From a virus: 64,000 nt of DNA. Each line of letters opens with the position of its first letter. Position 1 is the stretch's first letter. The stretch lies in the IMG/VR virus record IMGVR_UViG_3300042301_003932, one strand, 5' to 3'. The notes under the pieces were generated by a model. The model made no database searches. It had not been told where the DNA came from and saw only the letters and a program-made list of their open reading frames with translations. This document shows, in pieces, positions 1 through 64,000 of the stretch. Made by a program: the position numbers and the translations under genes.

Positions 1-2057
1 TTACAAAATGCAGGACTGTCTGAACAATCATTATTATCGTCACCACCGGCAGAACAATTTTCTTCATTCGGTGTATTTGCCCAAAAATTATTAGAATTTA
101 AATCAGATAAAAATGATGAATTTTTTCTAGTATATATTTGATTATTTCTTACTGAAATAACAGTTAAATTACCGTTTGTTCCATCTCCAACTATTTCTTC
201 AACATTAAGTGATTGTGGATCACATGAACAAGCTTCACAGTCTGGATATGTCATGGAGGGCAATGTAATTCCTCTCAGATTTGATGTTGCGTTAATTAGT
301 GGGCTCACTTTTAAAATATAAAAAGCGGTAGCTAACCCAAAAATTAATGCAGTACCCGCACTCAAAATCATTAAACCAATAGCCGGAAATGCAGCAATTG
401 CAGCTAAAGTAAAGTTTACTGTTAAATAACCTAAAAATAATGGTACACCAATACTTAATGCCCATCTAGCAACTGGCCAAAATTTTGCAATTAAATGTAA
501 TAATGGTATTAACACAACCGCTAACAAAGAAAATAATGTTATTACAATGTTTGCTAAGAAAAATATTAAATCAAAATTTCTAACACCGTCATTTACAGGC
601 ATCCTATTTGTAGTTGTACTACATTCCCTATTTGTAATTTCTTTTATCCCTAAATGTCTTGACCTATTAAACCCCCACTTCCACCTATCAATAAAACTTG
701 AAACAGTATAAACTCTATTATAATTAAATTCAAAAAACTTGTCTTCACAGTTAATTGCGTCAGCAATCATTTTTTGACCAATCGTTGTTCCAGTATCACC
801 ATAATCAGTCCAATCTAAACTAAATGCATATGATTGTCTTTGTAATGTATCGTCCGCAGGTCCGTTTGCACTTATTGTTGAGTTCCAACCGTATTCTCTA
901 ATATTAGGAACCAAATAATCGGCTCTTTGTGTTGATGCCGCAAACCCTTCATTTTGGTATTGGATTTTAAATCTGTATTTTGCCTTTGTTGGAATACCCA
1001 CTTTAGGGTCATTTGATATTACTTGTTCACCAAATTCATTTGTTGTAATATAATCCAAATTCATCGGCATCTCAATTAACCAAGTACCGTCACTATCAAT
1101 AATATTTCCACCTTCAGGTAATTTATACTGTTCTAATATTGGATATCCTCCCGCATCGGTATATATTGTTTGTCTGATTGCTAAAATGGTACCAGGAGCC
1201 GTAACCAAATCACATAGATTTCCTGTGTCAAATTTTGGTTTACAATTAGTTTGTAATGCATCTTCGTCTGTTGTTGAAAACATTGATCCCATGAATATTG
1301 CTTGAGGTTCAATTTGAATTCCCAAATCCCTCAAATCAAAATCCACTCTTGTAATTCCAATATTACATAACTCATCATCTCCCCAAAACGAAGTTACTTC
1401 AACTTCTTTCTTTTCATTTACAATTTGTGGTAAAGAATCTAAATCAGGTGATGATTTAAATGAAGACCCCTCAAACTGACCTTCACTCCCCATACCCATT
1501 CTAATTAAATCAGAAGGCCTTAAAGAGAAACAACCAATGTTTGATACATCCATATCCATTACAACGATTTGTTGTCCTAATGGAACCCCAACAATCATAA
1601 AATCACCACTATCATTTGTTCTTACGGTGTATTTATAATATTTTTCATAAACTTCTAAAACTGTACTGTCACTTACAACATCTTCTCTATCAGGAAATGT
1701 GCCTGTTGGGTTGTGTCCTCCATATTCTTGAACATATGGTAATAAATTATATCTATATCCTTCTTCATTTTTGTCTGTTAAAGTTTTATATGGATATAAT
1801 GTTGAGATGACAGGATCTTCAGAGTCTTCTATAGAAAGAGGAACAAATACTGATACAGTAACGTTTGGTACCCCATACCCACCATTTGCAATAACTCTTC
1901 CGGCAACTACACCATAATCGGCACAAAATCTCGTATAAACGTCAGATTGTTTTAATTTTAATGATAATATTTCAATAAAATCAAAATCTTGATCTACTTT
2001 AATTCTTATGTTTTTATCTATACCTGGTGTGGTTCTTAATCTATAATTTTTAGACAT
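1..2057 (-). CDS. Large baseplate-associated virion protein, truncated at the window edge; N-terminal carboxypeptidase-regulatory-like beta domain and an internal hydrophobic region
   Basis: Missing from the ORF track because no stop lies in the window. Hand translation from ATG 2057 gives MSKNYRLRTTPGIDKNIRIKVDQDFDFIEILSLKLKQSDVYTRFCADYGVVAGRVIANGGYGVPNVTVSVFVP...TNDSGDFMIVGVPLGQQIVV. TATTTAT motif upstream; follows the gp6-like gene. Confidence 0.8.
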   Translation of the reverse strand, partial: MSKNYRLRTTPGIDKNIRIKVDQDFDFIEILSLKLKQSDVYTRFCADYGVVAGRVIANGGYGVPNVTVSVFVPLSIEDSEDPVISTLYPYKTLTDKNEEGYRYNLLPYVQEYGGHNPTGTFPDREDVVSDSTVLEVYEKYYKYTVRTNDSGDFMIVGVPLGQQIVVMDMDVSNIGCFSLRPSDLIRMGMGSEGQFEGSSFKSSPDLDSLPQIVNEKKEVEVTSFWGDDELCNIGITRVDFDLRDLGIQIEPQAIFMGSMFSTTDEDALQTNCKPKFDTGNLCDLVTAPGTILAIRQTIYTDAGGYPILEQYKLPEGGNIIDSDGTWLIEMPMNLDYITTNEFGEQVISNDPKVGIPTKAKYRFKIQYQNEGFAASTQRADYLVPNIREYGWNSTISANGPADDTLQRQSYAFSLDWTDYGDTGTTIGQKMIADAINCEDKFFEFNYNRVYTVSSFIDRWKWGFNRSRHLGIKEITNRECSTTTNRMPVNDGVRNFDLIFFLANIVITLFSLLAVVLIPLLHLIAKFWPVARWALSIGVPLFLGYLTVNFTLAAIAAFPAIGLMILSAGTALIFGLATAFYILKVSPLINATSNLRGITLPSMTYPDCEACSCDPQSLNVEEIVGDGTNGNLTVISVRNNQIYTRKNSSFLSDLNSNNFWANTPNEENCSAGGDDNNDCSDSPAFC

Positions 2058-2129
2058 AATGCTCTTTGTTGATAAATAGTTATGTTAGTTATTTTAAAAA
2101 TAACAAGAGTATTACCAAAATAAATAATC

Positions 2130-3968
2130 TTATATGAAGTCTACGGTTGATAAGTTTTTAACCCTGACTTTGATGTCTTTTTTAGGGAATCTAATTTGAT
2201 AAATTTGGTCGGGTTCAGCAAATATGGTATCATCAACTAATTCAATTTGTTTTGTTGTTGTATCAATATATCTTTGTGATGTTTCAGACGATGAGTATTG
2301 TCCCCCAACTTTATTATAAACCCTTATTTCCGCTAACGTGTTAACTCCTCCGATATCTTGAACTAACCTTCTTAAATCCGATACGTTTAGGTTTTGGCCA
2401 AGTTCTCTATTATTTGGATTCATATATGTGCTAACCTGATTTATTATTTGTGTTATTACTTCAGATTGTGATCCGGCGTTGTCCAATATTACTAAAAATT
2501 CTAATTCTAAATCAATAACTTTAGCAACCTCTATTGATATATAATCATTTATCATTCTATACTTTGATAGATAAGTTGCCAAATTGGTTTTCAGGTTATT
2601 GGAGACTGTCTGTGTTAAAACCCCAGTATTATCATAAGATAGTATTTTTATCAATATTTTATTATCTAATTCTGTGATGGATACTTTTGCAGGTGCTCCA
2701 AATTTTCCTGGCATTGTATCTATCAATGACTTATAATCATTAATGGTTACCGCTCTTTTTTGTGCAGCAAAATTAAAAGTCACCATGTTTCTTACTTCCT
2801 CTATTGAAGGTTGGTTTGAACCCCCAATTGCTGCAGTTATATTATTAACACTTAAAGATTGTGTAACACTCCTATTAATACTATCAGAAGGACCATTCAC
2901 ATAAAAATCAGCGGTTACTACTTGAGTAATAGCACCGACCCCAATATTAGATACTAAACCACCACCAACTCTATATTGAACAAAAATCGTTGTGTTTGGT
3001 TGAACGGTTAAACCTAACCCTATGTTGTTTTGATAATTTTGTAATTTGAGTGGAATACCTGTTTGTGTAAACTGTTGAAGTTGTTGATTTGGTGTTGTTG
3101 TTCCAGCCCCAAATTGTATTTTTAAAAACCCTTCCGGTGTGTATTCCGTAATAAATCTATTGTCGGTTTTAATATATTTACCAACTTTAACACCCGCAGA
3201 ATCAACAGGTTTTGTGTTGTCTTCAATAAATACAGTATCTTCAACCAATGCATCAACCTCATACCATCTACCATTAGAGGAGTTAAACTCGGAGTATGTT
3301 GGCGTGTTTTGATAAGAAGTTCCATCTTTTTGAATAATTGAAGTAACTCCTAACACGTTTTTTTCAGGTAGGAAAAAACTATAAAAAGGTACTACGTTAT
3401 TTGAATTTACGACTATTTTGAAAATTTTTGTAGATCCGTTAACAATTACTTCTCTTTTTGTTATAACATAATTAACTATGTTATTATTTTGATCAAATGT
3501 TGGTATTTTAGTTCTATTAACAAATCCTTCAATATTGTAATCTGAAGAAAAATCAATATCATAAAGATTTTCAAATATTGTTCCAGCCCCCGCAAATTGA
3601 GATCCTGCTCTTAATACCCCCAAATATGTGGTATTTTCTGAATCGCCCGCAGCTGGTACAGTTATAGATATGTCGGCTATTGTGACTGAAGGTCTGAAGC
3701 CAGGTATTTTGAGTCCATAAGTTCTAGCAATGTTAAAAACAGAAGATCTTTGTTGTGCATACTGTAATACAGTTTCTTGAATACTTCTATCTATATGGAA
3801 ATGTAAGTTGTCGGTCACCGCGGCATTTAAGTCCATCAAAACTGAAAAAACTGACGCGTCGTTAAAGTTCTGTATTAATTCAGGATAGTACTGTTGGGTG
3901 TAGTTTATTAACTCTCTTCTTATCCCTTCAAAATCTCTTTCGGTATATGATATTTTTCTGTTTGCCAT
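2130..3968 (-). CDS. Baseplate wedge subunit (T4 gp6-like / baseplate J family)
   Basis: N-terminal YTERDFEGIRRELINY...DNLHFHIDRSIQE...AQQRSSVFNIARTYG; later IQFGAG, YRVGGG and GGSNQPSIEEVR...QKRAVTINDY motifs; adjacent to the gp25-like gene. Confidence 0.88.
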   Translation of the reverse strand: MANRKISYTERDFEGIRRELINYTQQYYPELIQNFNDASVFSVLMDLNAAVTDNLHFHIDRSIQETVLQYAQQRSSVFNIARTYGLKIPGFRPSVTIADISITVPAAGDSENTTYLGVLRAGSQFAGAGTIFENLYDIDFSSDYNIEGFVNRTKIPTFDQNNNIVNYVITKREVIVNGSTKIFKIVVNSNNVVPFYSFFLPEKNVLGVTSIIQKDGTSYQNTPTYSEFNSSNGRWYEVDALVEDTVFIEDNTKPVDSAGVKVGKYIKTDNRFITEYTPEGFLKIQFGAGTTTPNQQLQQFTQTGIPLKLQNYQNNIGLGLTVQPNTTIFVQYRVGGGLVSNIGVGAITQVVTADFYVNGPSDSINRSVTQSLSVNNITAAIGGSNQPSIEEVRNMVTFNFAAQKRAVTINDYKSLIDTMPGKFGAPAKVSITELDNKILIKILSYDNTGVLTQTVSNNLKTNLATYLSKYRMINDYISIEVAKVIDLELEFLVILDNAGSQSEVITQIINQVSTYMNPNNRELGQNLNVSDLRRLVQDIGGVNTLAEIRVYNKVGGQYSSSETSQRYIDTTTKQIELVDDTIFAEPDQIYQIRFPKKDIKVRVKNLSTVDFI

Positions 3969-3974
3969 ATATAA

Positions 3975-4436
3975 TTAAATATTGATTATTACAAATTCTC
4001 TAGTTCCAAAGGCGTTTGAGTTGTCTATGTATTCTATTTTAACTTTCGCAGTGTATTCTTCTGTATTTGCACCTGGCACTCTATAAACAGGTATGTCAAA
4101 TTGTTCTGATGGTAATTCACCTAAAGAAGGTTCCGTATTTATATATGGTTCTATTGAAATGTTTTGTATTATTAGATTAGGTATGTATTTACTAACAGAA
4201 TCCTCAATCTCGGTTCTAATACTATCAAAAGTTAATCCATCTAATGGTTCAAAAATAAAATCATATAGTCTTGTTCCAAAATCCGGTAAAAAATAACGAC
4301 TTCCTTTTCTTGTTAATAACAAATGGATTAAGTTACTTCTTATTTCGTCGTTTGTTTCTTCAGATAATAATAAAAATTTACCATCAACACTTTGTCTAAA
4401 GGGAAATATAATACCATATGTAATACCATTAGCCAT
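3975..4436 (-). CDS. Baseplate wedge protein, gp25/GPW family
   Basis: IRSNLIHLLLTRKGSRYFLPDFGTRLYDFIFEP matches the gp25 signature. Confidence 0.92.
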   Translation of the reverse strand: MANGITYGIIFPFRQSVDGKFLLLSEETNDEIRSNLIHLLLTRKGSRYFLPDFGTRLYDFIFEPLDGLTFDSIRTEIEDSVSKYIPNLIIQNISIEPYINTEPSLGELPSEQFDIPVYRVPGANTEEYTAKVKIEYIDNSNAFGTREFVIINI

Positions 4437-4472
4437 ATCAAATAAATATAACCTGATATAATTTTATATAAA

Positions 4473-4503
4473 TAAAAAAAATCCCAACTTAATGTCGGGA
4501 TTC
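4473..4503 (-). terminator. Intrinsic terminator at the end of the RNR transcript
   Basis: Minus strand ATCCCGAC-ATTAA-GTTGGGAT followed by a T-run. Confidence 0.7.
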
Positions 4504-4713
4504 TTGTAAAACTTTATTTCCTCTTTCGTGTCTTGGTTCGTATGGACAATGTAAACATCCATTACCACAACATCTACCTCGTCTTTTGTGGTATTCTTCT
4601 GTCATGACCATTCTACCTTGACTATCATAATAAAATTCAGTTGGTTGGAGTTTTGGTCCAAACTCTCTAACGTATTGTTGTTGTATCCAATCTTTTGATG
4701 CTCCTACATTCAT
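4489..4713 (-). CDS. Small Cys-rich protein (DUF5522-like), likely metal-binding
   Basis: FYYDSQGRMVMTEEYHKRRGRCCGNGCLHCPY. Confidence 0.75.
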   Translation of the reverse strand: MNVGASKDWIQQQYVREFGPKLQPTEFYYDSQGRMVMTEEYHKRRGRCCGNGCLHCPYEPRHERGNKVLQESRH

Positions 4714-4714
4714 T

Positions 4715-4795
4715 TTAATTATTCTTTCTAAGATTATAAAACGCCAACATAACTTGGTATGTTAGCGTCATATCATTTCCCCATTGTGCTTTCAT
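4715..4795 (-). CDS. Putative 26-aa small ORF (MKAQWGNDMTLTYQVMLAFYNLRKNN)
   Basis: Fills the gap between the RNR stop (3 nt spacing) and the next ATG (1 nt spacing); contains a hairpin. Confidence 0.45.
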   Translation of the reverse strand: MKAQWGNDMTLTYQVMLAFYNLRKNN

Positions 4796-4798
4796 GAC

Positions 4799-6658
4799 TT
4801 ATACGATTTCACAAGCTCCACCCGCACACGCAGCTTCTCCTCGTAGGTCAGTGTTATCTTGTAACTCAATAACTTTTGTAAGATCAACATCTGTTAATGA
4901 TTTAACTAATCTTTCAAAGTCTTCTTTTGTACAATCTTCAAAAGGTGCTTGTGTGTATGTTCCTCCGTTGTATGGTAATACTGAAAGTCCATTATAGAAG
5001 TCTCTATTATTCCACATCCAATCACCAACTAATTCCCACTCATCTTCTTTAATTGAAACGGTTGCCGATACGTTGTGAGTATTTTGTCCGTTTCTATGTC
5101 CAGGTTTAATCCATTCTTGTGAAACTTTTTTAACTCTTTCTAACATTTGGAATACTGATTCGTGTCTAACAATTGATCCTTCAGGTGCTCTTTGTGGAAT
5201 AGTAATTACCGCGGTGTCATGTGGTCTAAAGTATTCGTCTTCAATCAATTCAGGGTGGTTAATTGCCAAGTATGAATAGATTGATTCATTTTTTCCTACA
5301 CGGATTCTTCTTAGGTAGTAGTCATTATGCCAAGCGTGAATACCTGATGATGTTCCTAATACTAAAGATGATGTTCCTGATGGTTTAACTGTTGTTGTTC
5401 TTGCAGATTTGTTAATTTTAATTAATGATGCAACTCTTTCGTTTTCTTCTTTAACAGCCTTAGCCGCCTTTTTCATATCATAACCCAATACAACACCTGA
5501 ACCGATACCCGTCATACCAACACCAATAAGTGCGTCTTTTTCGGTTGTTCTTTTCCAAATATCTCTTAGGTAATGGAAGTCTGTGTACCCTGCCTGTAAT
5601 GTTCCAATAAATGCTGCAGCTCTAACTCTTTTATCAAAGTCTTCTTGTGATTCAATATCGGAAGCGTTTACCTCACATAAGTTACAGAATTGGAATGGAC
5701 GAAGTGCGATTTCACAACATGGGTTAGTTCCCCAATCTTTATCGTTAGATAAATAGATTCCAGGTTCACCTGCTCCTGATAACTCAATACGTTTCCACAA
5801 ATCCATAAAGAATTCTTTTGTGATTTTGTGACGAAGAAGTACTGCCGAGTTATTTGCTCTACCTCTTTGTGCATTTTGTTCCCACCAACTTCCTGACTTA
5901 CAAGAAATCATTTCTTCATCATCAGCTGAAAATAATGAGATAAGTGCTGCTCTTCTAATACCTCCTGCTAATACTGCATCTGCAATATGACAAACAATAT
6001 CGTGAGTTTCAATTGGTGATAATCTTTCTCCATCTTTTTTGTTATCCAACACTTTTGTTATGTGGTGGATACAATCTTTAAGTGGTTGAGGTCCTGGCGC
6101 CTTACCTCCTGACGTTACAAGCATCGCACCTTTTTGTCTAATATCTGAAAAATCAAAGACAGGTGTTGATGATTTGTAACCTAAATATGATTCCATTAAC
6201 ACTTTAATGGCATCTGCCCATCCTTCAATAGAGTCACCGATTAGGTAACGTCTTGTTCTTTCAGGGTTTGGTTTTTTTATTTCTGGTAGTTTTTCAACAT
6301 GGTGTTTTTGAACTGAGTATCCAACTCCCGTTCCACCTAAAAGTAAAAACATCGTTTCAGAAAATGCGTCTACATGGTCAATTGGCATATATGCACAGTT
6401 GTAGACTCTGTTTGGTGAAATCTCAATTGGTTTACCACCGAATTGTAATGATCTCATTGATGGTAATACTTTCTTGTCGTATACCATTTTATATACCTCC
6501 TCTATCTCATCTTTGATGTGGGGGTACTTACGTTGATGCATTTCTTTGTTACGTGTTACCAACTCTTCCCAAGTCTCTCTCCTGTTCAATTCAGGTTGAA
6601 ACTTAGCGTATTTCATAAAGACAGTAATGTCACTTAATATTTTTTGCGAAATATCCAT
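4799..6658 (-). CDS. nrdJ: Class II (adenosylcobalamin-dependent) ribonucleotide reductase, monomeric RTPR type
   Basis: PSMRSLQFGG, YNCAY, GTGVG, GGIRRAA, active site TNPCCEI, TTVKPSGT and C-terminal CAGGAC redox pair; no NrdB nearby. Confidence 0.9.
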   Translation of the reverse strand: MDISQKILSDITVFMKYAKFQPELNRRETWEELVTRNKEMHQRKYPHIKDEIEEVYKMVYDKKVLPSMRSLQFGGKPIEISPNRVYNCAYMPIDHVDAFSETMFLLLGGTGVGYSVQKHHVEKLPEIKKPNPERTRRYLIGDSIEGWADAIKVLMESYLGYKSSTPVFDFSDIRQKGAMLVTSGGKAPGPQPLKDCIHHITKVLDNKKDGERLSPIETHDIVCHIADAVLAGGIRRAALISLFSADDEEMISCKSGSWWEQNAQRGRANNSAVLLRHKITKEFFMDLWKRIELSGAGEPGIYLSNDKDWGTNPCCEIALRPFQFCNLCEVNASDIESQEDFDKRVRAAAFIGTLQAGYTDFHYLRDIWKRTTEKDALIGVGMTGIGSGVVLGYDMKKAAKAVKEENERVASLIKINKSARTTTVKPSGTSSLVLGTSSGIHAWHNDYYLRRIRVGKNESIYSYLAINHPELIEDEYFRPHDTAVITIPQRAPEGSIVRHESVFQMLERVKKVSQEWIKPGHRNGQNTHNVSATVSIKEDEWELVGDWMWNNRDFYNGLSVLPYNGGTYTQAPFEDCTKEDFERLVKSLTDVDLTKVIELQDNTDLRGEAACAGGACEIV

Positions 6659-6682
6659 TTTATTTTAATTTAATAATTTATT

Positions 6683-8065
6683 TTAAGATTCTTGTTGTTC
6701 TTTTTGTTTTTTTCTTTCTAACAGTTCCTTAATTCTGTTCCTATTCTTTTCTTCTTTTTGTTCCTCGTGGCCAAGGAATGTAACACTTTGTTCAGTATCT
6801 ATATCTAACATACCGTTATCAAACTTACAATTTTCAAAGATAATTCCATCTTTACCAATTCTTGATTTGGTTATTGCGATGGTTGCTAAATTCATTTCTT
6901 TTTGTTGTAATGATTTTGCTACCGTAATAATAACGTGGCCAACTTGCGCTTTTTTAATTGATCCACCCATTTGATCTGTTGTTACAACCTCTGATGATAT
7001 TGAGTTTCTATTACCTTGAGTTGCTGTCCACCCTGCGATGTCTAATTCGTGACACATCGCTTCAAACCCTCTCATTACTGAACCTTCAGATTTCCATTCA
7101 TCACCTAAGTTCTTGTCCGGTACAACACAATCAATATAATCTAAAATAATCATATCAACTTTTGTTCCTTCGGCAATCATTTTTCTAACTTGATTTTTAA
7201 TCTGATTCATGGTTACAGTATCGGATGCCAACTTTTTCATAATCAACTTATTTTTTCTTGTTGTTTGAATCTGTTTAACTTTTTCCATTACCTCTCCCTT
7301 ATTTTCAGTTAAATCGTCAGGGTGAATTCCAGTCCAAAGTGTAATGTGTTTTCTTTGGATAATTTTTGGGTTGTCCTCAAAAAATATTTGAAGAACGTTG
7401 TAACCCAAATTAAATGCGTGGTTTGCAATCTTGGTTGTGAATGTTGATTTACCAACACCGGTAGGGGCTAAAATAACGCCAATTTCTCCTTTGGCTAATC
7501 CTCCTTTTAATAAATTATCAATACCGGGGACCCCAATAGGAATTGGGTGTCTGTAATCATCATCTAATACCTCGTCAAGGTTAAAAAACACATCTGTCGT
7601 ACCCTTATCCACTTCTCCAACTTGTAGTGCTCCCCTTACCATTTCTTCTAACTTATCGTAACTTTCAAAATCACCTTTGTCGATGATTGATTGCGCTTTT
7701 GTCATTACTTTTTGGAGCTCCTGTTGTTTACAGAATTTAAGGGACTTCTCTTGAACAAATATAGATCCTTCATCTGAAACGTTCTTAACCTGTTCTAATG
7801 TGTCTAAAATGCTCTTTTGAGCCATAGGTGAACTGATTTCAGATTTACTTAATTGTTCTATGGTGTCAAATGTAGGTGTATGCTCATATTTTGAATAATA
7901 TTCTTTGATCATTTGACAAATAATCTTGAAATATTGGTTATCAAAATAATGAGGATCAATAACTTCAATTATGGAATTAGAGAAATCTTTGTATGTAATT
8001 ATGTTATTTAGTAATTGAATTTGAAAAGTATTTCCTAAGTATCCGAAGTTCTTTTTGTCTGACAT
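6683..8065 (-). CDS. Replicative DNA helicase, DnaB/T4 gp41-like (SF4)
   Basis: Walker A APTGVGKS, Walker B IILDYID, WTATQGNR and KSR arginine finger. Confidence 0.9.
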   Translation of the reverse strand: MSDKKNFGYLGNTFQIQLLNNIITYKDFSNSIIEVIDPHYFDNQYFKIICQMIKEYYSKYEHTPTFDTIEQLSKSEISSPMAQKSILDTLEQVKNVSDEGSIFVQEKSLKFCKQQELQKVMTKAQSIIDKGDFESYDKLEEMVRGALQVGEVDKGTTDVFFNLDEVLDDDYRHPIPIGVPGIDNLLKGGLAKGEIGVILAPTGVGKSTFTTKIANHAFNLGYNVLQIFFEDNPKIIQRKHITLWTGIHPDDLTENKGEVMEKVKQIQTTRKNKLIMKKLASDTVTMNQIKNQVRKMIAEGTKVDMIILDYIDCVVPDKNLGDEWKSEGSVMRGFEAMCHELDIAGWTATQGNRNSISSEVVTTDQMGGSIKKAQVGHVIITVAKSLQQKEMNLATIAITKSRIGKDGIIFENCKFDNGMLDIDTEQSVTFLGHEEQKEEKNRNRIKELLERKKQKEQQES

Positions 8066-8103
8066 ATTTTATAAGTTTTGTTCCTTGTTTTAGATAAATA
8101 TAG

Positions 8104-8556
8104 TTAAGCGAACGAATAATTAAGGTACTGATAAGATAAATTTTTCTCTGATAAAATGTCAGTTAATTCTCTTAAAATGTTTTTTATGTCTGGGCGTATA
8201 TCCAGTGTATATCTCACCTTTGGTGGGTATAGTTTCGCATCAATAATTCTATGACAAATTGTCTTATTTCCGACCTTTAAGATTATGTTAAATATCTCAG
8301 GTCCATCTGTGTTTGATGTTTCTAAAACGCTTGGATCCTCTTCAATCTGGTATCTATTGTCTAACATATATACCATACACTTGTTTCTCAATTTTGTTTG
8401 AAGTGACTCAGATAGATACTTAATGTACTCATATAATTCAACTGAATTTTCAGCCTTTTCATGATAACCTTTTACATTAAAGAATCTTTGTACCACAAAA
8501 TTGTTGTTAAGTGTAATCAGAAACTCAACCTTTGTTACATCATTCTGCTCTTTCAT
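8104..8556 (-). CDS. Hypothetical protein in the replication operon
   Basis: 150-aa ORF packed tightly between the exonuclease and helicase genes. Confidence 0.75.
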   Translation of the reverse strand: MKEQNDVTKVEFLITLNNNFVVQRFFNVKGYHEKAENSVELYEYIKYLSESLQTKLRNKCMVYMLDNRYQIEEDPSVLETSNTDGPEIFNIILKVGNKTICHRIIDAKLYPPKVRYTLDIRPDIKNILRELTDILSEKNLSYQYLNYSFA

Positions 8557-8560
8557 AATT

Positions 8561-9568
8561 TTACTTTTTTGTTTTAAACTTTGTTTTTTCTTTTCTTGTT
8601 AACTTTAAAAATGGTTTTAAAAAATATACCCACTGATCGTCACCTTTCGGTAGGTATTTAAATAATCCGTCGTCCATCATCATCCGAATTAGATTCTTAT
8701 AACCTCTTCCGTCAGGATCCAATGACTCAGAGTAATAAGAGTGTACCAATTCTTTTCCTTCTTCACTAATTAGTGGTTCCGATAAATCCACAATCTTTTT
8801 ATTGATTTCAAAAAACTCGTCACCAAAAATACCTTCTTTTGTTTTACCCGTCAGTAAATTTTTAAGTGCGGTATTATCTTTTTGTTCTTTTAGAAGTTCT
8901 TCACCTCTCGTTAAAATATCGGTAAAAGAAACTTCTCTTTCAAGTAGCTCAGGAAATAATTTAACAATAGTCTTCTCACCTAAGTAATAGATTCCATCTA
9001 TATTATCCGATTTATCACCAGATATTATCTTGAATGTTTTTACGTTATAGTGTGGGATTTCTATTTCGTGTAGTTTAATCTTATCTCCGTTCTTATAATA
9101 CTTTTTGGTATTAGGTGAATAGATTGTAACATCTTCAGAGATAAGCTGTGTGAGGTCTCTATCTCCACTAAAAATGGTTTTATCTTCGTCTTTTGAAATT
9201 TTGCAATAATATGCGATGAGGTCATCGGCTTCAGAGTTTTCAAATTCAACTTGTCTAACAAACATTTCTTCCAAGTATTCTTTTACTCTTTGTTTTTGTT
9301 TGTTAAATGATTGTTCTTTAAAATCTTCTGTAACCCCTTTTCGGTTAAGTTTGTATTTTGGGTAGATTAACCTTCTTTGTGAAGTACTTGTTTCTCCATC
9401 CCAAAATACAACAACCTTGTTGAAGTTTTCGTCTTCTATGAACCTACGTAATGTGTTAAGGAAATGCCAAATACCTCCTACGTGTTCCGTACCGTTAAAG
9501 TAATCTTTAACTCCGTGAAATCCAATTTTTAATAAATTATTCCCGTCTACTAATAGGGTTTTTGTCAT
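8561..9568 (-). CDS. 5'-3' exonuclease / flap endonuclease (T4 RNase H, PolI 5'-nuclease family)
   Basis: LLVDGNN, VFWDG, YPKYKLNR, EADDLIA, SGDRDLTQL and GDKSDNIDGI..LGEKT (H3TH). Confidence 0.93.
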   Translation of the reverse strand: MTKTLLVDGNNLLKIGFHGVKDYFNGTEHVGGIWHFLNTLRRFIEDENFNKVVVFWDGETSTSQRRLIYPKYKLNRKGVTEDFKEQSFNKQKQRVKEYLEEMFVRQVEFENSEADDLIAYYCKISKDEDKTIFSGDRDLTQLISEDVTIYSPNTKKYYKNGDKIKLHEIEIPHYNVKTFKIISGDKSDNIDGIYYLGEKTIVKLFPELLEREVSFTDILTRGEELLKEQKDNTALKNLLTGKTKEGIFGDEFFEINKKIVDLSEPLISEEGKELVHSYYSESLDPDGRGYKNLIRMMMDDGLFKYLPKGDDQWVYFLKPFLKLTRKEKTKFKTKK

Positions 9569-9588
9569 TTCTGTAAATTACAGGGTTC

Positions 9589-10596
9589 TTACTCAACTTC
9601 TTCTTTTTCTGCCTTTAAATCAAAGTCACCATCAACACCGATGATTTCTTTCCAATACTCAGCATAATCTTTTTTGTATTGTTCAATGGATGCCTTTTCT
9701 TCAGACGCTTCTTTACCTGGTAAAAATCCATGTGGTGTTACAATAATTTTACCGTCTTCAAATCCAAGTCCATTGATGTGGTTTTTCATTACAGACACCT
9801 TTGTTCTTGAAGCAAACTTTACTGTACGTTTGTCTTTAGTTGCGGTAATCTTTGTTGTTCCTGCCCCTTTTTGGTTTCCAAATAAGAAAACTAAAGATGA
9901 ATTTAACCAAATCGCTTCTCCGCCTTTTGCTTTAATCTTTGGTTGTCCAAATGGATTATCAGGTAATTCTACCCAAGGCTGATTAACAATAATCAAAGTG
10001 TTTTCATATTTAGAATCTGCTTTACGAGACCCTGAAATGCGTTGGTTGATTCCCATTCCAATCTTGTCGGCTAAAACACTTGCATTGTGTTGTTTACCTC
10101 CTTTACCTTCATAAGTCATCTTACAAGGAACAGAACCAACTGAATCCCACATGATACATAATGAATAATCTAAATCACCTTTTTCTTGTGCATCTAACAA
10201 ATCATTAATGTAATCTGTAATTTGTTCAATGTAATCAAAGTTATTATTAAAGATATAAAAACCATCCCATTCTAACTCACCTGTTTCTGTATCAACAACT
10301 TCATCACATTCAAACCCCATTAGTTTTGCGTGTTCAAAGGACCATTTTTGTTCAGTAATAATGAATACAGGAAGGACTCCTTTCTTTTGAGCATCAACCG
10401 CAGTCTTTACTAATGCAGTTGTCTTACCTGTATCACTATGTCCTAAAAACATATTGATGTGTCCCATTGCTGGTCCCGGTAATCCAACAGCATCTAAGAA
10501 TGGTTCACCCAAATCAAAAAACCTTTGTGGTTTATATTTTGCTGATGTGGAAAACTTCTTCTTTAATGAACTAAAATCATTCTTTTTAATTGCCAT
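9589..10596 (-). CDS. recA: RecA/UvsX-like recombinase
   Basis: Walker A GHSDTGKT, Walker B IMWDSVG, IVNQ, KGGEA and KNH. Start moved from 10617 to the MAIKK ATG at 10596, which shortens the overlap with the upstream gene. Confidence 0.85.
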   Translation of the reverse strand: MAIKKNDFSSLKKKFSTSAKYKPQRFFDLGEPFLDAVGLPGPAMGHINMFLGHSDTGKTTALVKTAVDAQKKGVLPVFIITEQKWSFEHAKLMGFECDEVVDTETGELEWDGFYIFNNNFDYIEQITDYINDLLDAQEKGDLDYSLCIMWDSVGSVPCKMTYEGKGGKQHNASVLADKIGMGINQRISGSRKADSKYENTLIIVNQPWVELPDNPFGQPKIKAKGGEAIWLNSSLVFLFGNQKGAGTTKITATKDKRTVKFASRTKVSVMKNHINGLGFEDGKIIVTPHGFLPGKEASEEKASIEQYKKDYAEYWKEIIGVDGDFDLKAEKEEVE

Positions 10597-10882
10597 TTTC
10601 TTCTCCTTTTTGTTCATTTAAAACTTTTAACATGTCTTCAGTGATTTCAAATTTCTCATCTCTTTTAACATTATACTTGTAAATTGTTTCCAACATTTCA
10701 AGTTTATCTTTTGCGTTTGTCATCTTTTCAACAAACTTATCCATTTCTTCTAAATGTTGTGGGTGTTCACCAATACCAACAGGGTTATTGAAATAAATTA
10801 AAAGTGTTGCTTCGGCTTCAGCCATTTCTGACCTATATTTCAAGGTCAGGGCTTCATACATTTTTTGTGATATCTTATTCAT
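10586..10882 (-). CDS. Hypothetical helical phage protein (NPVGIGEHP motif)
   Basis: 98-aa ORF in the operon between SSB and RecA. Confidence 0.75.
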   Translation of the reverse strand: MNKISQKMYEALTLKYRSEMAEAEATLLIYFNNPVGIGEHPQHLEEMDKFVEKMTNAKDKLEMLETIYKYNVKRDEKFEITEDMLKVLNEQKGEENGN

Positions 10883-10892
10883 TACTTAAATA

Positions 10893-11744
10893 TTAAAATG
10901 GTAATTCTTCTGATGGTTCATCATCTGCTTGTGGGTCAACGATTGGTGTATCTTCTTTTTTTGCTCCACCTAAAGAAATCTCAGCCTCATCTCCGTAAAC
11001 ATATTTTTTAAGTTCGGAACTCCACATTGGTGTTTCTCCTACGGCTACGGCCTCTAAATACTCAACAGGTTTTTTAGAATAAACATCTTTCCAAGTTAAC
11101 TCATCTTGTAACCAACCTTCCATGATTTCTTTATCTGTGTGTACAGGTGCTGGATCATCATACATAATTGTTTGAACAACTGTATATTCTTTTCCTTGTG
11201 GTGTTTTTGCTTTTGTTAATTCAATAATAAGGTCTCTTCCTTTTTCTGAATCTGTAACATCTCCTTTTGCTTTCCAAATAGGGAGGATTTTATCTAACAC
11301 ACCTTCTTGTTTGTAATTGTGTTTAAATCTCCAAAATTTAACTCCGTCTTGTTCGTTATCTCTATCAATAACCTTTACAATGTAAAATAAACGTGAACGG
11401 TATTGAGATGCCAATTCTTTATCTTCTTTTTTACCTGTAGAAATTAATTCGTTATAAACTTCAGTAAGTGGTGATCTTTCGTTGTCATTTTTTTCAGGGT
11501 CGTACAACTTAACCCACTGCCCATTTACTTGAATTTCGTGATACCAAACTTCAACAAATGGTGATGAGCCGTCTTTTGTAGGTAAAACTCTGATTCTTTT
11601 TTGTGCAGATTTTTCATTTTTTTGAAGAATTGCTGAAAAATACTTTTTCATTCTGTCTTCTTGTGAGATGTTTTGTCTCGGTGAACCACTTGGTTGTGAG
11701 TTCTTTTCGTACTGTGCAAGTACTGCGTCAATTGAATTTGCCAT
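10893..11744 (-). CDS. Single-stranded DNA-binding protein (T4 gp32-like)
   Basis: RIRVLP..DGSSPFVEVWYH, DVTDSEKGRDL and acidic tail DDEPSEELPF; first gene of the SSB-RecA-exonuclease-helicase-RNR operon. Confidence 0.82.
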   Translation of the reverse strand: MANSIDAVLAQYEKNSQPSGSPRQNISQEDRMKKYFSAILQKNEKSAQKRIRVLPTKDGSSPFVEVWYHEIQVNGQWVKLYDPEKNDNERSPLTEVYNELISTGKKEDKELASQYRSRLFYIVKVIDRDNEQDGVKFWRFKHNYKQEGVLDKILPIWKAKGDVTDSEKGRDLIIELTKAKTPQGKEYTVVQTIMYDDPAPVHTDKEIMEGWLQDELTWKDVYSKKPVEYLEAVAVGETPMWSSELKKYVYGDEAEISLGGAKKEDTPIVDPQADDEPSEELPF

Positions 11745-11784
11745 AGATTTTTGTTTTTAATTTTTAACTCTTTTATCTATAACA

Positions 11785-11813
11785 ATTATAAGTGAATTTG
11801 GTAGAATGTCAAA
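11785..11813 (-). promoter_or_regulatory. Early/middle promoter of the replication operon
   Basis: Minus strand TTTGACA-N16-TATAATTG; fits sigma70 -35/-10 and nearly fits the Bacteroidota TTTG-N19-TAnnTTTG consensus. Confidence 0.75.
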
Positions 11814-11845
11814 TAAAAAAGGGACCTTGTTGGTCCCTTATATTT
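11813..11845 (-). terminator. Intrinsic terminator
   Basis: AAGGGACC-N5-GGTCCCTT followed by a T-run on the minus strand. Confidence 0.8.
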
Positions 11846-12586
11846 TTATAAAAATCTACGTCTTCTTTTGTAATTTTCTTTTATATTTTCTTCATCTTCT
11901 TCTGAATCATAAATATTAAAAGTTTTTTTAATTTCATTAGGTGAAAAACTTTCTACATCATCGGAAGTTAAAACATATTCATTTTTACCTGACTTTTCCA
12001 TGTCCATTTTTTTATCATCAAAAAAATCTGTTAATTTTTGATTGTATGGGTAAGAATCTAAAGATCTTAACTCTAACTTTTCTTCAGGTGTTTTTTCTCT
12101 ATATTTATCAAATTTATTTTCTAAACTATCTATTTTATTTAAAAGTTTATCCATGTTTTCCAACTTAGATGTTAAATCATCTAATTTTGAAAAAATACTA
12201 TCCATAAATTCTTCTTGTTTAGATTTAATTTCTTGTTGTGCAGTTACTAAATCAGTAATGTCAATTTCTTCGGTTTCGTCCTCACCTTCTCCTTTATCTT
12301 CTCCTCCAACTTCTTCAACGTCAGGATCATTTGGTACGTCAACAGGTTCCGGTATTTCTTCTCCGCCTGCTGGTGGTGCACCTGCGTCTCCTCCCGCCGG
12401 TGGTGCTCCCGCTGCGGGATCTCCAGCTGGCGGCACTCCTGCGGCTGCAGGATCTTCGGCAGGTGGCGCACCTGCGGCTGCAGGGTCTTCAGGTGGTGGT
12501 GGTACATCACCTTGTTCTTTGATTATGTAATTATTAATTTGATTAAATCTTCTGATCTCTGCTAGTATTTTTGATTCTAAATTCAT
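11846..12586 (-). CDS. Acidic, Pro/Ala-repeat coiled-coil protein; possible prohead core or internal head protein
   Basis: Leader ending IIKEQ, PPA(E/G)DPAAAG repeats, acidic tract, coiled coil. Confidence 0.7.
   Translation of the reverse strand: MNLESKILAEIRRFNQINNYIIKEQGDVPPPPEDPAAAGAPPAEDPAAAGVPPAGDPAAGAPPAGGDAGAPPAGGEEIPEPVDVPNDPDVEEVGGEDKGEGEDETEEIDITDLVTAQQEIKSKQEEFMDSIFSKLDDLTSKLENMDKLLNKIDSLENKFDKYREKTPEEKLELRSLDSYPYNQKLTDFFDDKKMDMEKSGKNEYVLTSDDVESFSPNEIKKTFNIYDSEEDEENIKENYKRRRRFL
12355..12505 (-). repeat. Degenerate GC-rich coding repeat (PPAxDPAAAG-like, about 5 copies)
   Basis: Repeated cctgcggctgcagg; local GC spike. Confidence 0.7.
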
Positions 12587-12600
12587 TTTGTTAAAAAGTT

Positions 12601-12825
12601 TTAACCATTCAATAATGTTTTAACTCCCGTAGGTGTCTCAACTTTTAATGTTCTGTTTGTTTTTACGGTATTGTCGTATCTTTCAATAAGCCCATCTTTC
12701 ATTCTAATTGTATAACAATCACCAGTATCTAAATCACAAACTTCTTTATATCCATTTTCTGTTTGTCTTTCTGTTATACGAGTATCTTTTCTAAGATATT
12801 CGTCTAAAATTCTTTTTACGTTCAT
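12601..12825 (-). CDS. Hypothetical protein (EVCDLDTGDCY)
   Basis: 74-aa ORF with a TATTTAT motif upstream. Confidence 0.75.
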   Translation of the reverse strand: MNVKRILDEYLRKDTRITERQTENGYKEVCDLDTGDCYTIRMKDGLIERYDNTVKTNRTLKVETPTGVKTLLNG

Positions 12826-12867
12826 AGTGTTTAATTTTATATATAAATATATGCTTATTTGTAAAAT

Positions 12868-15800
12868 TTAAAAATAATTTTCAGCAATCTTAACCACGTT
12901 AATATAGGAATCAAATGAGTCTTGTGTAATTGTTCCCTTACTTAAATTTAAATCTATGTAGTTTTTGATGTATTCCGCGTTTAACTGTTCAATAACATTA
13001 GGGGTTGCCGGATCATCCGCAATTAATATTCCTGCCTCCCATATTGTTATTACAAATTCTGAAATACCACTATAAAACGCGTTTTGATCATTACCATTTA
13101 ACTCAATCAATCTTGGTAGTACTAATATTGGTTGGGTCAAATATGAAGATGCAATTTTTATAGAATCGGTTTCGGCACTAAACGAAAATAATGGTGTCGG
13201 CACGTCTGAGTTATTAACACAAATTAATTCTGAAAATTCAGGTCTATTTCCATTATTTTTATTTACCGCATTTATTTCAAAATAGTTATTATTTAATGGC
13301 TCAATTGTTCCTGAACTTTCAGATTGGTTTAAAGGTCTTGTCAATGCAATCGTAAATAATGTTATTTTTAAATTTCTATCATTTTGATTATTTGTTGGTC
13401 CTAATGTATCATTTATCAAAACCTTTAAATCTTCAAAAGTTAAAGTTTTTTTATCTACTTGAACAAATGGGAATGTTTTATAATCAGCATTTACTATTTG
13501 TTCACAAGCACTTTGATCTGACAATAAACCTTCTTTTTCTAGTTTTTGTTGTTCTGGATCTAATATTGATTCATAATTTTCAGGTTGTCCCTCTGTGTTT
13601 TTTCTTTCTAATATTTTTGCTTTATATTTTTGTAAGTAATTTGCCTTAACATATGTTCCTAAACTTTCAGGTTGTGGTAATGCGTATTTAGGCATTCTTG
13701 AACCTGTAAAATCAGTCGTAAATTCACCACCACTACTTAACTGATGACTTACCTTAAATATTAGATATGGTCCATAAAATAAAGGTACATGTCTTAAATT
13801 AAAATACATCATAGGTTGTATCATTGCATTAGACATACTATTCACAGTACATGTATATGATAATGATTTGTAAAACGAATATAATGAAGCGGTTTGTTGA
13901 TTTATTCTATCACCACTAGCACTATTAGCCAAATTATCTCTAACCATAAATGTTGCCGCTGTGTTTTTTTTGTCTTGCATCCCAACACTTATATTTTTAA
14001 ATATATTTTGATTTCTTATACCAAAGTCAACATTAAACCCTACCACTTTATTTGATAAAGATTTATTTTGTTTACCGTCTTGTTTTCTGTTTGGGTTTGT
14101 TGTTGGATTTCTAAAATCGTAACTATCATCTCCGTATAATACAAAACTGTTATCATTTTGTCTTGGTTTTTCCGATTCTTTACCTGTGTAAACACATAAA
14201 AACTTTGCTGTTGAATTTATATAATCTACGTTTGTCCAAGTACCAAATAAACTATTAGCCGGATCAATGTCTACCGCTTGAGGATTTTTTGATGGGTTTT
14301 GTATACCATAAAAATTAATGTAAGCCGGTAAAGAAAAAAAGATCATGTTACTACATAACTCCAACAAGTAACCAATTATTGAATATATATCGGTTCCTCC
14401 GTCACTTTTAAAAAGATCTCTTACGTCTTCTAAATTTATTTGTATCTTATCTCCAATATCATTATTTGCGGTATCATGAAATAAAAAATCTTCAAATAGT
14501 GTTTTGGTTTGAAAGTCAGTACCTGAAATCCACTTATCATTTAATGTTTGAAATACATTATACAAAGACAATTTGGTTGTTTCACCTTCTACTGTTGCAT
14601 TTGAATTGGTTTTTGTTTTTTTGTTAGGTAAGTTTTTATTTAAATACAATGATACTTCTGAAATTATATTATCGTCAACCAAACTTAGGTCATCTAAAAA
14701 TGCTTTAAGTTGTTTTGTAAAAGTTTGACCATTGTATGGTAAATTTTGTTTTAATTTTTGTTGTTTTTGTGTTGCGTATATTCTGATGAGTGGATATAAT
14801 GTTTTTATATTATCTTCTGAGAATTTAATATTCATATCTATAAAAAAATCAGTAAACGTGGAACCCGTATTAGTGTAGTTGCAACCACTGATAGTTGAAA
14901 AACCAACATATTTTAACATAGTTTTCCATTCATTATTATAGCTTACCCTACTTTGGGTTAATGATATTGTTTGTCCGGCACCAGGTAATGTGTTTATCTC
15001 ATATGGTTCAAAAACAAATGGGTCAACAGGATTTCCTGGTTCATTCAATATACTGTTAAATAACCTTCTATCAAAATTTCCAGCATTTCCCATTTTAAAA
15101 ACACAATCAAACTCCATAAATTTTTTAATACCTAACGACATGTTGGCTAATTGTCTTTTTGCCAATTCATAGGCATCTTGGTTTTCTTGGTTAACTAATT
15201 CAACGTCATTATCTCTAACTAAAAAAATGTTTTTAATTTGATCAAATAATCTTCTTTCTTTTATATTTTTTATTTTATTTGTACTTGTATATGTTGGGCT
15301 TGTTTGTTCTTTTTCTAAAAAAAGAATATCGTTTGCGGTTGGGTTTGGTTCACAAAAACCTAAAAACACCTTTTCAAAAAAGTCTAAGATTTCAGGTTTA
15401 AATATTGAAAACATATCTTCCACTGTTTTGGACATCAGTTCTTTCCCAAAATTTAAATATTCATAATACTCAGGTTTTTTAATTAAATCGTTATCATAAT
15501 ACCCAAATTGTGGTGCTCCCCAAAAAGACCTTACAGAACCATTATACATTGCCGGATTATTAATCACTTCAATTTTTAGTTTGTCGTTAACATCAAAACA
15601 CTCAAATACTGTTTGGTTGATTTTTATACCTCCATTTGAAGGTATAAGTAAATGTGTTTTGTAACTTTTATCAATCAGTGGGTCTTTATCAAATGTGACG
15701 TATTGAAAATATGGTTTAATAATAATAGCTCTTGCGTTATCGTTTGGGTCTCCACTAAAATTCATAAAATAAGAGGCATTAGTGTTTGATCCAATTTTTA

Positions 15801-18800
15801 ATTTGCCTTCATTATATAAATTATCAAATTCAGTTTGGTTATATGTTGTGAATAAATCTTTTTTAGTAAAGAACCAATAAAAATCGTTTATAAGTTTTGG
15901 GTAAAATCCTGTGTTTAATATATCCATGTATCCAGTAAATGGTTCTACCTTTAAATCTAATGCTTTAAAGTCTATAGATCCTCCTGTATAATTTTTAATT
16001 TTAAACTGTGTTTGTAAATTGTTTAAAAATGGGTCATAATATTTTTGATAATTAAAATTTTCCCATACATCATCTAGTATATCTTTTTGGGTTTCTACAT
16101 AATTTTTATACCTATGCCAAACAGAACCAAATTTTAATACTGTAGCATATGGTATTTGATGTATTGATGAAAAATTCTTGAGTGTTCCACCAAAAGAATC
16201 TAAATATCTATCAGTATCGTAGTCAATAAGTGGGTCAGATAATTCTGAAAGAGGTAATGAGTTCAAATAAATATATCCAAGCGCAACATATGGGTTTTCG
16301 TTTGAATTTTTTTCTAATTCAACACCTTTTAATAATGCATTTATAAAGTATGGTGTATTTAATAATGAACAACTTTGTATGTTTGTTTCAACATTTCCTG
16401 AATAAAATGTTGGGTCTAATTCAAGTTTATCTACTGTAACATATCTATCAACAAAATCATTATCAATAAAAAATTCTTTAAGTGTTAGTCTATTATTAAC
16501 AGTTTTTGAACTACTTTTACTAACCAATATTGGTGTTGTAAAATTTTCAAATTGTTTTTTAGCGTAGTATTTATAACATTTTATTTTTTTAATGCTTTCA
16601 GTCTCGTTCAATCTTGCAATTGTTTTTTTATCATCTAAAAAAATATACGTTTCAACAGTTAGATTATAATTATTAGGCGTAGTATATACCGTAGAACCTG
16701 TCACAAAATATTCGTCAGTATATGGTAAAGTATCCAAAAATGAAATTTCTTCTACTTCTGTACTTCTTAAATAATCTTCAAAATTTTTAATAAATGGTGT
16801 GGTGTTATCTAAACTTATAGATCTTGTACTCAAAGTGCTTAAATCATATAAACCATAATCTTTTTGAATAACGTTTCTTATTTCTTCTGTTACGTATTTA
16901 TCTCTTATGAAATCATTCCATGATGTACCAGCACCGTTATAATTTGATATCGCCTGTAGCTCATCTCTTAATGTTCGTAAATTATATTTTTTTGTTTTTA
17001 ATTTCTCTACTAACTGTGGGTTTTGTAGTGCAGAACTTATTATATTTTTAGCCTCTAATTCTGCTAAAAATTTATTTATCTGTTTAGTGTTAAATGTGCT
17101 TTTTTTGAGTTTTGTATAATGACTCAACGCATAAATTCTTTCATACATTTCATACATAAATTGTACTTCTGATGTGTTAAAATATGGTGCAACCTCAAAT
17201 GGAAAATACAAAGTATTACAAGAACCGTATTTTGCCAATTCTTTTGGGTTGTTATAGACATTTCTTTTAGCTTGAACTGACTTTTCAATTGAAGCGTTTA
17301 AGTAACTTTCTAAAAATTTTACTTCAGGCCAAACATTTTCATCAAAACCTTCTGTTTGATCGGCATATTTTGGTTCGCCAACATAATGAATATTATACTT
17401 ATTATTACCTTCTTCGTCTTTTTCTTCAACAAAATATGTCGGCCAAGGATAAACAATATTAATGTTTTTAATTTCTTCAGATACTCCTTGTGTGGAATTT
17501 TTTCCATCAATACTATTATTTTTATCAGGAGGTAAAATTGTAGATACTCTTCTTGGATTATCTCTTAAATTATTAGCGTCTGTATGTGTCTTATCCATTA
17601 GACGATAGAAAGTATCTAAACCAGCAATTAGTATTGCCATTACATTTCTTAAAGTAGGTTCATACCCTAAACCACCATCTTTAGAAAAGAATCTTACCGC
17701 TAGGCTGTTTGATATTTCTGTTTCTATCTCTACTTCCCTTTCATCTATTCTAGTTTTAAGAACGTTTATTTTATCCAAAAAACTATTTGTGACGTATTTA
17801 TTACCACCAAAATTTATTTCTCCATATTTTATAAGTGTAGGGAATGTTTCAATATCATTACCATTAATATCTTTTATAATTTCTTTAGCTAAAAAATCTT
17901 GATTTATTTGAGTAATAAAAAGATTTACTTGTTCGTCAGTAGGTATTGACCCAATTCTTGCGGCCATTGTTTTTTTATAATCTTCAAAAGTTAACTTATT
18001 ATAATCAAAATCCTCAAAAATTTCTTCATCAGTTATAGTGACAGGTATTTGATTTTCCCCTTGAGCATCCTCACCAAAAGAGGCGTTTCTTCTCATGTTA
18101 TCTAAGGAATTATTTATTTCAGCCTTAATTGCCGATATTATGTCTTGTCTTTTCTGAAAATCTAAAGTGTTTTTAAATGAATAAAAAATTTGCCCATCAT
18201 AAATTATATAATTTGATGTGTCTAAATAGTTATTCAAAACTACTTTATATGCCCTATCTTTAATCTCTAAAAGGTCATTTCTAAATTGGTCAATGTCACT
18301 TAAAACCACAAAATCTCCTTGTTCTATACTTTGGTTCATGAAGGTTGTAAAGCTATCTGCGTCTTCAATAAACTCATCTATTGTTAGATGTGGGAAACTT
18401 TCATCAATTAATCCTTTTGATTTATATATTTTATAAACTTCATCTAATTTTTGTCTACCTAATGATGATTGTTCTGATTTTACTGTAGTATTTACACTAT
18501 TTGTTGGTGATGGGTCTTTTGTTTCAACTATTTGTGGAAACATTTTTGGTGCAGTCCTTGAATAGTCTAATAAGCTGTCGCTTAGTAATCCTGAATTTTT
18601 ACCAATCAATTTAAGGTCTATTTTAAAATTTCCCAAGCTGTTATCAAAACTCGCATTAAAACTAACTAAATTTAAACTATATCTTATCGCTTTACCGTAA
18701 TAACCTTTTAATGTTAAATAAAATATGGGATATGGTAGATTAAAAAATACAGAATAAAGTGAGTTTTCCCCTTGTTCAAACAAAGTTCTTCCTTGTATAT

Positions 18801-19338
18801 CAATAAGTTGTATGTCTACTGTTGGGGTAAACATACCTCCCGCCTTTCCACCAGTTATATCTACCCTAATACTTTCAATACCTAACATTTGTGTATCTTG
18901 ATAGTTAGAAACCGATCTAGCGTATCTTATGGTACCGTCTTTATTGTTTATTTGCCTCTCGTTTGTTTGATTTAATCCTTGACCTTCTCTTGACCCCATA
19001 CCGGTTACTTGATCTGACCAACTTGTATCATATGAATCTTTACCTTTAGGTCTTAAAAAGTTAATATCATCTCCTTTTTTATTCGGGTCTCCGGTTTTTC
19101 TTCCTTCCAAACTTGCAATTTGTGTGTTGATAACATCACTATCCAAATCTAACCCAACCGCTAATTTTGTTCTTGGTACAACTTTAGTTTCTAAATTTGC
19201 ATAAAAGACTAAATCTTCGTGGTCAACTAAACGATCTTTAACTTCTCCATCAACTACAATTTTATTAGGGTCTATTAAAATTATATTATCGTAGTCAGTT
19301 TCTACATAAATTGTTTTTTGATTTAAATTATCTGCCAT
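12868..19338 (-). CDS. Giant virion structural protein, likely baseplate hub (2156 aa)
   Basis: Follows the gp53/LysM-like gene. Hub-like N- and C-terminal beta segments (LGIESIRVD...PTVDIQLIDIQG; YTCTVNSMSNAMIQPMMYFNL...GPYLIFKVSH...FTTDFTG) flank a very large insertion. Confidence 0.65.
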   Translation of the reverse strand: MADNLNQKTIYVETDYDNIILIDPNKIVVDGEVKDRLVDHEDLVFYANLETKVVPRTKLAVGLDLDSDVINTQIASLEGRKTGDPNKKGDDINFLRPKGKDSYDTSWSDQVTGMGSREGQGLNQTNERQINNKDGTIRYARSVSNYQDTQMLGIESIRVDITGGKAGGMFTPTVDIQLIDIQGRTLFEQGENSLYSVFFNLPYPIFYLTLKGYYGKAIRYSLNLVSFNASFDNSLGNFKIDLKLIGKNSGLLSDSLLDYSRTAPKMFPQIVETKDPSPTNSVNTTVKSEQSSLGRQKLDEVYKIYKSKGLIDESFPHLTIDEFIEDADSFTTFMNQSIEQGDFVVLSDIDQFRNDLLEIKDRAYKVVLNNYLDTSNYIIYDGQIFYSFKNTLDFQKRQDIISAIKAEINNSLDNMRRNASFGEDAQGENQIPVTITDEEIFEDFDYNKLTFEDYKKTMAARIGSIPTDEQVNLFITQINQDFLAKEIIKDINGNDIETFPTLIKYGEINFGGNKYVTNSFLDKINVLKTRIDEREVEIETEISNSLAVRFFSKDGGLGYEPTLRNVMAILIAGLDTFYRLMDKTHTDANNLRDNPRRVSTILPPDKNNSIDGKNSTQGVSEEIKNINIVYPWPTYFVEEKDEEGNNKYNIHYVGEPKYADQTEGFDENVWPEVKFLESYLNASIEKSVQAKRNVYNNPKELAKYGSCNTLYFPFEVAPYFNTSEVQFMYEMYERIYALSHYTKLKKSTFNTKQINKFLAELEAKNIISSALQNPQLVEKLKTKKYNLRTLRDELQAISNYNGAGTSWNDFIRDKYVTEEIRNVIQKDYGLYDLSTLSTRSISLDNTTPFIKNFEDYLRSTEVEEISFLDTLPYTDEYFVTGSTVYTTPNNYNLTVETYIFLDDKKTIARLNETESIKKIKCYKYYAKKQFENFTTPILVSKSSSKTVNNRLTLKEFFIDNDFVDRYVTVDKLELDPTFYSGNVETNIQSCSLLNTPYFINALLKGVELEKNSNENPYVALGYIYLNSLPLSELSDPLIDYDTDRYLDSFGGTLKNFSSIHQIPYATVLKFGSVWHRYKNYVETQKDILDDVWENFNYQKYYDPFLNNLQTQFKIKNYTGGSIDFKALDLKVEPFTGYMDILNTGFYPKLINDFYWFFTKKDLFTTYNQTEFDNLYNEGKLKIGSNTNASYFMNFSGDPNDNARAIIIKPYFQYVTFDKDPLIDKSYKTHLLIPSNGGIKINQTVFECFDVNDKLKIEVINNPAMYNGSVRSFWGAPQFGYYDNDLIKKPEYYEYLNFGKELMSKTVEDMFSIFKPEILDFFEKVFLGFCEPNPTANDILFLEKEQTSPTYTSTNKIKNIKERRLFDQIKNIFLVRDNDVELVNQENQDAYELAKRQLANMSLGIKKFMEFDCVFKMGNAGNFDRRLFNSILNEPGNPVDPFVFEPYEINTLPGAGQTISLTQSRVSYNNEWKTMLKYVGFSTISGCNYTNTGSTFTDFFIDMNIKFSEDNIKTLYPLIRIYATQKQQKLKQNLPYNGQTFTKQLKAFLDDLSLVDDNIISEVSLYLNKNLPNKKTKTNSNATVEGETTKLSLYNVFQTLNDKWISGTDFQTKTLFEDFLFHDTANNDIGDKIQINLEDVRDLFKSDGGTDIYSIIGYLLELCSNMIFFSLPAYINFYGIQNPSKNPQAVDIDPANSLFGTWTNVDYINSTAKFLCVYTGKESEKPRQNDNSFVLYGDDSYDFRNPTTNPNRKQDGKQNKSLSNKVVGFNVDFGIRNQNIFKNISVGMQDKKNTAATFMVRDNLANSASGDRINQQTASLYSFYKSLSYTCTVNSMSNAMIQPMMYFNLRHVPLFYGPYLIFKVSHQLSSGGEFTTDFTGSRMPKYALPQPESLGTYVKANYLQKYKAKILERKNTEGQPENYESILDPEQQKLEKEGLLSDQSACEQIVNADYKTFPFVQVDKKTLTFEDLKVLINDTLGPTNNQNDRNLKITLFTIALTRPLNQSESSGTIEPLNNNYFEINAVNKNNGNRPEFSELICVNNSDVPTPLFSFSAETDSIKIASSYLTQPILVLPRLIELNGNDQNAFYSGISEFVITIWEAGILIADDPATPNVIEQLNAEYIKNYIDLNLSKGTITQDSFDSYINVVKIAENYF

Positions 19339-19645
19339 AATAAAAAATATAACTATCTATCGCACTTTTGTAGTCTTGTAATGCACTTATTAATGGAAAT
19401 GGTATGATCAATATTGTACCATCTGGTATATTACTTTCAAGACCACCATAAATCGGGTTCGCTATTTGTATTAACCAACCAAAATATGGTGATCCGTATT
19501 TTTCATAACTAATTTTATCTAACCTTGATTGTCCCGATCTGTAAATATATTTTTGATCGGAAGGTCTATTACCTATGTTTATGAATGGTACCACTAATGA
19601 GGTTCCATTAAGTGTAAATTTGCTGTATCTTCTATAAAAATCCAT
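19328..19645 (-). CDS. Baseplate wedge LysM-like protein (T4 gp53 / P2 gpX-like)
   Basis: SRLDKISYEKYGSPYFGWLIQIANP...IPDGTILIIP. Confidence 0.85.
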   Translation of the reverse strand: MDFYRRYSKFTLNGTSLVVPFINIGNRPSDQKYIYRSGQSRLDKISYEKYGSPYFGWLIQIANPIYGGLESNIPDGTILIIPFPLISALQDYKSAIDSYIFYYGR

Positions 19646-19646
19646 A

Positions 19647-22600
19647 CTAATTTAATGTTTTTTTAAGGTTAAAGTATTCGCTTGGTATGTCTATTTGTGA
19701 CCAAACATTTCTTAAATTTTGTTCGTTTTGTTGTTGTGCTGGATTTTGTTTTTCATAATCCATAATTCTTTTCTTTTGTCCATTAAATGGTTTATAAATA
19801 TTATTAGGTAATAAACTCGTTAGTACTTCATCTTTAAATTTTTGAAATAATTTTGTACTTTCCGTTTTAGATCTTTCAAAATCTTGATATAGACCTGTCT
19901 GTCTTTTCACTATTTTATTTTCATTTGCAAAATAATTAAATCCTAAGTTGGATAATAAATAAGTTTTCCAAAGGTCTTGATTAGTTGTGTCTTCTATAAC
20001 TGTTACAATATTGTCTACAAATTTTTCGTATCCATCCAAAATTTGTTTACCAAGAACAATAAAAAACACATTTACGGCTTTAGGTACATTTTCATAACCC
20101 TTACCTTCTTCTAAATCAGGTGTTAAGTACATCTCAAAAAGATATTCCGAATTAAAAGTGTAAGGAGATCCTGAAGGGACTATTTTATACTCATCAAGTT
20201 TTTGGTTGAAATAGTTTAAATCGTTACCCACTTTTAAAAAATCATTTACAAATTCATCATAAGTGTTTGATAATGGGTCGTCTTCACCTGTAGTTCCAGA
20301 CAAATTATAAATTACAGCCCCACCTCTTTTATTTAAATAACCGTCAGTCTTATCACAAATAAAATTTAACTCATCTGTAATTTGTATTAATTTTAACTCA
20401 TTATCTATTATATTACCTTGAGCGTTAGAAGTTACTCCAATTAGAAATCCGAATTGTGTATCAATTATTTCTTTTAACTTTCTTTTAATTTTTCGTTTTT
20501 CCTCTTTATTAAAATTAGTATTTTGTAAACCTCCAAGTATTGGTGAGTCTTCGTTATCTACATCCAGTTTTGCTTGGTCTATAACTTGTTTTATTGTTAA
20601 TGCGGTTGCAACGGGTTTACCAAAAATTTTAACAAGATTATTCGTACTACCACTTAACCAATTAAAATATCCATCAGTATATTTTTTATTATTATTATAT
20701 AAAATAATACCACCAATTAATGCTTCATTATTAATTTTTTCTATATTATTAAACACTGAATCAAAATAGTCTTTGGTTTTTTGAACCAATTCTGTCATTT
20801 TTGTTTCGTACTGAACACTTCCTGTAACTGCACTTGTGGTCACATCTAAGAAATTAGATAAAACAGTACCTATTGTGTTTCCAGCACCACTTCCTTGATT
20901 GTCTTTAACATCTAATACCCCGTATTCGTTTTCAATATCGTCTAAAATTTCCGCGTTTGTTTCATCAAAAACAGGTTCTGTCACTTCGGCTCTTTCATCG
21001 TAAATTTCAGTATTAGCATAATAATTAAATGTAAGTGCGTTTTGTATTTGTGCAATTGGTTTTGCTAAACCGTGACCACCAATAAATTTAAGACTTAGCG
21101 TCACATCTGCAATCATTGGTTGAAGTCCTATCCCTTCAGGGTTCAGATCAAATTTAGCATCGTCATATTTAAATTGTACAGAATCAATAACTGCCTTAGT
21201 GTGATAAAAATCTCCTACTCTGATTATAACTACAGGTGGAGTACCAAAAGCACTATTAAATACGTCATTATAATCTAACCCCGTCCCTGTTGAAGTAGCC
21301 GTAGGTATTGTATCTCCAGGTCTTGTACATTGATGTAAAAAGGTTAATCTTGAGTTTAATCCTTCAGGAGTGATTGAATGAAAAACGGGTTGGAAGTTTT
21401 TAATCTTACTTTTTATCCCGTCATAGATCATTGGTTGTTGTTGTTTGACCATTTCAAAATAATCACATTCACTTAACAACCTTCTCAATAATTTTTTGGT
21501 CAATCCCTTTAAATTTGGGTTTGCTGAATTAACAGTGATTTGCCTTTCAACCGTTTTATATTGTGGTGTTGGGTTTTCTGTAGTTTTGTTGTCAGCGGCT
21601 AATAAATTAGGACCACTACCCTCTAAATTTTCTTTTAATTTATCAGGAGTTGATGAGGAGTCTTCAGGTGTTGTTGTAATATTAGGTGGACTCACTTTTA
21701 ATTCTGTTATGGTTGTTCTTCTACATAACATAGCTTGTATTGATGAGTATCCATCTTCATTAGTGTTTTTAAATGGCTTATCACATCTAATATCTGAGTA
21801 ATTTTTATTTTTTAATAAAGAGGTTTTTCCTTCAAATACCGGTGTTATTGTTAATTTCTTTGAGTCATAATATTTTTTTAAGGTCCCATTTGATGTTGGG
21901 AAACTTAAAATTGTTTGTAGTACCGCGTCATATCTTCTTTTAGATAATAAATCATTATAAGAAACACTACCATTAGCATTTGCAGATGCAACTATGTTGA
22001 AAGAAACTGTGGATTCGGAATCTAAAGCCGATGCGATTTTTTTTAATAAATCATCAAAATTATTTTTTTGTTCTTTTATATTAGAAAATAAACTGTTTAA
22101 TTCATTTTTTCTAAAAATAATATAGTCGGTACCTAAATTAGTGTCTGTAACAGTATTGTTACTTGCAATTATTTCTTCTTTTGTTTTAAATTTTTTAAAG
22201 TCTGAAAATCTCATATAGTACCCATCAGGGTAACCATCTATATTTTCTATCTTATTTTTATATGTTTGCTCATTATTAATAAATGTACTATAAAGTGTTT
22301 CATAGTTAGCATCACTTAGAGTTTTACTTTTTTCTATATCTGGATCTAAATTTGTTTTTTCCTTTGGTATTGATTGGTCAAATAATAAAATAACCTCTTC
22401 AAATTTACCTCCTTTTTCCGATTCTTTATTTAATTCATCAACAATTTTATTTGTTTCATTTGATTTTTCTTCTGCTTTAGGTAATTCTGTATTTGTTTCT
22501 ATTGTTTTTTCTCCTGTTACTTTTTCGTTGGGTAATTCATTTTTTACTAATTCAAGTTCTCTTATCGTTCTAAGTGTGGTTGTCGTTTCGTAAATGTCAC

Positions 22601-25520
22601 TCAAACTAAATTGTCTATACTTTTTTAATAAATCAATAGGGTCATATTTTAAACAACCTGCAAAAAATGAATCAATAATCTTAGTAGTTTCACTATTATT
22701 TTCTTTTTCTAATTCTTTATTAACTATAATATTCATTATTGATGGGTGATCAACAACTATTTTAAATGATAGTGATCCTCCTCTCTCGGTACTTTTATAA
22801 ACGTATAGAGGTTCAGGTCTACCTAAAAATCTAATTCCTTCCCATTGTGCAGTTGAGGTATCATTAAAAGTTAAATCATATGGTGGAAACCACATTATTC
22901 TACCACCATTCGGTCCGACTTCACATGCCGGTAAATCATCAATTCTGTAACCAGCCCTACTAGAACTTCTCCAAGCTAAGTTTTCTATTGATAACATGTA
23001 CTTTTTAACTTTTCCGTTAATGTCTATGTTAGTTGATCCAGCATTACCAACGGATTTCATTGGTGCGATGTTCAAGTTATATGTGTTATCTAAAACTGAA
23101 TATGAATTTTTACCTCCACTTCTTAAAAGTCCGTCAGACTTTTGTAATTCGTTATATGTATAGTAAGGTCTATCTTTTGTAAACAATCTACAATATTCAT
23201 ACCCCTTTATTGTTGGTGTCTTATTTACTGAATTTGGTGTAGTATATCTTATTACTTTTGATCCTTTGGTCATTTCCAAAAGTCCGTCTTTGAAAACTTT
23301 TGACACTTGATTTATTGCGTTACCAACATGTTCAGATCTTCTTGATGAGTTATTAGCCGCTTGTACTAATTTTTGAGTAACATCCAGTAAAGAACCTTCT
23401 GTTAAATCAAAATCAGATGATTTTGTTTTGTTATATTCGGGACCAAAAGATGATTGTTCAAAAACCGTGTCAGTACCTGCACTATTGATTTGAAGGTTAC
23501 CGGGTCCTACAAATTTACCTGGTTGGTATATGTTATTATTTGCAACCCAAGTAAATCCTCCTTGTATACCGACGCTATCGTAGAAAGGTTTGGCATAAGT
23601 ACCAAAAGGAATATCAGTAACTTTTTGACCTTCATATTCTTTAGAAATTTCACTATAACTAAAAACAGGACCTATATTTGCCTTACCATTTTTCCACTTA
23701 GCCAAATCCGTTTTTGGACTTACAGCATCTCTTATAAAGTTTTTATTATTACCAATATAATAGTTACCTTGTGGTGCTAAAAGGTTGGGGTTTCTTAATG
23801 AAGTTAATAGATAGTTTGGTCTATAATAGTTGTAAAATAATTGATCAAACAACAATCCTCTAACCGCATCTGAAGTATTTGCTAAAAATAATTCAGATGA
23901 AGTATCAATCAATGGTGTCGCTATCCTGTTTACTAAATTATTAAGTAGATTGTTAGTTGCTCCTACAGGATTTTCTTGTATTTGACTAATAAAGTTCCTA
24001 TTAGGATAATCAAAATATTCTCCAGGAATAATAGAATATGGTGAGTATAAACCTGAAAGTCTACCCACAAAACCTAAAGTGCCGGGATTATCAACAAGTG
24101 GTTGTGTAATTTTAAAATCTCTTTGTATTATAGGAAGATTATTTGATAATACACCTAAAGCATCAAAAGGATTTAAATTTGGTTTTACTGAAATACCTCC
24201 ACTATCAGGCGATATAGATGAATTACTAAGTGTTGATCTACCTAATGTTTGTTGTAATAATTCAAATGCAACTCTCGCCTTAAATTCTTTTTGAAGTTGT
24301 TTTGCACCCATTTGAGCCAATGCGGAATCTTGACTTAGTTTTCCATCACTACCATTAATATTTTCAACATTGTCTGTTGTTAAGATTGTTACAGGTAAAT
24401 AATCTGAAGGTATGAACGCAAATGTACTGTCACTTAATCTATAAGGGCTATTAATTGTTTCATTAATATATGTTACTTCTTCTGGTGTTGTAAAAGTACC
24501 TTCACCACTATTGTATTTATTTTTTGCATAATAAAATGATTGTGATTCTTCAGTTGTTTTTCCAACAAAAGAACCGTATAAATATTCACCTTTATTTGGT
24601 TTTTGTTCAACATTATCATTAGGTGTCGCTTCTACGGGATTGAATGGTTGGTATGTATTATTTAATAAAATTGTCAGACTTTGTTCTCCAAATATTTCTA
24701 AAGGACTATTATCTCCCGAACTTTCGGTTGGAAGATATTCTCCAAAATTTGTTTGTGTTTGTTGGTCTTTATTAATATCAACAGTACTACCATAAGAACG
24801 ACCACCTTTAGTTGCCGGACCATACTTATTTTTAATGTATTGAAAAATTTCTTGTCTTTGTCCAACGGTCTCCAATTCACTACCTTCAGCATCTTTTTGA
24901 TTTCTATATTCACCAGTATTAATACCAAATGTTTTTAATTCAAAAACAACACTATCACCATATTGACCTCCTCCTTTTTCCGGACCGTATTTATTTAATA
25001 CTCTTAAAAACCTTTCTAATTCATTTCCTTTTTTTTCTAAATCACTATTAATAGAATCGGGATATCCATAATTACCTTCATTTGCCTTTGTTTGAAAATT
25101 TACGTTAGGTGTTACTGTAGTTTTACTTTGTTGTCCTTCAGGTCCGTACTGATTTTGTACAACTAACTCCTTTTCTTTTGTTTTACCAAAAACTTCTAAA
25201 AACGACTTTTCAGTTTTAGGATATCCGTAAAATCCTAAATTTGTTTGTGTTGTTTTATTTACATTAATATTAACAATATCACCAAAACTACCGGCTTGTG
25301 GTGTGTATTTATTTTGACCTATTAAATTAGGTTCAATTAATTTTGAAGTTATGTCTAATGGTATTGAATCAATAACCGAATAATCGTTTACTGAAAATTC
25401 TCTACTTGTTACTTTTTCTGCGGGACTATAAAAACCATCAACTTTATAAGGTTTCAAGTTTTTTAGTAATAATTTTTTTCTAAAGTTTTCCGTAGAATCA
25501 AATGATAGTGGACTTTCCAT
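19647..25520 (-). CDS. Giant baseplate/tube-initiator-like protein with an inserted OmpA-like domain (1957 aa)
   Basis: FPPYDLTFND...W...FLGRPEPLYVY...RGGSLSF and PPVVIIRVGDFY...IDSVQFKYD resemble the two halves of a tube-like fold. Between them lies ASANANGSVSYNDLLSKRR...CRR. The gene follows the tape measure. Confidence 0.65.
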   Translation of the reverse strand: MESPLSFDSTENFRKKLLLKNLKPYKVDGFYSPAEKVTSREFSVNDYSVIDSIPLDITSKLIEPNLIGQNKYTPQAGSFGDIVNINVNKTTQTNLGFYGYPKTEKSFLEVFGKTKEKELVVQNQYGPEGQQSKTTVTPNVNFQTKANEGNYGYPDSINSDLEKKGNELERFLRVLNKYGPEKGGGQYGDSVVFELKTFGINTGEYRNQKDAEGSELETVGQRQEIFQYIKNKYGPATKGGRSYGSTVDINKDQQTQTNFGEYLPTESSGDNSPLEIFGEQSLTILLNNTYQPFNPVEATPNDNVEQKPNKGEYLYGSFVGKTTEESQSFYYAKNKYNSGEGTFTTPEEVTYINETINSPYRLSDSTFAFIPSDYLPVTILTTDNVENINGSDGKLSQDSALAQMGAKQLQKEFKARVAFELLQQTLGRSTLSNSSISPDSGGISVKPNLNPFDALGVLSNNLPIIQRDFKITQPLVDNPGTLGFVGRLSGLYSPYSIIPGEYFDYPNRNFISQIQENPVGATNNLLNNLVNRIATPLIDTSSELFLANTSDAVRGLLFDQLFYNYYRPNYLLTSLRNPNLLAPQGNYYIGNNKNFIRDAVSPKTDLAKWKNGKANIGPVFSYSEISKEYEGQKVTDIPFGTYAKPFYDSVGIQGGFTWVANNNIYQPGKFVGPGNLQINSAGTDTVFEQSSFGPEYNKTKSSDFDLTEGSLLDVTQKLVQAANNSSRRSEHVGNAINQVSKVFKDGLLEMTKGSKVIRYTTPNSVNKTPTIKGYEYCRLFTKDRPYYTYNELQKSDGLLRSGGKNSYSVLDNTYNLNIAPMKSVGNAGSTNIDINGKVKKYMLSIENLAWRSSSRAGYRIDDLPACEVGPNGGRIMWFPPYDLTFNDTSTAQWEGIRFLGRPEPLYVYKSTERGGSLSFKIVVDHPSIMNIIVNKELEKENNSETTKIIDSFFAGCLKYDPIDLLKKYRQFSLSDIYETTTTLRTIRELELVKNELPNEKVTGEKTIETNTELPKAEEKSNETNKIVDELNKESEKGGKFEEVILLFDQSIPKEKTNLDPDIEKSKTLSDANYETLYSTFINNEQTYKNKIENIDGYPDGYYMRFSDFKKFKTKEEIIASNNTVTDTNLGTDYIIFRKNELNSLFSNIKEQKNNFDDLLKKIASALDSESTVSFNIVASANANGSVSYNDLLSKRRYDAVLQTILSFPTSNGTLKKYYDSKKLTITPVFEGKTSLLKNKNYSDIRCDKPFKNTNEDGYSSIQAMLCRRTTITELKVSPPNITTTPEDSSSTPDKLKENLEGSGPNLLAADNKTTENPTPQYKTVERQITVNSANPNLKGLTKKLLRRLLSECDYFEMVKQQQPMIYDGIKSKIKNFQPVFHSITPEGLNSRLTFLHQCTRPGDTIPTATSTGTGLDYNDVFNSAFGTPPVVIIRVGDFYHTKAVIDSVQFKYDDAKFDLNPEGIGLQPMIADVTLSLKFIGGHGLAKPIAQIQNALTFNYYANTEIYDERAEVTEPVFDETNAEILDDIENEYGVLDVKDNQGSGAGNTIGTVLSNFLDVTTSAVTGSVQYETKMTELVQKTKDYFDSVFNNIEKINNEALIGGIILYNNNKKYTDGYFNWLSGSTNNLVKIFGKPVATALTIKQVIDQAKLDVDNEDSPILGGLQNTNFNKEEKRKIKRKLKEIIDTQFGFLIGVTSNAQGNIIDNELKLIQITDELNFICDKTDGYLNKRGGAVIYNLSGTTGEDDPLSNTYDEFVNDFLKVGNDLNYFNQKLDEYKIVPSGSPYTFNSEYLFEMYLTPDLEEGKGYENVPKAVNVFFIVLGKQILDGYEKFVDNIVTVIEDTTNQDLWKTYLLSNLGFNYFANENKIVKRQTGLYQDFERSKTESTKLFQKFKDEVLTSLLPNNIYKPFNGQKKRIMDYEKQNPAQQQNEQNLRNVWSQIDIPSEYFNLKKTLN

Positions 25521-25558
25521 CTAATGTTTTATTTATAAATAGATGATGGGTATTTTTT

Positions 25559-27559
25559 TTATCTTACTTGACCTTTTTCTACTGAGATTTTTGACTTATC
25601 TTTGATAATTGTCATGACTCTATTTTTTAATTCTTGAGTAAATGCCCTATCTTTCATAAGAGCATCGGATAAGGTTCCACTAGTATTGACATTAATGTTT
25701 ATATTTATGTCTCCTGATGCTTCAATTTTTTGAGTTGACTCAGTTTTAATACTTGAAGGTGCGGATGACATTTGTTTAATATTATCTAAACTTCTATTAC
25801 CCTCAAAATTATTTTTAATTTTAAATGAATCCTCATATGTTTTTTTGAGGATGTCTAAGTTTTTTAATAAGTTTGGTGCAAATACTGCCTCATCTTCTTT
25901 AATAAAATTAAACATTTCACCTTTACCTAAACTTAAAACTTTATTTCCTGTTGAAAAAGCAGCATCATCTTCTTTTTGAGCACCCCCTTGTGCCGAACCT
26001 TTACCGGAGTTTGAACCTCCGCTTCCTCCGCTTCCTCCGCTTGATCCGCTATTAGAAGATGAAGACACACCTCTGTTTATTTTATCTTTTCCTATATTTC
26101 TTTCTTCTGTTTTTTTTTCTCCCTCTTCTTGAGCCGATATTTTTCCACCATCTTTAGACCCCTCTTTAAATCTTTCAGTAACATTTTTTACACCTTCACG
26201 AGCAATATCCGCAGCTTGATTTACACCTTCTTTAACGTTTCCTCCTACAATATCAATACCACTACGAAATTGATCTATAATTGTTTGTCTTTGTTTGTCT
26301 CCAAGTTGTGTTAAAAGAGTGTCTCGTATTACACGAGCGTCTGCATTAAGTTGTTCTTGAAGAGTTAAACCTTGTACCGCCAAATCTTTATCAGAAAGAG
26401 CCGCCTTTTTTTGATAATCTTCAAGAGCCGCCTGAATTTTAGCGGGACTTTTTTCCATTTCAGTTGCCAAATCATCCGTTTTCAAACCAGGAATATCTAT
26501 TGACATTTTTCCACCTTTAAATTCGGTAAGTGACGCTAATAAATCTTTTTGGTCTTTTGGTATGTCGGCAAGTCCAGTACCTGACATTTCACTCATCACT
26601 TGTTTAGCCTTAAACGCCTCTCTACCTATTTTAGTCATTTTATCTAAAGTGGTTCCCATGGCCTCTGCTTGAGCTTTTAATCTCTGTCTAGATAAAGGAT
26701 CAATTTCAATTTCGCCAGTTTTTTCATTTACTTTGTATGCACTTGCGGCCAAATCAATCATTTGATTCTGTAAAGCCTCAACATCATTCATACCCATGTT
26801 CATTAGTTTAAAAGGATCCCCTAAAGATCCAATTGATCCTCCTAACATTTGCATATTGGCTGCGGTTTCTATCGCCTTTTCAGGATCCCACAAATCAACA
26901 GATTTAGAAAGTGCACCAATTTCATCAACACTTGTTCTAAGTTGTTTAGCTTGAATTGCCATTTTAGTTAGTCCCTCAAGTCCACTTTTAAAACCATAAC
27001 TATCAATTTTAGTTATAGATCCTTTAATTTCTTCCAAAAGTTTTCCACTATCAACCCCAGACATACGAGCAGTTTTTGCTAATTTTTGCATAGTTTCAAT
27101 ACTTTTTATTTGAGATCCTTCAAGTCTCATAAATTCAGCAACCATACCACCCAAACTTTCAGATGCGAGTCCTGTCGTTTTAGACATGCCAACTAAACTT
27201 TCGGCAAATGTTTCACCAAATTGTGTAGTATCAGAAGTCATGAAGACAATTTTTTCCATTCCTTTTGAAAACCCTTGTACTGAATTAGTAATGTCTTCAA
27301 AAGTTCCTCCCATTTTTAGGACTTCATTATATGATTTGAAAAGTTGTTCTCTGAAGTTTGATGATTCAAAAACCATCCCACTGGACATAGTTCTTTGTAA
27401 AGACCTTGCCTTGTCCTCCATTTCGGTTAAGCCCCTCATTGTGGTAGCAGGATCTTGTAGTTTGTCTAAGGCACCACCTATGGTGTCAAAAATTTCTTTA
27501 ATTGTCTGTCCCTTAGCATCCCACTCAGTATTAGGTCCTGTTGATAACAACCACATCAT
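25559..27559 (-). CDS. Tape measure protein (putative)
   Basis: Helical, Ala/Met/Gly-rich protein directly downstream of tube and chaperone genes. Confidence 0.7.
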   Translation of the reverse strand: MMWLLSTGPNTEWDAKGQTIKEIFDTIGGALDKLQDPATTMRGLTEMEDKARSLQRTMSSGMVFESSNFREQLFKSYNEVLKMGGTFEDITNSVQGFSKGMEKIVFMTSDTTQFGETFAESLVGMSKTTGLASESLGGMVAEFMRLEGSQIKSIETMQKLAKTARMSGVDSGKLLEEIKGSITKIDSYGFKSGLEGLTKMAIQAKQLRTSVDEIGALSKSVDLWDPEKAIETAANMQMLGGSIGSLGDPFKLMNMGMNDVEALQNQMIDLAASAYKVNEKTGEIEIDPLSRQRLKAQAEAMGTTLDKMTKIGREAFKAKQVMSEMSGTGLADIPKDQKDLLASLTEFKGGKMSIDIPGLKTDDLATEMEKSPAKIQAALEDYQKKAALSDKDLAVQGLTLQEQLNADARVIRDTLLTQLGDKQRQTIIDQFRSGIDIVGGNVKEGVNQAADIAREGVKNVTERFKEGSKDGGKISAQEEGEKKTEERNIGKDKINRGVSSSSNSGSSGGSGGSGGSNSGKGSAQGGAQKEDDAAFSTGNKVLSLGKGEMFNFIKEDEAVFAPNLLKNLDILKKTYEDSFKIKNNFEGNRSLDNIKQMSSAPSSIKTESTQKIEASGDINININVNTSGTLSDALMKDRAFTQELKNRVMTIIKDKSKISVEKGQVR

Positions 27560-27580
27560 AATTTTTTATTATATAAATAG

Positions 27581-27743
27581 TTAGTCGTCATTTTTTTCGT
27601 ATTCTTTATATAGTTTGTCAATAAAGAATTTTCTTTCATAAACAGGCATTGACATTAAATCGGAATAAGAAAAATTTCCGTATTTTACTAAATAATATAT
27701 TTCGTCTAATAAATAAAGTTTGAAATTAGAAGAAAGGGCGAAA
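27581..27743 (-). CDS. gp51-like / chaperone C-terminal extension, probably reached by a +1 frameshift
   Basis: LLDEIYYLVKYGNFSYSDLMSMPVYERKFFIDKL resembles gpT/gp51-type domains; no ATG precedes this core; overlaps the upstream gene in the +1 frame. Confidence 0.7.
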
Positions 27744-28478
27744 AAATTCCACCCCAAAAGCAATATCAACTATTACTTCTTCTCCAGACGGGGCGATAAC
27801 TTTTCTTTGTAAATCCATTTTAGGTTCACATATGTTTATGAATTTTCTAAGTTCTTTAGAATCTGAAATAGGCATATTATTGATGAATGTAGCAATAACT
27901 CCTTTATCTCTACTTCCATCTAATTCAACAATTTGTGTTTCCAATCTTTTTGTTATAACAGGTACAATCATACCTTTAGGGTAATTCTCTAATAATGAAT
28001 CAATTTTTTTCTCTTCTCCAAGATTCATTAATTTGAATTTTACAATCTTTTGTGATTTGGGTAAAGTATAAGTAAATAAACCTTCACTATCCGGAGTATT
28101 TTCCATAGGTATATAAGATACCTCATCTAAAATGACTGTCACATCAAAAAATTTATCTGTTCTTGGGTCTCTTACACTTATATTATATTCAGGACCAAAT
28201 GCGGTATTTCTTAAAAATAAAAGTATTGCTTGAACATCAACGGTTATTAACTGATCAATGTTAAATCCAGGTTCATAAATTTTATTTTTTAATAGAGTAT
28301 TAACAATACCATCTTTAGAACTATTTTGTGACATTAATAAGTTTTCATCACTTGCCGTTAAATATCCTACTTTAACTGATTCTTTTTTTGGTGTATAAAA
28401 AATTCCTTTAGAAGGTAATTTTACCACGTCATGTGGTAGATTAAAATTCATTTGACCATATTCTGCAGCGTTATCCAT
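27726..28478 (-). CDS. Tail/baseplate hub assembly chaperone (T4 gp26-like)
   Basis: VKLPSKGIFY, YLTASDENLL, DVQAILLFLRNTAFGPEY, C-terminal FFRP; lies between tube and tape measure. Confidence 0.8.
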   Translation of the reverse strand: MDNAAEYGQMNFNLPHDVVKLPSKGIFYTPKKESVKVGYLTASDENLLMSQNSSKDGIVNTLLKNKIYEPGFNIDQLITVDVQAILLFLRNTAFGPEYNISVRDPRTDKFFDVTVILDEVSYIPMENTPDSEGLFTYTLPKSQKIVKFKLMNLGEEKKIDSLLENYPKGMIVPVITKRLETQIVELDGSRDKGVIATFINNMPISDSKELRKFINICEPKMDLQRKVIAPSGEEVIVDIAFGVEFFRPFF

Positions 28479-28523
28479 AATATTTTTTTCTTTAAAAATA
28501 ATTAACTATTACTTTATGTAAAT

Positions 28524-28551
28524 AAAAAAACCCACCTATTAAAGATGGGTT
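28524..28551 (-). terminator. Intrinsic terminator after the tail tube gene
   Basis: AACCCATCT-TTAAT-AGGTGGGTT followed by a T-run. Confidence 0.7.
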
Positions 28552-28572
28552 CAATATTATAAAATTAATTTT

Positions 28573-29061
28573 TTAGTAAACTAATATACATCTATCAGGT
28601 TGTAAGGTCATATCAACCATAGCTAAATCATCACCACCGTAACCTAAATCTCCAAATGACGCTTTAGTTATTAAACATCCTTGTAGAATCCATTTTTCAA
28701 CTGCAACTCCCGTTGGGTCTAACATTTCTAAATCAACATCTTTTTTGTACCCCGCAGCATAACCCATACGACCTGTTACTGATTCTGCATGTAAACGAAC
28801 CCATTCCATAACTGCTTGAGATGCAGAAGGTCCGATTGGGTCTCTTAATTTTACAGTAATCTCACCCCATTTGAATGATCCTGATACGTATGTTTCAGTG
28901 TTTAAGAATTTAATTTCTTTTTTTCCAATATCTATTGATGGTCTTGACGCACTTTCAACATACCATGAATTGATACCCAAAGAAGAAGGAAATGTCATAA
29001 TAAACCTATTTTTTCTTTTAGGTTCATACTGAAAAGGCATTTTCATTAATAAATCAGCCAT
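28573..29061 (-). CDS. Tail tube protein (T4 gp19-like)
   Basis: YEPKRKNRF...RPS...W..ITVKLRD...YKKDVDLEMLDPTG..VEKW.L.G...FGDL; 162 aa; close to the sheath gene. Confidence 0.9.
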   Translation of the reverse strand: MADLLMKMPFQYEPKRKNRFIMTFPSSLGINSWYVESASRPSIDIGKKEIKFLNTETYVSGSFKWGEITVKLRDPIGPSASQAVMEWVRLHAESVTGRMGYAAGYKKDVDLEMLDPTGVAVEKWILQGCLITKASFGDLGYGGDDLAMVDMTLQPDRCILVY

Positions 29062-29167
29062 GTTTTCTCTTTTTTAATTGTTTTATTTATTATATAAATA
29101 TTGTGTTGTTTATTTTTTTTCTATTTACTTTTTCTATTTAAAAAATATTCTTATATAGAATCCGGTT

Positions 29168-30046
29168 TTAATATTCTTTTTTAATATTTCCTTTAGTTAA
29201 ATATGTTTTTACTGGATTTTCTTCATATTCACTAGATAAAAATTCTTTCATTTTTTCTACGTTTTTTAAATCATCATCTGAAAAACCAATAGAAGGTATT
29301 ATTTCTTGATTATTCATATCATTTTTAAAAAATGCCTTTTCACCTATTTCTTTTGCCAAATCTTTACAATAACTAATAAAAGTTCTCATAGCTTTAATTT
29401 TTCCTTCTTCAGGATTTGCAGCACTACCCTCCCCAAAAGTAACAGGATGAAATCTACACATATCTAAATATTCGTCAATTAAATCTTTATCTGTGAAATT
29501 TAATTCAAACCCCTCTTCTAAATTTTCTTCAGCACTAAAATTTCTATATTTTTTTAAATTCTGTACTAATGTATTTTTATTTATACCGTTATGATTAGAA
29601 ACAATATAATTATACGTCGCTTCTTTTAATGTTTCAGGATTGTGACCTCTCGCTGTAATAATTGCAAATATTGACCCTCCATTAATACATTCCACAAAAT
29701 CGTTCCATGATGGACCCGGTGATGCAACCATTGAGTCTATAATAAATCTTTTATCTCCTTCTAATCTGAAGTTTCTAAATGGATTAGGTGCGTAACCAAC
29801 AACGGTAGTTCCTTTATAATTAAAAGGTTCAACCCCCAATTCGTGTCTGTGTTCAGCAAAATCTTCAGTGGACATTCCAATCTCTTCTTCGTTTTCAGTC
29901 ATCACCATAATTTGTGTTGGCATAAAAACAATATTGTCGTCCCAATCAAACGCATAGTATTTTGTGTCAGGATTTCCTTCTTCATCAAAACCCTCGTGTA
30001 TTCTACGTTTGTTTAAATAATTATATACGTGTTTTTTTATATTCAT
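29168..30046 (-). CDS. HAD-superfamily phosphatase-like protein
   Basis: Motif I AFDWDDNI, motif II IITARG, motif III K and motif IV GFSDDD..N. Confidence 0.75.
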   Translation of the reverse strand: MNIKKHVYNYLNKRRIHEGFDEEGNPDTKYYAFDWDDNIVFMPTQIMVMTENEEEIGMSTEDFAEHRHELGVEPFNYKGTTVVGYAPNPFRNFRLEGDKRFIIDSMVASPGPSWNDFVECINGGSIFAIITARGHNPETLKEATYNYIVSNHNGINKNTLVQNLKKYRNFSAEENLEEGFELNFTDKDLIDEYLDMCRFHPVTFGEGSAANPEEGKIKAMRTFISYCKDLAKEIGEKAFFKNDMNNQEIIPSIGFSDDDLKNVEKMKEFLSSEYEENPVKTYLTKGNIKKEY

Positions 30047-30183
30047 TTTTTATTGATGAACTCTAAAATTTTTTCTAACTGGCTTTCAGTTATGATTATG
30101 TTTTGTTTTTTTTGTGAGTATGTTGTATGATTTCTACTAATATCACCCACAGTTTCTTTAATTAATTTTTTTTTAATTTTCAT
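30043..30183 (-). CDS. Small late protein (MKIKKKLIKE...IIITESQLEKILE)
   Basis: Start revised to ATG 30183, downstream of the hairpin and the TATTTAT motif. Confidence 0.65.
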   Translation of the reverse strand: MKIKKKLIKETVGDISRNHTTYSQKKQNIIITESQLEKILEFINKK

Positions 30184-30206
30184 AACTTTTTTTTTAATAA
30201 ATATAT

Positions 30207-30232
30207 AATGGGGAATATTTCTACTCCCCATT
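30207..30232 (-). terminator. GAAA-tetraloop hairpin after the sheath gene
   Basis: AATGGGGAGTA-GAAA-TATTCCCCATT (11 bp including one G-U pair); weak U-tract. Confidence 0.65.
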
Positions 30233-30246
30233 AATTTTATTTTTTA

Positions 30247-33200
30247 TTATACATCGTCAAAAGACGCTCCTGTTGGTGTAATTACAAATTCAATATCAAT
30301 GTATTCTAACGCCCTTGTAGGTTTCAAGAAAATTTTACCTGTTAACGTATTAGAATCTAAATCTTCAGGAGTGTTTGAAACGGTAACTCTAAAGTCAATC
30401 AAACCTCTATCTCTTCTTATTGAATCTAAAATTGGGTTGACTGAGTCTAGGAACTGTTGTCTTACTTTATCATCGTTTTGTTCAAACAATAATCTAACGG
30501 CTACAGCTGAAATCAATTTACGTGCTTGTAATAACAATCTCCTTACGTTGATTCTATCAAGTGCAGATTCTCTAACTTGTAATGTTTTATTACCCCAAAT
30601 TACTGTACCAACGTCTGAGAATGTTGCGATTGGGTTAACTCTACCTTTATAAAGAGTGTCTCTATCTTCTTGAGTTAATTTTTTACGTGCTCTAATCGCG
30701 TTAACTAAACCTCTTGTGTAACCTGCAGATGCAAACCAAGGGAATGCAATGTTATCAGTTAACGCCAAGTTTTTAGTAACCTCAGCTGTTGGTGGGATAT
30801 AAATCTGTGTATTATTTACCGTGTCTCTCGTTAATACCCATGGATAGTATGTTGCAGTGTAGTTAGAATCTATACCTGTGTTTTCTAGTCTATCAACAAT
30901 CTCTTGTGGATAAACTAATCCCTCTTCAATATCTTGATAAGATGGTAATAATAAGTTAAAGTCAGGTGTTGTACAAATATAGATTGAGTCTGCTCTATCT
31001 GTTTCAACCATATCAATCGCATCTTCAACTAAATTTGAGTTGTAGTAATAATCAATACCCGGTGTTACAAATATGTTAATATTAACAGATTCAGGATTTG
31101 CAAAAGTTGCTTGACCCCATTTGTATGCGTAGTAGTCAGTATTTGCCCAAGTCTCTTGGTTAGGTCCTGAAATTTGTTTGAATGCTCCCCATCCTGATGC
31201 GGTTGGGAAAGTTACTGAAGATGCTGCTCCGTATTTAAATCCTGATTGACCTAATGCGAATGTATCACCATTTGTTCTATATTCTCTATAAATGTCCCAT
31301 CCATCAAAACCACCATAAGCCAATACTGTAAATTTACGAGTATTCAATCTAAAATATGGATTATCTGAATCTTCAGGTTCACTATTAAATGAACCGGCAC
31401 CCACTTCAAACGCTTGTGTGTATGCTGAGGTTGCTGGATTGTATATTGTAACTACCGTCGCTCCACTATCCATATGGAAACCTTTAGTAATATAACCCCA
31501 ATCAATACCTTCAGTATCAGTCGCTAAGTTAGCAGGAATTTGTTTACCTTTGTATTCAAAGAAATCGTAATCAATTCCAGTGATATTTGAAATACCTAAG
31601 TAAGCCTTTCTTGGGTTTTCTCCATTTGAGATAACTGGGTTATCACCACCCGATGAAGATCCAAAAGGTGGGTTGTAAATAACTTCACCAGCTTGTAAAT
31701 ATTTTGTTTTATAAATAACAAATGGTGGTGTTGATTGTGCATATTCTCTAGAAATATAACCTTCAAAACCACAAGCGACTGCGTCTGTCGGTGCCTCCTC
31801 ACTCATATCTAACATTACATATTTAGACCTCACTTCATACTCACCGTTAGATGTACCAATTTTATTTGCTACGTAGTTGTTTTGACTAGGATCCATTGAA
31901 CAATTAGTAAAACTTTCAACTACTCTTACATTTTGATCATTATCATAGAAATCTCTAATGAACACATCAAAAGTTCTATTTGAGAAAGAAATGTTTCCAA
32001 TAGACATTTTAACTAATCTATTTGCCGCGTTACCATCAGAAATAAGTTTGAATTTAAATAATTTATAAACTTTATTACCTCTTAATTCTGAAACAATATA
32101 TGGAGTTTCAGGTGTTTGATATTGTTCTAAATAGAACGCTATTGAATCGCTATAGTCTTGAATATTAGAATCGTCGGTAACACCAGGTAGCGCAATTAAT
32201 GAATTGTAGATACCTCTAATTTTTCCGTTTCTATAACCATTTAATAATAAACTTGAATAAACCTCTTCAATAAATAAAGGCACTTCGTTTCTATCTTTAC
32301 CAAAATTACTTCTACCGAATACTTTGGAAATATATTGTGAATCTGTTGTTGAAAGCGAGGTTTCAAAGGTGAACGTTTCAGCATCACTAGTAATACCAGA
32401 AATTACAAAAGTTTCAAATGGATTAAGAGCAACTCCTGAGTATGCTCCTGTTGTGATAATATTAACTCCTGTTGTTGCACTAACCTCAAAATCAGGACCG
32501 TGTTGTGTACTAGAGTAATTTGTAACACCTCTAGATCTCAATGTTGCAACAACTAAATCATCGTATTCACTATAAGGAGTACCTGAATAAACAGTACCGT
32601 AAATTGCAACAGACCCTGAGTATCCTGAAGTCACTGTTGAGATTGAATTTAATGATGCCCCAAAACCATAACCATTATAACTACCGATACTTGATGATTT
32701 AGAATAATCAAATAATGCGTAGTACCAAGGATCATTTAAATAAGAACTTAAATTGTTATTTGCAAAAATAACATCATCAACACCAAACGTTTCAGTATAT
32801 GCGGTTGTGTTGTACGGTGCTCCTGTAACCGCATTAAATGTTGCATCATTAACAGACCCCCAAAAATAAGAGGTTTTACCAGACAATGGTGATGCGATTG
32901 AAAATAAACCAACTTGTGCTGAAATATAATTTTGGAAATCTAAATAAAGACTTGAACTACCCCCATTTGCTGTTGTATATTGATTATAAAAATCGGCAGA
33001 TATTAATGATGGTAGTGAAGGTAATATTGTAATATTTGTACTAGCCCCTGTTGTTCCTGTAAAATATACATAACCTACCGGTGTTGGTGATGAACCTGAT
33101 ACACCAATAGTTGAACTATCAATATTACCGATAGTAACAATTGACCAAGACGGTCCAGCGTCATAACCTGAAAGACCTAATATTCTTGTAACAAATAATT

Positions 33201-33468
33201 GATTTGATTGTTGTAAATATGATTTTGCAATATAAGAAGTTTCATATTTAGGGATTTGTGTGTTTACGAATTTCTCTGGACTTGTTCCACCGAAATAAAC
33301 TTGATACTCGTCAAAGTTAGTGATAAATATAGGTTCAAATGCTGGTCCCTGTAAGGTCTCACCAACTAAACCTAATGTTGTTACACCAACACTTTGAGCG
33401 ACGAAAGTTAAGTCTCTTTCTGAGGTATAAACACCTGGAGAAACGAATACTTTTGTACTAGATGCCAT
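30247..33468 (-). CDS. Tail sheath protein (T4 gp18-like) with large outer insertions
   Basis: FVSPGVYTSERD, YTATYYPW, PWFASAGYTRG, DTLYKGRVNPI, WGNKTLQ, LDRINVRRLL and KPTRALEYIDIEF. Confidence 0.95.
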   Translation of the reverse strand: MASSTKVFVSPGVYTSERDLTFVAQSVGVTTLGLVGETLQGPAFEPIFITNFDEYQVYFGGTSPEKFVNTQIPKYETSYIAKSYLQQSNQLFVTRILGLSGYDAGPSWSIVTIGNIDSSTIGVSGSSPTPVGYVYFTGTTGASTNITILPSLPSLISADFYNQYTTANGGSSSLYLDFQNYISAQVGLFSIASPLSGKTSYFWGSVNDATFNAVTGAPYNTTAYTETFGVDDVIFANNNLSSYLNDPWYYALFDYSKSSSIGSYNGYGFGASLNSISTVTSGYSGSVAIYGTVYSGTPYSEYDDLVVATLRSRGVTNYSSTQHGPDFEVSATTGVNIITTGAYSGVALNPFETFVISGITSDAETFTFETSLSTTDSQYISKVFGRSNFGKDRNEVPLFIEEVYSSLLLNGYRNGKIRGIYNSLIALPGVTDDSNIQDYSDSIAFYLEQYQTPETPYIVSELRGNKVYKLFKFKLISDGNAANRLVKMSIGNISFSNRTFDVFIRDFYDNDQNVRVVESFTNCSMDPSQNNYVANKIGTSNGEYEVRSKYVMLDMSEEAPTDAVACGFEGYISREYAQSTPPFVIYKTKYLQAGEVIYNPPFGSSSGGDNPVISNGENPRKAYLGISNITGIDYDFFEYKGKQIPANLATDTEGIDWGYITKGFHMDSGATVVTIYNPATSAYTQAFEVGAGSFNSEPEDSDNPYFRLNTRKFTVLAYGGFDGWDIYREYRTNGDTFALGQSGFKYGAASSVTFPTASGWGAFKQISGPNQETWANTDYYAYKWGQATFANPESVNINIFVTPGIDYYYNSNLVEDAIDMVETDRADSIYICTTPDFNLLLPSYQDIEEGLVYPQEIVDRLENTGIDSNYTATYYPWVLTRDTVNNTQIYIPPTAEVTKNLALTDNIAFPWFASAGYTRGLVNAIRARKKLTQEDRDTLYKGRVNPIATFSDVGTVIWGNKTLQVRESALDRINVRRLLLQARKLISAVAVRLLFEQNDDKVRQQFLDSVNPILDSIRRDRGLIDFRVTVSNTPEDLDSNTLTGKIFLKPTRALEYIDIEFVITPTGASFDDV

Positions 33469-33604
33469 TTTTTTAGTTAATTAAAGATTTATTTTTATAT
33501 ATAAATACATTAATTCTAAGCAAAAAACAGACCTAAAAAATAATAAATAGATAGTAGTATGAAAAAATTCTACCTTTTTTCTACCTATTAAAATATTTAT
33601 TAAT

Positions 33605-33754
33605 ATGAAAAAAATTAAAAATATAAAGATTTCTGAAGAAACACATTTATTATTAAAAAAATACTGTGAAGAAAATGGTTTAAAACTTTATAAATTTTTA
33701 GAAAATTTAATAATTAAAACTTGTACTAAAGAAAAAGACATTTATGGTGAATAA
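33605..33754 (+). CDS. Small ribbon-helix-helix-like DNA-binding protein (49 aa)
   Basis: Below the ORF-track cutoff. MKKIKNIKISEETHLLLKKYCEENGLKLYKFLENLIIKTCTKEKDIYGE has a beta-alpha-G-alpha pattern; TATTTAT lies 4 nt upstream. Confidence 0.75.
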   Translation: MKKIKNIKISEETHLLLKKYCEENGLKLYKFLENLIIKTCTKEKDIYGE

Positions 33755-34984
33755 CTAAACTAAAACGGCATTAGTCTTTATAATTGAATTCTGAGTTACG
33801 TCATCTTTATAAACTATAATTTTTAAAGTATCCCCATTGTTAATTTGTATTAATGGTACGTTGTCACCTAAATAATTATTATTAATAAAAACAGAATAAC
33901 TTGAAGCACAAGATACTCCCTCATTAAATGTACCTCCAGTCGTATTACTAAAAGATGGTAAGGTTGAGGATTTAACGCAAATATTACCTGAGTCACCAAT
34001 ATTTGTAGATATTGTGGTTGTTGCTCCACTACAGTTAATATAGGTCAAGGTATTATTTGTTATTGACGAATAAGTGGTTTCATAACAATTGATTAAATTA
34101 GTTGTTTCGTTAATTGTTATGTCTGCGGTATACCTAAAAACTTCATTCAATTGAGTAACTCCCGAAACAAATAATAAATCTAAGTCAAAACTGTCGGGTC
34201 TTGCTGGTTCTATTTCAACTTTACGACCTCTTTTTTTAGTATCAAACTCAAATAGTGTAACTTGTCTTGTAATTGCTGGTGACACTTGAAATTCTTCTTC
34301 ATCTATTAACATACCCTTTAATGTTATTTTATAACTTTGGATATAATACTTTCTCTTTTCTATTTCTTTTACCGATTCATCTGTCGGGTCTTCCAAAGTC
34401 ATTTGCATATAATGACCTTTTATTTGTGTGTATGCTTGTTTAGAGGTAAATTTTTGCATCATGATTTTGTTAAATTCATTAACTTCTCTCATTCTATTAC
34501 AAAAAATCTTAACTGTGTAGGTAATATCAACAGGAACAGGTTGAGGTATTTTATATACGTCAGCCCCTTTTCTTTGCCCATCCCAAGTAGGTACGGTATA
34601 ATAAAAAAATCGTAACCTTTCGGGTATATTGTAAGCTCCATTATTAATTTTTCCATATTTAACTTCAGGTTGTCTTACCGTAATAATAAATGGTAAGGAT
34701 ACATTTTTATCTAAATCTTGAAATTTCCATGTCTCTGTAAATTGTGTCCAACTTTGTGTTGTTATGATTTTATCAACAGTAGGGACCGTTTTACCGTCAA
34801 CAACTAATTTCAAATCATTTTTAACAAAATCTAACACACCTCTATCCATGTCGGCATGTAATACACCTTTTGGTAGAAAAGTTCCACCATCCGTAATATC
34901 ATCCAACATTTGTTGTCTTCTTTCTTTTCCAACTTTGGTTGGTATTAAAGGAAGGTGTTTTTTGTTTTGTTTTGGTAATGCCAT
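33755..34984 (-). CDS. Tail terminator / sheath stabiliser (T4 gp15-like) with a C-terminal extension
   Basis: LPFIITVR, PVPVDITYTVKIF...EVNEFN, Y.ITLKG; lies between neck and sheath genes. Confidence 0.72.
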   Translation of the reverse strand: MALPKQNKKHLPLIPTKVGKERRQQMLDDITDGGTFLPKGVLHADMDRGVLDFVKNDLKLVVDGKTVPTVDKIITTQSWTQFTETWKFQDLDKNVSLPFIITVRQPEVKYGKINNGAYNIPERLRFFYYTVPTWDGQRKGADVYKIPQPVPVDITYTVKIFCNRMREVNEFNKIMMQKFTSKQAYTQIKGHYMQMTLEDPTDESVKEIEKRKYYIQSYKITLKGMLIDEEEFQVSPAITRQVTLFEFDTKKRGRKVEIEPARPDSFDLDLLFVSGVTQLNEVFRYTADITINETTNLINCYETTYSSITNNTLTYINCSGATTTISTNIGDSGNICVKSSTLPSFSNTTGGTFNEGVSCASSYSVFINNNYLGDNVPLIQINNGDTLKIIVYKDDVTQNSIIKTNAVLV

Positions 34985-34986
34985 TT

Positions 34987-35502
34987 TTATAAACCGTTAA
35001 ATTCGTCGTTAGTTACAGGTGATGCGATTATTGTTCTATAATATTTTTTATAACCACCATAAGTATGTTTCATATCTGAAGTAACTCTACCATCATTTAC
35101 CACTGAATAATATCTAACCCTATCTTCTGTTTCATAATACGCTAAATAATCCCCCAAAGATATCTCAATAGCTAATTGATCTAAATGTGATTGATAAACA
35201 CTAAATGTCATGTTACCTGGTTCAAGTTGTGAAAGTTTTGATGACCCATAATCTGAGTTAGTTGGTGCATCAATTTTTACTAAACCTTTAACTTCTATTG
35301 GTGCTAAAAACTGTATTCCATCGCTTAACGCCTCACCATAAACATCATCATTATTTGTCCTTTGTCTGTCAACACGATATAAAACAACGGTAAAATTCAT
35401 ATCACCCATCTGCCATTCCATGCCCATTTCAATCTCTAAATTAAAATCTTCTTCAGAAAAAAACTTATTTAATCTTGTAATTGGAACTTTATTTTGTGAC
35501 AT
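34987..35502 (-). CDS. Neck / head-closure protein (T4 gp14-like)
   Basis: VLYRVD...DDVYGEA...F..PIE...GDY; start revised to MSQNK, just after the TATTTAT motif. Confidence 0.7.
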   Translation of the reverse strand: MSQNKVPITRLNKFFSEEDFNLEIEMGMEWQMGDMNFTVVLYRVDRQRTNNDDVYGEALSDGIQFLAPIEVKGLVKIDAPTNSDYGSSKLSQLEPGNMTFSVYQSHLDQLAIEISLGDYLAYYETEDRVRYYSVVNDGRVTSDMKHTYGGYKKYYRTIIASPVTNDEFNGL

Positions 35503-35524
35503 ATTAATAAATATCATTAAGCAC

Positions 35525-35550
35525 AAAAAACCCCACAATAGTAGGGCTTT
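35525..35550 (-). terminator. Intrinsic terminator
   Basis: AAAGCCCTAC-TATT-GTGGGGTTTTTT. Confidence 0.65.
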
Positions 35551-35575
35551 ATGTTATTTTAAAAATTTTAAATTA

Positions 35576-35941
35576 CTATAATCCAATAGCGTTTGATTCA
35601 ACTCCGTCTATAAATTCAGTTAAAGATTCTGAAAGTTCTTCTATTGATGCAACTTTTGTCGGTAAAAGTTCAAGAATATCATCTGAGTCACATATATCTT
35701 TTAAATCTTCTAATACGTCTTCTAACATTTCAATTAAGTCATTACATGTTTCTTGAGCCTTTTCTATTTTTTCATTATCATCTATATCCTCATCATCCAT
35801 ATCCTCATCATCCATATCCTCATCATCCATATCCTCATCATCCATATCCTCATCATCCATATCTTTTTCTTCTTGTTCACGTATCGCTCTTCTAACAAGT
35901 CTAGAAAGTTCTCTTTCGTTAAGTCTTATTATTTTTTTCAT
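35576..35941 (-). CDS. Highly acidic small protein with a MKKIIRLNE leader and DMDDE repeats
   Basis: Stand-alone unit with its own TATTTAT motif and terminator. Confidence 0.75.
   Translation of the reverse strand: MKKIIRLNERELSRLVRRAIREQEEKDMDDEDMDDEDMDDEDMDDEDMDDEDIDDNEKIEKAQETCNDLIEMLEDVLEDLKDICDSDDILELLPTKVASIEELSESLTEFIDGVESNAIGL
35777..35863 (-). repeat. 15-bp tandem repeat, about 6 copies (encodes DMDDE)
   Basis: (atcatccatatcctc)n is directly visible. Confidence 0.95.
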
Positions 35942-36039
35942 AACACAATTTTTTTTTTAATTAATTTATTAAAATAAATATCACACACAAATAAAAAGTT
36001 GTTTTTTTTATATTATTTACTATTATTATTTATAATATA

Positions 36040-37803
36040 ATGGAAGAATTAATTTCAAAAACGCCTGAAACAAGGGCCCTTCAAATGTTAGATGATTATG
36101 TTGGGTCAAATAACTATATCTTGTCGTTAAAAAACAAAAAACAAAATAGTAAGTCTTTTACCCCCACAAGATCTCAAGCTGAATACATAATTAACTTTCA
36201 CGGACGAACACCAAAGGTGGCAAAAAAATGGGTCAAACTTGATTCATATTTTGGAAAAAAAATGATGGAAGATAAAATGTACACTAAAGAACCAACGGAA
36301 ATATATGTTGAAAAACTTTTGGTTGAAAAAGATAAGTCGTATCATATTTGGGGTAAAATATTTAGTGGTGAAACAATACATGATTTTTGGATTCCAAAAA
36401 CCGCACTTATAAAAGATAATGAGGTAAAGAATGTTGTTATTGAATATTCTAAATATAATCACAGGGCTCCGATGGATCACCAAAAAGAAGCAATTGAAAA
36501 ACTTGTTAGAAACAAAAAGTTTATTTTGGCTGATGATATGGGACTTGGTAAAACAACCTCAACAATTATTTCGGCATTAGAGACGGGAGCAAAAAAAATA
36601 TTAATTGTTTGTCCAGCCTCATTAAAGATAAATTGGCAACGTGAAATTGAAAATTATTCAGATAGGTCTGTTTATATTTCGGAAGGTAAGAAGTTTTCAA
36701 CTGAATCTGATTTTGTTATAATTAATTACGACATATTAAAAAACTTTCACGACCCAAAAAAGAAAGATGAATCAATAATTCTAAACACTAATTTTGATTT
36801 GGTTATAATGGACGAAGCACATATGATTTCAAATCCACAAGCACAAAGAACAAAAATAGTAAATGATTTATGTGGTAACGTTGAAAGGGTTTGGTTATTA
36901 ACGGGAACACCGATGACCTCAAGACCTATGAATTATTATAATCTTTTGAGTTTAGTTGAAAGTCCTGTTGCCGCAAATTGGATGGCATACGCCAAAAGAT
37001 ATTGTAATGGTTTTCAATTTAGCGTAGGTAAAAGAAAAGTTTGGAATGTAACAGGTGCGTCTAATTTAGATGAGTTAAGAGAAAGAACACAAACTCACAT
37101 TTTAAGAAGATTAAAAGAAGATGTTTTAGATTTACCAGATAAAATTATTACTCCTGTTTATTTAAGATTAAAATCAAAAGATTACGAAGAATTAATGGGT
37201 GAATACTTTAATTGGTATGATAATAATTCAGAGGAGTCATCATCACTTACAATTCAGTTTGGTAAGTTAATGAAAGTAAGAAAGGTAATTGCCGAAGAAA
37301 AAGTTAAAAACACAATTGAATTGGCTGAAAACATTATTGAACAAGGTAAAAAAGTAATCATATTTACAAACTTTACTGACACTTTACGAACCATTTATGA
37401 CCATTTTGGAAAACAAGCAGTTTATTTAGACGGGTCTTGTTCAAAACCTCATAGACAAAAGGCGGTGGATGATTTTCAAGAAAACGACAAAATAAAAGTT
37501 TTTGTTGGTAATTTAAAGGCCGCAGGTGTCGGTATTACTTTAACATCTGCAGAAGCCGTAATCATGAATGATTTATCTTTTGTCCCCGCAGAACACGCAC
37601 AAGCAGAAGATAGATCACATAGAATTGGTCAAAAAAATTCAACATCGGTATATTATCCTCTTTTTGAAAATACAATAGAGGGAGTGATATATGACATCCT
37701 CAATAGGAAGAAAAAAATCATATCAACTGTTATGGGTGACAACATGATGGAAGACGCATCAACAATTGAAGAAATGTTAAATTTAATTTCTCATAAGAGG
37801 TGA
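36040..37803 (+). CDS. SNF2-family helicase (HARP/SMARCAL1-like)
   Basis: LADDMGLGKT, VCPASLKINW, DEAH, LTGTP, LRRLK, GVGITLT and QAEDRSHRIGQ. Confidence 0.93.
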   Translation: MEELISKTPETRALQMLDDYVGSNNYILSLKNKKQNSKSFTPTRSQAEYIINFHGRTPKVAKKWVKLDSYFGKKMMEDKMYTKEPTEIYVEKLLVEKDKSYHIWGKIFSGETIHDFWIPKTALIKDNEVKNVVIEYSKYNHRAPMDHQKEAIEKLVRNKKFILADDMGLGKTTSTIISALETGAKKILIVCPASLKINWQREIENYSDRSVYISEGKKFSTESDFVIINYDILKNFHDPKKKDESIILNTNFDLVIMDEAHMISNPQAQRTKIVNDLCGNVERVWLLTGTPMTSRPMNYYNLLSLVESPVAANWMAYAKRYCNGFQFSVGKRKVWNVTGASNLDELRERTQTHILRRLKEDVLDLPDKIITPVYLRLKSKDYEELMGEYFNWYDNNSEESSSLTIQFGKLMKVRKVIAEEKVKNTIELAENIIEQGKKVIIFTNFTDTLRTIYDHFGKQAVYLDGSCSKPHRQKAVDDFQENDKIKVFVGNLKAAGVGITLTSAEAVIMNDLSFVPAEHAQAEDRSHRIGQKNSTSVYYPLFENTIEGVIYDILNRKKKIISTVMGDNMMEDASTIEEMLNLISHKR

Positions 37804-37815
37804 TATTTATATTAC

Positions 37816-38901
37816 ATGAGTAATATAATTAATTATCCAAAAAATACAAATAAAATTAATAAAGAAATAATTGACAGTTTTATAAAAAAACTACAAAAAA
37901 AATATCCATTAGATAATCAAATAACTATTGATTTTTTAGAAAAAAGAACGGGAACTATGACCACAGGGAGTAGAACAAATAAAGGTAGATTAAAAATTTT
38001 TGTTAAGGATAGAATTATTAGTGATGTGTTGAGAACTTTAGGTCATGAATGGATTCACGAATACCAAAGAAACACACTTAATAGAGATAGAGGTAAGAGT
38101 ATTGGTGGAAAAAATGAAAATGAGGCTAACGCTAAGTCGGGTGAAATTTTAAAATATTTTGCTAAAAACAAAGAAAATGAAAAAAAAATATATAAACCAT
38201 TTTTAAAAAAAATTGAAGAGGTAGAATTAAAATTAAATGAAGATTTAGTTTCACAAAAAAATATTATTTCAGAAATAAAAAAAATATCCATAGAAAAATT
38301 ACAATATGACTTTAACGATTTAGAAACTTTCATTGATTCTGAAACAATGAAAACCCACTATAATAAACATTACAAAGGATATGTTGAAAAATTAAATGTG
38401 GAATTAGAAAAAGTTAAAGGTCCTGATTTAGATATTGAACAGATAATTAAAAAAATAAGTAAGTATAACACAGTCATAAAAAACAATGGTGGCGGAGCAT
38501 TTAATCACGCACTTTTTTGGAAAATGTTATCCCCAAAAAAACAAGAAATTAAAGACCCAATAAAATCAAAAATAGAAAAAACTTTTGGTTCTTACGAAAT
38601 TTTTAAAGAAAAGTTTGAAGAAGAATCAAAATCAAGATTTGGTTCAGGATGGGTGTGGTTAATTTTAACTAAAACAAACAATTTAAAAATTGTATCCACT
38701 TCAAATCAAGACAATCCTTTAATGAATACTGAAAAAATACAAGGGTACCCATTACTTGGTTTAGATGTGTGGGAACACGCATATTATCTAAAATATAAAA
38801 ATCAAAGAGACAAATACGTTAAAAACTTTTGGAAAGTTGTGAATTGGGGATTTGTTAATGATCAATACACAACGCAATTAGAAAGAAATAAAGTTAAGTG
38901 A
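37816..38901 (+). CDS. sod: Mn/Fe superoxide dismutase fused to an N-terminal HExxH (zincin-like) domain
   Basis: SOD motifs HYNKHY, NNGGGAFNHALFW, FGSGWVWL, NQD and DVWEHAYY; N-terminal RTLGHEWIHEYQ...ENEAN. Confidence 0.9.
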   Translation: MSNIINYPKNTNKINKEIIDSFIKKLQKKYPLDNQITIDFLEKRTGTMTTGSRTNKGRLKIFVKDRIISDVLRTLGHEWIHEYQRNTLNRDRGKSIGGKNENEANAKSGEILKYFAKNKENEKKIYKPFLKKIEEVELKLNEDLVSQKNIISEIKKISIEKLQYDFNDLETFIDSETMKTHYNKHYKGYVEKLNVELEKVKGPDLDIEQIIKKISKYNTVIKNNGGGAFNHALFWKMLSPKKQEIKDPIKSKIEKTFGSYEIFKEKFEEESKSRFGSGWVWLILTKTNNLKIVSTSNQDNPLMNTEKIQGYPLLGLDVWEHAYYLKYKNQRDKYVKNFWKVVNWGFVNDQYTTQLERNKVK

Positions 38902-38928
38902 TAAGATATTTATATAAAAATATATCTT

Positions 38929-40047
38929 ATGAATACTGCAATTATCACCGAACCGGACAGAAGTAAACTTTATAAAAGAATTAGAAATCTTTTAGGAGCA
39001 CCTTTACGTAGTGTAGAGTTGGAAGACGAAATGATGGATTCGTTATTGGAACTATCAATTCAGGATTATGCTCAACATGTAAATGATTGGTTGATTGAAT
39101 CTCAGTGGTCGTCTTTATATGGTTTAAACTTGGATGAACAATCTGTGACAAGAGCGTTCACAACTAGAAGTTTAGATTGGGAAACACAATACACATATTC
39201 GTATTCAAAAATTGTTGGATTACAAGCGGGAGGAGATTATGTTTTGAAAAAAGATTATATAGATTTAATTCCAAACCAACAAATATATGAAATACCCGCA
39301 GGAAGAGAATTAAATGAATTACTTTGGTTTACAAGATCTGAATTGGATGCAGCATATTTTGATCCGTTTATGGGTGGATTTGGTGGATTTGGTGGTATTG
39401 GTTTAGGTGGTGGTGCCGGATTTTCTCAAATGGGGACAACAGGAAATTATTTTATAACACCAGCATTTGATATTCTTTTAAGAATGCAAGATATAAGTAT
39501 GAAAAGAAGAATCATATCAGGGGAATTAACATATAGAGTAACCGCATTACCTGAAGGTAAAAAGGCGATACACTTAATGAATGTTCCTGGTGGTAAATTT
39601 GATTTTGGGAATATAAAGTATCAGAAATATAAAGTTTGGTATTGGTATTATGAAACAAACGATAGAGAAGATTGTTTGAAAAAAAATCCAGATATTGTAA
39701 AATTACCTTCAGATGTTCCAATTGATGAAATGAGGTGGGATGAATTAAATTCACCCGCACAGACATGGGTTAGAAGATGGTTTACTGCTTATTGTAAAGA
39801 AACTTTAGCAAAAGTTAGAGGTAAGTATAGTGGTAACTTAAAAACGCCGGATAGTGAAGTAACTTTAGAGTGGCAAAGTTTAAACACTGAAGCTAAAGAC
39901 GAAAAAACTATTTTGTGGGAAGAACTTAAAACTAGATTAGAAAGACTTAGACCTGAAAAACAATGGGAGATAAAAGGAGCTATGGCTGAAAATATGAATA
40001 AAGCGTTAAAATATAGACCATTTACAAGCCCATATAATGTTATATAA
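38929..40047 (+). CDS. Neck / head-tail adaptor protein (T4 gp13-like)
   Basis: LGAPLRSVELEDE; WVRRWFTAYCKETLAKVRGKY...PDSEVTL...L..EAK.E. Confidence 0.8.
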   Translation: MNTAIITEPDRSKLYKRIRNLLGAPLRSVELEDEMMDSLLELSIQDYAQHVNDWLIESQWSSLYGLNLDEQSVTRAFTTRSLDWETQYTYSYSKIVGLQAGGDYVLKKDYIDLIPNQQIYEIPAGRELNELLWFTRSELDAAYFDPFMGGFGGFGGIGLGGGAGFSQMGTTGNYFITPAFDILLRMQDISMKRRIISGELTYRVTALPEGKKAIHLMNVPGGKFDFGNIKYQKYKVWYWYYETNDREDCLKKNPDIVKLPSDVPIDEMRWDELNSPAQTWVRRWFTAYCKETLAKVRGKYSGNLKTPDSEVTLEWQSLNTEAKDEKTILWEELKTRLERLRPEKQWEIKGAMAENMNKALKYRPFTSPYNVI

Positions 40048-40053
40048 TTTTTT

Positions 40054-40386
40054 ATGGCAGTTTTTAGATCCGTATCATCACAAAGAATAATCAATGGTAA
40101 TTTAATTGAAACTTCAGATTCTGCAATAGTCTCAAACCCATCATACGAAGTAAATGGGGAGTACGTAATAATTACAAAAGGGATTCAAGATTGTGTTGTT
40201 ATATTAAATGAAAACACAAGTGACCATGTAGTTATAAAGTCATTGACAAATACGTTAGTAAAATCAAGTAAATTAATAGACGATGAATTTAACGAGATTG
40301 AATTAGGTAAAGGTTCTTGTGTTGAATTTAAATACGTTAATGGTGGTTGGTACATACTCTCTTCTGACGGACTAAAGGGGTCTTAG
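40054..40386 (+). CDS. Hypothetical beta-rich protein
   Basis: 110-aa ORF co-oriented with the neck gene; ends GGWYILSSDG. Confidence 0.7.
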   Translation: MAVFRSVSSQRIINGNLIETSDSAIVSNPSYEVNGEYVIITKGIQDCVVILNENTSDHVVIKSLTNTLVKSSKLIDDEFNEIELGKGSCVEFKYVNGGWYILSSDGLKGS

Positions 40387-43283
40387 TCAAAAACTAAAGA
40401 CATTAAATCCCCGTCTTCATCAAATTCATATATCTCCTCATCATCAACCTTACTTTTAGACACTCTAGTTTTCATTAACTCCATATTACTATTAACATAA
40501 TCAGTATTAACTAAATTAATTGTGTCGTCAATATACATATAATAAGGGTTAATACCTGTTGATTGCCAAAATGATATTTCCATATCAGATAATGTTAAAA
40601 CCTCATCTAAATTATCTTGATCTTTTTCTTTCATTGGGTAACCTCTACCTAATTCAGTTTGTGATTTGGTAAAAATTGGTTGGTCTTTTGGATCCTCAAT
40701 TAAAATGTCTTTTCTAATATCAGGACTATAAACAACAAGTAATGGTTCAATTCTTTTATTAAACGCCGCCAAATATCTTGGAACGTTGTACTCACCTAAT
40801 AAGTCGGGGTTATTTTCAATTTCCTTTTCATCAATTAAATAACAATTTAAAATAACCTCACTTTTAGATAACATTTCAGGTGGTATTGATCCATGAATTT
40901 TTGTATAATCCTCTATTTGTTTTTTAGTCATTTTTGTAGTTTTTTTCTGAACATCACCATGTGACTTTTTTTCACCATTATTAACATAATATATTGTGTC
41001 ACCTAAACCTGGTTTTTTTCCTGCGTTCATTAAAAGTTCCATATGTGCCTGTCTCGACATTAAACTTCCCGCCTTTGTTGTTTTTGTAATATGTACTTTA
41101 TAATCATCTATTGATTGTTTAACACGAGACTTGTTTGCAATCTTCGCCAATGGTATTTCTCTATTATAAATTTTACTTACGTACTCATAATAGAAATCTA
41201 AAAACTCACCACCCTTACCATCAAGTAACATTCTAAGACCTTTATCCAAAAATTCAGCAACGTATGTTTGAAGTTTTTTAGATTTAATTGAGTTACCTGT
41301 AAGTTTAACTTTACCCTTATCTGTAAGAAGTGCGTAGTTTTTACGAGCCACGTTAATTGTTGCTGGCCATACACCATCAATATCAAGACCCATTTCATTT
41401 CTCATAAATAAGTCATTGTATTCTGCAACATCGGCCTCTGCACCAACATAAACCTCACCCTCATTCACTAATCCGTTAAGGCCTTTACCCACATATGTAT
41501 AATTTTCTCTATCAACAGGAGTTTCAAAGTTTACACCATCGGTATCCATTACCAAAGGAACGTAACCCCGTTTCATAAAATACATAATCATCTGTCTAAG
41601 GTACTGTCTACCGGTACACGTAATTTGTTCTCCCATGTCGATGTCACCCCACGGGAATACGTGTGGTGCAGATAGTGATCCAAAGAATGCGTTGATAAAG
41701 ATTTTGATTGGTAACTGTTTTCTGTCGTATGAGACAGAAAGTTTCGGATCCGTTTTTTTAAATTCACTTGCTAAGTTTTTATATTTTATACGAGTATCTC
41801 TAAAGTACTTTAACATACTCTTCATCGCTCCTGTTACATCACAAGTGGGGAATACGTCGTGAACTAACTGAATAGAGGGGTATAGTGATGAGTAGTCAAG
41901 TTTTAATACCTTTCTTGAATAACCAACCTGAACTAACCTTGAAAGTCCACCCGTAAACTTTCTTTTCTCTTTTTTCTTAGGTAAAGCCAAATTGTTTTTA
42001 TATGACCATGCACACATAATCATTTTCCATAATGTTGCGGTACCCATTGTTGAAAGTCTTTCATAAGTTGTTGGTACCAGTTTAGAAAGTAAGAAGTTTG
42101 CTTGGTTGAACTGTTCGTCAACAACCATCGTTTCATAAAGGTCATCGTCAAGGTAGTCTTCAATAATTTTTGAACCTGATGTTAGTTTATAGACATCAGT
42201 TCTTCTTGAACAAACCTCATCTATTTTTTCATTAATACCTACTTTTTTATAATTACCATTTTCTATATTCATCCAATAGTCTTCATTGTCAAAATATATT
42301 TTACCAATTTTATCACCCTCAACATAAACACGATTTTCTTTTTCTGCCTCAATAAACTTGGTAATGTATTTCAATGACCAACTTTTAATATCTGAGTTAA
42401 TCGCTTGTGCTCTACGAACTGCATGTGCAATGTCCACAATGTTATAACCCCACATTTGAGTCTGAACATAAGGTTCCATCTCATTTGCCAATTTTAAAAT
42501 TCCGTCTTTTTGTTTTAATGAATAATCGGGATTTAAAGTTTTGGATATTTTTTTAATGTTTAGATTTAATATTTCGGCCCGTTTTAAAATAAACGGGAAG
42601 TCAAAGAAGGCTGAGTTGTAACCACCAATAAGAGAAGGTTTTAATTCGTCAATTGTTTTGAAAAACTCAATAATCATTTGTCTTTCTTCATCTTCATTTT
42701 GTGCCGATAATAATTTTAGAAAACCACGATTGTCTTTCATTCCAATCAAGAACATTTTACTTGTCTTGGGATCTAAACCTGTGGTCTCAATATCAAATAC
42801 AAACCTGTGGATTTCGTCATACTCATCAAAACCTTTAAATAGTCTTTTACTTTTTTGGATGAGGTATTGTTCTACCGGTGATAGTATTGTTATACAATCT
42901 GAATTATCTCTTCCCCATGGATCAAGACCACCACCTTTAAAAAAGTTTACAAGGTTTGAATATGATTTTGTTGTTTTTACCAAGAACGTCAAACCATTCT
43001 TTAATCTTTCATCCCCGTGATCTTCTAATTTTTCTATTATAATGCCGTTTTCAGACATCGCCTTTTTTTGAAAGTCTTTATTACCTTTATAAAAGTTTTT
43101 ACTTCTAAGGTCACCAACCCAAGCAAATGGAATAAATGTATCCATTCTTAAAAGTTTACCTTTAATTGGGTCTTGAATTACTTTAAATATTTTATCTGAT
43201 TTGTAATCGTATTCAATTGCGACAATGTATTTCTCGTCGTCTTCGCCATGTAAAAAGCGTTCAATTTCTTCTTGTGGAACCAT
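40383..43283 (-). CDS. polB: Family B DNA polymerase
   Basis: Exonuclease motifs FDIETTG, GYNS..FD and YLDDD; polymerase motifs DYSSLYPS, K...NAFFG, MDTDG and KNYA. Confidence 0.93.
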   Translation of the reverse strand: MVPQEEIERFLHGEDDEKYIVAIEYDYKSDKIFKVIQDPIKGKLLRMDTFIPFAWVGDLRSKNFYKGNKDFQKKAMSENGIIIEKLEDHGDERLKNGLTFLVKTTKSYSNLVNFFKGGGLDPWGRDNSDCITILSPVEQYLIQKSKRLFKGFDEYDEIHRFVFDIETTGLDPKTSKMFLIGMKDNRGFLKLLSAQNEDEERQMIIEFFKTIDELKPSLIGGYNSAFFDFPFILKRAEILNLNIKKISKTLNPDYSLKQKDGILKLANEMEPYVQTQMWGYNIVDIAHAVRRAQAINSDIKSWSLKYITKFIEAEKENRVYVEGDKIGKIYFDNEDYWMNIENGNYKKVGINEKIDEVCSRRTDVYKLTSGSKIIEDYLDDDLYETMVVDEQFNQANFLLSKLVPTTYERLSTMGTATLWKMIMCAWSYKNNLALPKKKEKRKFTGGLSRLVQVGYSRKVLKLDYSSLYPSIQLVHDVFPTCDVTGAMKSMLKYFRDTRIKYKNLASEFKKTDPKLSVSYDRKQLPIKIFINAFFGSLSAPHVFPWGDIDMGEQITCTGRQYLRQMIMYFMKRGYVPLVMDTDGVNFETPVDRENYTYVGKGLNGLVNEGEVYVGAEADVAEYNDLFMRNEMGLDIDGVWPATINVARKNYALLTDKGKVKLTGNSIKSKKLQTYVAEFLDKGLRMLLDGKGGEFLDFYYEYVSKIYNREIPLAKIANKSRVKQSIDDYKVHITKTTKAGSLMSRQAHMELLMNAGKKPGLGDTIYYVNNGEKKSHGDVQKKTTKMTKKQIEDYTKIHGSIPPEMLSKSEVILNCYLIDEKEIENNPDLLGEYNVPRYLAAFNKRIEPLLVVYSPDIRKDILIEDPKDQPIFTKSQTELGRGYPMKEKDQDNLDEVLTLSDMEISFWQSTGINPYYMYIDDTINLVNTDYVNSNMELMKTRVSKSKVDDEEIYEFDEDGDLMSLVFD

Positions 43284-43344
43284 ATTTGTTTTTTTTAAGT
43301 TTGGTGTATTAGCTGTTACACATGGGTAACATTTACCTTCGTCT

Positions 43345-43376
43345 TAAATATAAGAGTAAACCTTACTCTTGTCAAA
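43345..43376 (-). promoter_or_regulatory. Polymerase promoter with a palindromic spacer
   Basis: TTTGACA-N17-TATATTTA; perfect inverted repeat AAGAGTAA-N3-TTACTCTT at 43352-43370. Confidence 0.7.
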
Positions 43377-43725
43377 TAATGTTGATATATAAATTTTCTC
43401 TAATTGGTCCTATTAGTTCTCCGTTTGATAACTCAATTAAAAATTCTCCGATGAATCTACCTTTTTTTGAGGTGTCTTTTCCTCTCCACTTGTAGTAAAT
43501 ATAATATTCTCTTGGTGAGTCGGGATTTCTTCTTTCTTTTTCTGTAAGGTATGCCGGTTGCATAAATATTTTTTGAATCCCGTTATCCTCACTCTTCATT
43601 GAGAATCGGATGTTCGCATTATCCAAAACCTCATAAAAGTTTTTCCAAGAGTCGGTTCTACCATCTCTTACGACATCCATTTTTAAAATGGGTAGATTAC
43701 TATTTTGTTTTATAAAAAACTCCAT
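43372..43725 (-). CDS. Small Ig-like protein (BppU N-terminal-like)
   Basis: FFIKQNSNLPIL...Y.W...DT...G.F.GEF...P....L.I.I pattern. Confidence 0.55.
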   Translation of the reverse strand: MEFFIKQNSNLPILKMDVVRDGRTDSWKNFYEVLDNANIRFSMKSEDNGIQKIFMQPAYLTEKERRNPDSPREYYIYYKWRGKDTSKKGRFIGEFLIELSNGELIGPIRENLYINII

Positions 43726-43739
43726 TTTAATTTTTATGG

Positions 43740-44021
43740 TTATTGTTTTTTAATAATTCTAGCAAATTTATTAGTACCTCTTATTGCTTGAATTTCTTGC
43801 AGTCTGATTTGAATATCTTCCTCAGTTAATTTTAAATTTCTTTTATCACTCAATCTGGTTTTTAAATCATTTTCTGAGTAATTGTTTAAAAGTTTACCTT
43901 TTTCTTCGTTATATTTAGACGGGGTCAAATGTGCTGCGTCTTTATTATTTTCTAACCAAGTATCTTCATCTGCTGATACTAAAAAGGTTTTATCTGATTT
44001 TTTTTGAATTTGTTTTATCAT
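43740..44021 (-). CDS. Hypothetical protein
   Basis: 93-aa ORF overlapping the stop of the upstream gene (ATGA). Confidence 0.65.
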   Translation of the reverse strand: MIKQIQKKSDKTFLVSADEDTWLENNKDAAHLTPSKYNEEKGKLLNNYSENDLKTRLSDKRNLKLTEEDIQIRLQEIQAIRGTNKFARIIKKQ

Positions 44022-44869
44022 GATGGTAATGGTAATGTATATAAAACGTTTATTTCTACTGGTGTGTAGTATAATTCTTCTGAAACATAATCGCCAGGTC
44101 CGAAATCAAAAACAGTAAGAAGAACGGAGTCGTCAATTTCTGTGTCTGTTACAACTTGTGATTGAAAAAGTAAATTTGGGTTTATCACACTTAACCCACC
44201 ATTTTGATTTATATAAGTTTGGGTTGATTCTCTAGGAAATGAATTTTCAGAAGGTCCCTCATCGTTTTGTGCAAAATACACACCAGGAATTGGTTCAGAC
44301 CAACCTACATTAAACCCTAATGTGTTTTCTAATTCTGTAACAACAAAATCTCCAGATGAATTTAATTCAGTACCATTTGTCCATTCGGTAGGGATGAATC
44401 CTGTTGCAATAAAAATACAACCGTTTTGATTTATAGTACCGCTTGTAACATCAGCAATATTTGAAAAATCATCTCCGAGTACACTTGTTATTTGATAAGT
44501 TGCGTTATCATCTCCACCAACCAGCGTAACTTCATCATCAACTAAATAATCTGAGCCTGAACTACTAACACTTACGTTAACCACTACTCCTGATGAAAAT
44601 TCTACATCTAATTGTAAACCTGAACCGTTACCTCCTGTTGTGGTATAAGTAGTAACACCATCAGGATAATTTGTTCCATCATTAGTCATGTTACCATTAT
44701 CAACATATCCCCCCGCATAATTAATTATCTCATACGATTCTCCAATAATTAATTTATTGTCAAAATCTAAGATTTCTGTACCACTCAACGGAGGTGTTTG
44801 TGTTAACAACGCCTTATAGGTTTTGAATGGGTATTGATTTGTTACGTATTTAATTGGTGCACTTGCCAT
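44018..44869 (-). CDS. Virion fibre/decoration protein
   Basis: YKALLTQ; shares a module with 46609..50385; Gly/Ser/Thr-rich; TATTTAT upstream. Confidence 0.65.
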   Translation of the reverse strand: MASAPIKYVTNQYPFKTYKALLTQTPPLSGTEILDFDNKLIIGESYEIINYAGGYVDNGNMTNDGTNYPDGVTTYTTTGGNGSGLQLDVEFSSGVVVNVSVSSSGSDYLVDDEVTLVGGDDNATYQITSVLGDDFSNIADVTSGTINQNGCIFIATGFIPTEWTNGTELNSSGDFVVTELENTLGFNVGWSEPIPGVYFAQNDEGPSENSFPRESTQTYINQNGGLSVINPNLLFQSQVVTDTEIDDSVLLTVFDFGPGDYVSEELYYTPVEINVLYTLPLPS

Positions 44870-44915
44870 TTAATGTTTTTTTATAGTTTTTATTTTGTTT
44901 TATTTAATAAATATT

Positions 44916-45545
44916 TTATTGTTGAAAGTATTTCGCAATTCTTTTACTTAATCTAACTCTTGGATCATTTTCAGTTCTATTTAAAATCTCATAAGGTAAA
45001 ATAAAACCAAAACTCAAAAATACCCTTCTTGAATTAAATTCATTTGTCCAATGTTTATATAGTGATGCTTCAAATCCGTATAAATCGGTTTCTTCTATGT
45101 TGATTGATTCTTTATCAATAAAAAAATTATAGTCTTCTGATAATACACTTATGTTACATTTGTAATTAATATAACCATCAATTGATGCATCATAATGGGG
45201 ATTTATTTTTCCACCTTTATTCATATCAACCGATTGTAGGAAAATATTGTCTTTTGGAAAGTTAAACTCCTCAGATATTCTATCAATTATATTGTGAATA
45301 AATTCAGGTAAGATATCGTTTGAAACGTCAGATATTGATTGAAATTTTGTAATGTAATTTGTTAAAGGTGTTTTAGAAATATCAAACATATAAGATTTAC
45401 CATTAAGTGTTTTAGACAATTCTGTAAGGTGATGGTTACTATCATTACCATTGTGATTAACAGAATCGATCCAATTTACTATTTGGTTTACTTCATCTTT
45501 TGTGATGAATTTTTTTATTGTCTTATATGTTTCCGTATTTTCCAA
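44916..45545 (-). CDS. 2OG-Fe(II) oxygenase
   Basis: HxD (PHYD), distal His (KHW) and RRVFLSFG; N-terminal IKKFITKDE is typical of the family. Confidence 0.75.
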   Translation of the reverse strand: MENTETYKTIKKFITKDEVNQIVNWIDSVNHNGNDSNHHLTELSKTLNGKSYMFDISKTPLTNYITKFQSISDVSNDILPEFIHNIIDRISEEFNFPKDNIFLQSVDMNKGGKINPHYDASIDGYINYKCNISVLSEDYNFFIDKESINIEETDLYGFEASLYKHWTNEFNSRRVFLSFGFILPYEILNRTENDPRVRLSKRIAKYFQQ

Positions 45546-45783
45546 TTTTTTTTAAGTTGTGTTTTTCTAAAAATTCTCTTGGGCTCATTGCCTCAATTAT
45601 TGTTAATTCCGCAGAAGCCATAAGTTGTTTTGCTTTTTCTTCGGTAACTGCCATAACACATAATTTATGTGTTGCCGGTAATTCTCCTGTTGGTGATAAA
45701 TCCATTTTTAATATATTATCATTTTTCATTTTTTCTCTTGCTTGTGAAACTTTACTTTCTTCACATAATATACATATTCTCAT
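45523..45783 (-). CDS. Hypothetical protein (LSPTGELPATH)
   Basis: 86-aa ORF overlapping both neighbours. Confidence 0.65.
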   Translation of the reverse strand: MRICILCEESKVSQAREKMKNDNILKMDLSPTGELPATHKLCVMAVTEEKAKQLMASAELTIIEAMSPREFLEKHNLKKIGKYGNI

Positions 45784-46595
45784 TTTGTTTGATCTTGTGA
45801 TTGTGGATTTATTCTATTTTGTATTAACAAGTTGTAGTTATCTTGTACCCCTTTTTTAAAGTCGGTAAAATTTTTGTTATTTAAAATTTCATCTTTATTA
45901 GTATTAAAAGAAACTCTTTTTAAAACTTCTGTTGTTGTTGTTGCGCTAAAATTATTTGAGTCAACAACCATAATACCTAAAGTACCAATACTATCACCGA
46001 CTATTAAACTGGTCTCTTTACTTATCGTCACATTTTTAACATTGTTTTGATCTGAAATATAATAGGTAAAAGGTTCTAAGAAATCACCAGACTTACTTAA
46101 AATATCTATATTATTTAAGTCGTATTTATTATTAATTAATATCTCTTGTTCAAAAGACACTGAGAATCCTCCTTGTGATTGGCATTCTATACAATCTTTA
46201 AATTCTGTAAGAGTAGATATTGTGGATAAATTTACGTCAGAGTTAGTGACTCCAGAAAATGTAAAACAACCCTCAATATCATCAATTGTTGCTGAATAAA
46301 CACTATTAAGATTAGGTAAAGATGATTGAAGTGATTGTGGAGATATGTAATAATTGATATTATTTGAACAATTATTAAAAATTAATTTAAAATTAACACT
46401 TGATAAACAACTTAAACAACTCACAGTATTTTCTCCTGTTGTTTGCATAACCGAAAGATTAAGTGTTTCTGATTGTGCTTGAAAACAGCCAAACTCTGTC
46501 GGAAAAATGACTCCGGCTCTTAGTTGTCCTTTTTTATCTTCAGATACTCTAATATCTGAAGGGTCTATACAATTTACTGATATCCAATTTGCCAT
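45780..46595 (-). CDS. Cys-containing hypothetical (virion-associated?) protein
   Basis: Two repeats of a C...GCF...CxxC pattern. Confidence 0.65.
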   Translation of the reverse strand: MANWISVNCIDPSDIRVSEDKKGQLRAGVIFPTEFGCFQAQSETLNLSVMQTTGENTVSCLSCLSSVNFKLIFNNCSNNINYYISPQSLQSSLPNLNSVYSATIDDIEGCFTFSGVTNSDVNLSTISTLTEFKDCIECQSQGGFSVSFEQEILINNKYDLNNIDILSKSGDFLEPFTYYISDQNNVKNVTISKETSLIVGDSIGTLGIMVVDSNNFSATTTTEVLKRVSFNTNKDEILNNKNFTDFKKGVQDNYNLLIQNRINPQSQDQTK

Positions 46596-46608
46596 AATTT
46601 CTTTTTTT

Positions 46609-49600
46609 TTAATCTGTTATATTTACAATATTTAATACTGATGATGAATCATAATACGATAATTTAGCACTTCCACCTTGTATGTTAAATATGTTTTTAT
46701 CCATACTCGTATCATAAACATAAGTGGATGAACTAAAATCATTACTATTTATATTATCTGTGATATTATTTTTTTGAAAAGTTCCGTTAATCCTATTACC
46801 ATAAAAGGTATCTCTAATTACGTTATTTGTAAAATCATTACTGATTGAGTTACCTCCAACATTATTTGTTGTGTCATTTCCAAAGTAATTTCCAATTTTG
46901 TTATTTGTAAAGGTACCATCTATTACGTTTTCAGTTCCTGATCCACCATTACCAAAATAATCACCAATATCGTTATTTTCAAATGTATTATTTATTGTAT
47001 TAAACGCCATGTAATTACCGATCTTATTAGAAACAAAATCAGAACTAATTGTGTTACCCACACATACGTTTGATACATTGTTATCAACAAAGTTTGGACT
47101 TAAAAGGTTAAATATAAATTCATTACCTATTTTGTTATTGGTTGTATTTGTATCTGTTACATTAAAAAAGAAATTATCACCGATAACGTTTCCTGAAAAA
47201 CCGGTATTAATTAAGTTACCACCATCAACACCCAAATAATTACCAAAATTGTTTCCAATAACATTTGATTTAAAGTCATCAAAAATTTGATTTGTTAACC
47301 CTGGAGATCCGGTACCGTCATTTCCAAAATTATCAGCAATTGTGTTATTTTGAAAGTTTAATCCAATGGTGTTATTAATAAATAAGTTACCGATATTATT
47401 ACTGTAAAAATCATCATCTATCGTATTATCATAAAAATTATTTTTAATATTATTACTATAAAAATTTTGACCTATGATATTATTATAAACGCTGTCACCA
47501 AAAGAATTATTTTCAAAAGTGTCACCAATAATATTTTGATAAAAACCACCCTTCCAATTATTTCTATAAACACCACCTAAAAAGTCGTTACCAAAAGTGT
47601 AAACACCAATGTCATTGTTATAGGTGTCTCCAGAAAATTCATTTCCACCTACATAGGAATTAATATTATTTTCTTGAAAGTATCCACGAATATAATTTCC
47701 TTTAAATTCATTAAAAATAGTATTATCCGCAAATTCACTACCGTTATTATTTTGTGTGTAGATTGAGTTCCATTCTGTTCCTTCAGGTGAAACATTTTCA
47801 TCCCACGAGTTTTCCAAAACATCATTATAAATTGCTCCACCATTATTTCTTTTTATTTCAAGACGACCAGGAATAATAATATCAACCACATTTTCATAAT
47901 TTGTTTTTGTAAAATAAACTGTTGGTTCAGACGTTGGATAAACTTTTGTTCTTTCATATGAAAATCCTCCACCATTACCACCTTGCGTCCATTGTGTAAA
48001 TTTAACTCTATAATATTCATCATAAGATGTTAATTCAGTTAATTCTGAATTTGAGATCCATTCAGTAGGTGTAGTTCCTGTTGCTATAAAAATACATCCG
48101 TTTGTATTTATAACACCACTTATTACATATGCAACATTACTAAAATCGTCACTACCTTGATAATTTGTAATTTCATATGTTTCATCAATTACTAAATCAC
48201 CGCTAGTTATTGTTGTACCTGAATTACGTAAAAATCTCATTATAAGTTCCTTGCCCAAAATAACATTACCAATGTTATATCCTTCATTGCCGTATAATGA
48301 ATTAAAAAATGTGTCGTAAGTTCTTCCCGTTAAATTTTCAATATTTGTATTATCCCAATTAAAATATTGAGTATCTCCTAACGTGTTTCTTTCAAAGGTA
48401 TTACCAATTTGGTTGCTTTCAAAAAAATAAGAAATACCATTGTCACGAAAATAGTTACCAATTTGGTTATTTTGGAAATAATCACCAATTAATTCATTAC
48501 TTTCAAAATCATTACCTATATGGTTACCATAAAAATTATACCCTATGTTTGGATTATTATAAAAATTGTTACCTATAACATTTTCATAAAAATTACCATT
48601 AAGTGTGTTACTTTCAAAATCATTACCAATTTGATTATTTGAAAAATTTTGTCTAATAGTGTTATTATTAAAATTATTTCCAATTTTATTTTCGTAAAAT
48701 TCAAAATTACTTGTATTACCAGAGTCTCCGATTGTAATATTATTAAAGTTATTTAATATTTCATTACTATAAAAATTAGAATAAATAGTATTAGTATTAA
48801 AATTATTACCAAGTGAATTATCATTAAAATCTCGGTATACCTTATTATTATAAAAATAAGAACCTACTTTGTTATCGTTAAAACTACCATCAATTCTATT
48901 ATTACTAAATTCTACAGTTATGTGATTATTTTGAAAACTGGTATTAATTAAATTTCCGTTGAAAAGGTCACCAATGTCATTATTAAAAAACTCGTTTCCA
49001 GCAAATGTTAAAAAGTTTGCCTGAAAGTAGTTTCCAATTCTATTTTGATCAAAGTCTTGCCCATCGTTGTCCCCTAACATATTATATTGAAAATAATTAC
49101 CAATTTGGTTATCTGCCATATCACAAATGATAATATTATTTCTAAAGTAATTACCAATAGTGTTTCTATCAAAATCGTTTGTGATTATGTTACGATAAAA
49201 ATTATTACCAATAGATAATGCATTCATATCATCATCAAATGTATTATCATATGACTCATCACCTATAGTAATATTTAAATAAGACCCATCAAGAAATACA
49301 TTATTAGATAACAAGAAGGGATTTTCCTGCCAATTATAAAGATTGGCGTAATTTCCAATTTTTACATTAAACACATCTGGAGCTTCAAAAGTTAAATATT
49401 CGGTGTAAGCGGTATTACTAATTATGTTTGTTTTATGAAAACTTCTATAATCATTAAATTGTATCCCTCTAGAATATGGTGTATTATAATTTGATTGAAT
49501 GGTATTACCAGTAACAGTCATTTCGGTTGCCCCACTAATTGTAAGGATTTCGTAGTATCTAAAACATCCTGTTGGGTTACTAAACGACCCTTCATAAACT

Positions 49601-50385
49601 CCCAATACATCACCAACACTAAAGTTATTTGAAAAGTCTGTATCTGATCCAGTAACAAAACCACTACCATCAATACTCAGAGTACCTGAATAGTAGTTTT
49701 CTGAATAATAAAAATCATATCTTTTAAATAAAACGGATCTAAAGTCATAGTCAGTTCTATTTCCTCTTTCATCAATTCTTTCAGTAATTCTACCCTTTGC
49801 AGGATTACCTGTTCTTTCAGTTACGGTAAAAGATATATCGTAAGAAATCTCATCTAAAGGGTATTCTAATGAATATGCTTTAGGTGATAGAGAGTTAACA
49901 CCCGTGGCTAATACAAGTATTGGTTCTGTTGCACCTGTTTTATAGTTGTTACCTACTATTGCATTACCATTTTGGTCAAAATCAGGTTGGTCATAACAAG
50001 TTTGAAAATCATTGATTAGGTAATACAATCCTGAATTTAATGTTTCACCTGTAAATAAATCATATAATTCACTATATGTTACAGACGTATAAATTTCAGT
50101 TATAATTCCTGTTAAATTTGACCCATCACCAAACAATGTAGTAGCACTAAATGTATTGGCAGATAAACCATTTGTGAAATTTGTTGTGCCGGTTACTGTA
50201 CCTCCTGTAAAAGATCCTCCACCAAAATCTTCAAGAGAACCATCTGGATTCTTTTTTTCAAATGACCCACTATTTAAATCAACCCCAACGTAATAAGTGT
50301 TAGTGGTTCCACTTAAATTATTGAAATCTTCTCCTGTAACGTAAATTGTGGTTTTACCATTATTTTGTTGTATTATTCTTCCCAT
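46609..50385 (-). CDS. Tail fibre/spike with Asn-rich beta-helix repeats (N-x-IG-N-x-F-x-x-N)
   Basis: Dozens of NxIGNxF repeats; N-terminal YSEL...LNSGLYYLINDFQT and ITERIDERGNRTDYDFR modules. Confidence 0.75.
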   Translation of the reverse strand: MGRIIQQNNGKTTIYVTGEDFNNLSGTTNTYYVGVDLNSGSFEKKNPDGSLEDFGGGSFTGGTVTGTTNFTNGLSANTFSATTLFGDGSNLTGIITEIYTSVTYSELYDLFTGETLNSGLYYLINDFQTCYDQPDFDQNGNAIVGNNYKTGATEPILVLATGVNSLSPKAYSLEYPLDEISYDISFTVTERTGNPAKGRITERIDERGNRTDYDFRSVLFKRYDFYYSENYYSGTLSIDGSGFVTGSDTDFSNNFSVGDVLGVYEGSFSNPTGCFRYYEILTISGATEMTVTGNTIQSNYNTPYSRGIQFNDYRSFHKTNIISNTAYTEYLTFEAPDVFNVKIGNYANLYNWQENPFLLSNNVFLDGSYLNITIGDESYDNTFDDDMNALSIGNNFYRNIITNDFDRNTIGNYFRNNIIICDMADNQIGNYFQYNMLGDNDGQDFDQNRIGNYFQANFLTFAGNEFFNNDIGDLFNGNLINTSFQNNHITVEFSNNRIDGSFNDNKVGSYFYNNKVYRDFNDNSLGNNFNTNTIYSNFYSNEILNNFNNITIGDSGNTSNFEFYENKIGNNFNNNTIRQNFSNNQIGNDFESNTLNGNFYENVIGNNFYNNPNIGYNFYGNHIGNDFESNELIGDYFQNNQIGNYFRDNGISYFFESNQIGNTFERNTLGDTQYFNWDNTNIENLTGRTYDTFFNSLYGNEGYNIGNVILGKELIMRFLRNSGTTITSGDLVIDETYEITNYQGSDDFSNVAYVISGVINTNGCIFIATGTTPTEWISNSELTELTSYDEYYRVKFTQWTQGGNGGGFSYERTKVYPTSEPTVYFTKTNYENVVDIIIPGRLEIKRNNGGAIYNDVLENSWDENVSPEGTEWNSIYTQNNNGSEFADNTIFNEFKGNYIRGYFQENNINSYVGGNEFSGDTYNNDIGVYTFGNDFLGGVYRNNWKGGFYQNIIGDTFENNSFGDSVYNNIIGQNFYSNNIKNNFYDNTIDDDFYSNNIGNLFINNTIGLNFQNNTIADNFGNDGTGSPGLTNQIFDDFKSNVIGNNFGNYLGVDGGNLINTGFSGNVIGDNFFFNVTDTNTTNNKIGNEFIFNLLSPNFVDNNVSNVCVGNTISSDFVSNKIGNYMAFNTINNTFENNDIGDYFGNGGSGTENVIDGTFTNNKIGNYFGNDTTNNVGGNSISNDFTNNVIRDTFYGNRINGTFQKNNITDNINSNDFSSSTYVYDTSMDKNIFNIQGGSAKLSYYDSSSVLNIVNITD

Positions 50386-50441
50386 TGTTTTTTATTTTAT
50401 AAATATCTTTACTTTTCAAAAACAGATAGAGAATCTAAAAA

Positions 50442-51260
50442 TTAGAAGTAATTAAATTTTTCAAAGAACCATAAATAATTTTGCTTTATTATTTCACAAT
50501 TTTGTTCACCTAAAATTTCTAAATAATCTTTACGAGGTTCTTTAAGTTTTGATTCAATTTTGTGATCACCAAATATACCATGTATAACATCATTTTCTTC
50601 TGTTAATTGTTCTATATTTTCAAAGTCATGTTGGTAGTAAGGTAGATCCAAATACTTGTATATTTTTTTAATTTCCATTTCTGGATTTTTACAAAAATCT
50701 TCATATCTTAAAAATAAAATGTGTTGATCTAAATTTTGTTGTATCAAATCTTTTAACCATTCTAATGAAGGTCCGACAGGTGGAGAAACAGAAAAATGGA
50801 CCATTCTTGAATCTGTTGTCATATTTTTTAATTCTGCACCATTAACAATTAACGGATCTATATGTGGATTTTTTCTATAGTTTTTTTCCATTGACGCAAA
50901 TATTGCCCTCAAGTCTCTAACCATAATTATTACTTTTGGGTTTTCTTCAAAAAATTCTAAAAAAGAAAAGTGACCTGACCATGCCCTACTTTTATCTAAA
51001 ACATATGGTCTATCTGTGATTTCGTTGAAAAATCCCCATAACCCACCTTTACAAAAACCTTTAAATCCTTTTTTCATTAATTCCGGATCTTGTGCTCTAA
51101 ATGCGTCTCCTGTTGAGTAAAGTGTTCTTGCTTGTAATAAAAACTCAACAACACCTGATGTTGGTGTTGAATATATTTCAGGATTTTGCATCATAATATT
51201 TTGCAATAAAGTTGAACCTGCTCTTGGTAGTGATGCGTTAAAAAATATGTTTTTTATCAT
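50442..51260 (-). CDS. PAPS-dependent sulfotransferase family protein
   Basis: 5'-PSB loop SLPRAGSTLL, DKSR.W, 3'-PB motif MVRDLRAIFAS and LRYED. Confidence 0.88.
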   Translation of the reverse strand: MIKNIFFNASLPRAGSTLLQNIMMQNPEIYSTPTSGVVEFLLQARTLYSTGDAFRAQDPELMKKGFKGFCKGGLWGFFNEITDRPYVLDKSRAWSGHFSFLEFFEENPKVIIMVRDLRAIFASMEKNYRKNPHIDPLIVNGAELKNMTTDSRMVHFSVSPPVGPSLEWLKDLIQQNLDQHILFLRYEDFCKNPEMEIKKIYKYLDLPYYQHDFENIEQLTEENDVIHGIFGDHKIESKLKEPRKDYLEILGEQNCEIIKQNYLWFFEKFNYF

Positions 51261-52141
51261 TTTGTTAAAGAATTAATAATTTTATCAAAATCAAATAATA
51301 CATCACCTTCAAATATTGGACATTCGTGTAATGACCCGTGAAAGTTATAATCAAATAAATATGAATCAGGTAACGGTATAGTTTTAGAAATATTTGCAAC
51401 TATATTGTCGTGTAAATCATAACCAAATATTTTAGGATTTGTTGCAACCCACAATACTGTTGATGGTAATTTAAGTGCAGCTGCTCCGTGTTGTAAACTT
51501 GAATCAATTAACAATCTTTTTTCAGACATCGTTAAAAGATAAAGTAACTCCATATTTGACATTGGTTGACTTTGTACTTCAACATCATCAATAAAGTTAA
51601 GTTCATTTCTACATATTTGGATTATGTGGTAGTCTTTTTTAAACTGTTCCACAATTGATTTAGAAAGTAACTGTGGCATGTCTCTTGTCCAAGAATAAGG
51701 AAATGGTTGATCTAATAATGGCCCACCATTTGTTTGTATTAAAAATATCGGTTTTTCTCTTGACCATTTTTTTTGAAAAACCATTTGTTCTCTTAAATTG
51801 AATTTTACTTCAGGCATTTCACCTAACCAATTTAAGTTATATAAATTACACCAATTTTGAATTAAAGGTAATTTACCGTGAATATGTTCAGTTGTAAAAT
51901 ATGGTTCGTGTTTGAATACTAAAGAATCTTTATCTTTAACAAAATCATCATAGAAGTATGATGTTGTATTATTTCTATAAACTCTCCAAACACAAGGTAG
52001 GTTTATAAATATTTCGGGATAGGAACAAACAATTATTAATTTCCTATCTTTATGGTTATTTTTAATTGTTTTTGCAACTGCGGTTGCTGCGATGTGTTTT
52101 CCTAAACCACCTTCTATATGAAATATTGCATATTTTTCCAT
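51257..52141 (-). CDS. GT-B glycosyltransferase (heptosyltransferase/GT9-like)
   Basis: GGLGKHIAATAV, LIVCSYPE, IQTNGG and IDSSLQHGAAALKLPSTVLW. Confidence 0.78.
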   Translation of the reverse strand: MEKYAIFHIEGGLGKHIAATAVAKTIKNNHKDRKLIIVCSYPEIFINLPCVWRVYRNNTTSYFYDDFVKDKDSLVFKHEPYFTTEHIHGKLPLIQNWCNLYNLNWLGEMPEVKFNLREQMVFQKKWSREKPIFLIQTNGGPLLDQPFPYSWTRDMPQLLSKSIVEQFKKDYHIIQICRNELNFIDDVEVQSQPMSNMELLYLLTMSEKRLLIDSSLQHGAAALKLPSTVLWVATNPKIFGYDLHDNIVANISKTIPLPDSYLFDYNFHGSLHECPIFEGDVLFDFDKIINSLTK

Positions 52142-52191
52142 GACTTTTTAATCAAATATTAATAAAGTCAAAAGAAAAATAAATAAAACTA

Positions 52192-52431
52192 TTAGTTCAA
52201 ATAATTTTTACCTGAAATAATTGTGTTATCTATTTCAGATCTTTGTTCTGTTGTTAGTGCGTTTGAAAAAAACTCTTTACCTAACATAATTTCTAAATGT
52301 TCAACATTTCTTTTTACCAAATCTTTATTTTCATCATCGGTAGGTTTAGTGATTGTTTCGTTAATTAAATTAACTGAGTCAAAAGCGGCACTAATTGATT
52401 GTTGTGTGTTTACTATAAACTCTTCTTCCAT
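52192..52431 (-). CDS. Small helical protein after the adhesin gene (possible fibre chaperone)
   Basis: AAFDSVNLI...RNVEHLEIM; position directly after the fibre gene. Confidence 0.6.
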   Translation of the reverse strand: MEEEFIVNTQQSISAAFDSVNLINETITKPTDDENKDLVKRNVEHLEIMLGKEFFSNALTTEQRSEIDNTIISGKNYLN

Positions 52432-52452
52432 TTTTTATATTTTTTTTAATTA

Positions 52453-54729
52453 TTATACCAATAATATTTTATGGTTAACACCATTTAATACTACAGATAA
52501 TGTTCTTGTTGAAGTGCAAGATTCTATATTTATTGGACCAACTTGATAAGTTGAGGAACCTAAAACGAATTGATTGTTTGCGGTTGCGGTTGCACAAGCA
52601 CCTAAAATAACTGAATTTGAAAAATTTCCAGTGTTTGTTCGAGACCCTAATGCCGTGTTAGTGTTACCTGTTATGTTTCCAATTAAAGAAAGAAAACCAA
52701 CACCAACATTATTAGAACCTATTGTGTTATAAGGTGAAGAAGCACCACCAAGTGATACGTTATAATTTCCTATTGTGTTAACATTTAAAGAACAAGAACC
52801 TAAAGCAACATTTGTACATCCACTAGTGTTACAAAACAACGATTGTCTACCAATGGCCACATTATCACCACCTACCGTATTACATACCATAGAACCGAAA
52901 CCTAGTGAAGTATTATAACTACCGGTGGTGTTTGAACGCATAGATTCAAAGCCTACGGATGTATTAGAATTAGCGGTAGTATTTTGTCTTAAAGTATCGT
53001 TCCCTATTGCGATATTTCGAGCGCCTTCAGTATTGTTTATTAAAGTACAAGTACCTAAACCAACGTTTTGAAAACCTGTTGTATTATAACGTAAAGAATT
53101 ACAACCAATACTAATATTACCACCACCACTACTATTATTACGTAAGGCATTATAACCTATAGCAATATTTACTGAACCATCGGTATTACAAAATAGTGAT
53201 TGTCTACCAATACCGATATTATTAAATCCCGTAGTGTTACTACGCAAAGAATTACAACCTAAAGCAATGTTAGAACATCCTGTTGTATTACAACGTAAAG
53301 AATACCTACCTAATGCAATATTATTATCCCCCGTAGTATTTGAACATAAACTAATAAGCCCCAAAGCAATGTTATGAGATCCGGTTGTGTTATTACGTAA
53401 AGAATACCTACCCATACTAATATTACAACTTCCGTTTGTATTAAATAACATACTACAATCACCAAAAGAAATATTTCTTGTACCTGTAGAGTTTGTCTGA
53501 AGAGACTTTAATCCAATCGCAATATTAAAACTTCCATTTGTGTTACATCGCAACGTACTATAACCAAGTCCAATATTTGAGTCTCCACCCATACCGTTAT
53601 TACATAAAGAATATCTACCTAATGCAATATTATTGCTCGCAACAGTATTTGAAAATAGACTTTGGTTACCAATTGCTATGTTGTTAAACCCCATAGTGTT
53701 TGACCTCAAACTATATCTTCCTAATGCCACATTATACCCTCCCGTTGTATTACAACGTAACCCATACTGACCTAATGCAATATTATGACAACCTGTGGTG
53801 TTATTATACAAAGAAAACCGACCTAAACTAATATTATTACTACCTGTAGTGTTATTATATAGGGAACTATTTCCAATCGCAATATTTTCTGTGCCTGAAA
53901 TATTTTTACTTAATGCGCCAGCATTTATCGCCGTATTACTACTACCATTAATGTTATTTGCTAAAGTACGATAACCAATTGCTACGTTTACACCTCCTAT
54001 AGTATTATTACGTAAAGAACAAAATCCTAACCCTACGTTAAAACATCCTGTTGTGTTAGATAAGAGCGAATACCTACCCAACGATACGTTGTCGCGACCA
54101 GTTGTGTTACTGTAAAGTGAACAACAACCCAACGATATGTTGTTATTTCCTGTTGTATTTGCTCGTAGTGAATTTTGACCCAAAGATATGTTGTTACTTC
54201 CTGTTGTGTTTGAACATAAACTGAATCGACCCAAAGCAATATTACAACCTCCTGTTGTGTTGGTGTTTAACACCGAGCAACCTAACGCAAGATTATAACG
54301 ACCCGTAGTATTAGCGTTTAAAACCGAATTACCTAATGCAATATTATTGGATCCGGCAGTATTACTATATAATACCCCACTACCAATACCAATATTACGA
54401 CATCCACTTGTATTAGAAAATAAAGAAAAACAACCAATCGCAACATTTAACGTCCCCCCCGTATTACTACGTAAGGATTGATTGCCTAATGCAATATTAT
54501 GGCATCCTGTTGTATTTGAATTTAACGCAAACCTACCCAAAGCAACATTATCCGTTCCTGTTGTTGTATTATTTAATGAAAATCCACTCTGTAATATATT
54601 ATTACTTGCATTTGCGGTGAATCCAGTAAATGATCCCCCACCACTAACTCCCGTTAAATTAGAACCATCACCATAGAGTGTTGTTCCACTTATTGTTGTT
54701 GCACTTATTATGTCTGTATTAAATCCCAT
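52453..54729 (-). CDS. YadA-head-like beta-roll repeat fibre/adhesin, Cys-rich
   Basis: Dozens of ~17-aa repeats (SLxxNTTGxxNIALG); C-terminal ATANNQFVLG neck-like motif. Confidence 0.82.
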   Translation of the reverse strand: MGFNTDIISATTISGTTLYGDGSNLTGVSGGGSFTGFTANASNNILQSGFSLNNTTTGTDNVALGRFALNSNTTGCHNIALGNQSLRSNTGGTLNVAIGCFSLFSNTSGCRNIGIGSGVLYSNTAGSNNIALGNSVLNANTTGRYNLALGCSVLNTNTTGGCNIALGRFSLCSNTTGSNNISLGQNSLRANTTGNNNISLGCCSLYSNTTGRDNVSLGRYSLLSNTTGCFNVGLGFCSLRNNTIGGVNVAIGYRTLANNINGSSNTAINAGALSKNISGTENIAIGNSSLYNNTTGSNNISLGRFSLYNNTTGCHNIALGQYGLRCNTTGGYNVALGRYSLRSNTMGFNNIAIGNQSLFSNTVASNNIALGRYSLCNNGMGGDSNIGLGYSTLRCNTNGSFNIAIGLKSLQTNSTGTRNISFGDCSMLFNTNGSCNISMGRYSLRNNTTGSHNIALGLISLCSNTTGDNNIALGRYSLRCNTTGCSNIALGCNSLRSNTTGFNNIGIGRQSLFCNTDGSVNIAIGYNALRNNSSGGGNISIGCNSLRYNTTGFQNVGLGTCTLINNTEGARNIAIGNDTLRQNTTANSNTSVGFESMRSNTTGSYNTSLGFGSMVCNTVGGDNVAIGRQSLFCNTSGCTNVALGSCSLNVNTIGNYNVSLGGASSPYNTIGSNNVGVGFLSLIGNITGNTNTALGSRTNTGNFSNSVILGACATATANNQFVLGSSTYQVGPINIESCTSTRTLSVVLNGVNHKILLV

Positions 54730-54735
54730 ATCTTT

Positions 54736-55746
54736 TTAATTAAATGTTCCTGAAATTATCCAATTACCGATCACCCTTTTTTCAACTATGAAGTTTGCTC
54801 CTGATATTGACATTCTCCATGAACCATTGGTTGATGAATCACCAAAATAAAGGTATCCTGTTGAATCTATATATGTGTTTGATGCTTGTAAAGTTGTTGC
54901 TGATAGTGTATTTGCCGTTAATCCATTTGTAAAAGAAGTAGAGCCGGTAACAGTACCCCCACTTAATGGAAGATATTTACCTGTAACGTTATCAGGTAAA
55001 TTTTGATATGTTGTTGCCGAAAGTATTCCATTTATAGTTAACCCACTAAATCCGTCAATATATGTATTTAAACTATTATTTGTATTATCAGTTAAAGTAA
55101 TTGTATTAGTTGAACTATCGTATGTTGATGCGGTTAAAAACGTATTTGAATCTCCAGTTAAAGAACTAATATTAACAGTATATGCCGATTGAGATACATT
55201 TGTGTTAAAATAAATAATTCCGTCATTATATGTTGCTCCTGTTGTGAAAACATCTGTTGTTCCTGTATAAAATCCATTAACGGTGACATCGGCCCCGTTA
55301 CTTGTTGAAAGTGTTAGTGTTCCTCCAGAGTATGTCCCTGAAGTAATTAAATCACCAAATGTTGGTAAATCAACCAAAACCGTTTGTCCTGAACCACTAA
55401 TTGTTCCTCCACTTAAAGTATATACATCACCATTTAAAACAATTAATTGAGAATTTTCATTTAATAATAAAGTGCCAAAAACATACAAATCACCATAAAT
55501 AAAACTTTGTGAATAAGAATCAATTTCTACTGTTGTTCCTGAAGGTATGTACCATCTATTATCAACGTTGATATCTACACTTGATATGGTACCTCCAGTT
55601 GGATTTATTAAACTTAGTGTGCTTGAAGAAAATGTTAACCCTGAAACCCCAATAGATTGTAGATAATAAAGATTATTATCCATATCTAAATTGGTTAATT
55701 TTGACCCCTTAGCGTCAGGCCCATATTGTCTTGTAACTAAACTCAT
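54736..55746 (-). CDS. Ser/Thr/Gly-rich fibre or decoration protein
   Basis: KGSKLTNLDMDNN N-terminus, YLPLSGGTVTG fibre motif, C-terminal GSWR. Confidence 0.7.
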   Translation of the reverse strand: MSLVTRQYGPDAKGSKLTNLDMDNNLYYLQSIGVSGLTFSSSTLSLINPTGGTISSVDINVDNRWYIPSGTTVEIDSYSQSFIYGDLYVFGTLLLNENSQLIVLNGDVYTLSGGTISGSGQTVLVDLPTFGDLITSGTYSGGTLTLSTSNGADVTVNGFYTGTTDVFTTGATYNDGIIYFNTNVSQSAYTVNISSLTGDSNTFLTASTYDSSTNTITLTDNTNNSLNTYIDGFSGLTINGILSATTYQNLPDNVTGKYLPLSGGTVTGSTSFTNGLTANTLSATTLQASNTYIDSTGYLYFGDSSTNGSWRMSISGANFIVEKRVIGNWIISGTFN

Positions 55747-55769
55747 TTTTTATTTAATAAATATAATGT

Positions 55770-57698
55770 TTATTCAAAATAACCACATTCGTCATAATAA
55801 CCATCAATGTATTCATTGGTACAAAGACAATTAGGGCACCAAAAATTAAGTAAATTAAATTTATCTTTTAATACTCTAAAGTTATGTTGTATTTGTGGTG
55901 AACTTAATGGTTCTACATACATTCTAAATTGAGAAATCCCCCCCATAAAAGTTCCACCAAAATTTTGTTCTAATAATATATTTGTTGAAATTCCCGAAAA
56001 GGTGGTTGCACTTAATATGTTATTTGGGAATAGTTCGGGATCTTGTATGTAAGGGCCGTTTGGTAATGAGCAACCTGAAAAAATTAAGTGATCATGTAAT
56101 CCTTGAGTCCCCCCACCAAACGAAATATTAAAAGGAACACCAACTTGTTTTTCTTTTTCTGTATTTAATTCTCTTGGTATAATCTCCTCAAAGTCTTCAA
56201 TAACTAAAAACAAATAACCATTAACATATAGTTTTAATGTTCCTAATCTATAATTTAATTCATCAAACCATTTTTTATCAAATCTAACAATGTGTATTTT
56301 TCTTTCAGGTGTTGATCCTGGATGTGTTTCAGGTGGTGAAATTAAATTAACTGACTTACCATCTATTGATGATTGTGTTGTAACAACTCTTAAATCGTTT
56401 AACCCACCTAAATTTAATAAATCACACTCCTCAATGGTTGTGTACCGTTCAAAAACGGCACTTATCATAACCCACTTTTCTTCGGTATTATCACCACATT
56501 CTAACCCACATAAATCATATATCGGTTGTGATATTACTTCGGTTAATGTATACCCTGTTTGGAATGTTACACCTGTTGTTTCGCAACTTCCTGTGGTTAC
56601 ACAGTCTCCTGTAATTTTTAAATATTTTACAGCAATACTTGGATTTTCAGGGCAACCATCAAATCTTAAAGATATCGCACTTGACAAGACATCAAATTTT
56701 GGATCGGTTTCTGGTAGCGGTACGATTTCTGTACTTGCACACCCACAATTACATCCAAGATTGTGTACCGTAGTAAATCCGTTGTTAGGGTAAACGTGAA
56801 TACAATTTGCGTTTGTAACTCCCGTATTTGAACAAGCACAAGACTCAATACATGTTAACCCACTTGTGATTCTAGTGTAACCTGAGTCAGATGATGGAGA
56901 TCCGTTGGCTTCGTGATAATATTTATTCTCCGCTCGTGTACCAAAATAAAAGAACGTACCAGCATTTGATGGGTATATATCATTTAAATACTGTTCGGTG
57001 TTAGGGTTTAAAGAATACTCTTCAAATGTTCTTGGTTTTAACATCATCTCAACAGACCAACCCTTATTTACCCTTTCAGGAAAAACCTCATAATCGTACC
57101 CATTTAATTTATAAAATCCTTGATAAAACCCACCGTATAACTCTTGATAGTAACCAACGGTACTCGCACTTTTTGATACAATATTATATATACTATCTTT
57201 TGGTCTTCCTGAAAATTTTACGTTTGGTAACTCAACCACGCTTCTTACAGGGTGCATTTTAAACCTACTATCTCTATAATGAGGGTGAAACTTGTACGTA
57301 TCATCTATACCTTTAATATAATATAAAGTTTCTCCTGACATTTTTGTAAATAACCCGTTATCGGTAGCAACAAGACCAACATCACAAATACCTGTATATG
57401 CGGTATAACAACTGTAGTCTAAATTTTTTGGGTTATAAAAGTTTTTTGAAACAAATGTGTTTCCAAAAATATAGTCACCGTATTTTAACGTCGGTTGTAT
57501 GGTTGTGCCTGTATTATTTAAATCAATATAAATTGGTAATCGGTTTCCATCATTAATACCAATTACATCAGTAGAAAAAACAACTTCTTCATCATAACTT
57601 CCTTCATCTGACGCTAAAGTTAAGTCAAAATACTGACCATAATTCAGTTTTGTGGTGTATTTTGGGTAATAATAAGAATTAATGTTTTGACTTGGCAT
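55770..57698 (-). CDS. Virion protein with a LamG/concanavalin-like fold and Cys-rich inserts
   Basis: WSVEMMLKP...FFYFG...WVMISAVF...LKLYVNG...FMGGISQFRMYVEPLSSPQIQHNF. Confidence 0.6.
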   Translation of the reverse strand: MPSQNINSYYYPKYTTKLNYGQYFDLTLASDEGSYDEEVVFSTDVIGINDGNRLPIYIDLNNTGTTIQPTLKYGDYIFGNTFVSKNFYNPKNLDYSCYTAYTGICDVGLVATDNGLFTKMSGETLYYIKGIDDTYKFHPHYRDSRFKMHPVRSVVELPNVKFSGRPKDSIYNIVSKSASTVGYYQELYGGFYQGFYKLNGYDYEVFPERVNKGWSVEMMLKPRTFEEYSLNPNTEQYLNDIYPSNAGTFFYFGTRAENKYYHEANGSPSSDSGYTRITSGLTCIESCACSNTGVTNANCIHVYPNNGFTTVHNLGCNCGCASTEIVPLPETDPKFDVLSSAISLRFDGCPENPSIAVKYLKITGDCVTTGSCETTGVTFQTGYTLTEVISQPIYDLCGLECGDNTEEKWVMISAVFERYTTIEECDLLNLGGLNDLRVVTTQSSIDGKSVNLISPPETHPGSTPERKIHIVRFDKKWFDELNYRLGTLKLYVNGYLFLVIEDFEEIIPRELNTEKEKQVGVPFNISFGGGTQGLHDHLIFSGCSLPNGPYIQDPELFPNNILSATTFSGISTNILLEQNFGGTFMGGISQFRMYVEPLSSPQIQHNFRVLKDKFNLLNFWCPNCLCTNEYIDGYYDECGYFE

Positions 57699-57709
57699 TC
57701 TTTTTTATG

Positions 57710-57735
57710 ATAAATAGTTTAATCGCGGTATTTAT
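57710..57735. promoter_or_regulatory. Divergent pair of TATTTAT late-promoter motifs
   Basis: ATAAATA (57710-57716) and TATTTAT (57729-57735) at the strand switch. Confidence 0.65.
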
Positions 57736-57748
57736 AGGTAAAGCCTAG

Positions 57749-58504
57749 ATGAAAACATATAAATATTCAACAAAGGAAAGAGCAGAAAGAGTTGCAAAAA
57801 CTTTGGGGTGTTCTGGATTTCACTATCATAACGAAGATGGTAATAGAAAGTATATGCCATGTAAGGATATGAAAACCTTTAAAGAAAAAACAAAAAAAGA
57901 AACTAAGGGTAAAGAAACTGAAGTTAATGAGTTAATAGACGACGATGGGACTTGGTTAACATCTGCTATTCCAATATTAGATCCTGCAAGTGCAGGTATT
58001 GGTACTAAAACCACCGACCAAATTGTCCCTGCCGCTAGAATGCCAAGAGACCCACTATTAAGGGGTTGGTACGGATACTATGGTGAGGGTACAATTGCCG
58101 AAGAAGATATGGCAGACGCATTTGGTTATGAAGACACTATGTTTATGGACTACGACGAAACAGTTAGATACTTTCAAAAAAAATTAGGGTTAGATAAAGA
58201 ATCGGCAATAGAAAGGACCGTTCAACAAGGCAAAAAACCTAAACTACACAAAAGAACACCAAAAAAAATAAGTAAGTTAAAAAATTATATTGATAGACTT
58301 ATTTTAAAAGAAAAGGAAATTGACGAATCGGAAATTGCCGAAGATATTTTAGTTGATAAATCAAAAAGAGAAAGTTTAGAAAAAAAAGAACAAAGTGATG
58401 TTAATAACATTATTTTGAAAAATATAAAATCCTTGAAAAAAATGGCAAATAGTCAAGGTATAACAACACAACAATTAGTAAGATTAATAAGTCGTGAACA
58501 GTAA
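57749..58504 (+). CDS. Hypothetical protein with an N-terminal A...A..LGCSG.H.H......YMPC motif
   Basis: 251-aa ORF; C/H/H/C arrangement suggests metal binding. Confidence 0.7.
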   Translation: MKTYKYSTKERAERVAKTLGCSGFHYHNEDGNRKYMPCKDMKTFKEKTKKETKGKETEVNELIDDDGTWLTSAIPILDPASAGIGTKTTDQIVPAARMPRDPLLRGWYGYYGEGTIAEEDMADAFGYEDTMFMDYDETVRYFQKKLGLDKESAIERTVQQGKKPKLHKRTPKKISKLKNYIDRLILKEKEIDESEIAEDILVDKSKRESLEKKEQSDVNNIILKNIKSLKKMANSQGITTQQLVRLISREQ

Positions 58505-58955
58505 TTTATACGATAGAAAGGCAAAATTGCCAGATGATTTAATTAAACATTTAAAACAATGTTTTTCTTCTGTTAATGCTGACACTAACACTGAAGGGTA
58601 CAATAGAAATGAAGAAATAACAAAAAGTGGTGTAGTTACGTACCAACAAATCAAAAGAATAAAAAATTGGTTTGATGGTTATAGTGGAAAAAAAGAAGAT
58701 GCACCATTTATTTTAAATGGTGGTGATAGAATGAAAAGTTGGTGTGATGAGGTTTTACGTGTTTGGAGAGATAATGACTCGTCAAGTAAACAACATAAAT
58801 CAGATGGTGGGATGCAAAATCAATTTTTAGACTCTCACGAAAAGAATGGCTTTAACTTAGGTGATAAACATGGTTCTACAGCGGACGAATTAAAAGTGGA
58901 ATCTATAAATGAAGAAATAAATAGAATAAATAAACTTATAAAAATAACACAATAA
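58494..58955 (+). CDS. Hypothetical protein
   Basis: 153 aa; IKRIKNWFD...LNGG...W; C-terminal INEEINRI. Confidence 0.7.
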   Translation: MNSNLYDRKAKLPDDLIKHLKQCFSSVNADTNTEGYNRNEEITKSGVVTYQQIKRIKNWFDGYSGKKEDAPFILNGGDRMKSWCDEVLRVWRDNDSSSKQHKSDGGMQNQFLDSHEKNGFNLGDKHGSTADELKVESINEEINRINKLIKITQ

Positions 58956-59248
58956 TGGCAGTTCAATCAGATAAATTAGATTTCTCTCAACCTGACAATG
59001 CGTTGTCAAAAATCGCAGAAGAACAAAGAAAAAAATTATTTCCAAGAAATGATTATAAACCAACCGATCCTTACTCTACCGTTCATCCTGATGCTATTGC
59101 AAATGGTGATAAATTAGGTAGAGGTACGGGTGTTGAATTAGATATATATAATCAAAATATTGGTACCGCGTCTGACGTTCAAGATAGAAAAGAAGATTTA
59201 AAAATTAATAAATACTCACAAAACAACCCATATTACAACGTTAGATGA
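58955..59248 (+). CDS. Hypothetical protein with two RK...N.Y....PY repeats
   Basis: 97-aa ORF overlapping both neighbours. Confidence 0.7.
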   Translation: MAVQSDKLDFSQPDNALSKIAEEQRKKLFPRNDYKPTDPYSTVHPDAIANGDKLGRGTGVELDIYNQNIGTASDVQDRKEDLKINKYSQNNPYYNVR

Positions 59249-59643
59249 AACTATTAGATAGTTTAAAATATGTAATATCTGAAGCTGCGTCTTTAGGAGA
59301 TGTTCAAGACTCAATAAAAAGGAAGTCTGTAACTATTATTTATTATGATGGTGATGACAACGGTGGTAAAGGACTTAGAACTATTGAACCAGTATGTTTA
59401 GGTTACAGTAAAAAAGGAAATTTAGTTTTAAGAGCTTGGGAACAAGAGGGATCCTCATGGAGTGCAAAAAATAAAGGAAACTTTTTACCTGGTTGGAGAT
59501 TATTTAGATTAGATAAAATCTTTACATATAAACCAACAATGGATAAATTTATTGAAGTAAGACCAAACTATAACCCAATGGGAGATCGTTCTATGGAAAG
59601 GGTTATAATAAACGCAAAGTTTGATAACGAAGAAAATATATAA
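59245..59643 (+). CDS. Stand-alone WYL-domain protein
   Basis: IYY......RTIEP..LG....LRAW....GWRLFRLDKI. Confidence 0.82.
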   Translation: MKLLDSLKYVISEAASLGDVQDSIKRKSVTIIYYDGDDNGGKGLRTIEPVCLGYSKKGNLVLRAWEQEGSSWSAKNKGNFLPGWRLFRLDKIFTYKPTMDKFIEVRPNYNPMGDRSMERVIINAKFDNEENI

Positions 59644-59649
59644 TTAATT

Positions 59650-60285
59650 ATGGGAAGCGAAATGGATTTAATGCAAAGACTTGCAGTGTCAAAAAAAATA
59701 ATGGAAAAGGCTGAACAAATTAAAACAGGTTCAGTTGATAGTAGAAAATTTAATATTCCGGAAGTTCAAGAATACGAACCGGTAAATGCTAAATATAATT
59801 TACCTCAAGAATATTTAGCGGAATCAACACCACAAAAATCATATCACGATCCATCAAAACCGTTAGATAATGATAGGGTAATGAATTCAAAACTACCCGA
59901 CGAAATAAAAAGATTGATGATAGAAAACCCAATTGTTCAACCAACAAGTGTAAATGGTTCTGCTTCAATATCTGAAGAAGTGATACAAGGAGCTCAAAGA
60001 TTAATGAACATGGATAGACCTTTACAGTCTAATGAACAAACAACAACAAAACAAGTAAGACAAAAAATTTCAGAATCAAAAACATCTGATTTTAATATTT
60101 CAGAAATGAAAAATATGATTAGAGATGTTGTTAGAGATACTGTAAAAGATGTAGTAAGAGAGGAATTAAAACAAGCGGGTATGATTGTTGAATCAACATC
60201 AAATTCTAATGAAACAATACAATTTAAAGTAGGTCAACATTTATTTATTGGTAAGGTAACAAAGATAAAAAAATTAGAAAAATAA
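59650..60285 (+). CDS. Hypothetical protein
   Basis: 211 aa; SKLPDEIKRLMIENP. Confidence 0.72.
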   Translation: MGSEMDLMQRLAVSKKIMEKAEQIKTGSVDSRKFNIPEVQEYEPVNAKYNLPQEYLAESTPQKSYHDPSKPLDNDRVMNSKLPDEIKRLMIENPIVQPTSVNGSASISEEVIQGAQRLMNMDRPLQSNEQTTTKQVRQKISESKTSDFNISEMKNMIRDVVRDTVKDVVREELKQAGMIVESTSNSNETIQFKVGQHLFIGKVTKIKKLEK

Positions 60286-60302
60286 AATTAGTATCGTCGA
60301 TT

Positions 60303-60332
60303 AAATCCACCTCTAAAGGGTGGATTTTTTAT
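60303..60332 (+). terminator. Intrinsic terminator
   Basis: AAATCCACC-N7-GGTGGATTT followed by a T-run. Confidence 0.8.
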
Positions 60333-60369
60333 TTTATAATCTTTATATTTTACTTAAATAAATTTTTAT

Positions 60370-61581
60370 ATGAGTAAAATTAAAGTATTAGTACTCCCTT
60401 CAGATAGAACAGGTGTTGGGAAGTTTAGAAGTGTGGATCCACACGTTATGTTACAAAATAATCATTCAGAAGATTTTCACGTAGACATAGATTACGAACC
60501 AAAAATAAATGATATTAATTATTGGAAACAATATAACATTGTTCATTTTCATAGAAGTATTGGTCAAGATTATAACCAAGCACCAATGTTAATACAGCGT
60601 TTAAATGATTTAGGTATTATTACAATTATGGATTTAGACGATTATTGGTTACCAACAAAAGAACATCCAGTTCATCAATTAGTTGTACAAAATAAGTTAC
60701 ATGAAAAAATAATGGCTAATTTGAAAGTCGCTAAGTATGTAACAACAACCACAACAATATTTGCAGATGAAATAAAAAAATTAAATAAGAATGTTTTTGT
60801 TTTACCAAACGCAATTAACCCAAATGAACCTCAGTTCCAACAAGAAACTTTAAAATCAGATAAGTTACGTTTTGGTTGGTTAGGTGGGTCATCACATTTA
60901 CATGATTTAAAACTTTTAGATGGTACCATCAATAAATTAAAATCACACAAAGATCAATTTAGTATGTATCTATGTGGTTTTGATATTAGAGGGTCTGTGA
61001 CTGAAATTAATAGAGAAACGGGAGAACAAAAACAAAGACCTATTAGACCTGAAGAGACTGTTTGGGCAAGATATGAAGAAATCTTTACAGATAACTATAG
61101 AATGGTCGATCCTCAACACAAAGATTTTTTAATGAAGTTTAAAGAAGAAGATTATAATTCTGATGTTTTACCTTTTTATAATCGTGTATGGACAAAACCC
61201 GTTACAAGTTACGCATCCAATTATAGATGGTTTGATGTATCGTTAGCACCAATTAAAAACCATATATTTAATAGAGTAAAATCACAACTTAAAGTTATTG
61301 AAGCAGGTTTTTATAAGAAAGCGATTATTGCATCAAACGTTGGTCCATATACTATTGATTTAAAACATTCATTAAAAAATGGTGAATTTGTTGATGGAAA
61401 CGCACTTTTAGTGGACGAAGTAAGAAACGGTGATTGGTCTAAATACATGAAAAAATTAATTGATAATCCTAATTGGGCTTATGATTTAGGTCAAAGATTA
61501 TATGAAACTGTTAAAGACACATATGATTTAAATAAAGTAACAAAAGATAGAGCAGAATTATATAAAACATTAGTAAAATGA
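60370..61581 (+). CDS. GT-B glycosyltransferase (GT4-like)
   Basis: DLDD, VLPNAI, GWLGGSSH..D and DVSLAP...FN..KS.LK.IE...IIAS.V.PY. Confidence 0.85.
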   Translation: MSKIKVLVLPSDRTGVGKFRSVDPHVMLQNNHSEDFHVDIDYEPKINDINYWKQYNIVHFHRSIGQDYNQAPMLIQRLNDLGIITIMDLDDYWLPTKEHPVHQLVVQNKLHEKIMANLKVAKYVTTTTTIFADEIKKLNKNVFVLPNAINPNEPQFQQETLKSDKLRFGWLGGSSHLHDLKLLDGTINKLKSHKDQFSMYLCGFDIRGSVTEINRETGEQKQRPIRPEETVWARYEEIFTDNYRMVDPQHKDFLMKFKEEDYNSDVLPFYNRVWTKPVTSYASNYRWFDVSLAPIKNHIFNRVKSQLKVIEAGFYKKAIIASNVGPYTIDLKHSLKNGEFVDGNALLVDEVRNGDWSKYMKKLIDNPNWAYDLGQRLYETVKDTYDLNKVTKDRAELYKTLVK

Positions 61582-62306
61582 TAAACATACCCATAACAAA
61601 AATATTATTTTTAGATATTGAGACTGTAGGACTTTGTAAAGATTGGTCATCATGTCAAGAAAGTAATCCCAAAATTGCCGAACAATTTGTAAAATATTTT
61701 GATTGGTTTTTAAAAAGATTTCCTGAAGACAATTATGAAACTGATGGTCTTGAGGAAGAACTTCAAAAAATGAATGACGTTTATTTTAAACGATCAGCAC
61801 TTGTTCCTGAATTTGCAAAGATAGTTTGTGTTTCTATGGCGTTTGTTATGGATAATGGCGATATTAAAAAACAAACATTTTCAGGTGACGATGAAAAAGA
61901 GTTACTACTTCAAGTTAGAAATCTTCTTGATAGGTGTCATAATTTAGATTTTTATCTTTGTGGTCACAATCTTAAAAATTTTGACATACCCATGATGGCA
62001 AAACGTATGATCATTAATGGTATTAAACCATCTAAAATACTTCCTTCATATGATACTAAGCCGTGGGAAGTTAAAGCGATTGACACAAAAGAAATTTGGC
62101 AATATGGTGCATATTCTGCGATTGGGTCATTGGATTTAGTATGTGCCACTTTAGATATACCAACACCTAAAGATGGAGAAGTAAATGGTGGGATGGTTCA
62201 TGAAGCTTATTGGAGCCATAATAGGTTACAAGAAATTGCGGAGTACTGCGAAAAAGATGTTAATGTATTAATTGATTTTATTAAAAAATTAAAAGAATTA
62301 AAATGA
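61578..62306 (+). CDS. Stand-alone DEDDy 3'-5' exonuclease (PolB-exo-like)
   Basis: LDIET, GHNLKNFDIP and YCEKDV. Confidence 0.85.
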   Translation: MINIPITKILFLDIETVGLCKDWSSCQESNPKIAEQFVKYFDWFLKRFPEDNYETDGLEEELQKMNDVYFKRSALVPEFAKIVCVSMAFVMDNGDIKKQTFSGDDEKELLLQVRNLLDRCHNLDFYLCGHNLKNFDIPMMAKRMIINGIKPSKILPSYDTKPWEVKAIDTKEIWQYGAYSAIGSLDLVCATLDIPTPKDGEVNGGMVHEAYWSHNRLQEIAEYCEKDVNVLIDFIKKLKELK

Positions 62307-62902
62307 GTGAAAAGTTAAACAAAGTAATGGACAATATAAAAAAATTAAAGTCCGTACAAAATAAAGTTTCTGATTTTGGAATGCCAAACTCACAATTTGA
62401 TATTAATGATATCGTTTCTAATATTGATGATTTAGATTCTATTTTGATGGATAAGTCTGCGGGTAAAATAAATTTAGAATATACAAATGATTCAGATAAT
62501 AAAGAACCCGAATACGCCTACGAATCAGACTCAGGGTTTGATTTAAGATCAACAGAAGAGTTGTGGGTACAGGGTCACGATAGAAAATTAATACCAACAG
62601 GATTAAGATTTGACATTCCTGATGGTTATGAAATACAAGTAAGAAGTAAAAGTGGATTAGCGTTAAATCAAGGATTAATGGTTTTAAATTCACCAGGGAC
62701 TGTTGATAGTGGGTATCAGGGTGAAATTAAAGTTATTATTTTTAATACCACAAAAGAAAGAATAAAAATTGAAAAGGGTCAAAAGGTGGCACAAGCAGTA
62801 CTTTGTCCTGTGGTTAATGGTAAATGGGTTAATTTAGTTAAAGTGGAAGAGATTGGTGAAAAAGATAGGAATAATCAAGGTTTTGGCTCAACAGGTTTAT
62901 GA
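62303..62902 (+). CDS. dut: Trimeric dUTPase with an N-terminal extension
   Basis: SGFDL, RSKSGLA, GTVDSGYQGE, KVAQ and R...GFGSTG. Confidence 0.95.
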   Translation: MSEKLNKVMDNIKKLKSVQNKVSDFGMPNSQFDINDIVSNIDDLDSILMDKSAGKINLEYTNDSDNKEPEYAYESDSGFDLRSTEELWVQGHDRKLIPTGLRFDIPDGYEIQVRSKSGLALNQGLMVLNSPGTVDSGYQGEIKVIIFNTTKERIKIEKGQKVAQAVLCPVVNGKWVNLVKVEEIGEKDRNNQGFGSTGL

Positions 62903-64000
62903 TTACAGTAGGGTTCTCAACTAGAAAAATTGATGATGGATTTGTAGAGATGTTACAAAAAACGTCAGGAGTGCCAAATATTCAAATTATTCCTATTGAA
63001 AATAATGGTGAGTATTCTTTAACTGAAGTATACAATAAAATTTTATTGCAATCACATAATGACATTTTAGTATTATGTCACGATGATATATATTTTGATT
63101 CAAAAAATTGGGGTCAAAAAATATTAAATCATTTCAAAAGAAAACCAGAATACGGAATTTTAGGTTTGGCAGGAACTACAATTATGCCAAAATCAGGAAG
63201 ATGGTGGGAAGACTTTTCAAAAATGAAAGGTATTGTCAATCACGAACATGGAGGAAAAAAATGGGAATCAAGATATTCTGCAAGTTCAGGAAACCAAATA
63301 GACGATGTAGTTTTAGTTGATGGTCTTTTTATTGTGGTAAACAGAAAAAAAATAAAAGAAAAATTTAATGAAGAGATAAATGGATTTCATTTTTATGATG
63401 TTGATTTTTCTTTTACAAATTTTATAAAAGACGTAAAAATTGGTGTTGTTTACGACATAAGAGTAACTCATAAATCTATTGGTCAAACAAACGAACAATG
63501 GGAAAAAAATAGAGAAATATTTGCAGAAAAATATAAAGATGTTTTACCGGTAAAAGTTAAAAGGAATTTAACTATTAACTCACCATTAAAAGTATTGTTA
63601 TCTTGTTTATTTTTTAAAAACTTTACGGGATCCGAAATGTATGTTTATGAATTAGCGAGAGGTTTAAAAAAATTAAATTGTGATGTTACCGTCTTATCTG
63701 ATATTAATGGACCACTTTCAAAATTAGCTCAACAACAAGGTATTAAAGTAGTATCATTTAACGAAGCACCTGGTTATAAATTAGGGGACGGAAAATGGAG
63801 TTTACAAACACCACAAGGACCACAAGTATCTCAAACTAATATAATGTATAAAATTGGTGAGGTTCATTATGATATTATTCATACACAACATTTACCAGTC
63901 ACAAATCAAATGTGTCAGATGTACCCAAACACTGATAAAATTTGTACAATACATTCTGAAGTTATTGAACTTGAAAATCCTGTAATTAATGAAAAAATAA
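62899..64000 (+). CDS. Two-domain glycosyltransferase (GT-A plus GT-B), truncated at the window edge
   Basis: Missing from the ORF track. MITVGFSTRKIDD...SLTEVYN...LCHDDIYF...LVDG.F...FHFYDVDF, then VLLSC....TGSEMYVYELARGL. Confidence 0.82.
   Translation, partial: MITVGFSTRKIDDGFVEMLQKTSGVPNIQIIPIENNGEYSLTEVYNKILLQSHNDILVLCHDDIYFDSKNWGQKILNHFKRKPEYGILGLAGTTIMPKSGRWWEDFSKMKGIVNHEHGGKKWESRYSASSGNQIDDVVLVDGLFIVVNRKKIKEKFNEEINGFHFYDVDFSFTNFIKDVKIGVVYDIRVTHKSIGQTNEQWEKNREIFAEKYKDVLPVKVKRNLTINSPLKVLLSCLFFKNFTGSEMYVYELARGLKKLNCDVTVLSDINGPLSKLAQQQGIKVVSFNEAPGYKLGDGKWSLQTPQGPQVSQTNIMYKIGEVHYDIIHTQHLPVTNQMCQMYPNTDKICTIHSEVIELENPVINEKI

Follow-up and report, generated by a model that had tools for sequence, protein, structure and literature searches.

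The locus lies among the tail genes of an uncultured giant phage (IMGVR_UViG_3300042301_003932), of which a stretch of 64,000 nt, hereafter called the window, was analysed. The minus strand of the window codes, in this order, for a sheath protein, a tail tube protein, the product of ORF1, a 62-codon ORF, a 666-residue protein and a 1957-residue protein (Table 1). The 666-residue protein yielded no match in family searches, and pairwise comparisons detected no similarity with the tape measure protein of phage immuto or with T4 gp29. The gene at the same position is annotated as a tape measure gene in phages immuto, LIS04 and HSE3, and the order of the genes in the window, with a gene pair between the tail tube gene and the gene in the tape-measure position, matches that of these three phages.

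Table 1. Features of the ORF1 region in the window, with positions numbered from the first nucleotide of the window.
Feature	Position	Strand	Remarks
Sheath gene	30247-33468	minus	Part of the tail gene order
Tail tube gene, gp19-like	28573-29061	minus	phrog_4542, E 1.9e-28; directly upstream of ORF1
ORF1, gp26-like, putative hub/tail assembly chaperone	27726-28478	minus	0-frame product of 250 aa, ending with GVEFFRPFF and the stop
Conserved 5' hairpin	27750-27795	minus	3' edge 3 nt before the U6 run
Outer stem of the hairpin	27789-27795 paired with 27750-27756	minus	CGCCCCG / UGGGGUG; CCCCG/UGGGG invariant
Bulge UCNGGAGAA	27780-27788	minus	9 nt, invariant
Inner stem of the hairpin	27771-27779 paired with 27757-27765	minus	9 bp; sequence varies between clades, stays paired
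Hairpin loop	27766-27770	minus	
TAG closing the +1 frame upstream of the overlap	27770-27772	minus	From the ORF listing and the sequence
62-codon ORF	27581-27769	minus	
Putative shift site TTT TTT CGC	27738-27746	minus	E-site UUU, P-site UUU, A-site rare CGC
T6 run	27746-27741	minus	
CGC codon	27740-27738	minus	
+1-frame extension, gp51-C-terminus-like	27581-27739	minus	52 codons (ALSSNFKLYLLDEIYYLVKYGNFSYSDLMSMPVYERKFFIDKLYKEYEKNDD) plus stop
Dual-coding stretch CCT TTC TTC TAA	27726-27737	minus	0 frame PFF and stop; +1 frame L-S-S-N
666-aa gene in tape-measure position	25559-27559	minus	Assigned by position and size only

The 3' end of ORF1 reads GTG GAA TTT TTT CGC CCT TTC TTC TAA on the minus strand. 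The 62-codon ORF that overlaps it is offset by 145 nt from ORF1 (145 mod 3 = 1), which places it in the +1 frame, and it harbours no ATG before Met-39, which is part of an MSMP motif. When TTTC is read in silico as one step, the two frames join into a stop-free product of 298 residues (...GVEFF-ALSSNFKLYLLDEIYY...); the -1 frame, as read from the sequence, closes within ~12 codons of the site. A first-pass annotation of this DNA had proposed a +1 ribosomal frameshift at UUU_UUU_CGC in a gp26-like tail chaperone gene. Its coordinates and sequence for the gene end and slip site were correct on recheck, as were the lack of an ATG before the core of the +1 frame and the in silico junction ...EFF-ALSSNFK... 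Codon usage was computed from the 18,371 codons of 37 long ORFs in the window. AGA represents 75% of the Arg codons and AGA with AGG 86%; only five CGC codons are found (0.27 per 1000 codons, 0.8% of Arg), and the earlier description of CGC as rare and of Arg as mostly encoded by AGA is thus borne out. CGG is likewise found at 0.27 per 1000 codons and CGT at 3.3 per 1000 (10% of Arg), the rarity of CGN being deduced from phage codon usage. In-frame TTT_TTT_C occurs a single time among these 37 ORFs, at the shift site.

ORF1 matches the phrog_150 family annotated 'baseplate hub' (E 3e-14, residues 12-247), and its score against PF12322 (T4_baseplate; E 2.7e-5, 24.4 bits) falls just under the cut-off of 24.5. 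We generated an AF2 model of ORF1 based on 24 relatives (pLDDT 83). Foldseek searches of BFVD with this model retrieved predicted structures of baseplate hub subunits and hub assembly proteins of many myoviruses, with E values from 5.5e-16 to 1e-13; they include the baseplate hub subunit of SP-15 (E 5.5e-16, TM 0.76) and a 'baseplate hub assembly protein, T4-like' (E 1e-13). Thus, by both sequence and fold, ORF1 belongs to the T4 gp26/gp51 family (PF12322/phrog_150). As for solved structures, a profile search identified no relatives and Foldseek against the PDB returned nothing. A wide VIA search with the model ranked an uncharacterized Geobacillus protein (3fgx, Z 5.5), YqbN (3klu, Z 5.3) and an HK97 protein (2ob9, Z 4.8) above unrelated entries (Z <=3.1), with all scores, including the top three, below the safe level of the tool. 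The prophage YqbN protein and the HK97 tail assembly chaperone (2ob9) neighbour residues ~128-226 of ORF1 with weak scores, and the likeness of the modelled fold to tail assembly chaperones is therefore suggestive.

In T4, gp26 (208 aa) and gp51 (249 aa) are listed as chaperones of baseplate hub assembly (Leiman et al. 2010, PMC3004832). The first-pass annotation had described them as products of separate genes, and these are indeed separate and divergently transcribed, but their paralogy had been missed. PF12322 covers residues 1-206 of the 208 residues of gp26 (E 8.8e-64) and 1-201 of the 249 residues of gp51 (E 3.9e-52), and its presence in both makes the two proteins paralogues, gp51 being composed of the domain and a C-terminal tail of ~48 residues. 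The phrog_634 family, annotated 'baseplate hub assembly catalyst', covers residues 147-246 of T4 gp51 and also comprises the small 'gp51' ORFs of T4-like cyanophages (E 1.8e-18 for cyanophage gp51). The extension found in the window has no direct match to phrog_634, and a direct comparison with T4 gp51 gave a weak match, to residues 219-245 (E 0.057). Nevertheless, hhalign aligned it with cyanophage gp51 at an E value of 1.4e-7 and a probability of 94%. Judging from these profile comparisons, the extension appears to share ancestry with the small gp51 of cyanophages, which in turn would link it to the C-terminal part of T4 gp51. With ORF1 homologous to gp26, a shifted product would have a gp51-like architecture and the unshifted product a gp26-like one.

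We then compared 80 related loci from viral metagenome contigs, at 52-91% amino acid identity. In all 80, ORF1 is overlapped by a +1-frame homologue of the small ORF, and similarity reaches into the overlap. The motif TTTTTTCG is invariant in the 46 distinct relatives, as part of a longer invariant string, TTT GGG G .. GA. TTTTTTCG. CCTTTCTT. The conservation of TTT_CGN and of the +1 frame, which had been put forward earlier as a check, is thus found throughout this set. All four bases are used at the third position of the CGN codon for Arg-247 (C in 9, G in 22, T in 14 and A in 1 of the 46), yet AGR occurs in none of them, although one synonymous substitution would turn CGG into AGG or CGA into AGA; AGA at this Arg had been named beforehand as an observation that would speak against the frameshift. 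CGT, which is present in about a third of the relatives, is not an extremely rare codon (10% of Arg).

Among 39 distinct full-length relatives, we identified 64 degenerate codons whose amino acid is invariant. Of the 52 that lie in codons 1-228, none is restricted to one codon (mean codon entropy ~1 bit), versus 8 of the 12 located in codons 229-250, namely CCG230, GGA232, TTT241, GGG242, TTT245, TTT246, CCT248 and TTC249. The CCT and TTC codons of the dual-coding stretch are fixed in 39 of 39 relatives, with TTC representing just 13% of the Phe codons. The freezing of synonymous sites in the last 22 codons is thus more than expected by chance. Upstream of the U6 run, the 0-frame changes are synonymous or conservative (GTN/GCN for V/A, GAA/GAG/GAC for E/D); the same variation gives W, L, S, R or a stop in the +1 frame, so that only the 0 frame is kept there. 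Downstream of the CGN codon both frames are frozen (PFF in the 0 frame, LSS in the +1 frame), and past the stop of ORF1 the entropies of the +1-frame codon positions (0.89, 0.61 and 1.24 for positions 1, 2 and 3) display the periodicity of coding sequence. The change of conserved frame from one side of the run to the other locates the shift at the run. No longer protein with the extension fused in frame was found among the close relatives, which is weak evidence.

The downstream ORF has no conserved start codon of its own, and the independent start that had been named in advance as contrary evidence was not found. In the clade of loci L064 and L073, a TAG is present in the +1 frame three codons before the junction and the first ATG, GTG or TTG is found at codon +27, past more than half of the conserved extension; independent initiation therefore fails in that clade. 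The TTG at position 27769 of the window is TGA in L007, a locus 90% identical, and TTA in L005. Another TTG is present six codons before the junction in nearly all loci because the conserved Phe-Gly pair (TTT GGG) yields it automatically, and it sits in the 3' strand of a GC-rich stem. We also considered GGG_G as a slip site and rejected it, as in the L064 clade it is immediately followed by the +1-frame TAG; the lack of conservation of the +1 frame between GGGG and the U6 run disfavours it as well.

The GC-rich stem is part of a covarying hairpin located 5' of the site, a new feature that the earlier annotation had missed. A two-part hairpin, 46 nt long and separated from the U6 run by 3 nt, is predicted in all relatives; in the window its energy is -17.5 kcal/mol (RNAfold, z -3.3). 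In an alignment of 30 sequences, 88.8% of the hairpin cells are paired and six pairs show compensatory, double changes. None of 500 shuffles reached the observed pairing or covariation score, and slid-partner controls were 36-60% paired. Several codons of the stem are rare in this genome of 31% G+C (GCC, 9% of Ala; CCG, 8% of Pro; GGG, 10% of Gly) and are fixed among the relatives. GGG is fixed even in the clade in which the +1 frame is closed at that place, which dual coding cannot explain. No conserved 3' stimulatory structure was seen, the downstream folds being weak and different between relatives. A hairpin that spans the site itself (27755-27735 in the window) was judged incidental, since the pairing of its CGN base is kept by only about half of the relatives.

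When designed hairpins are set directly 5' of a shift site, +1 frameshifting on 70S ribosomes is stimulated and -1 frameshifting attenuated, an effect that mimics the one of the internal Shine-Dalgarno sequence of prfB (PMC6321510). By analogy, the natural hairpin described here probably stimulates a forward slip. With the second UUU in the P site the 3' strand of the hairpin would be inside the ribosome, so that its role is proposed as a model only; a Shine-Dalgarno-like action of its G-run is an alternative to refolding.

We also identified six distant phages whose ORF1 proteins are ~25-33% identical to that of the window and whose genes are in the same order. All of them carry, at the equivalent FF position, an extension that is homologous and in the +1 frame, and none is annotated as a joined gene. 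Their sites are GAA UUC UUU CGU in Streptococcus phage GXN1, GAG UUC UUU CGU in Bacillus phage HSE3, AGC UUU CUU UGG in Flavobacterium phage immuto, AAC UUU CUA in the huge phage LR756508, AAC UUU UUU UGG in Microcystis phage Mel-JY01 and GAG UUU UUU AGU in Listeria phage LIS04. The U6 run is absent but UUU_C is present in GXN1, HSE3, immuto and LR756508, and Mel-JY01 has UUU_U. In the four phages without U6, a tRNA that slips by -2 cannot re-pair, whereas a +1 slip from UUU to UUC can, which favours +1 over -2. The LIS04 site has U6 followed by A, and re-pairing from UUU to UUA is poor; for this site, a slip on the second UUU is a poorer fit than either a -2 slip or a +1 slip from the first UUU. 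Some of the upstream folds in the distant relatives end 3-6 nt before the site, with z-scores that are not significant.

The sites of GXN1 and HSE3 contain exactly the UUU_CGU of influenza PA-X, whose shift site is UCC_UUU_CGU (PMC5009743). That bacterial ribosomes are prone to +1 shifting at UUU_Ynn was already known (Atkins et al. 2016, PMC5009743). Thus, the PA-X-type +1 motif invoked in the first-pass annotation fits the site, but its operation on bacterial ribosomes would not be a new principle. The +1-prone character of UUU_Ynn and the distant sites devoid of U6 both favour a +1 slip, with -2 as a rival in the clades that have U6.

Based on these analyses, a programmed +1 ribosomal frameshift at UUU_UUU_CGC, from which both a short and a long form of the putative chaperone would be made, is the likely explanation. 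Most ribosomes would stop at the end of ORF1 and release the 250-residue putative chaperone. A minority would pause at GAA_UUU_UUU_CGC, with the second UUU occupied by tRNA-Phe and the A site awaiting a tRNA for the very rare CGC. The tRNA-Phe may then re-pair one base forward, from UUU to UUC, and translation would resume at GCC in the +1 frame, which would add 52 residues and give the 298-residue long form. Refolding of the hairpin behind the ribosome would probably promote this forward slip. The two forms would be the counterparts of T4 gp26 and gp51, and a functional analogue of the lambda G/GT pair next to the tape measure gene. The predicted tryptic peptides are VIAPSGEEVIVDIAFGVEFFALSSNFK for the +1 junction and VIAPSGEEVIVDIAFGVEFFR for the short form. 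The predicted +1 junction ...GVEFFALSSNFK has two Phe residues, and that of a -2 shift three (EFFF-ALSS), so that the -2 peptide would be the junction peptide with FFF.

As had been pointed out before, a -2 slip on the U6 run would reach the same frame. The tRNA-Phe would move back by two bases, from UUU onto UUU, before UUC and GCC are read, and one more Phe would be incorporated. Re-pairing on U6 would be perfect, and the run is invariant in all 46 distinct sequences of the clade, beyond what a UUU_C slip needs; the poor +1 re-pairing from the second UUU in LIS04 also speaks for a backward slip, and phage Mu provides a precedent, its G/GT pair being made by a -2 shift (Xu et al. 2004, as cited in PMC5009743). 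However, GXN1, HSE3, immuto and LR756508 reach the same frame with sites at which -2 re-pairing would be mismatched, the invariant C that follows the run fits +1 re-pairing, and upstream hairpins are reported to oppose backward and to favour forward slippage (PMC6321510). We thus regard a -2 slip as unlikely. It is very unlikely that the downstream ORF is translated independently, from a TTG start in the overlap (e.g. within TTT GGG) or by reinitiation after the stop of ORF1. The TTG located six codons before the junction in nearly all loci could serve as a start, and the annotators of cyanophages call the homologous small ORF a separate gene, but that TTG is forced by the Phe-Gly pair, lies within the 3' strand of the stem and is directly followed by TAG in L064/L073, where the next start is at +27. 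Moreover, the TTG at 27769 is lost in L007 and L005, and the +1 frame upstream of U6 is not conserved as protein.

Slippage of the RNA polymerase on T6, with one U lost or two gained, might also generate a subset of mRNAs that encode the fusion, and the homopolymer is invariant and placed exactly at the junction. Programmed transcriptional slippage usually uses runs of ~8-9 or more, compared with which six is short, and in distant relatives the site has just T3. The fixed C, the CGN codon and the hairpin would be left unexplained, and we consider this origin of the fusion most improbable. Homopolymers are also error-prone, and a sequencing error in the run, or a gene in decay, might mimic an overlap of this kind. 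The probability of such an artefact is close to nil, as the same T6 and the same two frames are found in 80 contigs from many samples. The retention of RPFF and the stop with synonymous variation of CGN, together with the coding periodicity of the +1 frame, indicates that both frames are under selection, which also argues against an artefact.

A phage tRNA that would read UUUC as four bases was considered and rejected as a general requirement. The 64,000-nt window has no tRNA genes. Relatives carry tRNA clusters, in which the tRNA-Phe genes have ordinary 7-nt anticodon loops, and a 99%-complete relative devoid of tRNA-Phe (G001) keeps the site, so that a four-base tRNA is not generally required. 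In some relatives, the phage itself encodes a tRNA-Arg(ACG).

Few recoding events of phages are as conserved as frameshifting in the genes of tail assembly chaperones, and a review describes the G-T frameshift as kept by the long-tailed phages 'except T4' (Atkins et al. 2016, PMC5009743). Our data suggest that T4-type chaperones share the logic of a short and a long form, and that T4 keeps this logic but not the recoding. We tentatively propose, as a possibility to which we would give somewhat less than even weight, that the T4-type gp26/gp51 proteins are the missing G/GT pair of T4-like phages. They would descend from a single frameshifting gene that was resolved into two genes in T4, whereas it shifts by -1 in cyanophages and by +1 in this clade as well as in several phages of Firmicutes, Flavobacterium and Microcystis; in the +1 lineage, a 5' hairpin refolding co-translationally would be a natural stimulator of a type demonstrated to date with designed hairpins alone. 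The locus and its relatives further suggest that lineages have changed the shift direction, and that gene duplication took the place of recoding in T4. Among the papers searched, none links gp26/gp51, cyanophage gp51 or the baseplate hub to frameshifting. For annotation, the long form is missed in all the public records examined, six with +1 and two cyanophages with -1. For recoding research, the locus provides a natural, deeply conserved UUU_CGN candidate +1 site for bacterial ribosomes, with a covarying 5' hairpin, and the site is small enough for direct reporter tests.

Like influenza PA-X, the UUU_Y sites of Escherichia coli and Yersinia YopN-TyeA (PMC5009743), the site in the window has UUU in the predicted P site followed by a pyrimidine, here C, so that tRNA-Phe could re-pair to UUC; UUU_UUU_C is invariant, and the A-site CGN is rare, as far as phage codon usage tells and with the reservation that the host tRNA pool may differ. 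It differs from PA-X-type systems in its E-site codon, UUU instead of UCC, in the conservation of a structured element 5' of it, and in that it belongs to a virion-assembly gene of a bacterial virus. In the RF2 gene prfB, a +1 frameshift occurs at CUU_UGA with an internal Shine-Dalgarno sequence 3 nt upstream. The shift proposed here would likewise be a +1 slip in the P site helped by a duplex just 5' of it, the GGGG(U) in the 3' strand of the hairpin is Shine-Dalgarno-like, and phage immuto has CUU_U at its site. In contrast with prfB, the A site would hold a sense codon, CGN, and no stop, the duplex would form within one RNA molecule, the distance of the G-run from the P-site codon is 8 nt instead of 3 nt, and there is no autoregulatory logic.

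The lambda gpG/gpGT pair (Xu, Hendrix and Duda 2004; summarized in PMC5009743) is also encoded just before the tape measure gene, which in the window is assigned by position. As in lambda, a second ORF devoid of its own start overlaps the first, with a slippery sequence in the overlap, and a short 0-frame product would be accompanied by a C-terminally extended trans-frame product. The X_XXY_YYZ heptamer of lambda-type -1 shifts is not found here, the extension being in the +1 frame in 80 of 80 loci; the proposed shift is +1 at UUU_UUU_CGN, with a stimulator that would lie 5' of it. The gpG protein is half the size of ORF1 and shows no sequence similarity with it.

The gp26 and small gp51 proteins of the T4-like cyanophages S-CREM1 and S-H38 appear to be homologous to the two modules of the window, and their genes have a U6C run at the same FF position. 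In contrast with the window, these cyanophages have the extension in the -1 frame, with the canonical heptamer U_UUU_UUC at the junction, and their records list it as a gene of its own that starts at a TTG or a late ATG. In T4, gp26 and gp51 belong to the same family as ORF1, and the outcome is likewise a short and a long form. Nevertheless, T4 has two separate genes for them, whereas the window has one gene from which both forms would arise by the proposed recoding, and the gene of the window is located between the tube gene and the gene in the tape-measure position, unlike that of T4.

The +1-frame extension following the gp26-like gene was present in all six public phage records, those of Microcystis phage Mel-JY01 (L001), Flavobacterium phage immuto (L002), Listeria phage LIS04 (L086), Streptococcus phage GXN1 (L087), Bacillus phage HSE3 (L088) and the huge phage LR756508 (L089). 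The annotation in these records either treats it as a small ORF of its own or omits it; that of LIS04 has a 230-nt gap without any annotated ORF where the extension stands.

The bulge of the conserved hairpin 5' of the shift site, UCNGGAGAA, contains a GGAG core and is invariant, including at the synonymous sites of its GGA and GAA codons. It is complementary over 7 bp, G-U pairs included, to the invariant UUUCUUC located just 3' of the shift site. This complementarity may represent a second RNA contact, or it may simply reflect the encoded protein together with codon preference. In the window, the G-run of the hairpin can form an alternative downstream pairing, GGGGUGGAA/UUUCGCCCU, which hinges on the variable base of the CGN codon and is absent from about half of the relatives.

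A terminator-like hairpin lies upstream of ORF1, the gp26-like gene, and could reduce chaperone expression relative to that of the tube. On L096, the contig of L047, a relative's tRNA cluster contains two tRNA-like genes to which ARAGORN assigned two-base 'anticodons'; a third gene, on L091, is a tRNA-Phe.

Coordinates of RNA elements, tRNA genes and small ORF regions in the window and related loci
Feature	Location	Strand	Remarks
Hairpin bulge	window 27780-27788	minus	
Alternative pairing	window 27735-27755	minus	encloses the U6 run
Terminator-like hairpin, then T-run	window 28528-28552	minus	between tube gene and ORF1
tRNA-like gene	L096:1389-1462		6-nt loop, UUUUUA
tRNA-like gene	L096:1945-2030		6-nt loop
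tRNA-Phe	L091:351-427		long D region; normal 7-nt anticodon loop
Small 'gp51' ORF region	L004:2940-3174		Synechococcus phage S-CREM1
Small 'gp51' ORF region	L003:2970-3204		S-H38

In the T4-like cyanophages S-CREM1 and S-H38, gp26 ends with ..GSFFE* (AGT TTT TTC GAA TAG), and the small 'gp51' ORF, in the -1 frame, is open across its entire overlap with gp26. The same FF position accordingly carries a canonical heptamer, U_UUU_UUC. Furthermore, the 'gp51' starts given in the annotation, a TTG or a late ATG, leave out conserved residues. In both phages, gp26 and 'gp51' are probably joined by an unannotated -1 frameshift.

Follow-up and report, generated by a model that had tools for sequence, protein, structure and literature searches.

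Introduction

Soluble cytoplasmic transferases of the BAHT type (AAH, TibC) heptosylate many Ser residues in the repeated beta-solenoid turns of AIDA-I and TibA; the sites mapped in TibA are Ser, not Thr, and stand before small residues (NSGGAV, TSAAVS) (PMC4358343). The tetrapeptide [ST]-[GA]-x-T analysed here recurs in virion proteins of an uncultured freshwater jumbo phage, in a window of 64,000 nucleotides (the whole stretch of DNA analysed, IMG/VR record IMGVR_UViG_3300042301_003932). Modified Ser followed by small residues resembles its first three positions, and, as the transferase gene adjoins the adhesin gene in TibA, the gene of a GT9-like protein (p294) adjoins that of a 758-aa virion protein here. 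Unlike in TibA, p294 is a weak GT9-like lead, and in the syntenic loci examined it accompanies the 758-aa family, whose motif content is not raised; no iron-finger BAHT was detected here, and any modification would be putative.

Mycobacteriophages encode glycosyltransferases and carry O-glycans on the virion (Freeman et al. 2023, as cited in PMC12619734); according to the summary in PMC12619734, the glycans are attached to capsid and tail-tube subunits at their C-termini. The phage studied here is likewise a tailed phage with its own glycosyltransferase genes, virion decoration being established in some mycobacteriophages. Unlike in these, the tube protein is not enriched and the capsid protein not or weakly so, the candidate sites are internal and dispersed, and the host phylum differs, Bacteroidota being the probable one here.

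The GT60 family (PF11397) of polypeptide alpha-GlcNAc transferases usually has PT/Thr-rich, mucin-like sequences as acceptors. Relatives of this phage possess a full-length member of the family, and a preference for Thr would fit position 4 of the motif; the acceptors known for the family are, however, Thr/Pro-rich and mucin-like, and the gene is absent from the window. A Trypanosoma cruzi polypeptide GlcNAc-transferase related to the GT60-like protein transfers GlcNAc onto Thr of mucins (PMC3769586).

The motif also has likenesses among purely structural elements. Many tail-fibre shafts carry short conserved motifs, for example of the G-[GD]-T-M-T-G type. These too are short strand or turn motifs repeated on trimeric fibres, and LPLSGGTVTG resembles them; unlike them, the tetrapeptide also occurs in non-fibre folds, and the T4 fibre proteins gp34, gp36, gp37 and gp12, like the T4 sheath and Hoc, show no enrichment. 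We know of no O-glycosylation sequon of the [ST][GA]xT form, and our literature search brought up no sequence rule by which tailed-phage virions are glycosylated.

Results

The tetrapeptide is enriched in outer tail and fibre proteins

The motif [ST][GA]xT was about 5-10 times more frequent than expected by chance in outer tail and fibre proteins of this phage and of its whole clade. The virion proteins concerned in the window were:

30247..33468, minus strand: 1073-aa tail sheath; 7 motif copies; Pfam Phage_sheath_1 and 1C at residues 793-1064
33755..34984, minus strand: 409-aa protein upstream of the sheath; 3 copies (SGVT, SGAT, TGGT) at residues 274-352
46609..50385, minus strand: 1258-aa fibre; 15 copies
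52453..54729, minus strand: 758-aa YadA-like beta-roll virion protein; PHROGs virion structural / tail spike, E 1e-93 to 1e-107
54736..55746, minus strand: 336-aa fibre-like protein; 16 copies; beta-solenoid-like N-terminal part
55770..57698, minus strand: 642-aa core virion protein, conserved; ConA/LamG-like jelly-roll core; 10 copies

A previous sequence-only reading had proposed the motif as a glycosylation sequon of the surface proteins of this interval, counting its copies by eye; our program reproduced all five counts (336-, 1258-, 642- and 409-aa proteins, sheath). The enrichment holds for these five proteins and not for the 758-aa YadA-like protein, an S/T/G-rich internal negative control (6 copies vs 4.0 expected), which is enriched for N-x-S/T instead (51 vs 30). 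In the shuffle test suggested by that reading (2000 composition-preserving shuffles per protein), the three main proteins reached z values of 8.5-9.8: the 336-aa protein (16 copies vs 2.17 expected, z 9.8), the 1258-aa fibre (15 vs 2.27, z 8.6) and the 642-aa protein (10 vs 0.88, z 9.8). Enrichment was mild in the sheath (7 vs 2.6, p 0.012) and the 409-aa protein (3 vs 0.56, p 0.018). The three copies of the latter had been assigned to a tail-terminator extension, an identity which is putative and comes from the earlier reading only. As had also been noticed by eye, the sheath copies (7/7) lie within the insertion region (residues 137-681), with none in the C-terminal core (residues 793-1064); this Pfam-matched core apart, the enriched proteins have no Pfam or PHROG assignment.

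The 336-, 1258- and 642-aa proteins are rich in S/T/G, which would favour chance or amino-acid composition as the source of the motif. Against this, z remained between 7 and 9.6 in these proteins when shuffling was restricted to windows of 10, 20 or 40 residues (7-10 over global and local shuffles together), and local clustering of S/T/G is therefore not the cause. The enrichment was also order-specific: none was found for the permuted orders T.[GA][ST], [ST].[GA]T, [GA][ST].T and [ST][GA]..T, nor in window proteins for [ST][GA].S, Thr being favoured over Ser at position 4. Among 8000 a-b-x-c patterns scanned in the five proteins, SG.T ranked first (20 vs 2.9, P 4e-11), TG.T fourth and SA.T sixth. 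The S/T/G-rich controls were flat (the 758-aa protein, and a 1330-aa protein of the relative G004 with 9 vs 10.9). Composition, which the earlier reading had itself set against its proposal, does not account for the frequency; shuffles, permuted patterns and controls all contradict this explanation, which was rejected and retains practically no probability.

Enrichment of the motif is confined to a phage clade and to part of its proteins

We tentatively interpret the tetrapeptide as a structural element under selection in the beta-rich outer domains of this clade's virion proteins, an interpretation that we place somewhat short of an even chance. A competing explanation, which we consider unlikely, is the sequon idea in its best-fitting form: an acceptor element ('structural sequon') for phage-encoded cytoplasmic O-glycosylation. 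The distribution of the motif bears on both.

Shuffle tests showed no enrichment in the replication enzymes or in proteins of the inner baseplate; recounting gave no copy in PolB and DnaB and one each in RNR, UvsX and SNF2, in agreement with the 0-1 copies reported for polymerase, helicase, RNR, RecA and SNF2. The large beta-rich inner baseplate proteins had 11 copies vs 8.1 expected when pooled, which counts against the structural interpretation. Non-virion proteins do not avoid the motif (4 vs 4.1 in the window; 100 vs 105 in the ORFs of G004 with z<3), which supports the structural interpretation and counts against an acceptor, since the motif is thus not depleted from cytoplasmic phage proteins. 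The major capsid protein of relatives also argues against an acceptor, with weak enrichment at most (2 copies vs 1.1 expected in one case, 4 vs 0.9 in another); the 'coat' on the virion previously proposed is therefore too wide a term. The Bacteroidota O-glycosylation sequon D-[ST]-[AILVMT], a further point against it, gave z values of -1.1 to +0.7 in all six proteins tested.

Hundreds of IMG/VR relatives carry the enrichment, at conserved positions with exchange of S/T and G/A. The sheath relatives, aligned as 58 distinct homologues, have 6-13 copies, which fall in conserved columns; 410-aa relatives of the 409-aa protein have 4-5 copies vs about 0.4 expected, and motif sites of the 642-aa protein (1091 homologues) are retained in up to 41/41 sequences; the conservation in sheath and 642-aa homologues supports the structural interpretation. 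Motif density is highest in fibres such as those of the relatives L015 (71 copies in 1732 aa) and L012 (44 in 973 aa). The enrichment is restricted to this clade: the nearest GenBank relative, LR756508.1, shows none, nor does Stenotrophomonas phage CM1 (86 observed vs 107 expected). A search for a cultured clade member found none. The clade consists of widespread freshwater jumbo phages whose host, judging from SprB repeats, is probably Bacteroidota; PMC12619734 points to the same host if the clade is the moraphage lineage.

This pattern, clade-specific, order-specific, confined to outer proteins and spread over unrelated folds, argues for an acceptor, as do substitutions at conserved sites that keep the residue classes S/T and G/A. 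The recurrence across unrelated folds, claimed before, was confirmed: the ConA-like protein, the sheath insertion and the fibres have no detectable mutual homology. Such convergence is what a sequence recognised by an enzyme typically shows, and it counts against the structural interpretation; so do the flat results in T4, LR756508.1 and CM1, a generic turn motif not being expected to be clade-specific, and the exchange of Gly for Ala at position 2, unusual in a glycine-dependent turn.

Sequence context and predicted structure of the motif

The flanks and the x position were analysed in 51 contexts from the window and 414 from relatives. Hydrophobic residues occupy positions -1 and +4 in 57-65% of the copies, compared with a background of 32-34%. 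The x position, described earlier as free, proved to favour G, T, N, L and S, with Pro in 0/414 and Lys in 1/414 contexts of the relatives and charged residues depleted, and it is conserved inside fibre modules (SGGT, TANT, SATT). Such a context would suit a structural element, whose fuller form, as tentative as the element itself, would be hydrophobic-[ST]-[GA]-x-T-hydrophobic. In the fibres the motif is arranged in conserved modules with a period of 5-7 residues (for example LPL-SGGT-V-TGGT-VFQ-SGL-TANT-I-SATT-YQNLP; dominant spacings 5, 7, 9, 14 and 19-21 residues), as in the L015 and L012 fibres, which are built of recurring modules with conserved x. Dense tandem copies, conserved x and hydrophobic flanks look structural and count against an acceptor. 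The motif-bearing fibres matched no Pfam fibre-repeat family.

In the AlphaFold2 model of the 336-aa protein, a strand starts inside 8 of the 16 motifs, in five of them exactly at the Thr, and 8/23 strands begin in a motif vs about 3.3 expected; the other eight motifs lie in stretches without predicted strand, mostly of low pLDDT. The confident part of this model is weakly beta-solenoid-like (beta-helix matches with Z 4-5.4). Both models are of modest quality, which weakens the structural argument: pLDDT is 63 for the 336-aa protein and 59 for the 642-aa protein (pTM 0.65, weak lectin-fold matches). Eight of the ten motifs of the latter fall in conserved Cys-rich inserts poorly modelled by AlphaFold2, and the strand-start rule is consequently unsupported for this protein.

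From these data we infer that the motif has a role in turns and strand starts, and that modification is unnecessary to explain it; glycosylation of the same loops may nevertheless occur. Beta-turn structure, the other alternative that the earlier reading had set against its proposal, may thus account for the motif. Ser/Thr and the small Gly/Ala would close a tight turn or cap, after which the next strand would begin at the beta-branched Thr, with its register set by the hydrophobic flanks. In the fibres this element would be strung into the modules of 5-7-residue period, and the variable fibre genes, which lie between those of the 336-aa protein and the polymerase, would carry these modules in reshuffled combinations; single copies would occupy conserved joints from loop to strand, both in the insertion of the sheath and in inserts within the LamG-like protein.

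The stretch of fibre genes from the 336-aa gene to PolB is hypervariable inside an otherwise conserved gene order. The module LSGGTVTGSTSFTNGLTANTLSATT is common to the 336-aa protein and other fibres; residues 22-84 of the 1258-aa fibre match residues 220-286 of the 336-aa protein (43% identity, E 3e-8; a shared module, N-terminal in the fibre), and a separate internal repeat (GN.F, IG.Y, FY.N) occurs in the 1258-aa fibre. Some of the 275 homologues of the 336-aa protein have collagen or DUF1566 C-termini. Conserved boxes have been proposed as recombination junctions in T-even tail-fibre genes, and many fibre genes contain the modules YLPLSGGTV and TANTISATTYQNLP between domains that have diverged, so that the motif modules might be kept mainly as short recombination junctions. 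We regard this as very improbable: the codons of the motif are diverse (AGT/TCA/TCT, GGA/GGT/GGG, ACA/ACT/ACC), which indicates selection at the protein level, not for a DNA repeat, and the single-copy conserved sites of the sheath and the 642-aa protein would be left unexplained.

Transferase genes in and beside the window

The window contains the following assigned or candidate genes for glycosylation or sulfation:

50442..51260, minus strand: 272-aa sulfotransferase inside the fibre module; Sulfotransfer_3 E 1e-14, Sulfotransfer_1 E 5e-14
51257..52141, minus strand: p294, 294-aa GT9-like candidate transferase; PF01075 E 0.17 (weak)
60370..61581, plus strand: 403-aa glycosyltransferase (u403); PHROG 7162 glycosyltransferase, E 2e-44
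62899..63999, plus strand: start of a two-domain GT2_5 + GT4 glycosyltransferase, cut by the window end

The sequence-only reading had listed at least four glycosyltransferase domains and a sulfotransferase. The sulfotransferase and three of the domains were recovered with Pfam and PHROGs within the window (the 403-aa protein; GT2_5 and GT4 in one protein), the fourth, p294, being only a lead: it had no PDB match by sequence, and 9/30 of its ESM Atlas neighbours were clusters with PF01075 in 45% of the members. The p294 gene end overlaps the sulfotransferase gene start by 4 bases, and the position of both among fibre genes is in favour of an acceptor. Among 11 syntenic loci (L001-L011), p294 occurs only with 758-aa homologues, and the sulfotransferase, besides the window, in L005 and L006 only. 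The 'possibly sulfated' glycan suggested earlier is thus not general across the clade, the sulfotransferase being found only alongside the 758-aa family.

The 403-aa glycosyltransferase is conserved across the clade (69-93% identical in relatives), its gene lying in an operon that diverges from the 642-aa protein gene. The GT2_5 + GT4 protein had no homologue in the phage collection; its gene opens a glycan island in relatives, adjoining the window and seen in L098 (90% identical), where GT2, GT11, three FkbM methyltransferases, GT10-like, GT11-like, Gmd and Fcl genes follow. None of the 14 ORFs scanned in this island (~14 ORFs) has a flippase or initiating-phosphotransferase Pfam domain, another point for a cytoplasmic route. 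If the motif were an acceptor, a soluble transferase would add the first sugar at Thr 4 or Ser/Thr 1 of exposed turn-strand joints, and the island (GT2, GT4, GT11, GT10-like, FkbM, Gmd/Fcl) would extend it to a fucosylated, methylated glycan; both steps are as unlikely, in our estimate, as the acceptor role itself.

A GT60-like transferase and (PT)n linkers in the relatives

A GT60-like PF11397 protein (full-length, E 3e-64) is encoded inside the fibre cluster of G004; the gene, conserved in the fibre clusters of relatives, was also found in G001, G002 and at least 134 IMG/VR contigs, with a strongly motif-rich ORF within 8 kb in 35/80 loci. This neighbourhood, the preference for Thr at position 4, which matches the transfer onto Thr by the T. 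cruzi enzyme (PMC3769586), and the precedent of TibC and AAH support an acceptor. Against it, CM1 encodes a 45%-identical GT60 homologue and has no [ST][GA]xT enrichment, and the GT60 gene stands beside proteins with PTPTPT runs: the 201- and 541-aa proteins flanking it in G004, and the 164- and 645-aa ORFs just upstream in G002. Fourteen ORFs of CM1 have PT/S-rich segments (top a-b-x-c patterns PS.T, TP.P and PT.T). The enzyme thus does not need the motif, which speaks for a structural role. LR756508.1 has no PF11397. Motif and transferase are both present throughout the clade, which therefore offers no contrast for covariation.

The same observations suggest another possible explanation, still doubtful: the GT60-like enzyme may glycosylate the virion at mucin-like (PT)n linkers, the tetrapeptide being unrelated. 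PT linkers are, however, common flexible spacers that require no sugar; none was found in the 44 proteins of the window, and the linkers beside GT60 come from the three GT60-bearing genomes examined (G004, G002, CM1). The likelihood given to this explanation overlaps with that of the structural interpretation and cannot be added to it, because the two are compatible.

A GT60-like polypeptide GlcNAc-transferase accompanied by (PT)n linkers was observed in two unrelated jumbo-phage groups, one of them cultured (Xanthomonas and Stenotrophomonas phages). This observation may be the better experimental lead.

Discussion

Two tests, the pattern of GT60, (PT)n linkers and CM1 and the structural context of the motif, point away from the tetrapeptide as a sugar address. 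We consider it unlikely that the tails and fibres of this clade carry a fucosylated, methylated glycan addressed by the motif, through a membrane-free, phage-encoded O-glycosylation. If the motif were nonetheless a true acceptor, it would be the first sequon described for the virion of a tailed phage and a predictive rule for sugar-coated phage surfaces in an abundant, uncultured freshwater lineage, bearing on host recognition, particle stability and shielding from recognition by hosts or grazers. If its role is structural only, as we tentatively favour, the tetrapeptide would be a compact signature of the outer tail and fibre proteins of the clade in otherwise unannotatable sequence, and would also mark the modules by which the fibres are rebuilt.

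Tetrapeptide enrichment in virion proteins of the window

The [ST][GA]xT tetrapeptide, which a sequence-only reading had counted by eye and proposed as a candidate glycosylation sequon, was recounted in the virion proteins of the window, and all of those counts were reproduced. The proteins concerned, together with an S/T/G-rich neighbour, are:

30247-33468, minus strand, 1073-aa sheath
33755-34984, minus strand, 409-aa protein
46609-50385, minus strand, 1258-aa fibre
52453-54729, minus strand, 758-aa YadA-like beta-roll protein
54736-55746, minus strand, 336-aa protein
55770-57698, minus strand, 642-aa protein (p642)

The excess also held in the comparison which that reading had proposed, against composition-preserving shuffles (2000 per protein): the 336-aa protein carries 16 copies versus 2.17 expected (z 9.8), the 1258-aa fibre 15 versus 2.27 (z 8.6) and the 642-aa protein 10 versus 0.88 (z 9.8), with a mild excess in the sheath (7 versus 2.6, p 0.012) and in the 409-aa protein (3 versus 0.56, p 0.018). 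Shuffling inside windows of 10-40 residues altered the excess little, and there was no enrichment when the order of the motif was permuted at the same composition or when Ser was placed at position 4, ruling out composition and local clustering as its cause. When all 8000 a-b-x-c patterns were ranked in the five motif-bearing proteins pooled, SG.T came first (P 4e-11), TG.T fourth and SA.T sixth, so the signal is independent of which motif had been chosen beforehand. The motif codons are diverse in these proteins, which rules out a DNA-level repeat as the source and places the signal at the protein level. Elsewhere in the window, the copies were close to expectation in a pool of 23 non-virion proteins (4 versus 4.1), in another of 12 proteins from the baseplate and tube (11 versus 8.1) and in the 758-aa protein (6 versus 4.0). 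These results confirm the observation and make it stronger than could have been known from reading the sequence. The Gly at motif position 2 is encoded by GGA 19 times versus GGT 9 times, yet the same proteins overall use GGT 178 times versus GGA 109 times.

The phage and the reach of the motif across its relatives

The window comes from a large myovirus, distantly T4-like, with a GC content of 30-34%, virion genes (baseplate J, gp25, a T4-type baseplate protein, a gp19-like tube and the 1073-aa sheath) and genes of replication and metabolism (PolB, DnaB, UvsX-like RecA, gp32, RNR, SNF2, SOD and dUTPase). Its nearest GenBank record is LR756508.1, an unannotated 484-kb 'uncultured phage' (sheath identity 31%); among cultured phages, tblastn matched neither the 336-aa protein nor the 1258-aa N-terminus, and no clade fibre was found in the GTDB genomes searched. 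Close relatives in IMG/VR number in the hundreds, the sheath alone matching 471 stretches, in contigs of up to 304 kb. Two fibre proteins of the relative G004 contain SprB repeats (PF13573; L188:5302-6915 and L187:15898-18816, E 4e-11 and 9e-9). Such repeats are known from a Bacteroidota gliding adhesin, and they hint at a Bacteroidota host; in these two fibres the repeat reads IGGT or GGT-x-PY, without the motif, and was discarded as its source. A described lineage of aquatic jumbo phages, which may be this clade, reaches 307 kb, has four GT orthogroups in its core and is predicted to infect Bacteroidota (PMC12619734, 2025).

Among 95 related loci (835 ORFs), 46 ORFs exceed a motif z of 5, some fibres being extreme: one of 1732 aa has 71 copies and one of 973 aa has 44. 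In G004 (281 kb) and G002 (304 kb), two relatives that are nearly complete, the picture is the same, with about a dozen enriched proteins (the post-baseplate fibre cluster, the p642 homologue and the sheath) and the remaining proteins at expectation (100 versus 105 and 85 versus 78). Their major capsid proteins contain 2 copies versus 1.1 expected and 4 versus 0.9, and a 1330-aa S/T/G-rich head-region protein of G004 9 versus 10.9. In more distant relatives, whose GT homologues are 50-65% identical, the p642 homologue retains 8-15 copies. There was no enrichment in the fibres, sheath and Hoc of T4, ruling out a generic fibre property, nor in a 150-kb part of the LR756508.1 structural region (26 versus 28 expected) or in Stenotrophomonas phage CM1, whose 320-kb genome was counted in full (86 versus 107). 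A single ancestry of all the motif-bearing proteins is unsupported: the 1258-aa protein matches a 283-aa protein and, through its N-terminus only, the 336-aa protein, and all other cross-matches look compositional. This clade specificity and the recurrence in unrelated folds would be accounted for if the tetrapeptide were a glycan acceptor site, a role with good precedent in TibA/TibC, where Ser is heptosylated in NSGGAV and TSAAVS turns (PMC4358343); the same two features are left unexplained by a purely structural role.

Sequence and structural context of the motif

Positions -1 and +4 are hydrophobic in about 60% of the copies, versus about 33% in the background, and x is never Pro and seldom charged. 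The alignments of the sheath and p642 show motif sites that are positionally conserved while x varies, with class-keeping exchanges at the conserved sites (S/T at position 1, G/A at position 2, T/S at position 4). Fibre motifs are embedded in conserved modules with a period of 5-7 residues (...YLPL-SGGT-V-TGGT-VFQ-SGL-TANT-I-SATT-YQNLP... and TGNTSLQ.L-TATT-I-SATT), which reappear between divergent domains; the stretch from the 336-aa gene to PolB is a hypervariable fibre cassette inside conserved synteny. AF2 models the 336-aa protein (pLDDT 63) with a beta-strand beginning within 8 of the 16 motifs, and the confident part of the model has a weak likeness to beta-solenoids, including the hyperglycosylated TibA, with all Z scores below the noise level of the tool. 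The core of the 642-aa protein is a ConA/LamG-like jelly roll (model pTM 0.65; weak fold matches), and eight of the protein's 10 motif sites fall in conserved Cys-rich inserts that the AF2 model leaves unplaced. Fold searches gave sub-threshold matches only, and there were no matches in Pfam and PHROGs searches of the enriched proteins or in a PDB sequence search with four proteins and one profile.

The invariant cysteines of the 642-aa protein include C287, C289, C299, C318, C366, C372 and C397, and its inserts (residues 256-310 and 364-397), which bear most of its motif copies, may be disulfide or metal knots. The 1258-aa fibre also has a strong internal repeat (GN.F 18 versus 1.9, IG.Y 10 versus 0.7, FY.N 12 versus 1.3), distinct from the tetrapeptide and probably reflecting a beta-helix rung.

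Glycosylation genes around the motif-bearing proteins

The window encodes the following glycosylation-related genes:

50442-51260, minus strand, sulfotransferase
51257-52141, minus strand, p294, a tentative GT9-like protein, overlapping the sulfotransferase gene by 4 bases
60370-61581, plus strand, u403, a PHROG glycosyltransferase
62899-63999, plus strand, GT2_5+GT4 protein, truncated by the window end

In a 90% identical relative (L098) the GT2_5+GT4 gene comes first in a glycan island, followed by GT2, GT11, three FkbM methyltransferases, GT10-like, GT11-like, Gmd and Fcl. Among 11 syntenic loci (L001-L011), the sulfotransferase and p294 are confined to those with a homologue of the 758-aa protein, and the three genes are present or absent jointly. 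In the window, a few hundred bases separate the 758-aa gene from the GT9-like and sulfotransferase genes downstream of it; its product is enriched in N-x-[ST] (51 versus 30, z 4.8), with NT.G as its strongest excess (29 versus 2.1), and its family is not enriched in the tetrapeptide. Many virion genes have TATTTAT(A)-like words 17-40 nt ahead of the start codon, and such words also precede the DUF3721 operon (examples at 33469-33550, 50386-50441, 55747-55769 and 57699-57748 of the window); they may be a late-promoter element, in a surrounding sequence that is very AT-rich. They do not establish that the GT operon shares a late promoter with the structural genes, the words being too AT-rich to trust and the first GT gene having none.

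A GT60-like enzyme and (PT)n linkers in the relatives

A GT60-like polypeptide GlcNAc-transferase of 416 aa (PF11397, E 3e-64) is encoded within the fibre cluster of G004 (L213:11799-13049; G004 179799-181049), followed in the relatives by an HtrL_YibB-family protein. Like the glycan island, this gene was examined in the DNA of relatives: it is also present in G001 and G002 (L214-L219) and in at least 134 IMG/VR contigs. Four jumbo phages in culture (Xoo-sp13, XacN1, CM1 and RAS14) have homologues of 44-48% identity. On the proposed co-variation of motif and GT repertoire, 35 of 80 loci with the GT60-like gene have an ORF strongly rich in the motif no more than 8 kb away. CM1 bears the gene without tetrapeptide enrichment, a comparison that the acceptor role did not pass; this role is less likely than a structural one. 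The strongest a-b-x-c patterns of CM1 are PS.T, TP.P and PT.T, and (PT)n mucin-like linkers, absent from the window, are found in 14 ORFs of CM1 (L302-L317) and flanking the GT60 gene in G004 (175898-178816, 179109-179714 and 181896-183521) and G002 (193147-195632). As candidate acceptors, such linkers are more conventional than the tetrapeptide.

The tetrapeptide is possibly a structural element of beta-folds, at a little less than an even chance; its flanks, period, modules and strand starts, together with the GT60/PT result, support this role directly. The structural and acceptor roles are mutually compatible. Since the sole transferase of a protein-initiating family pairs with PT linkers, not with the tetrapeptide, glycosylation of the virion becomes likelier and this particular sequon less likely.
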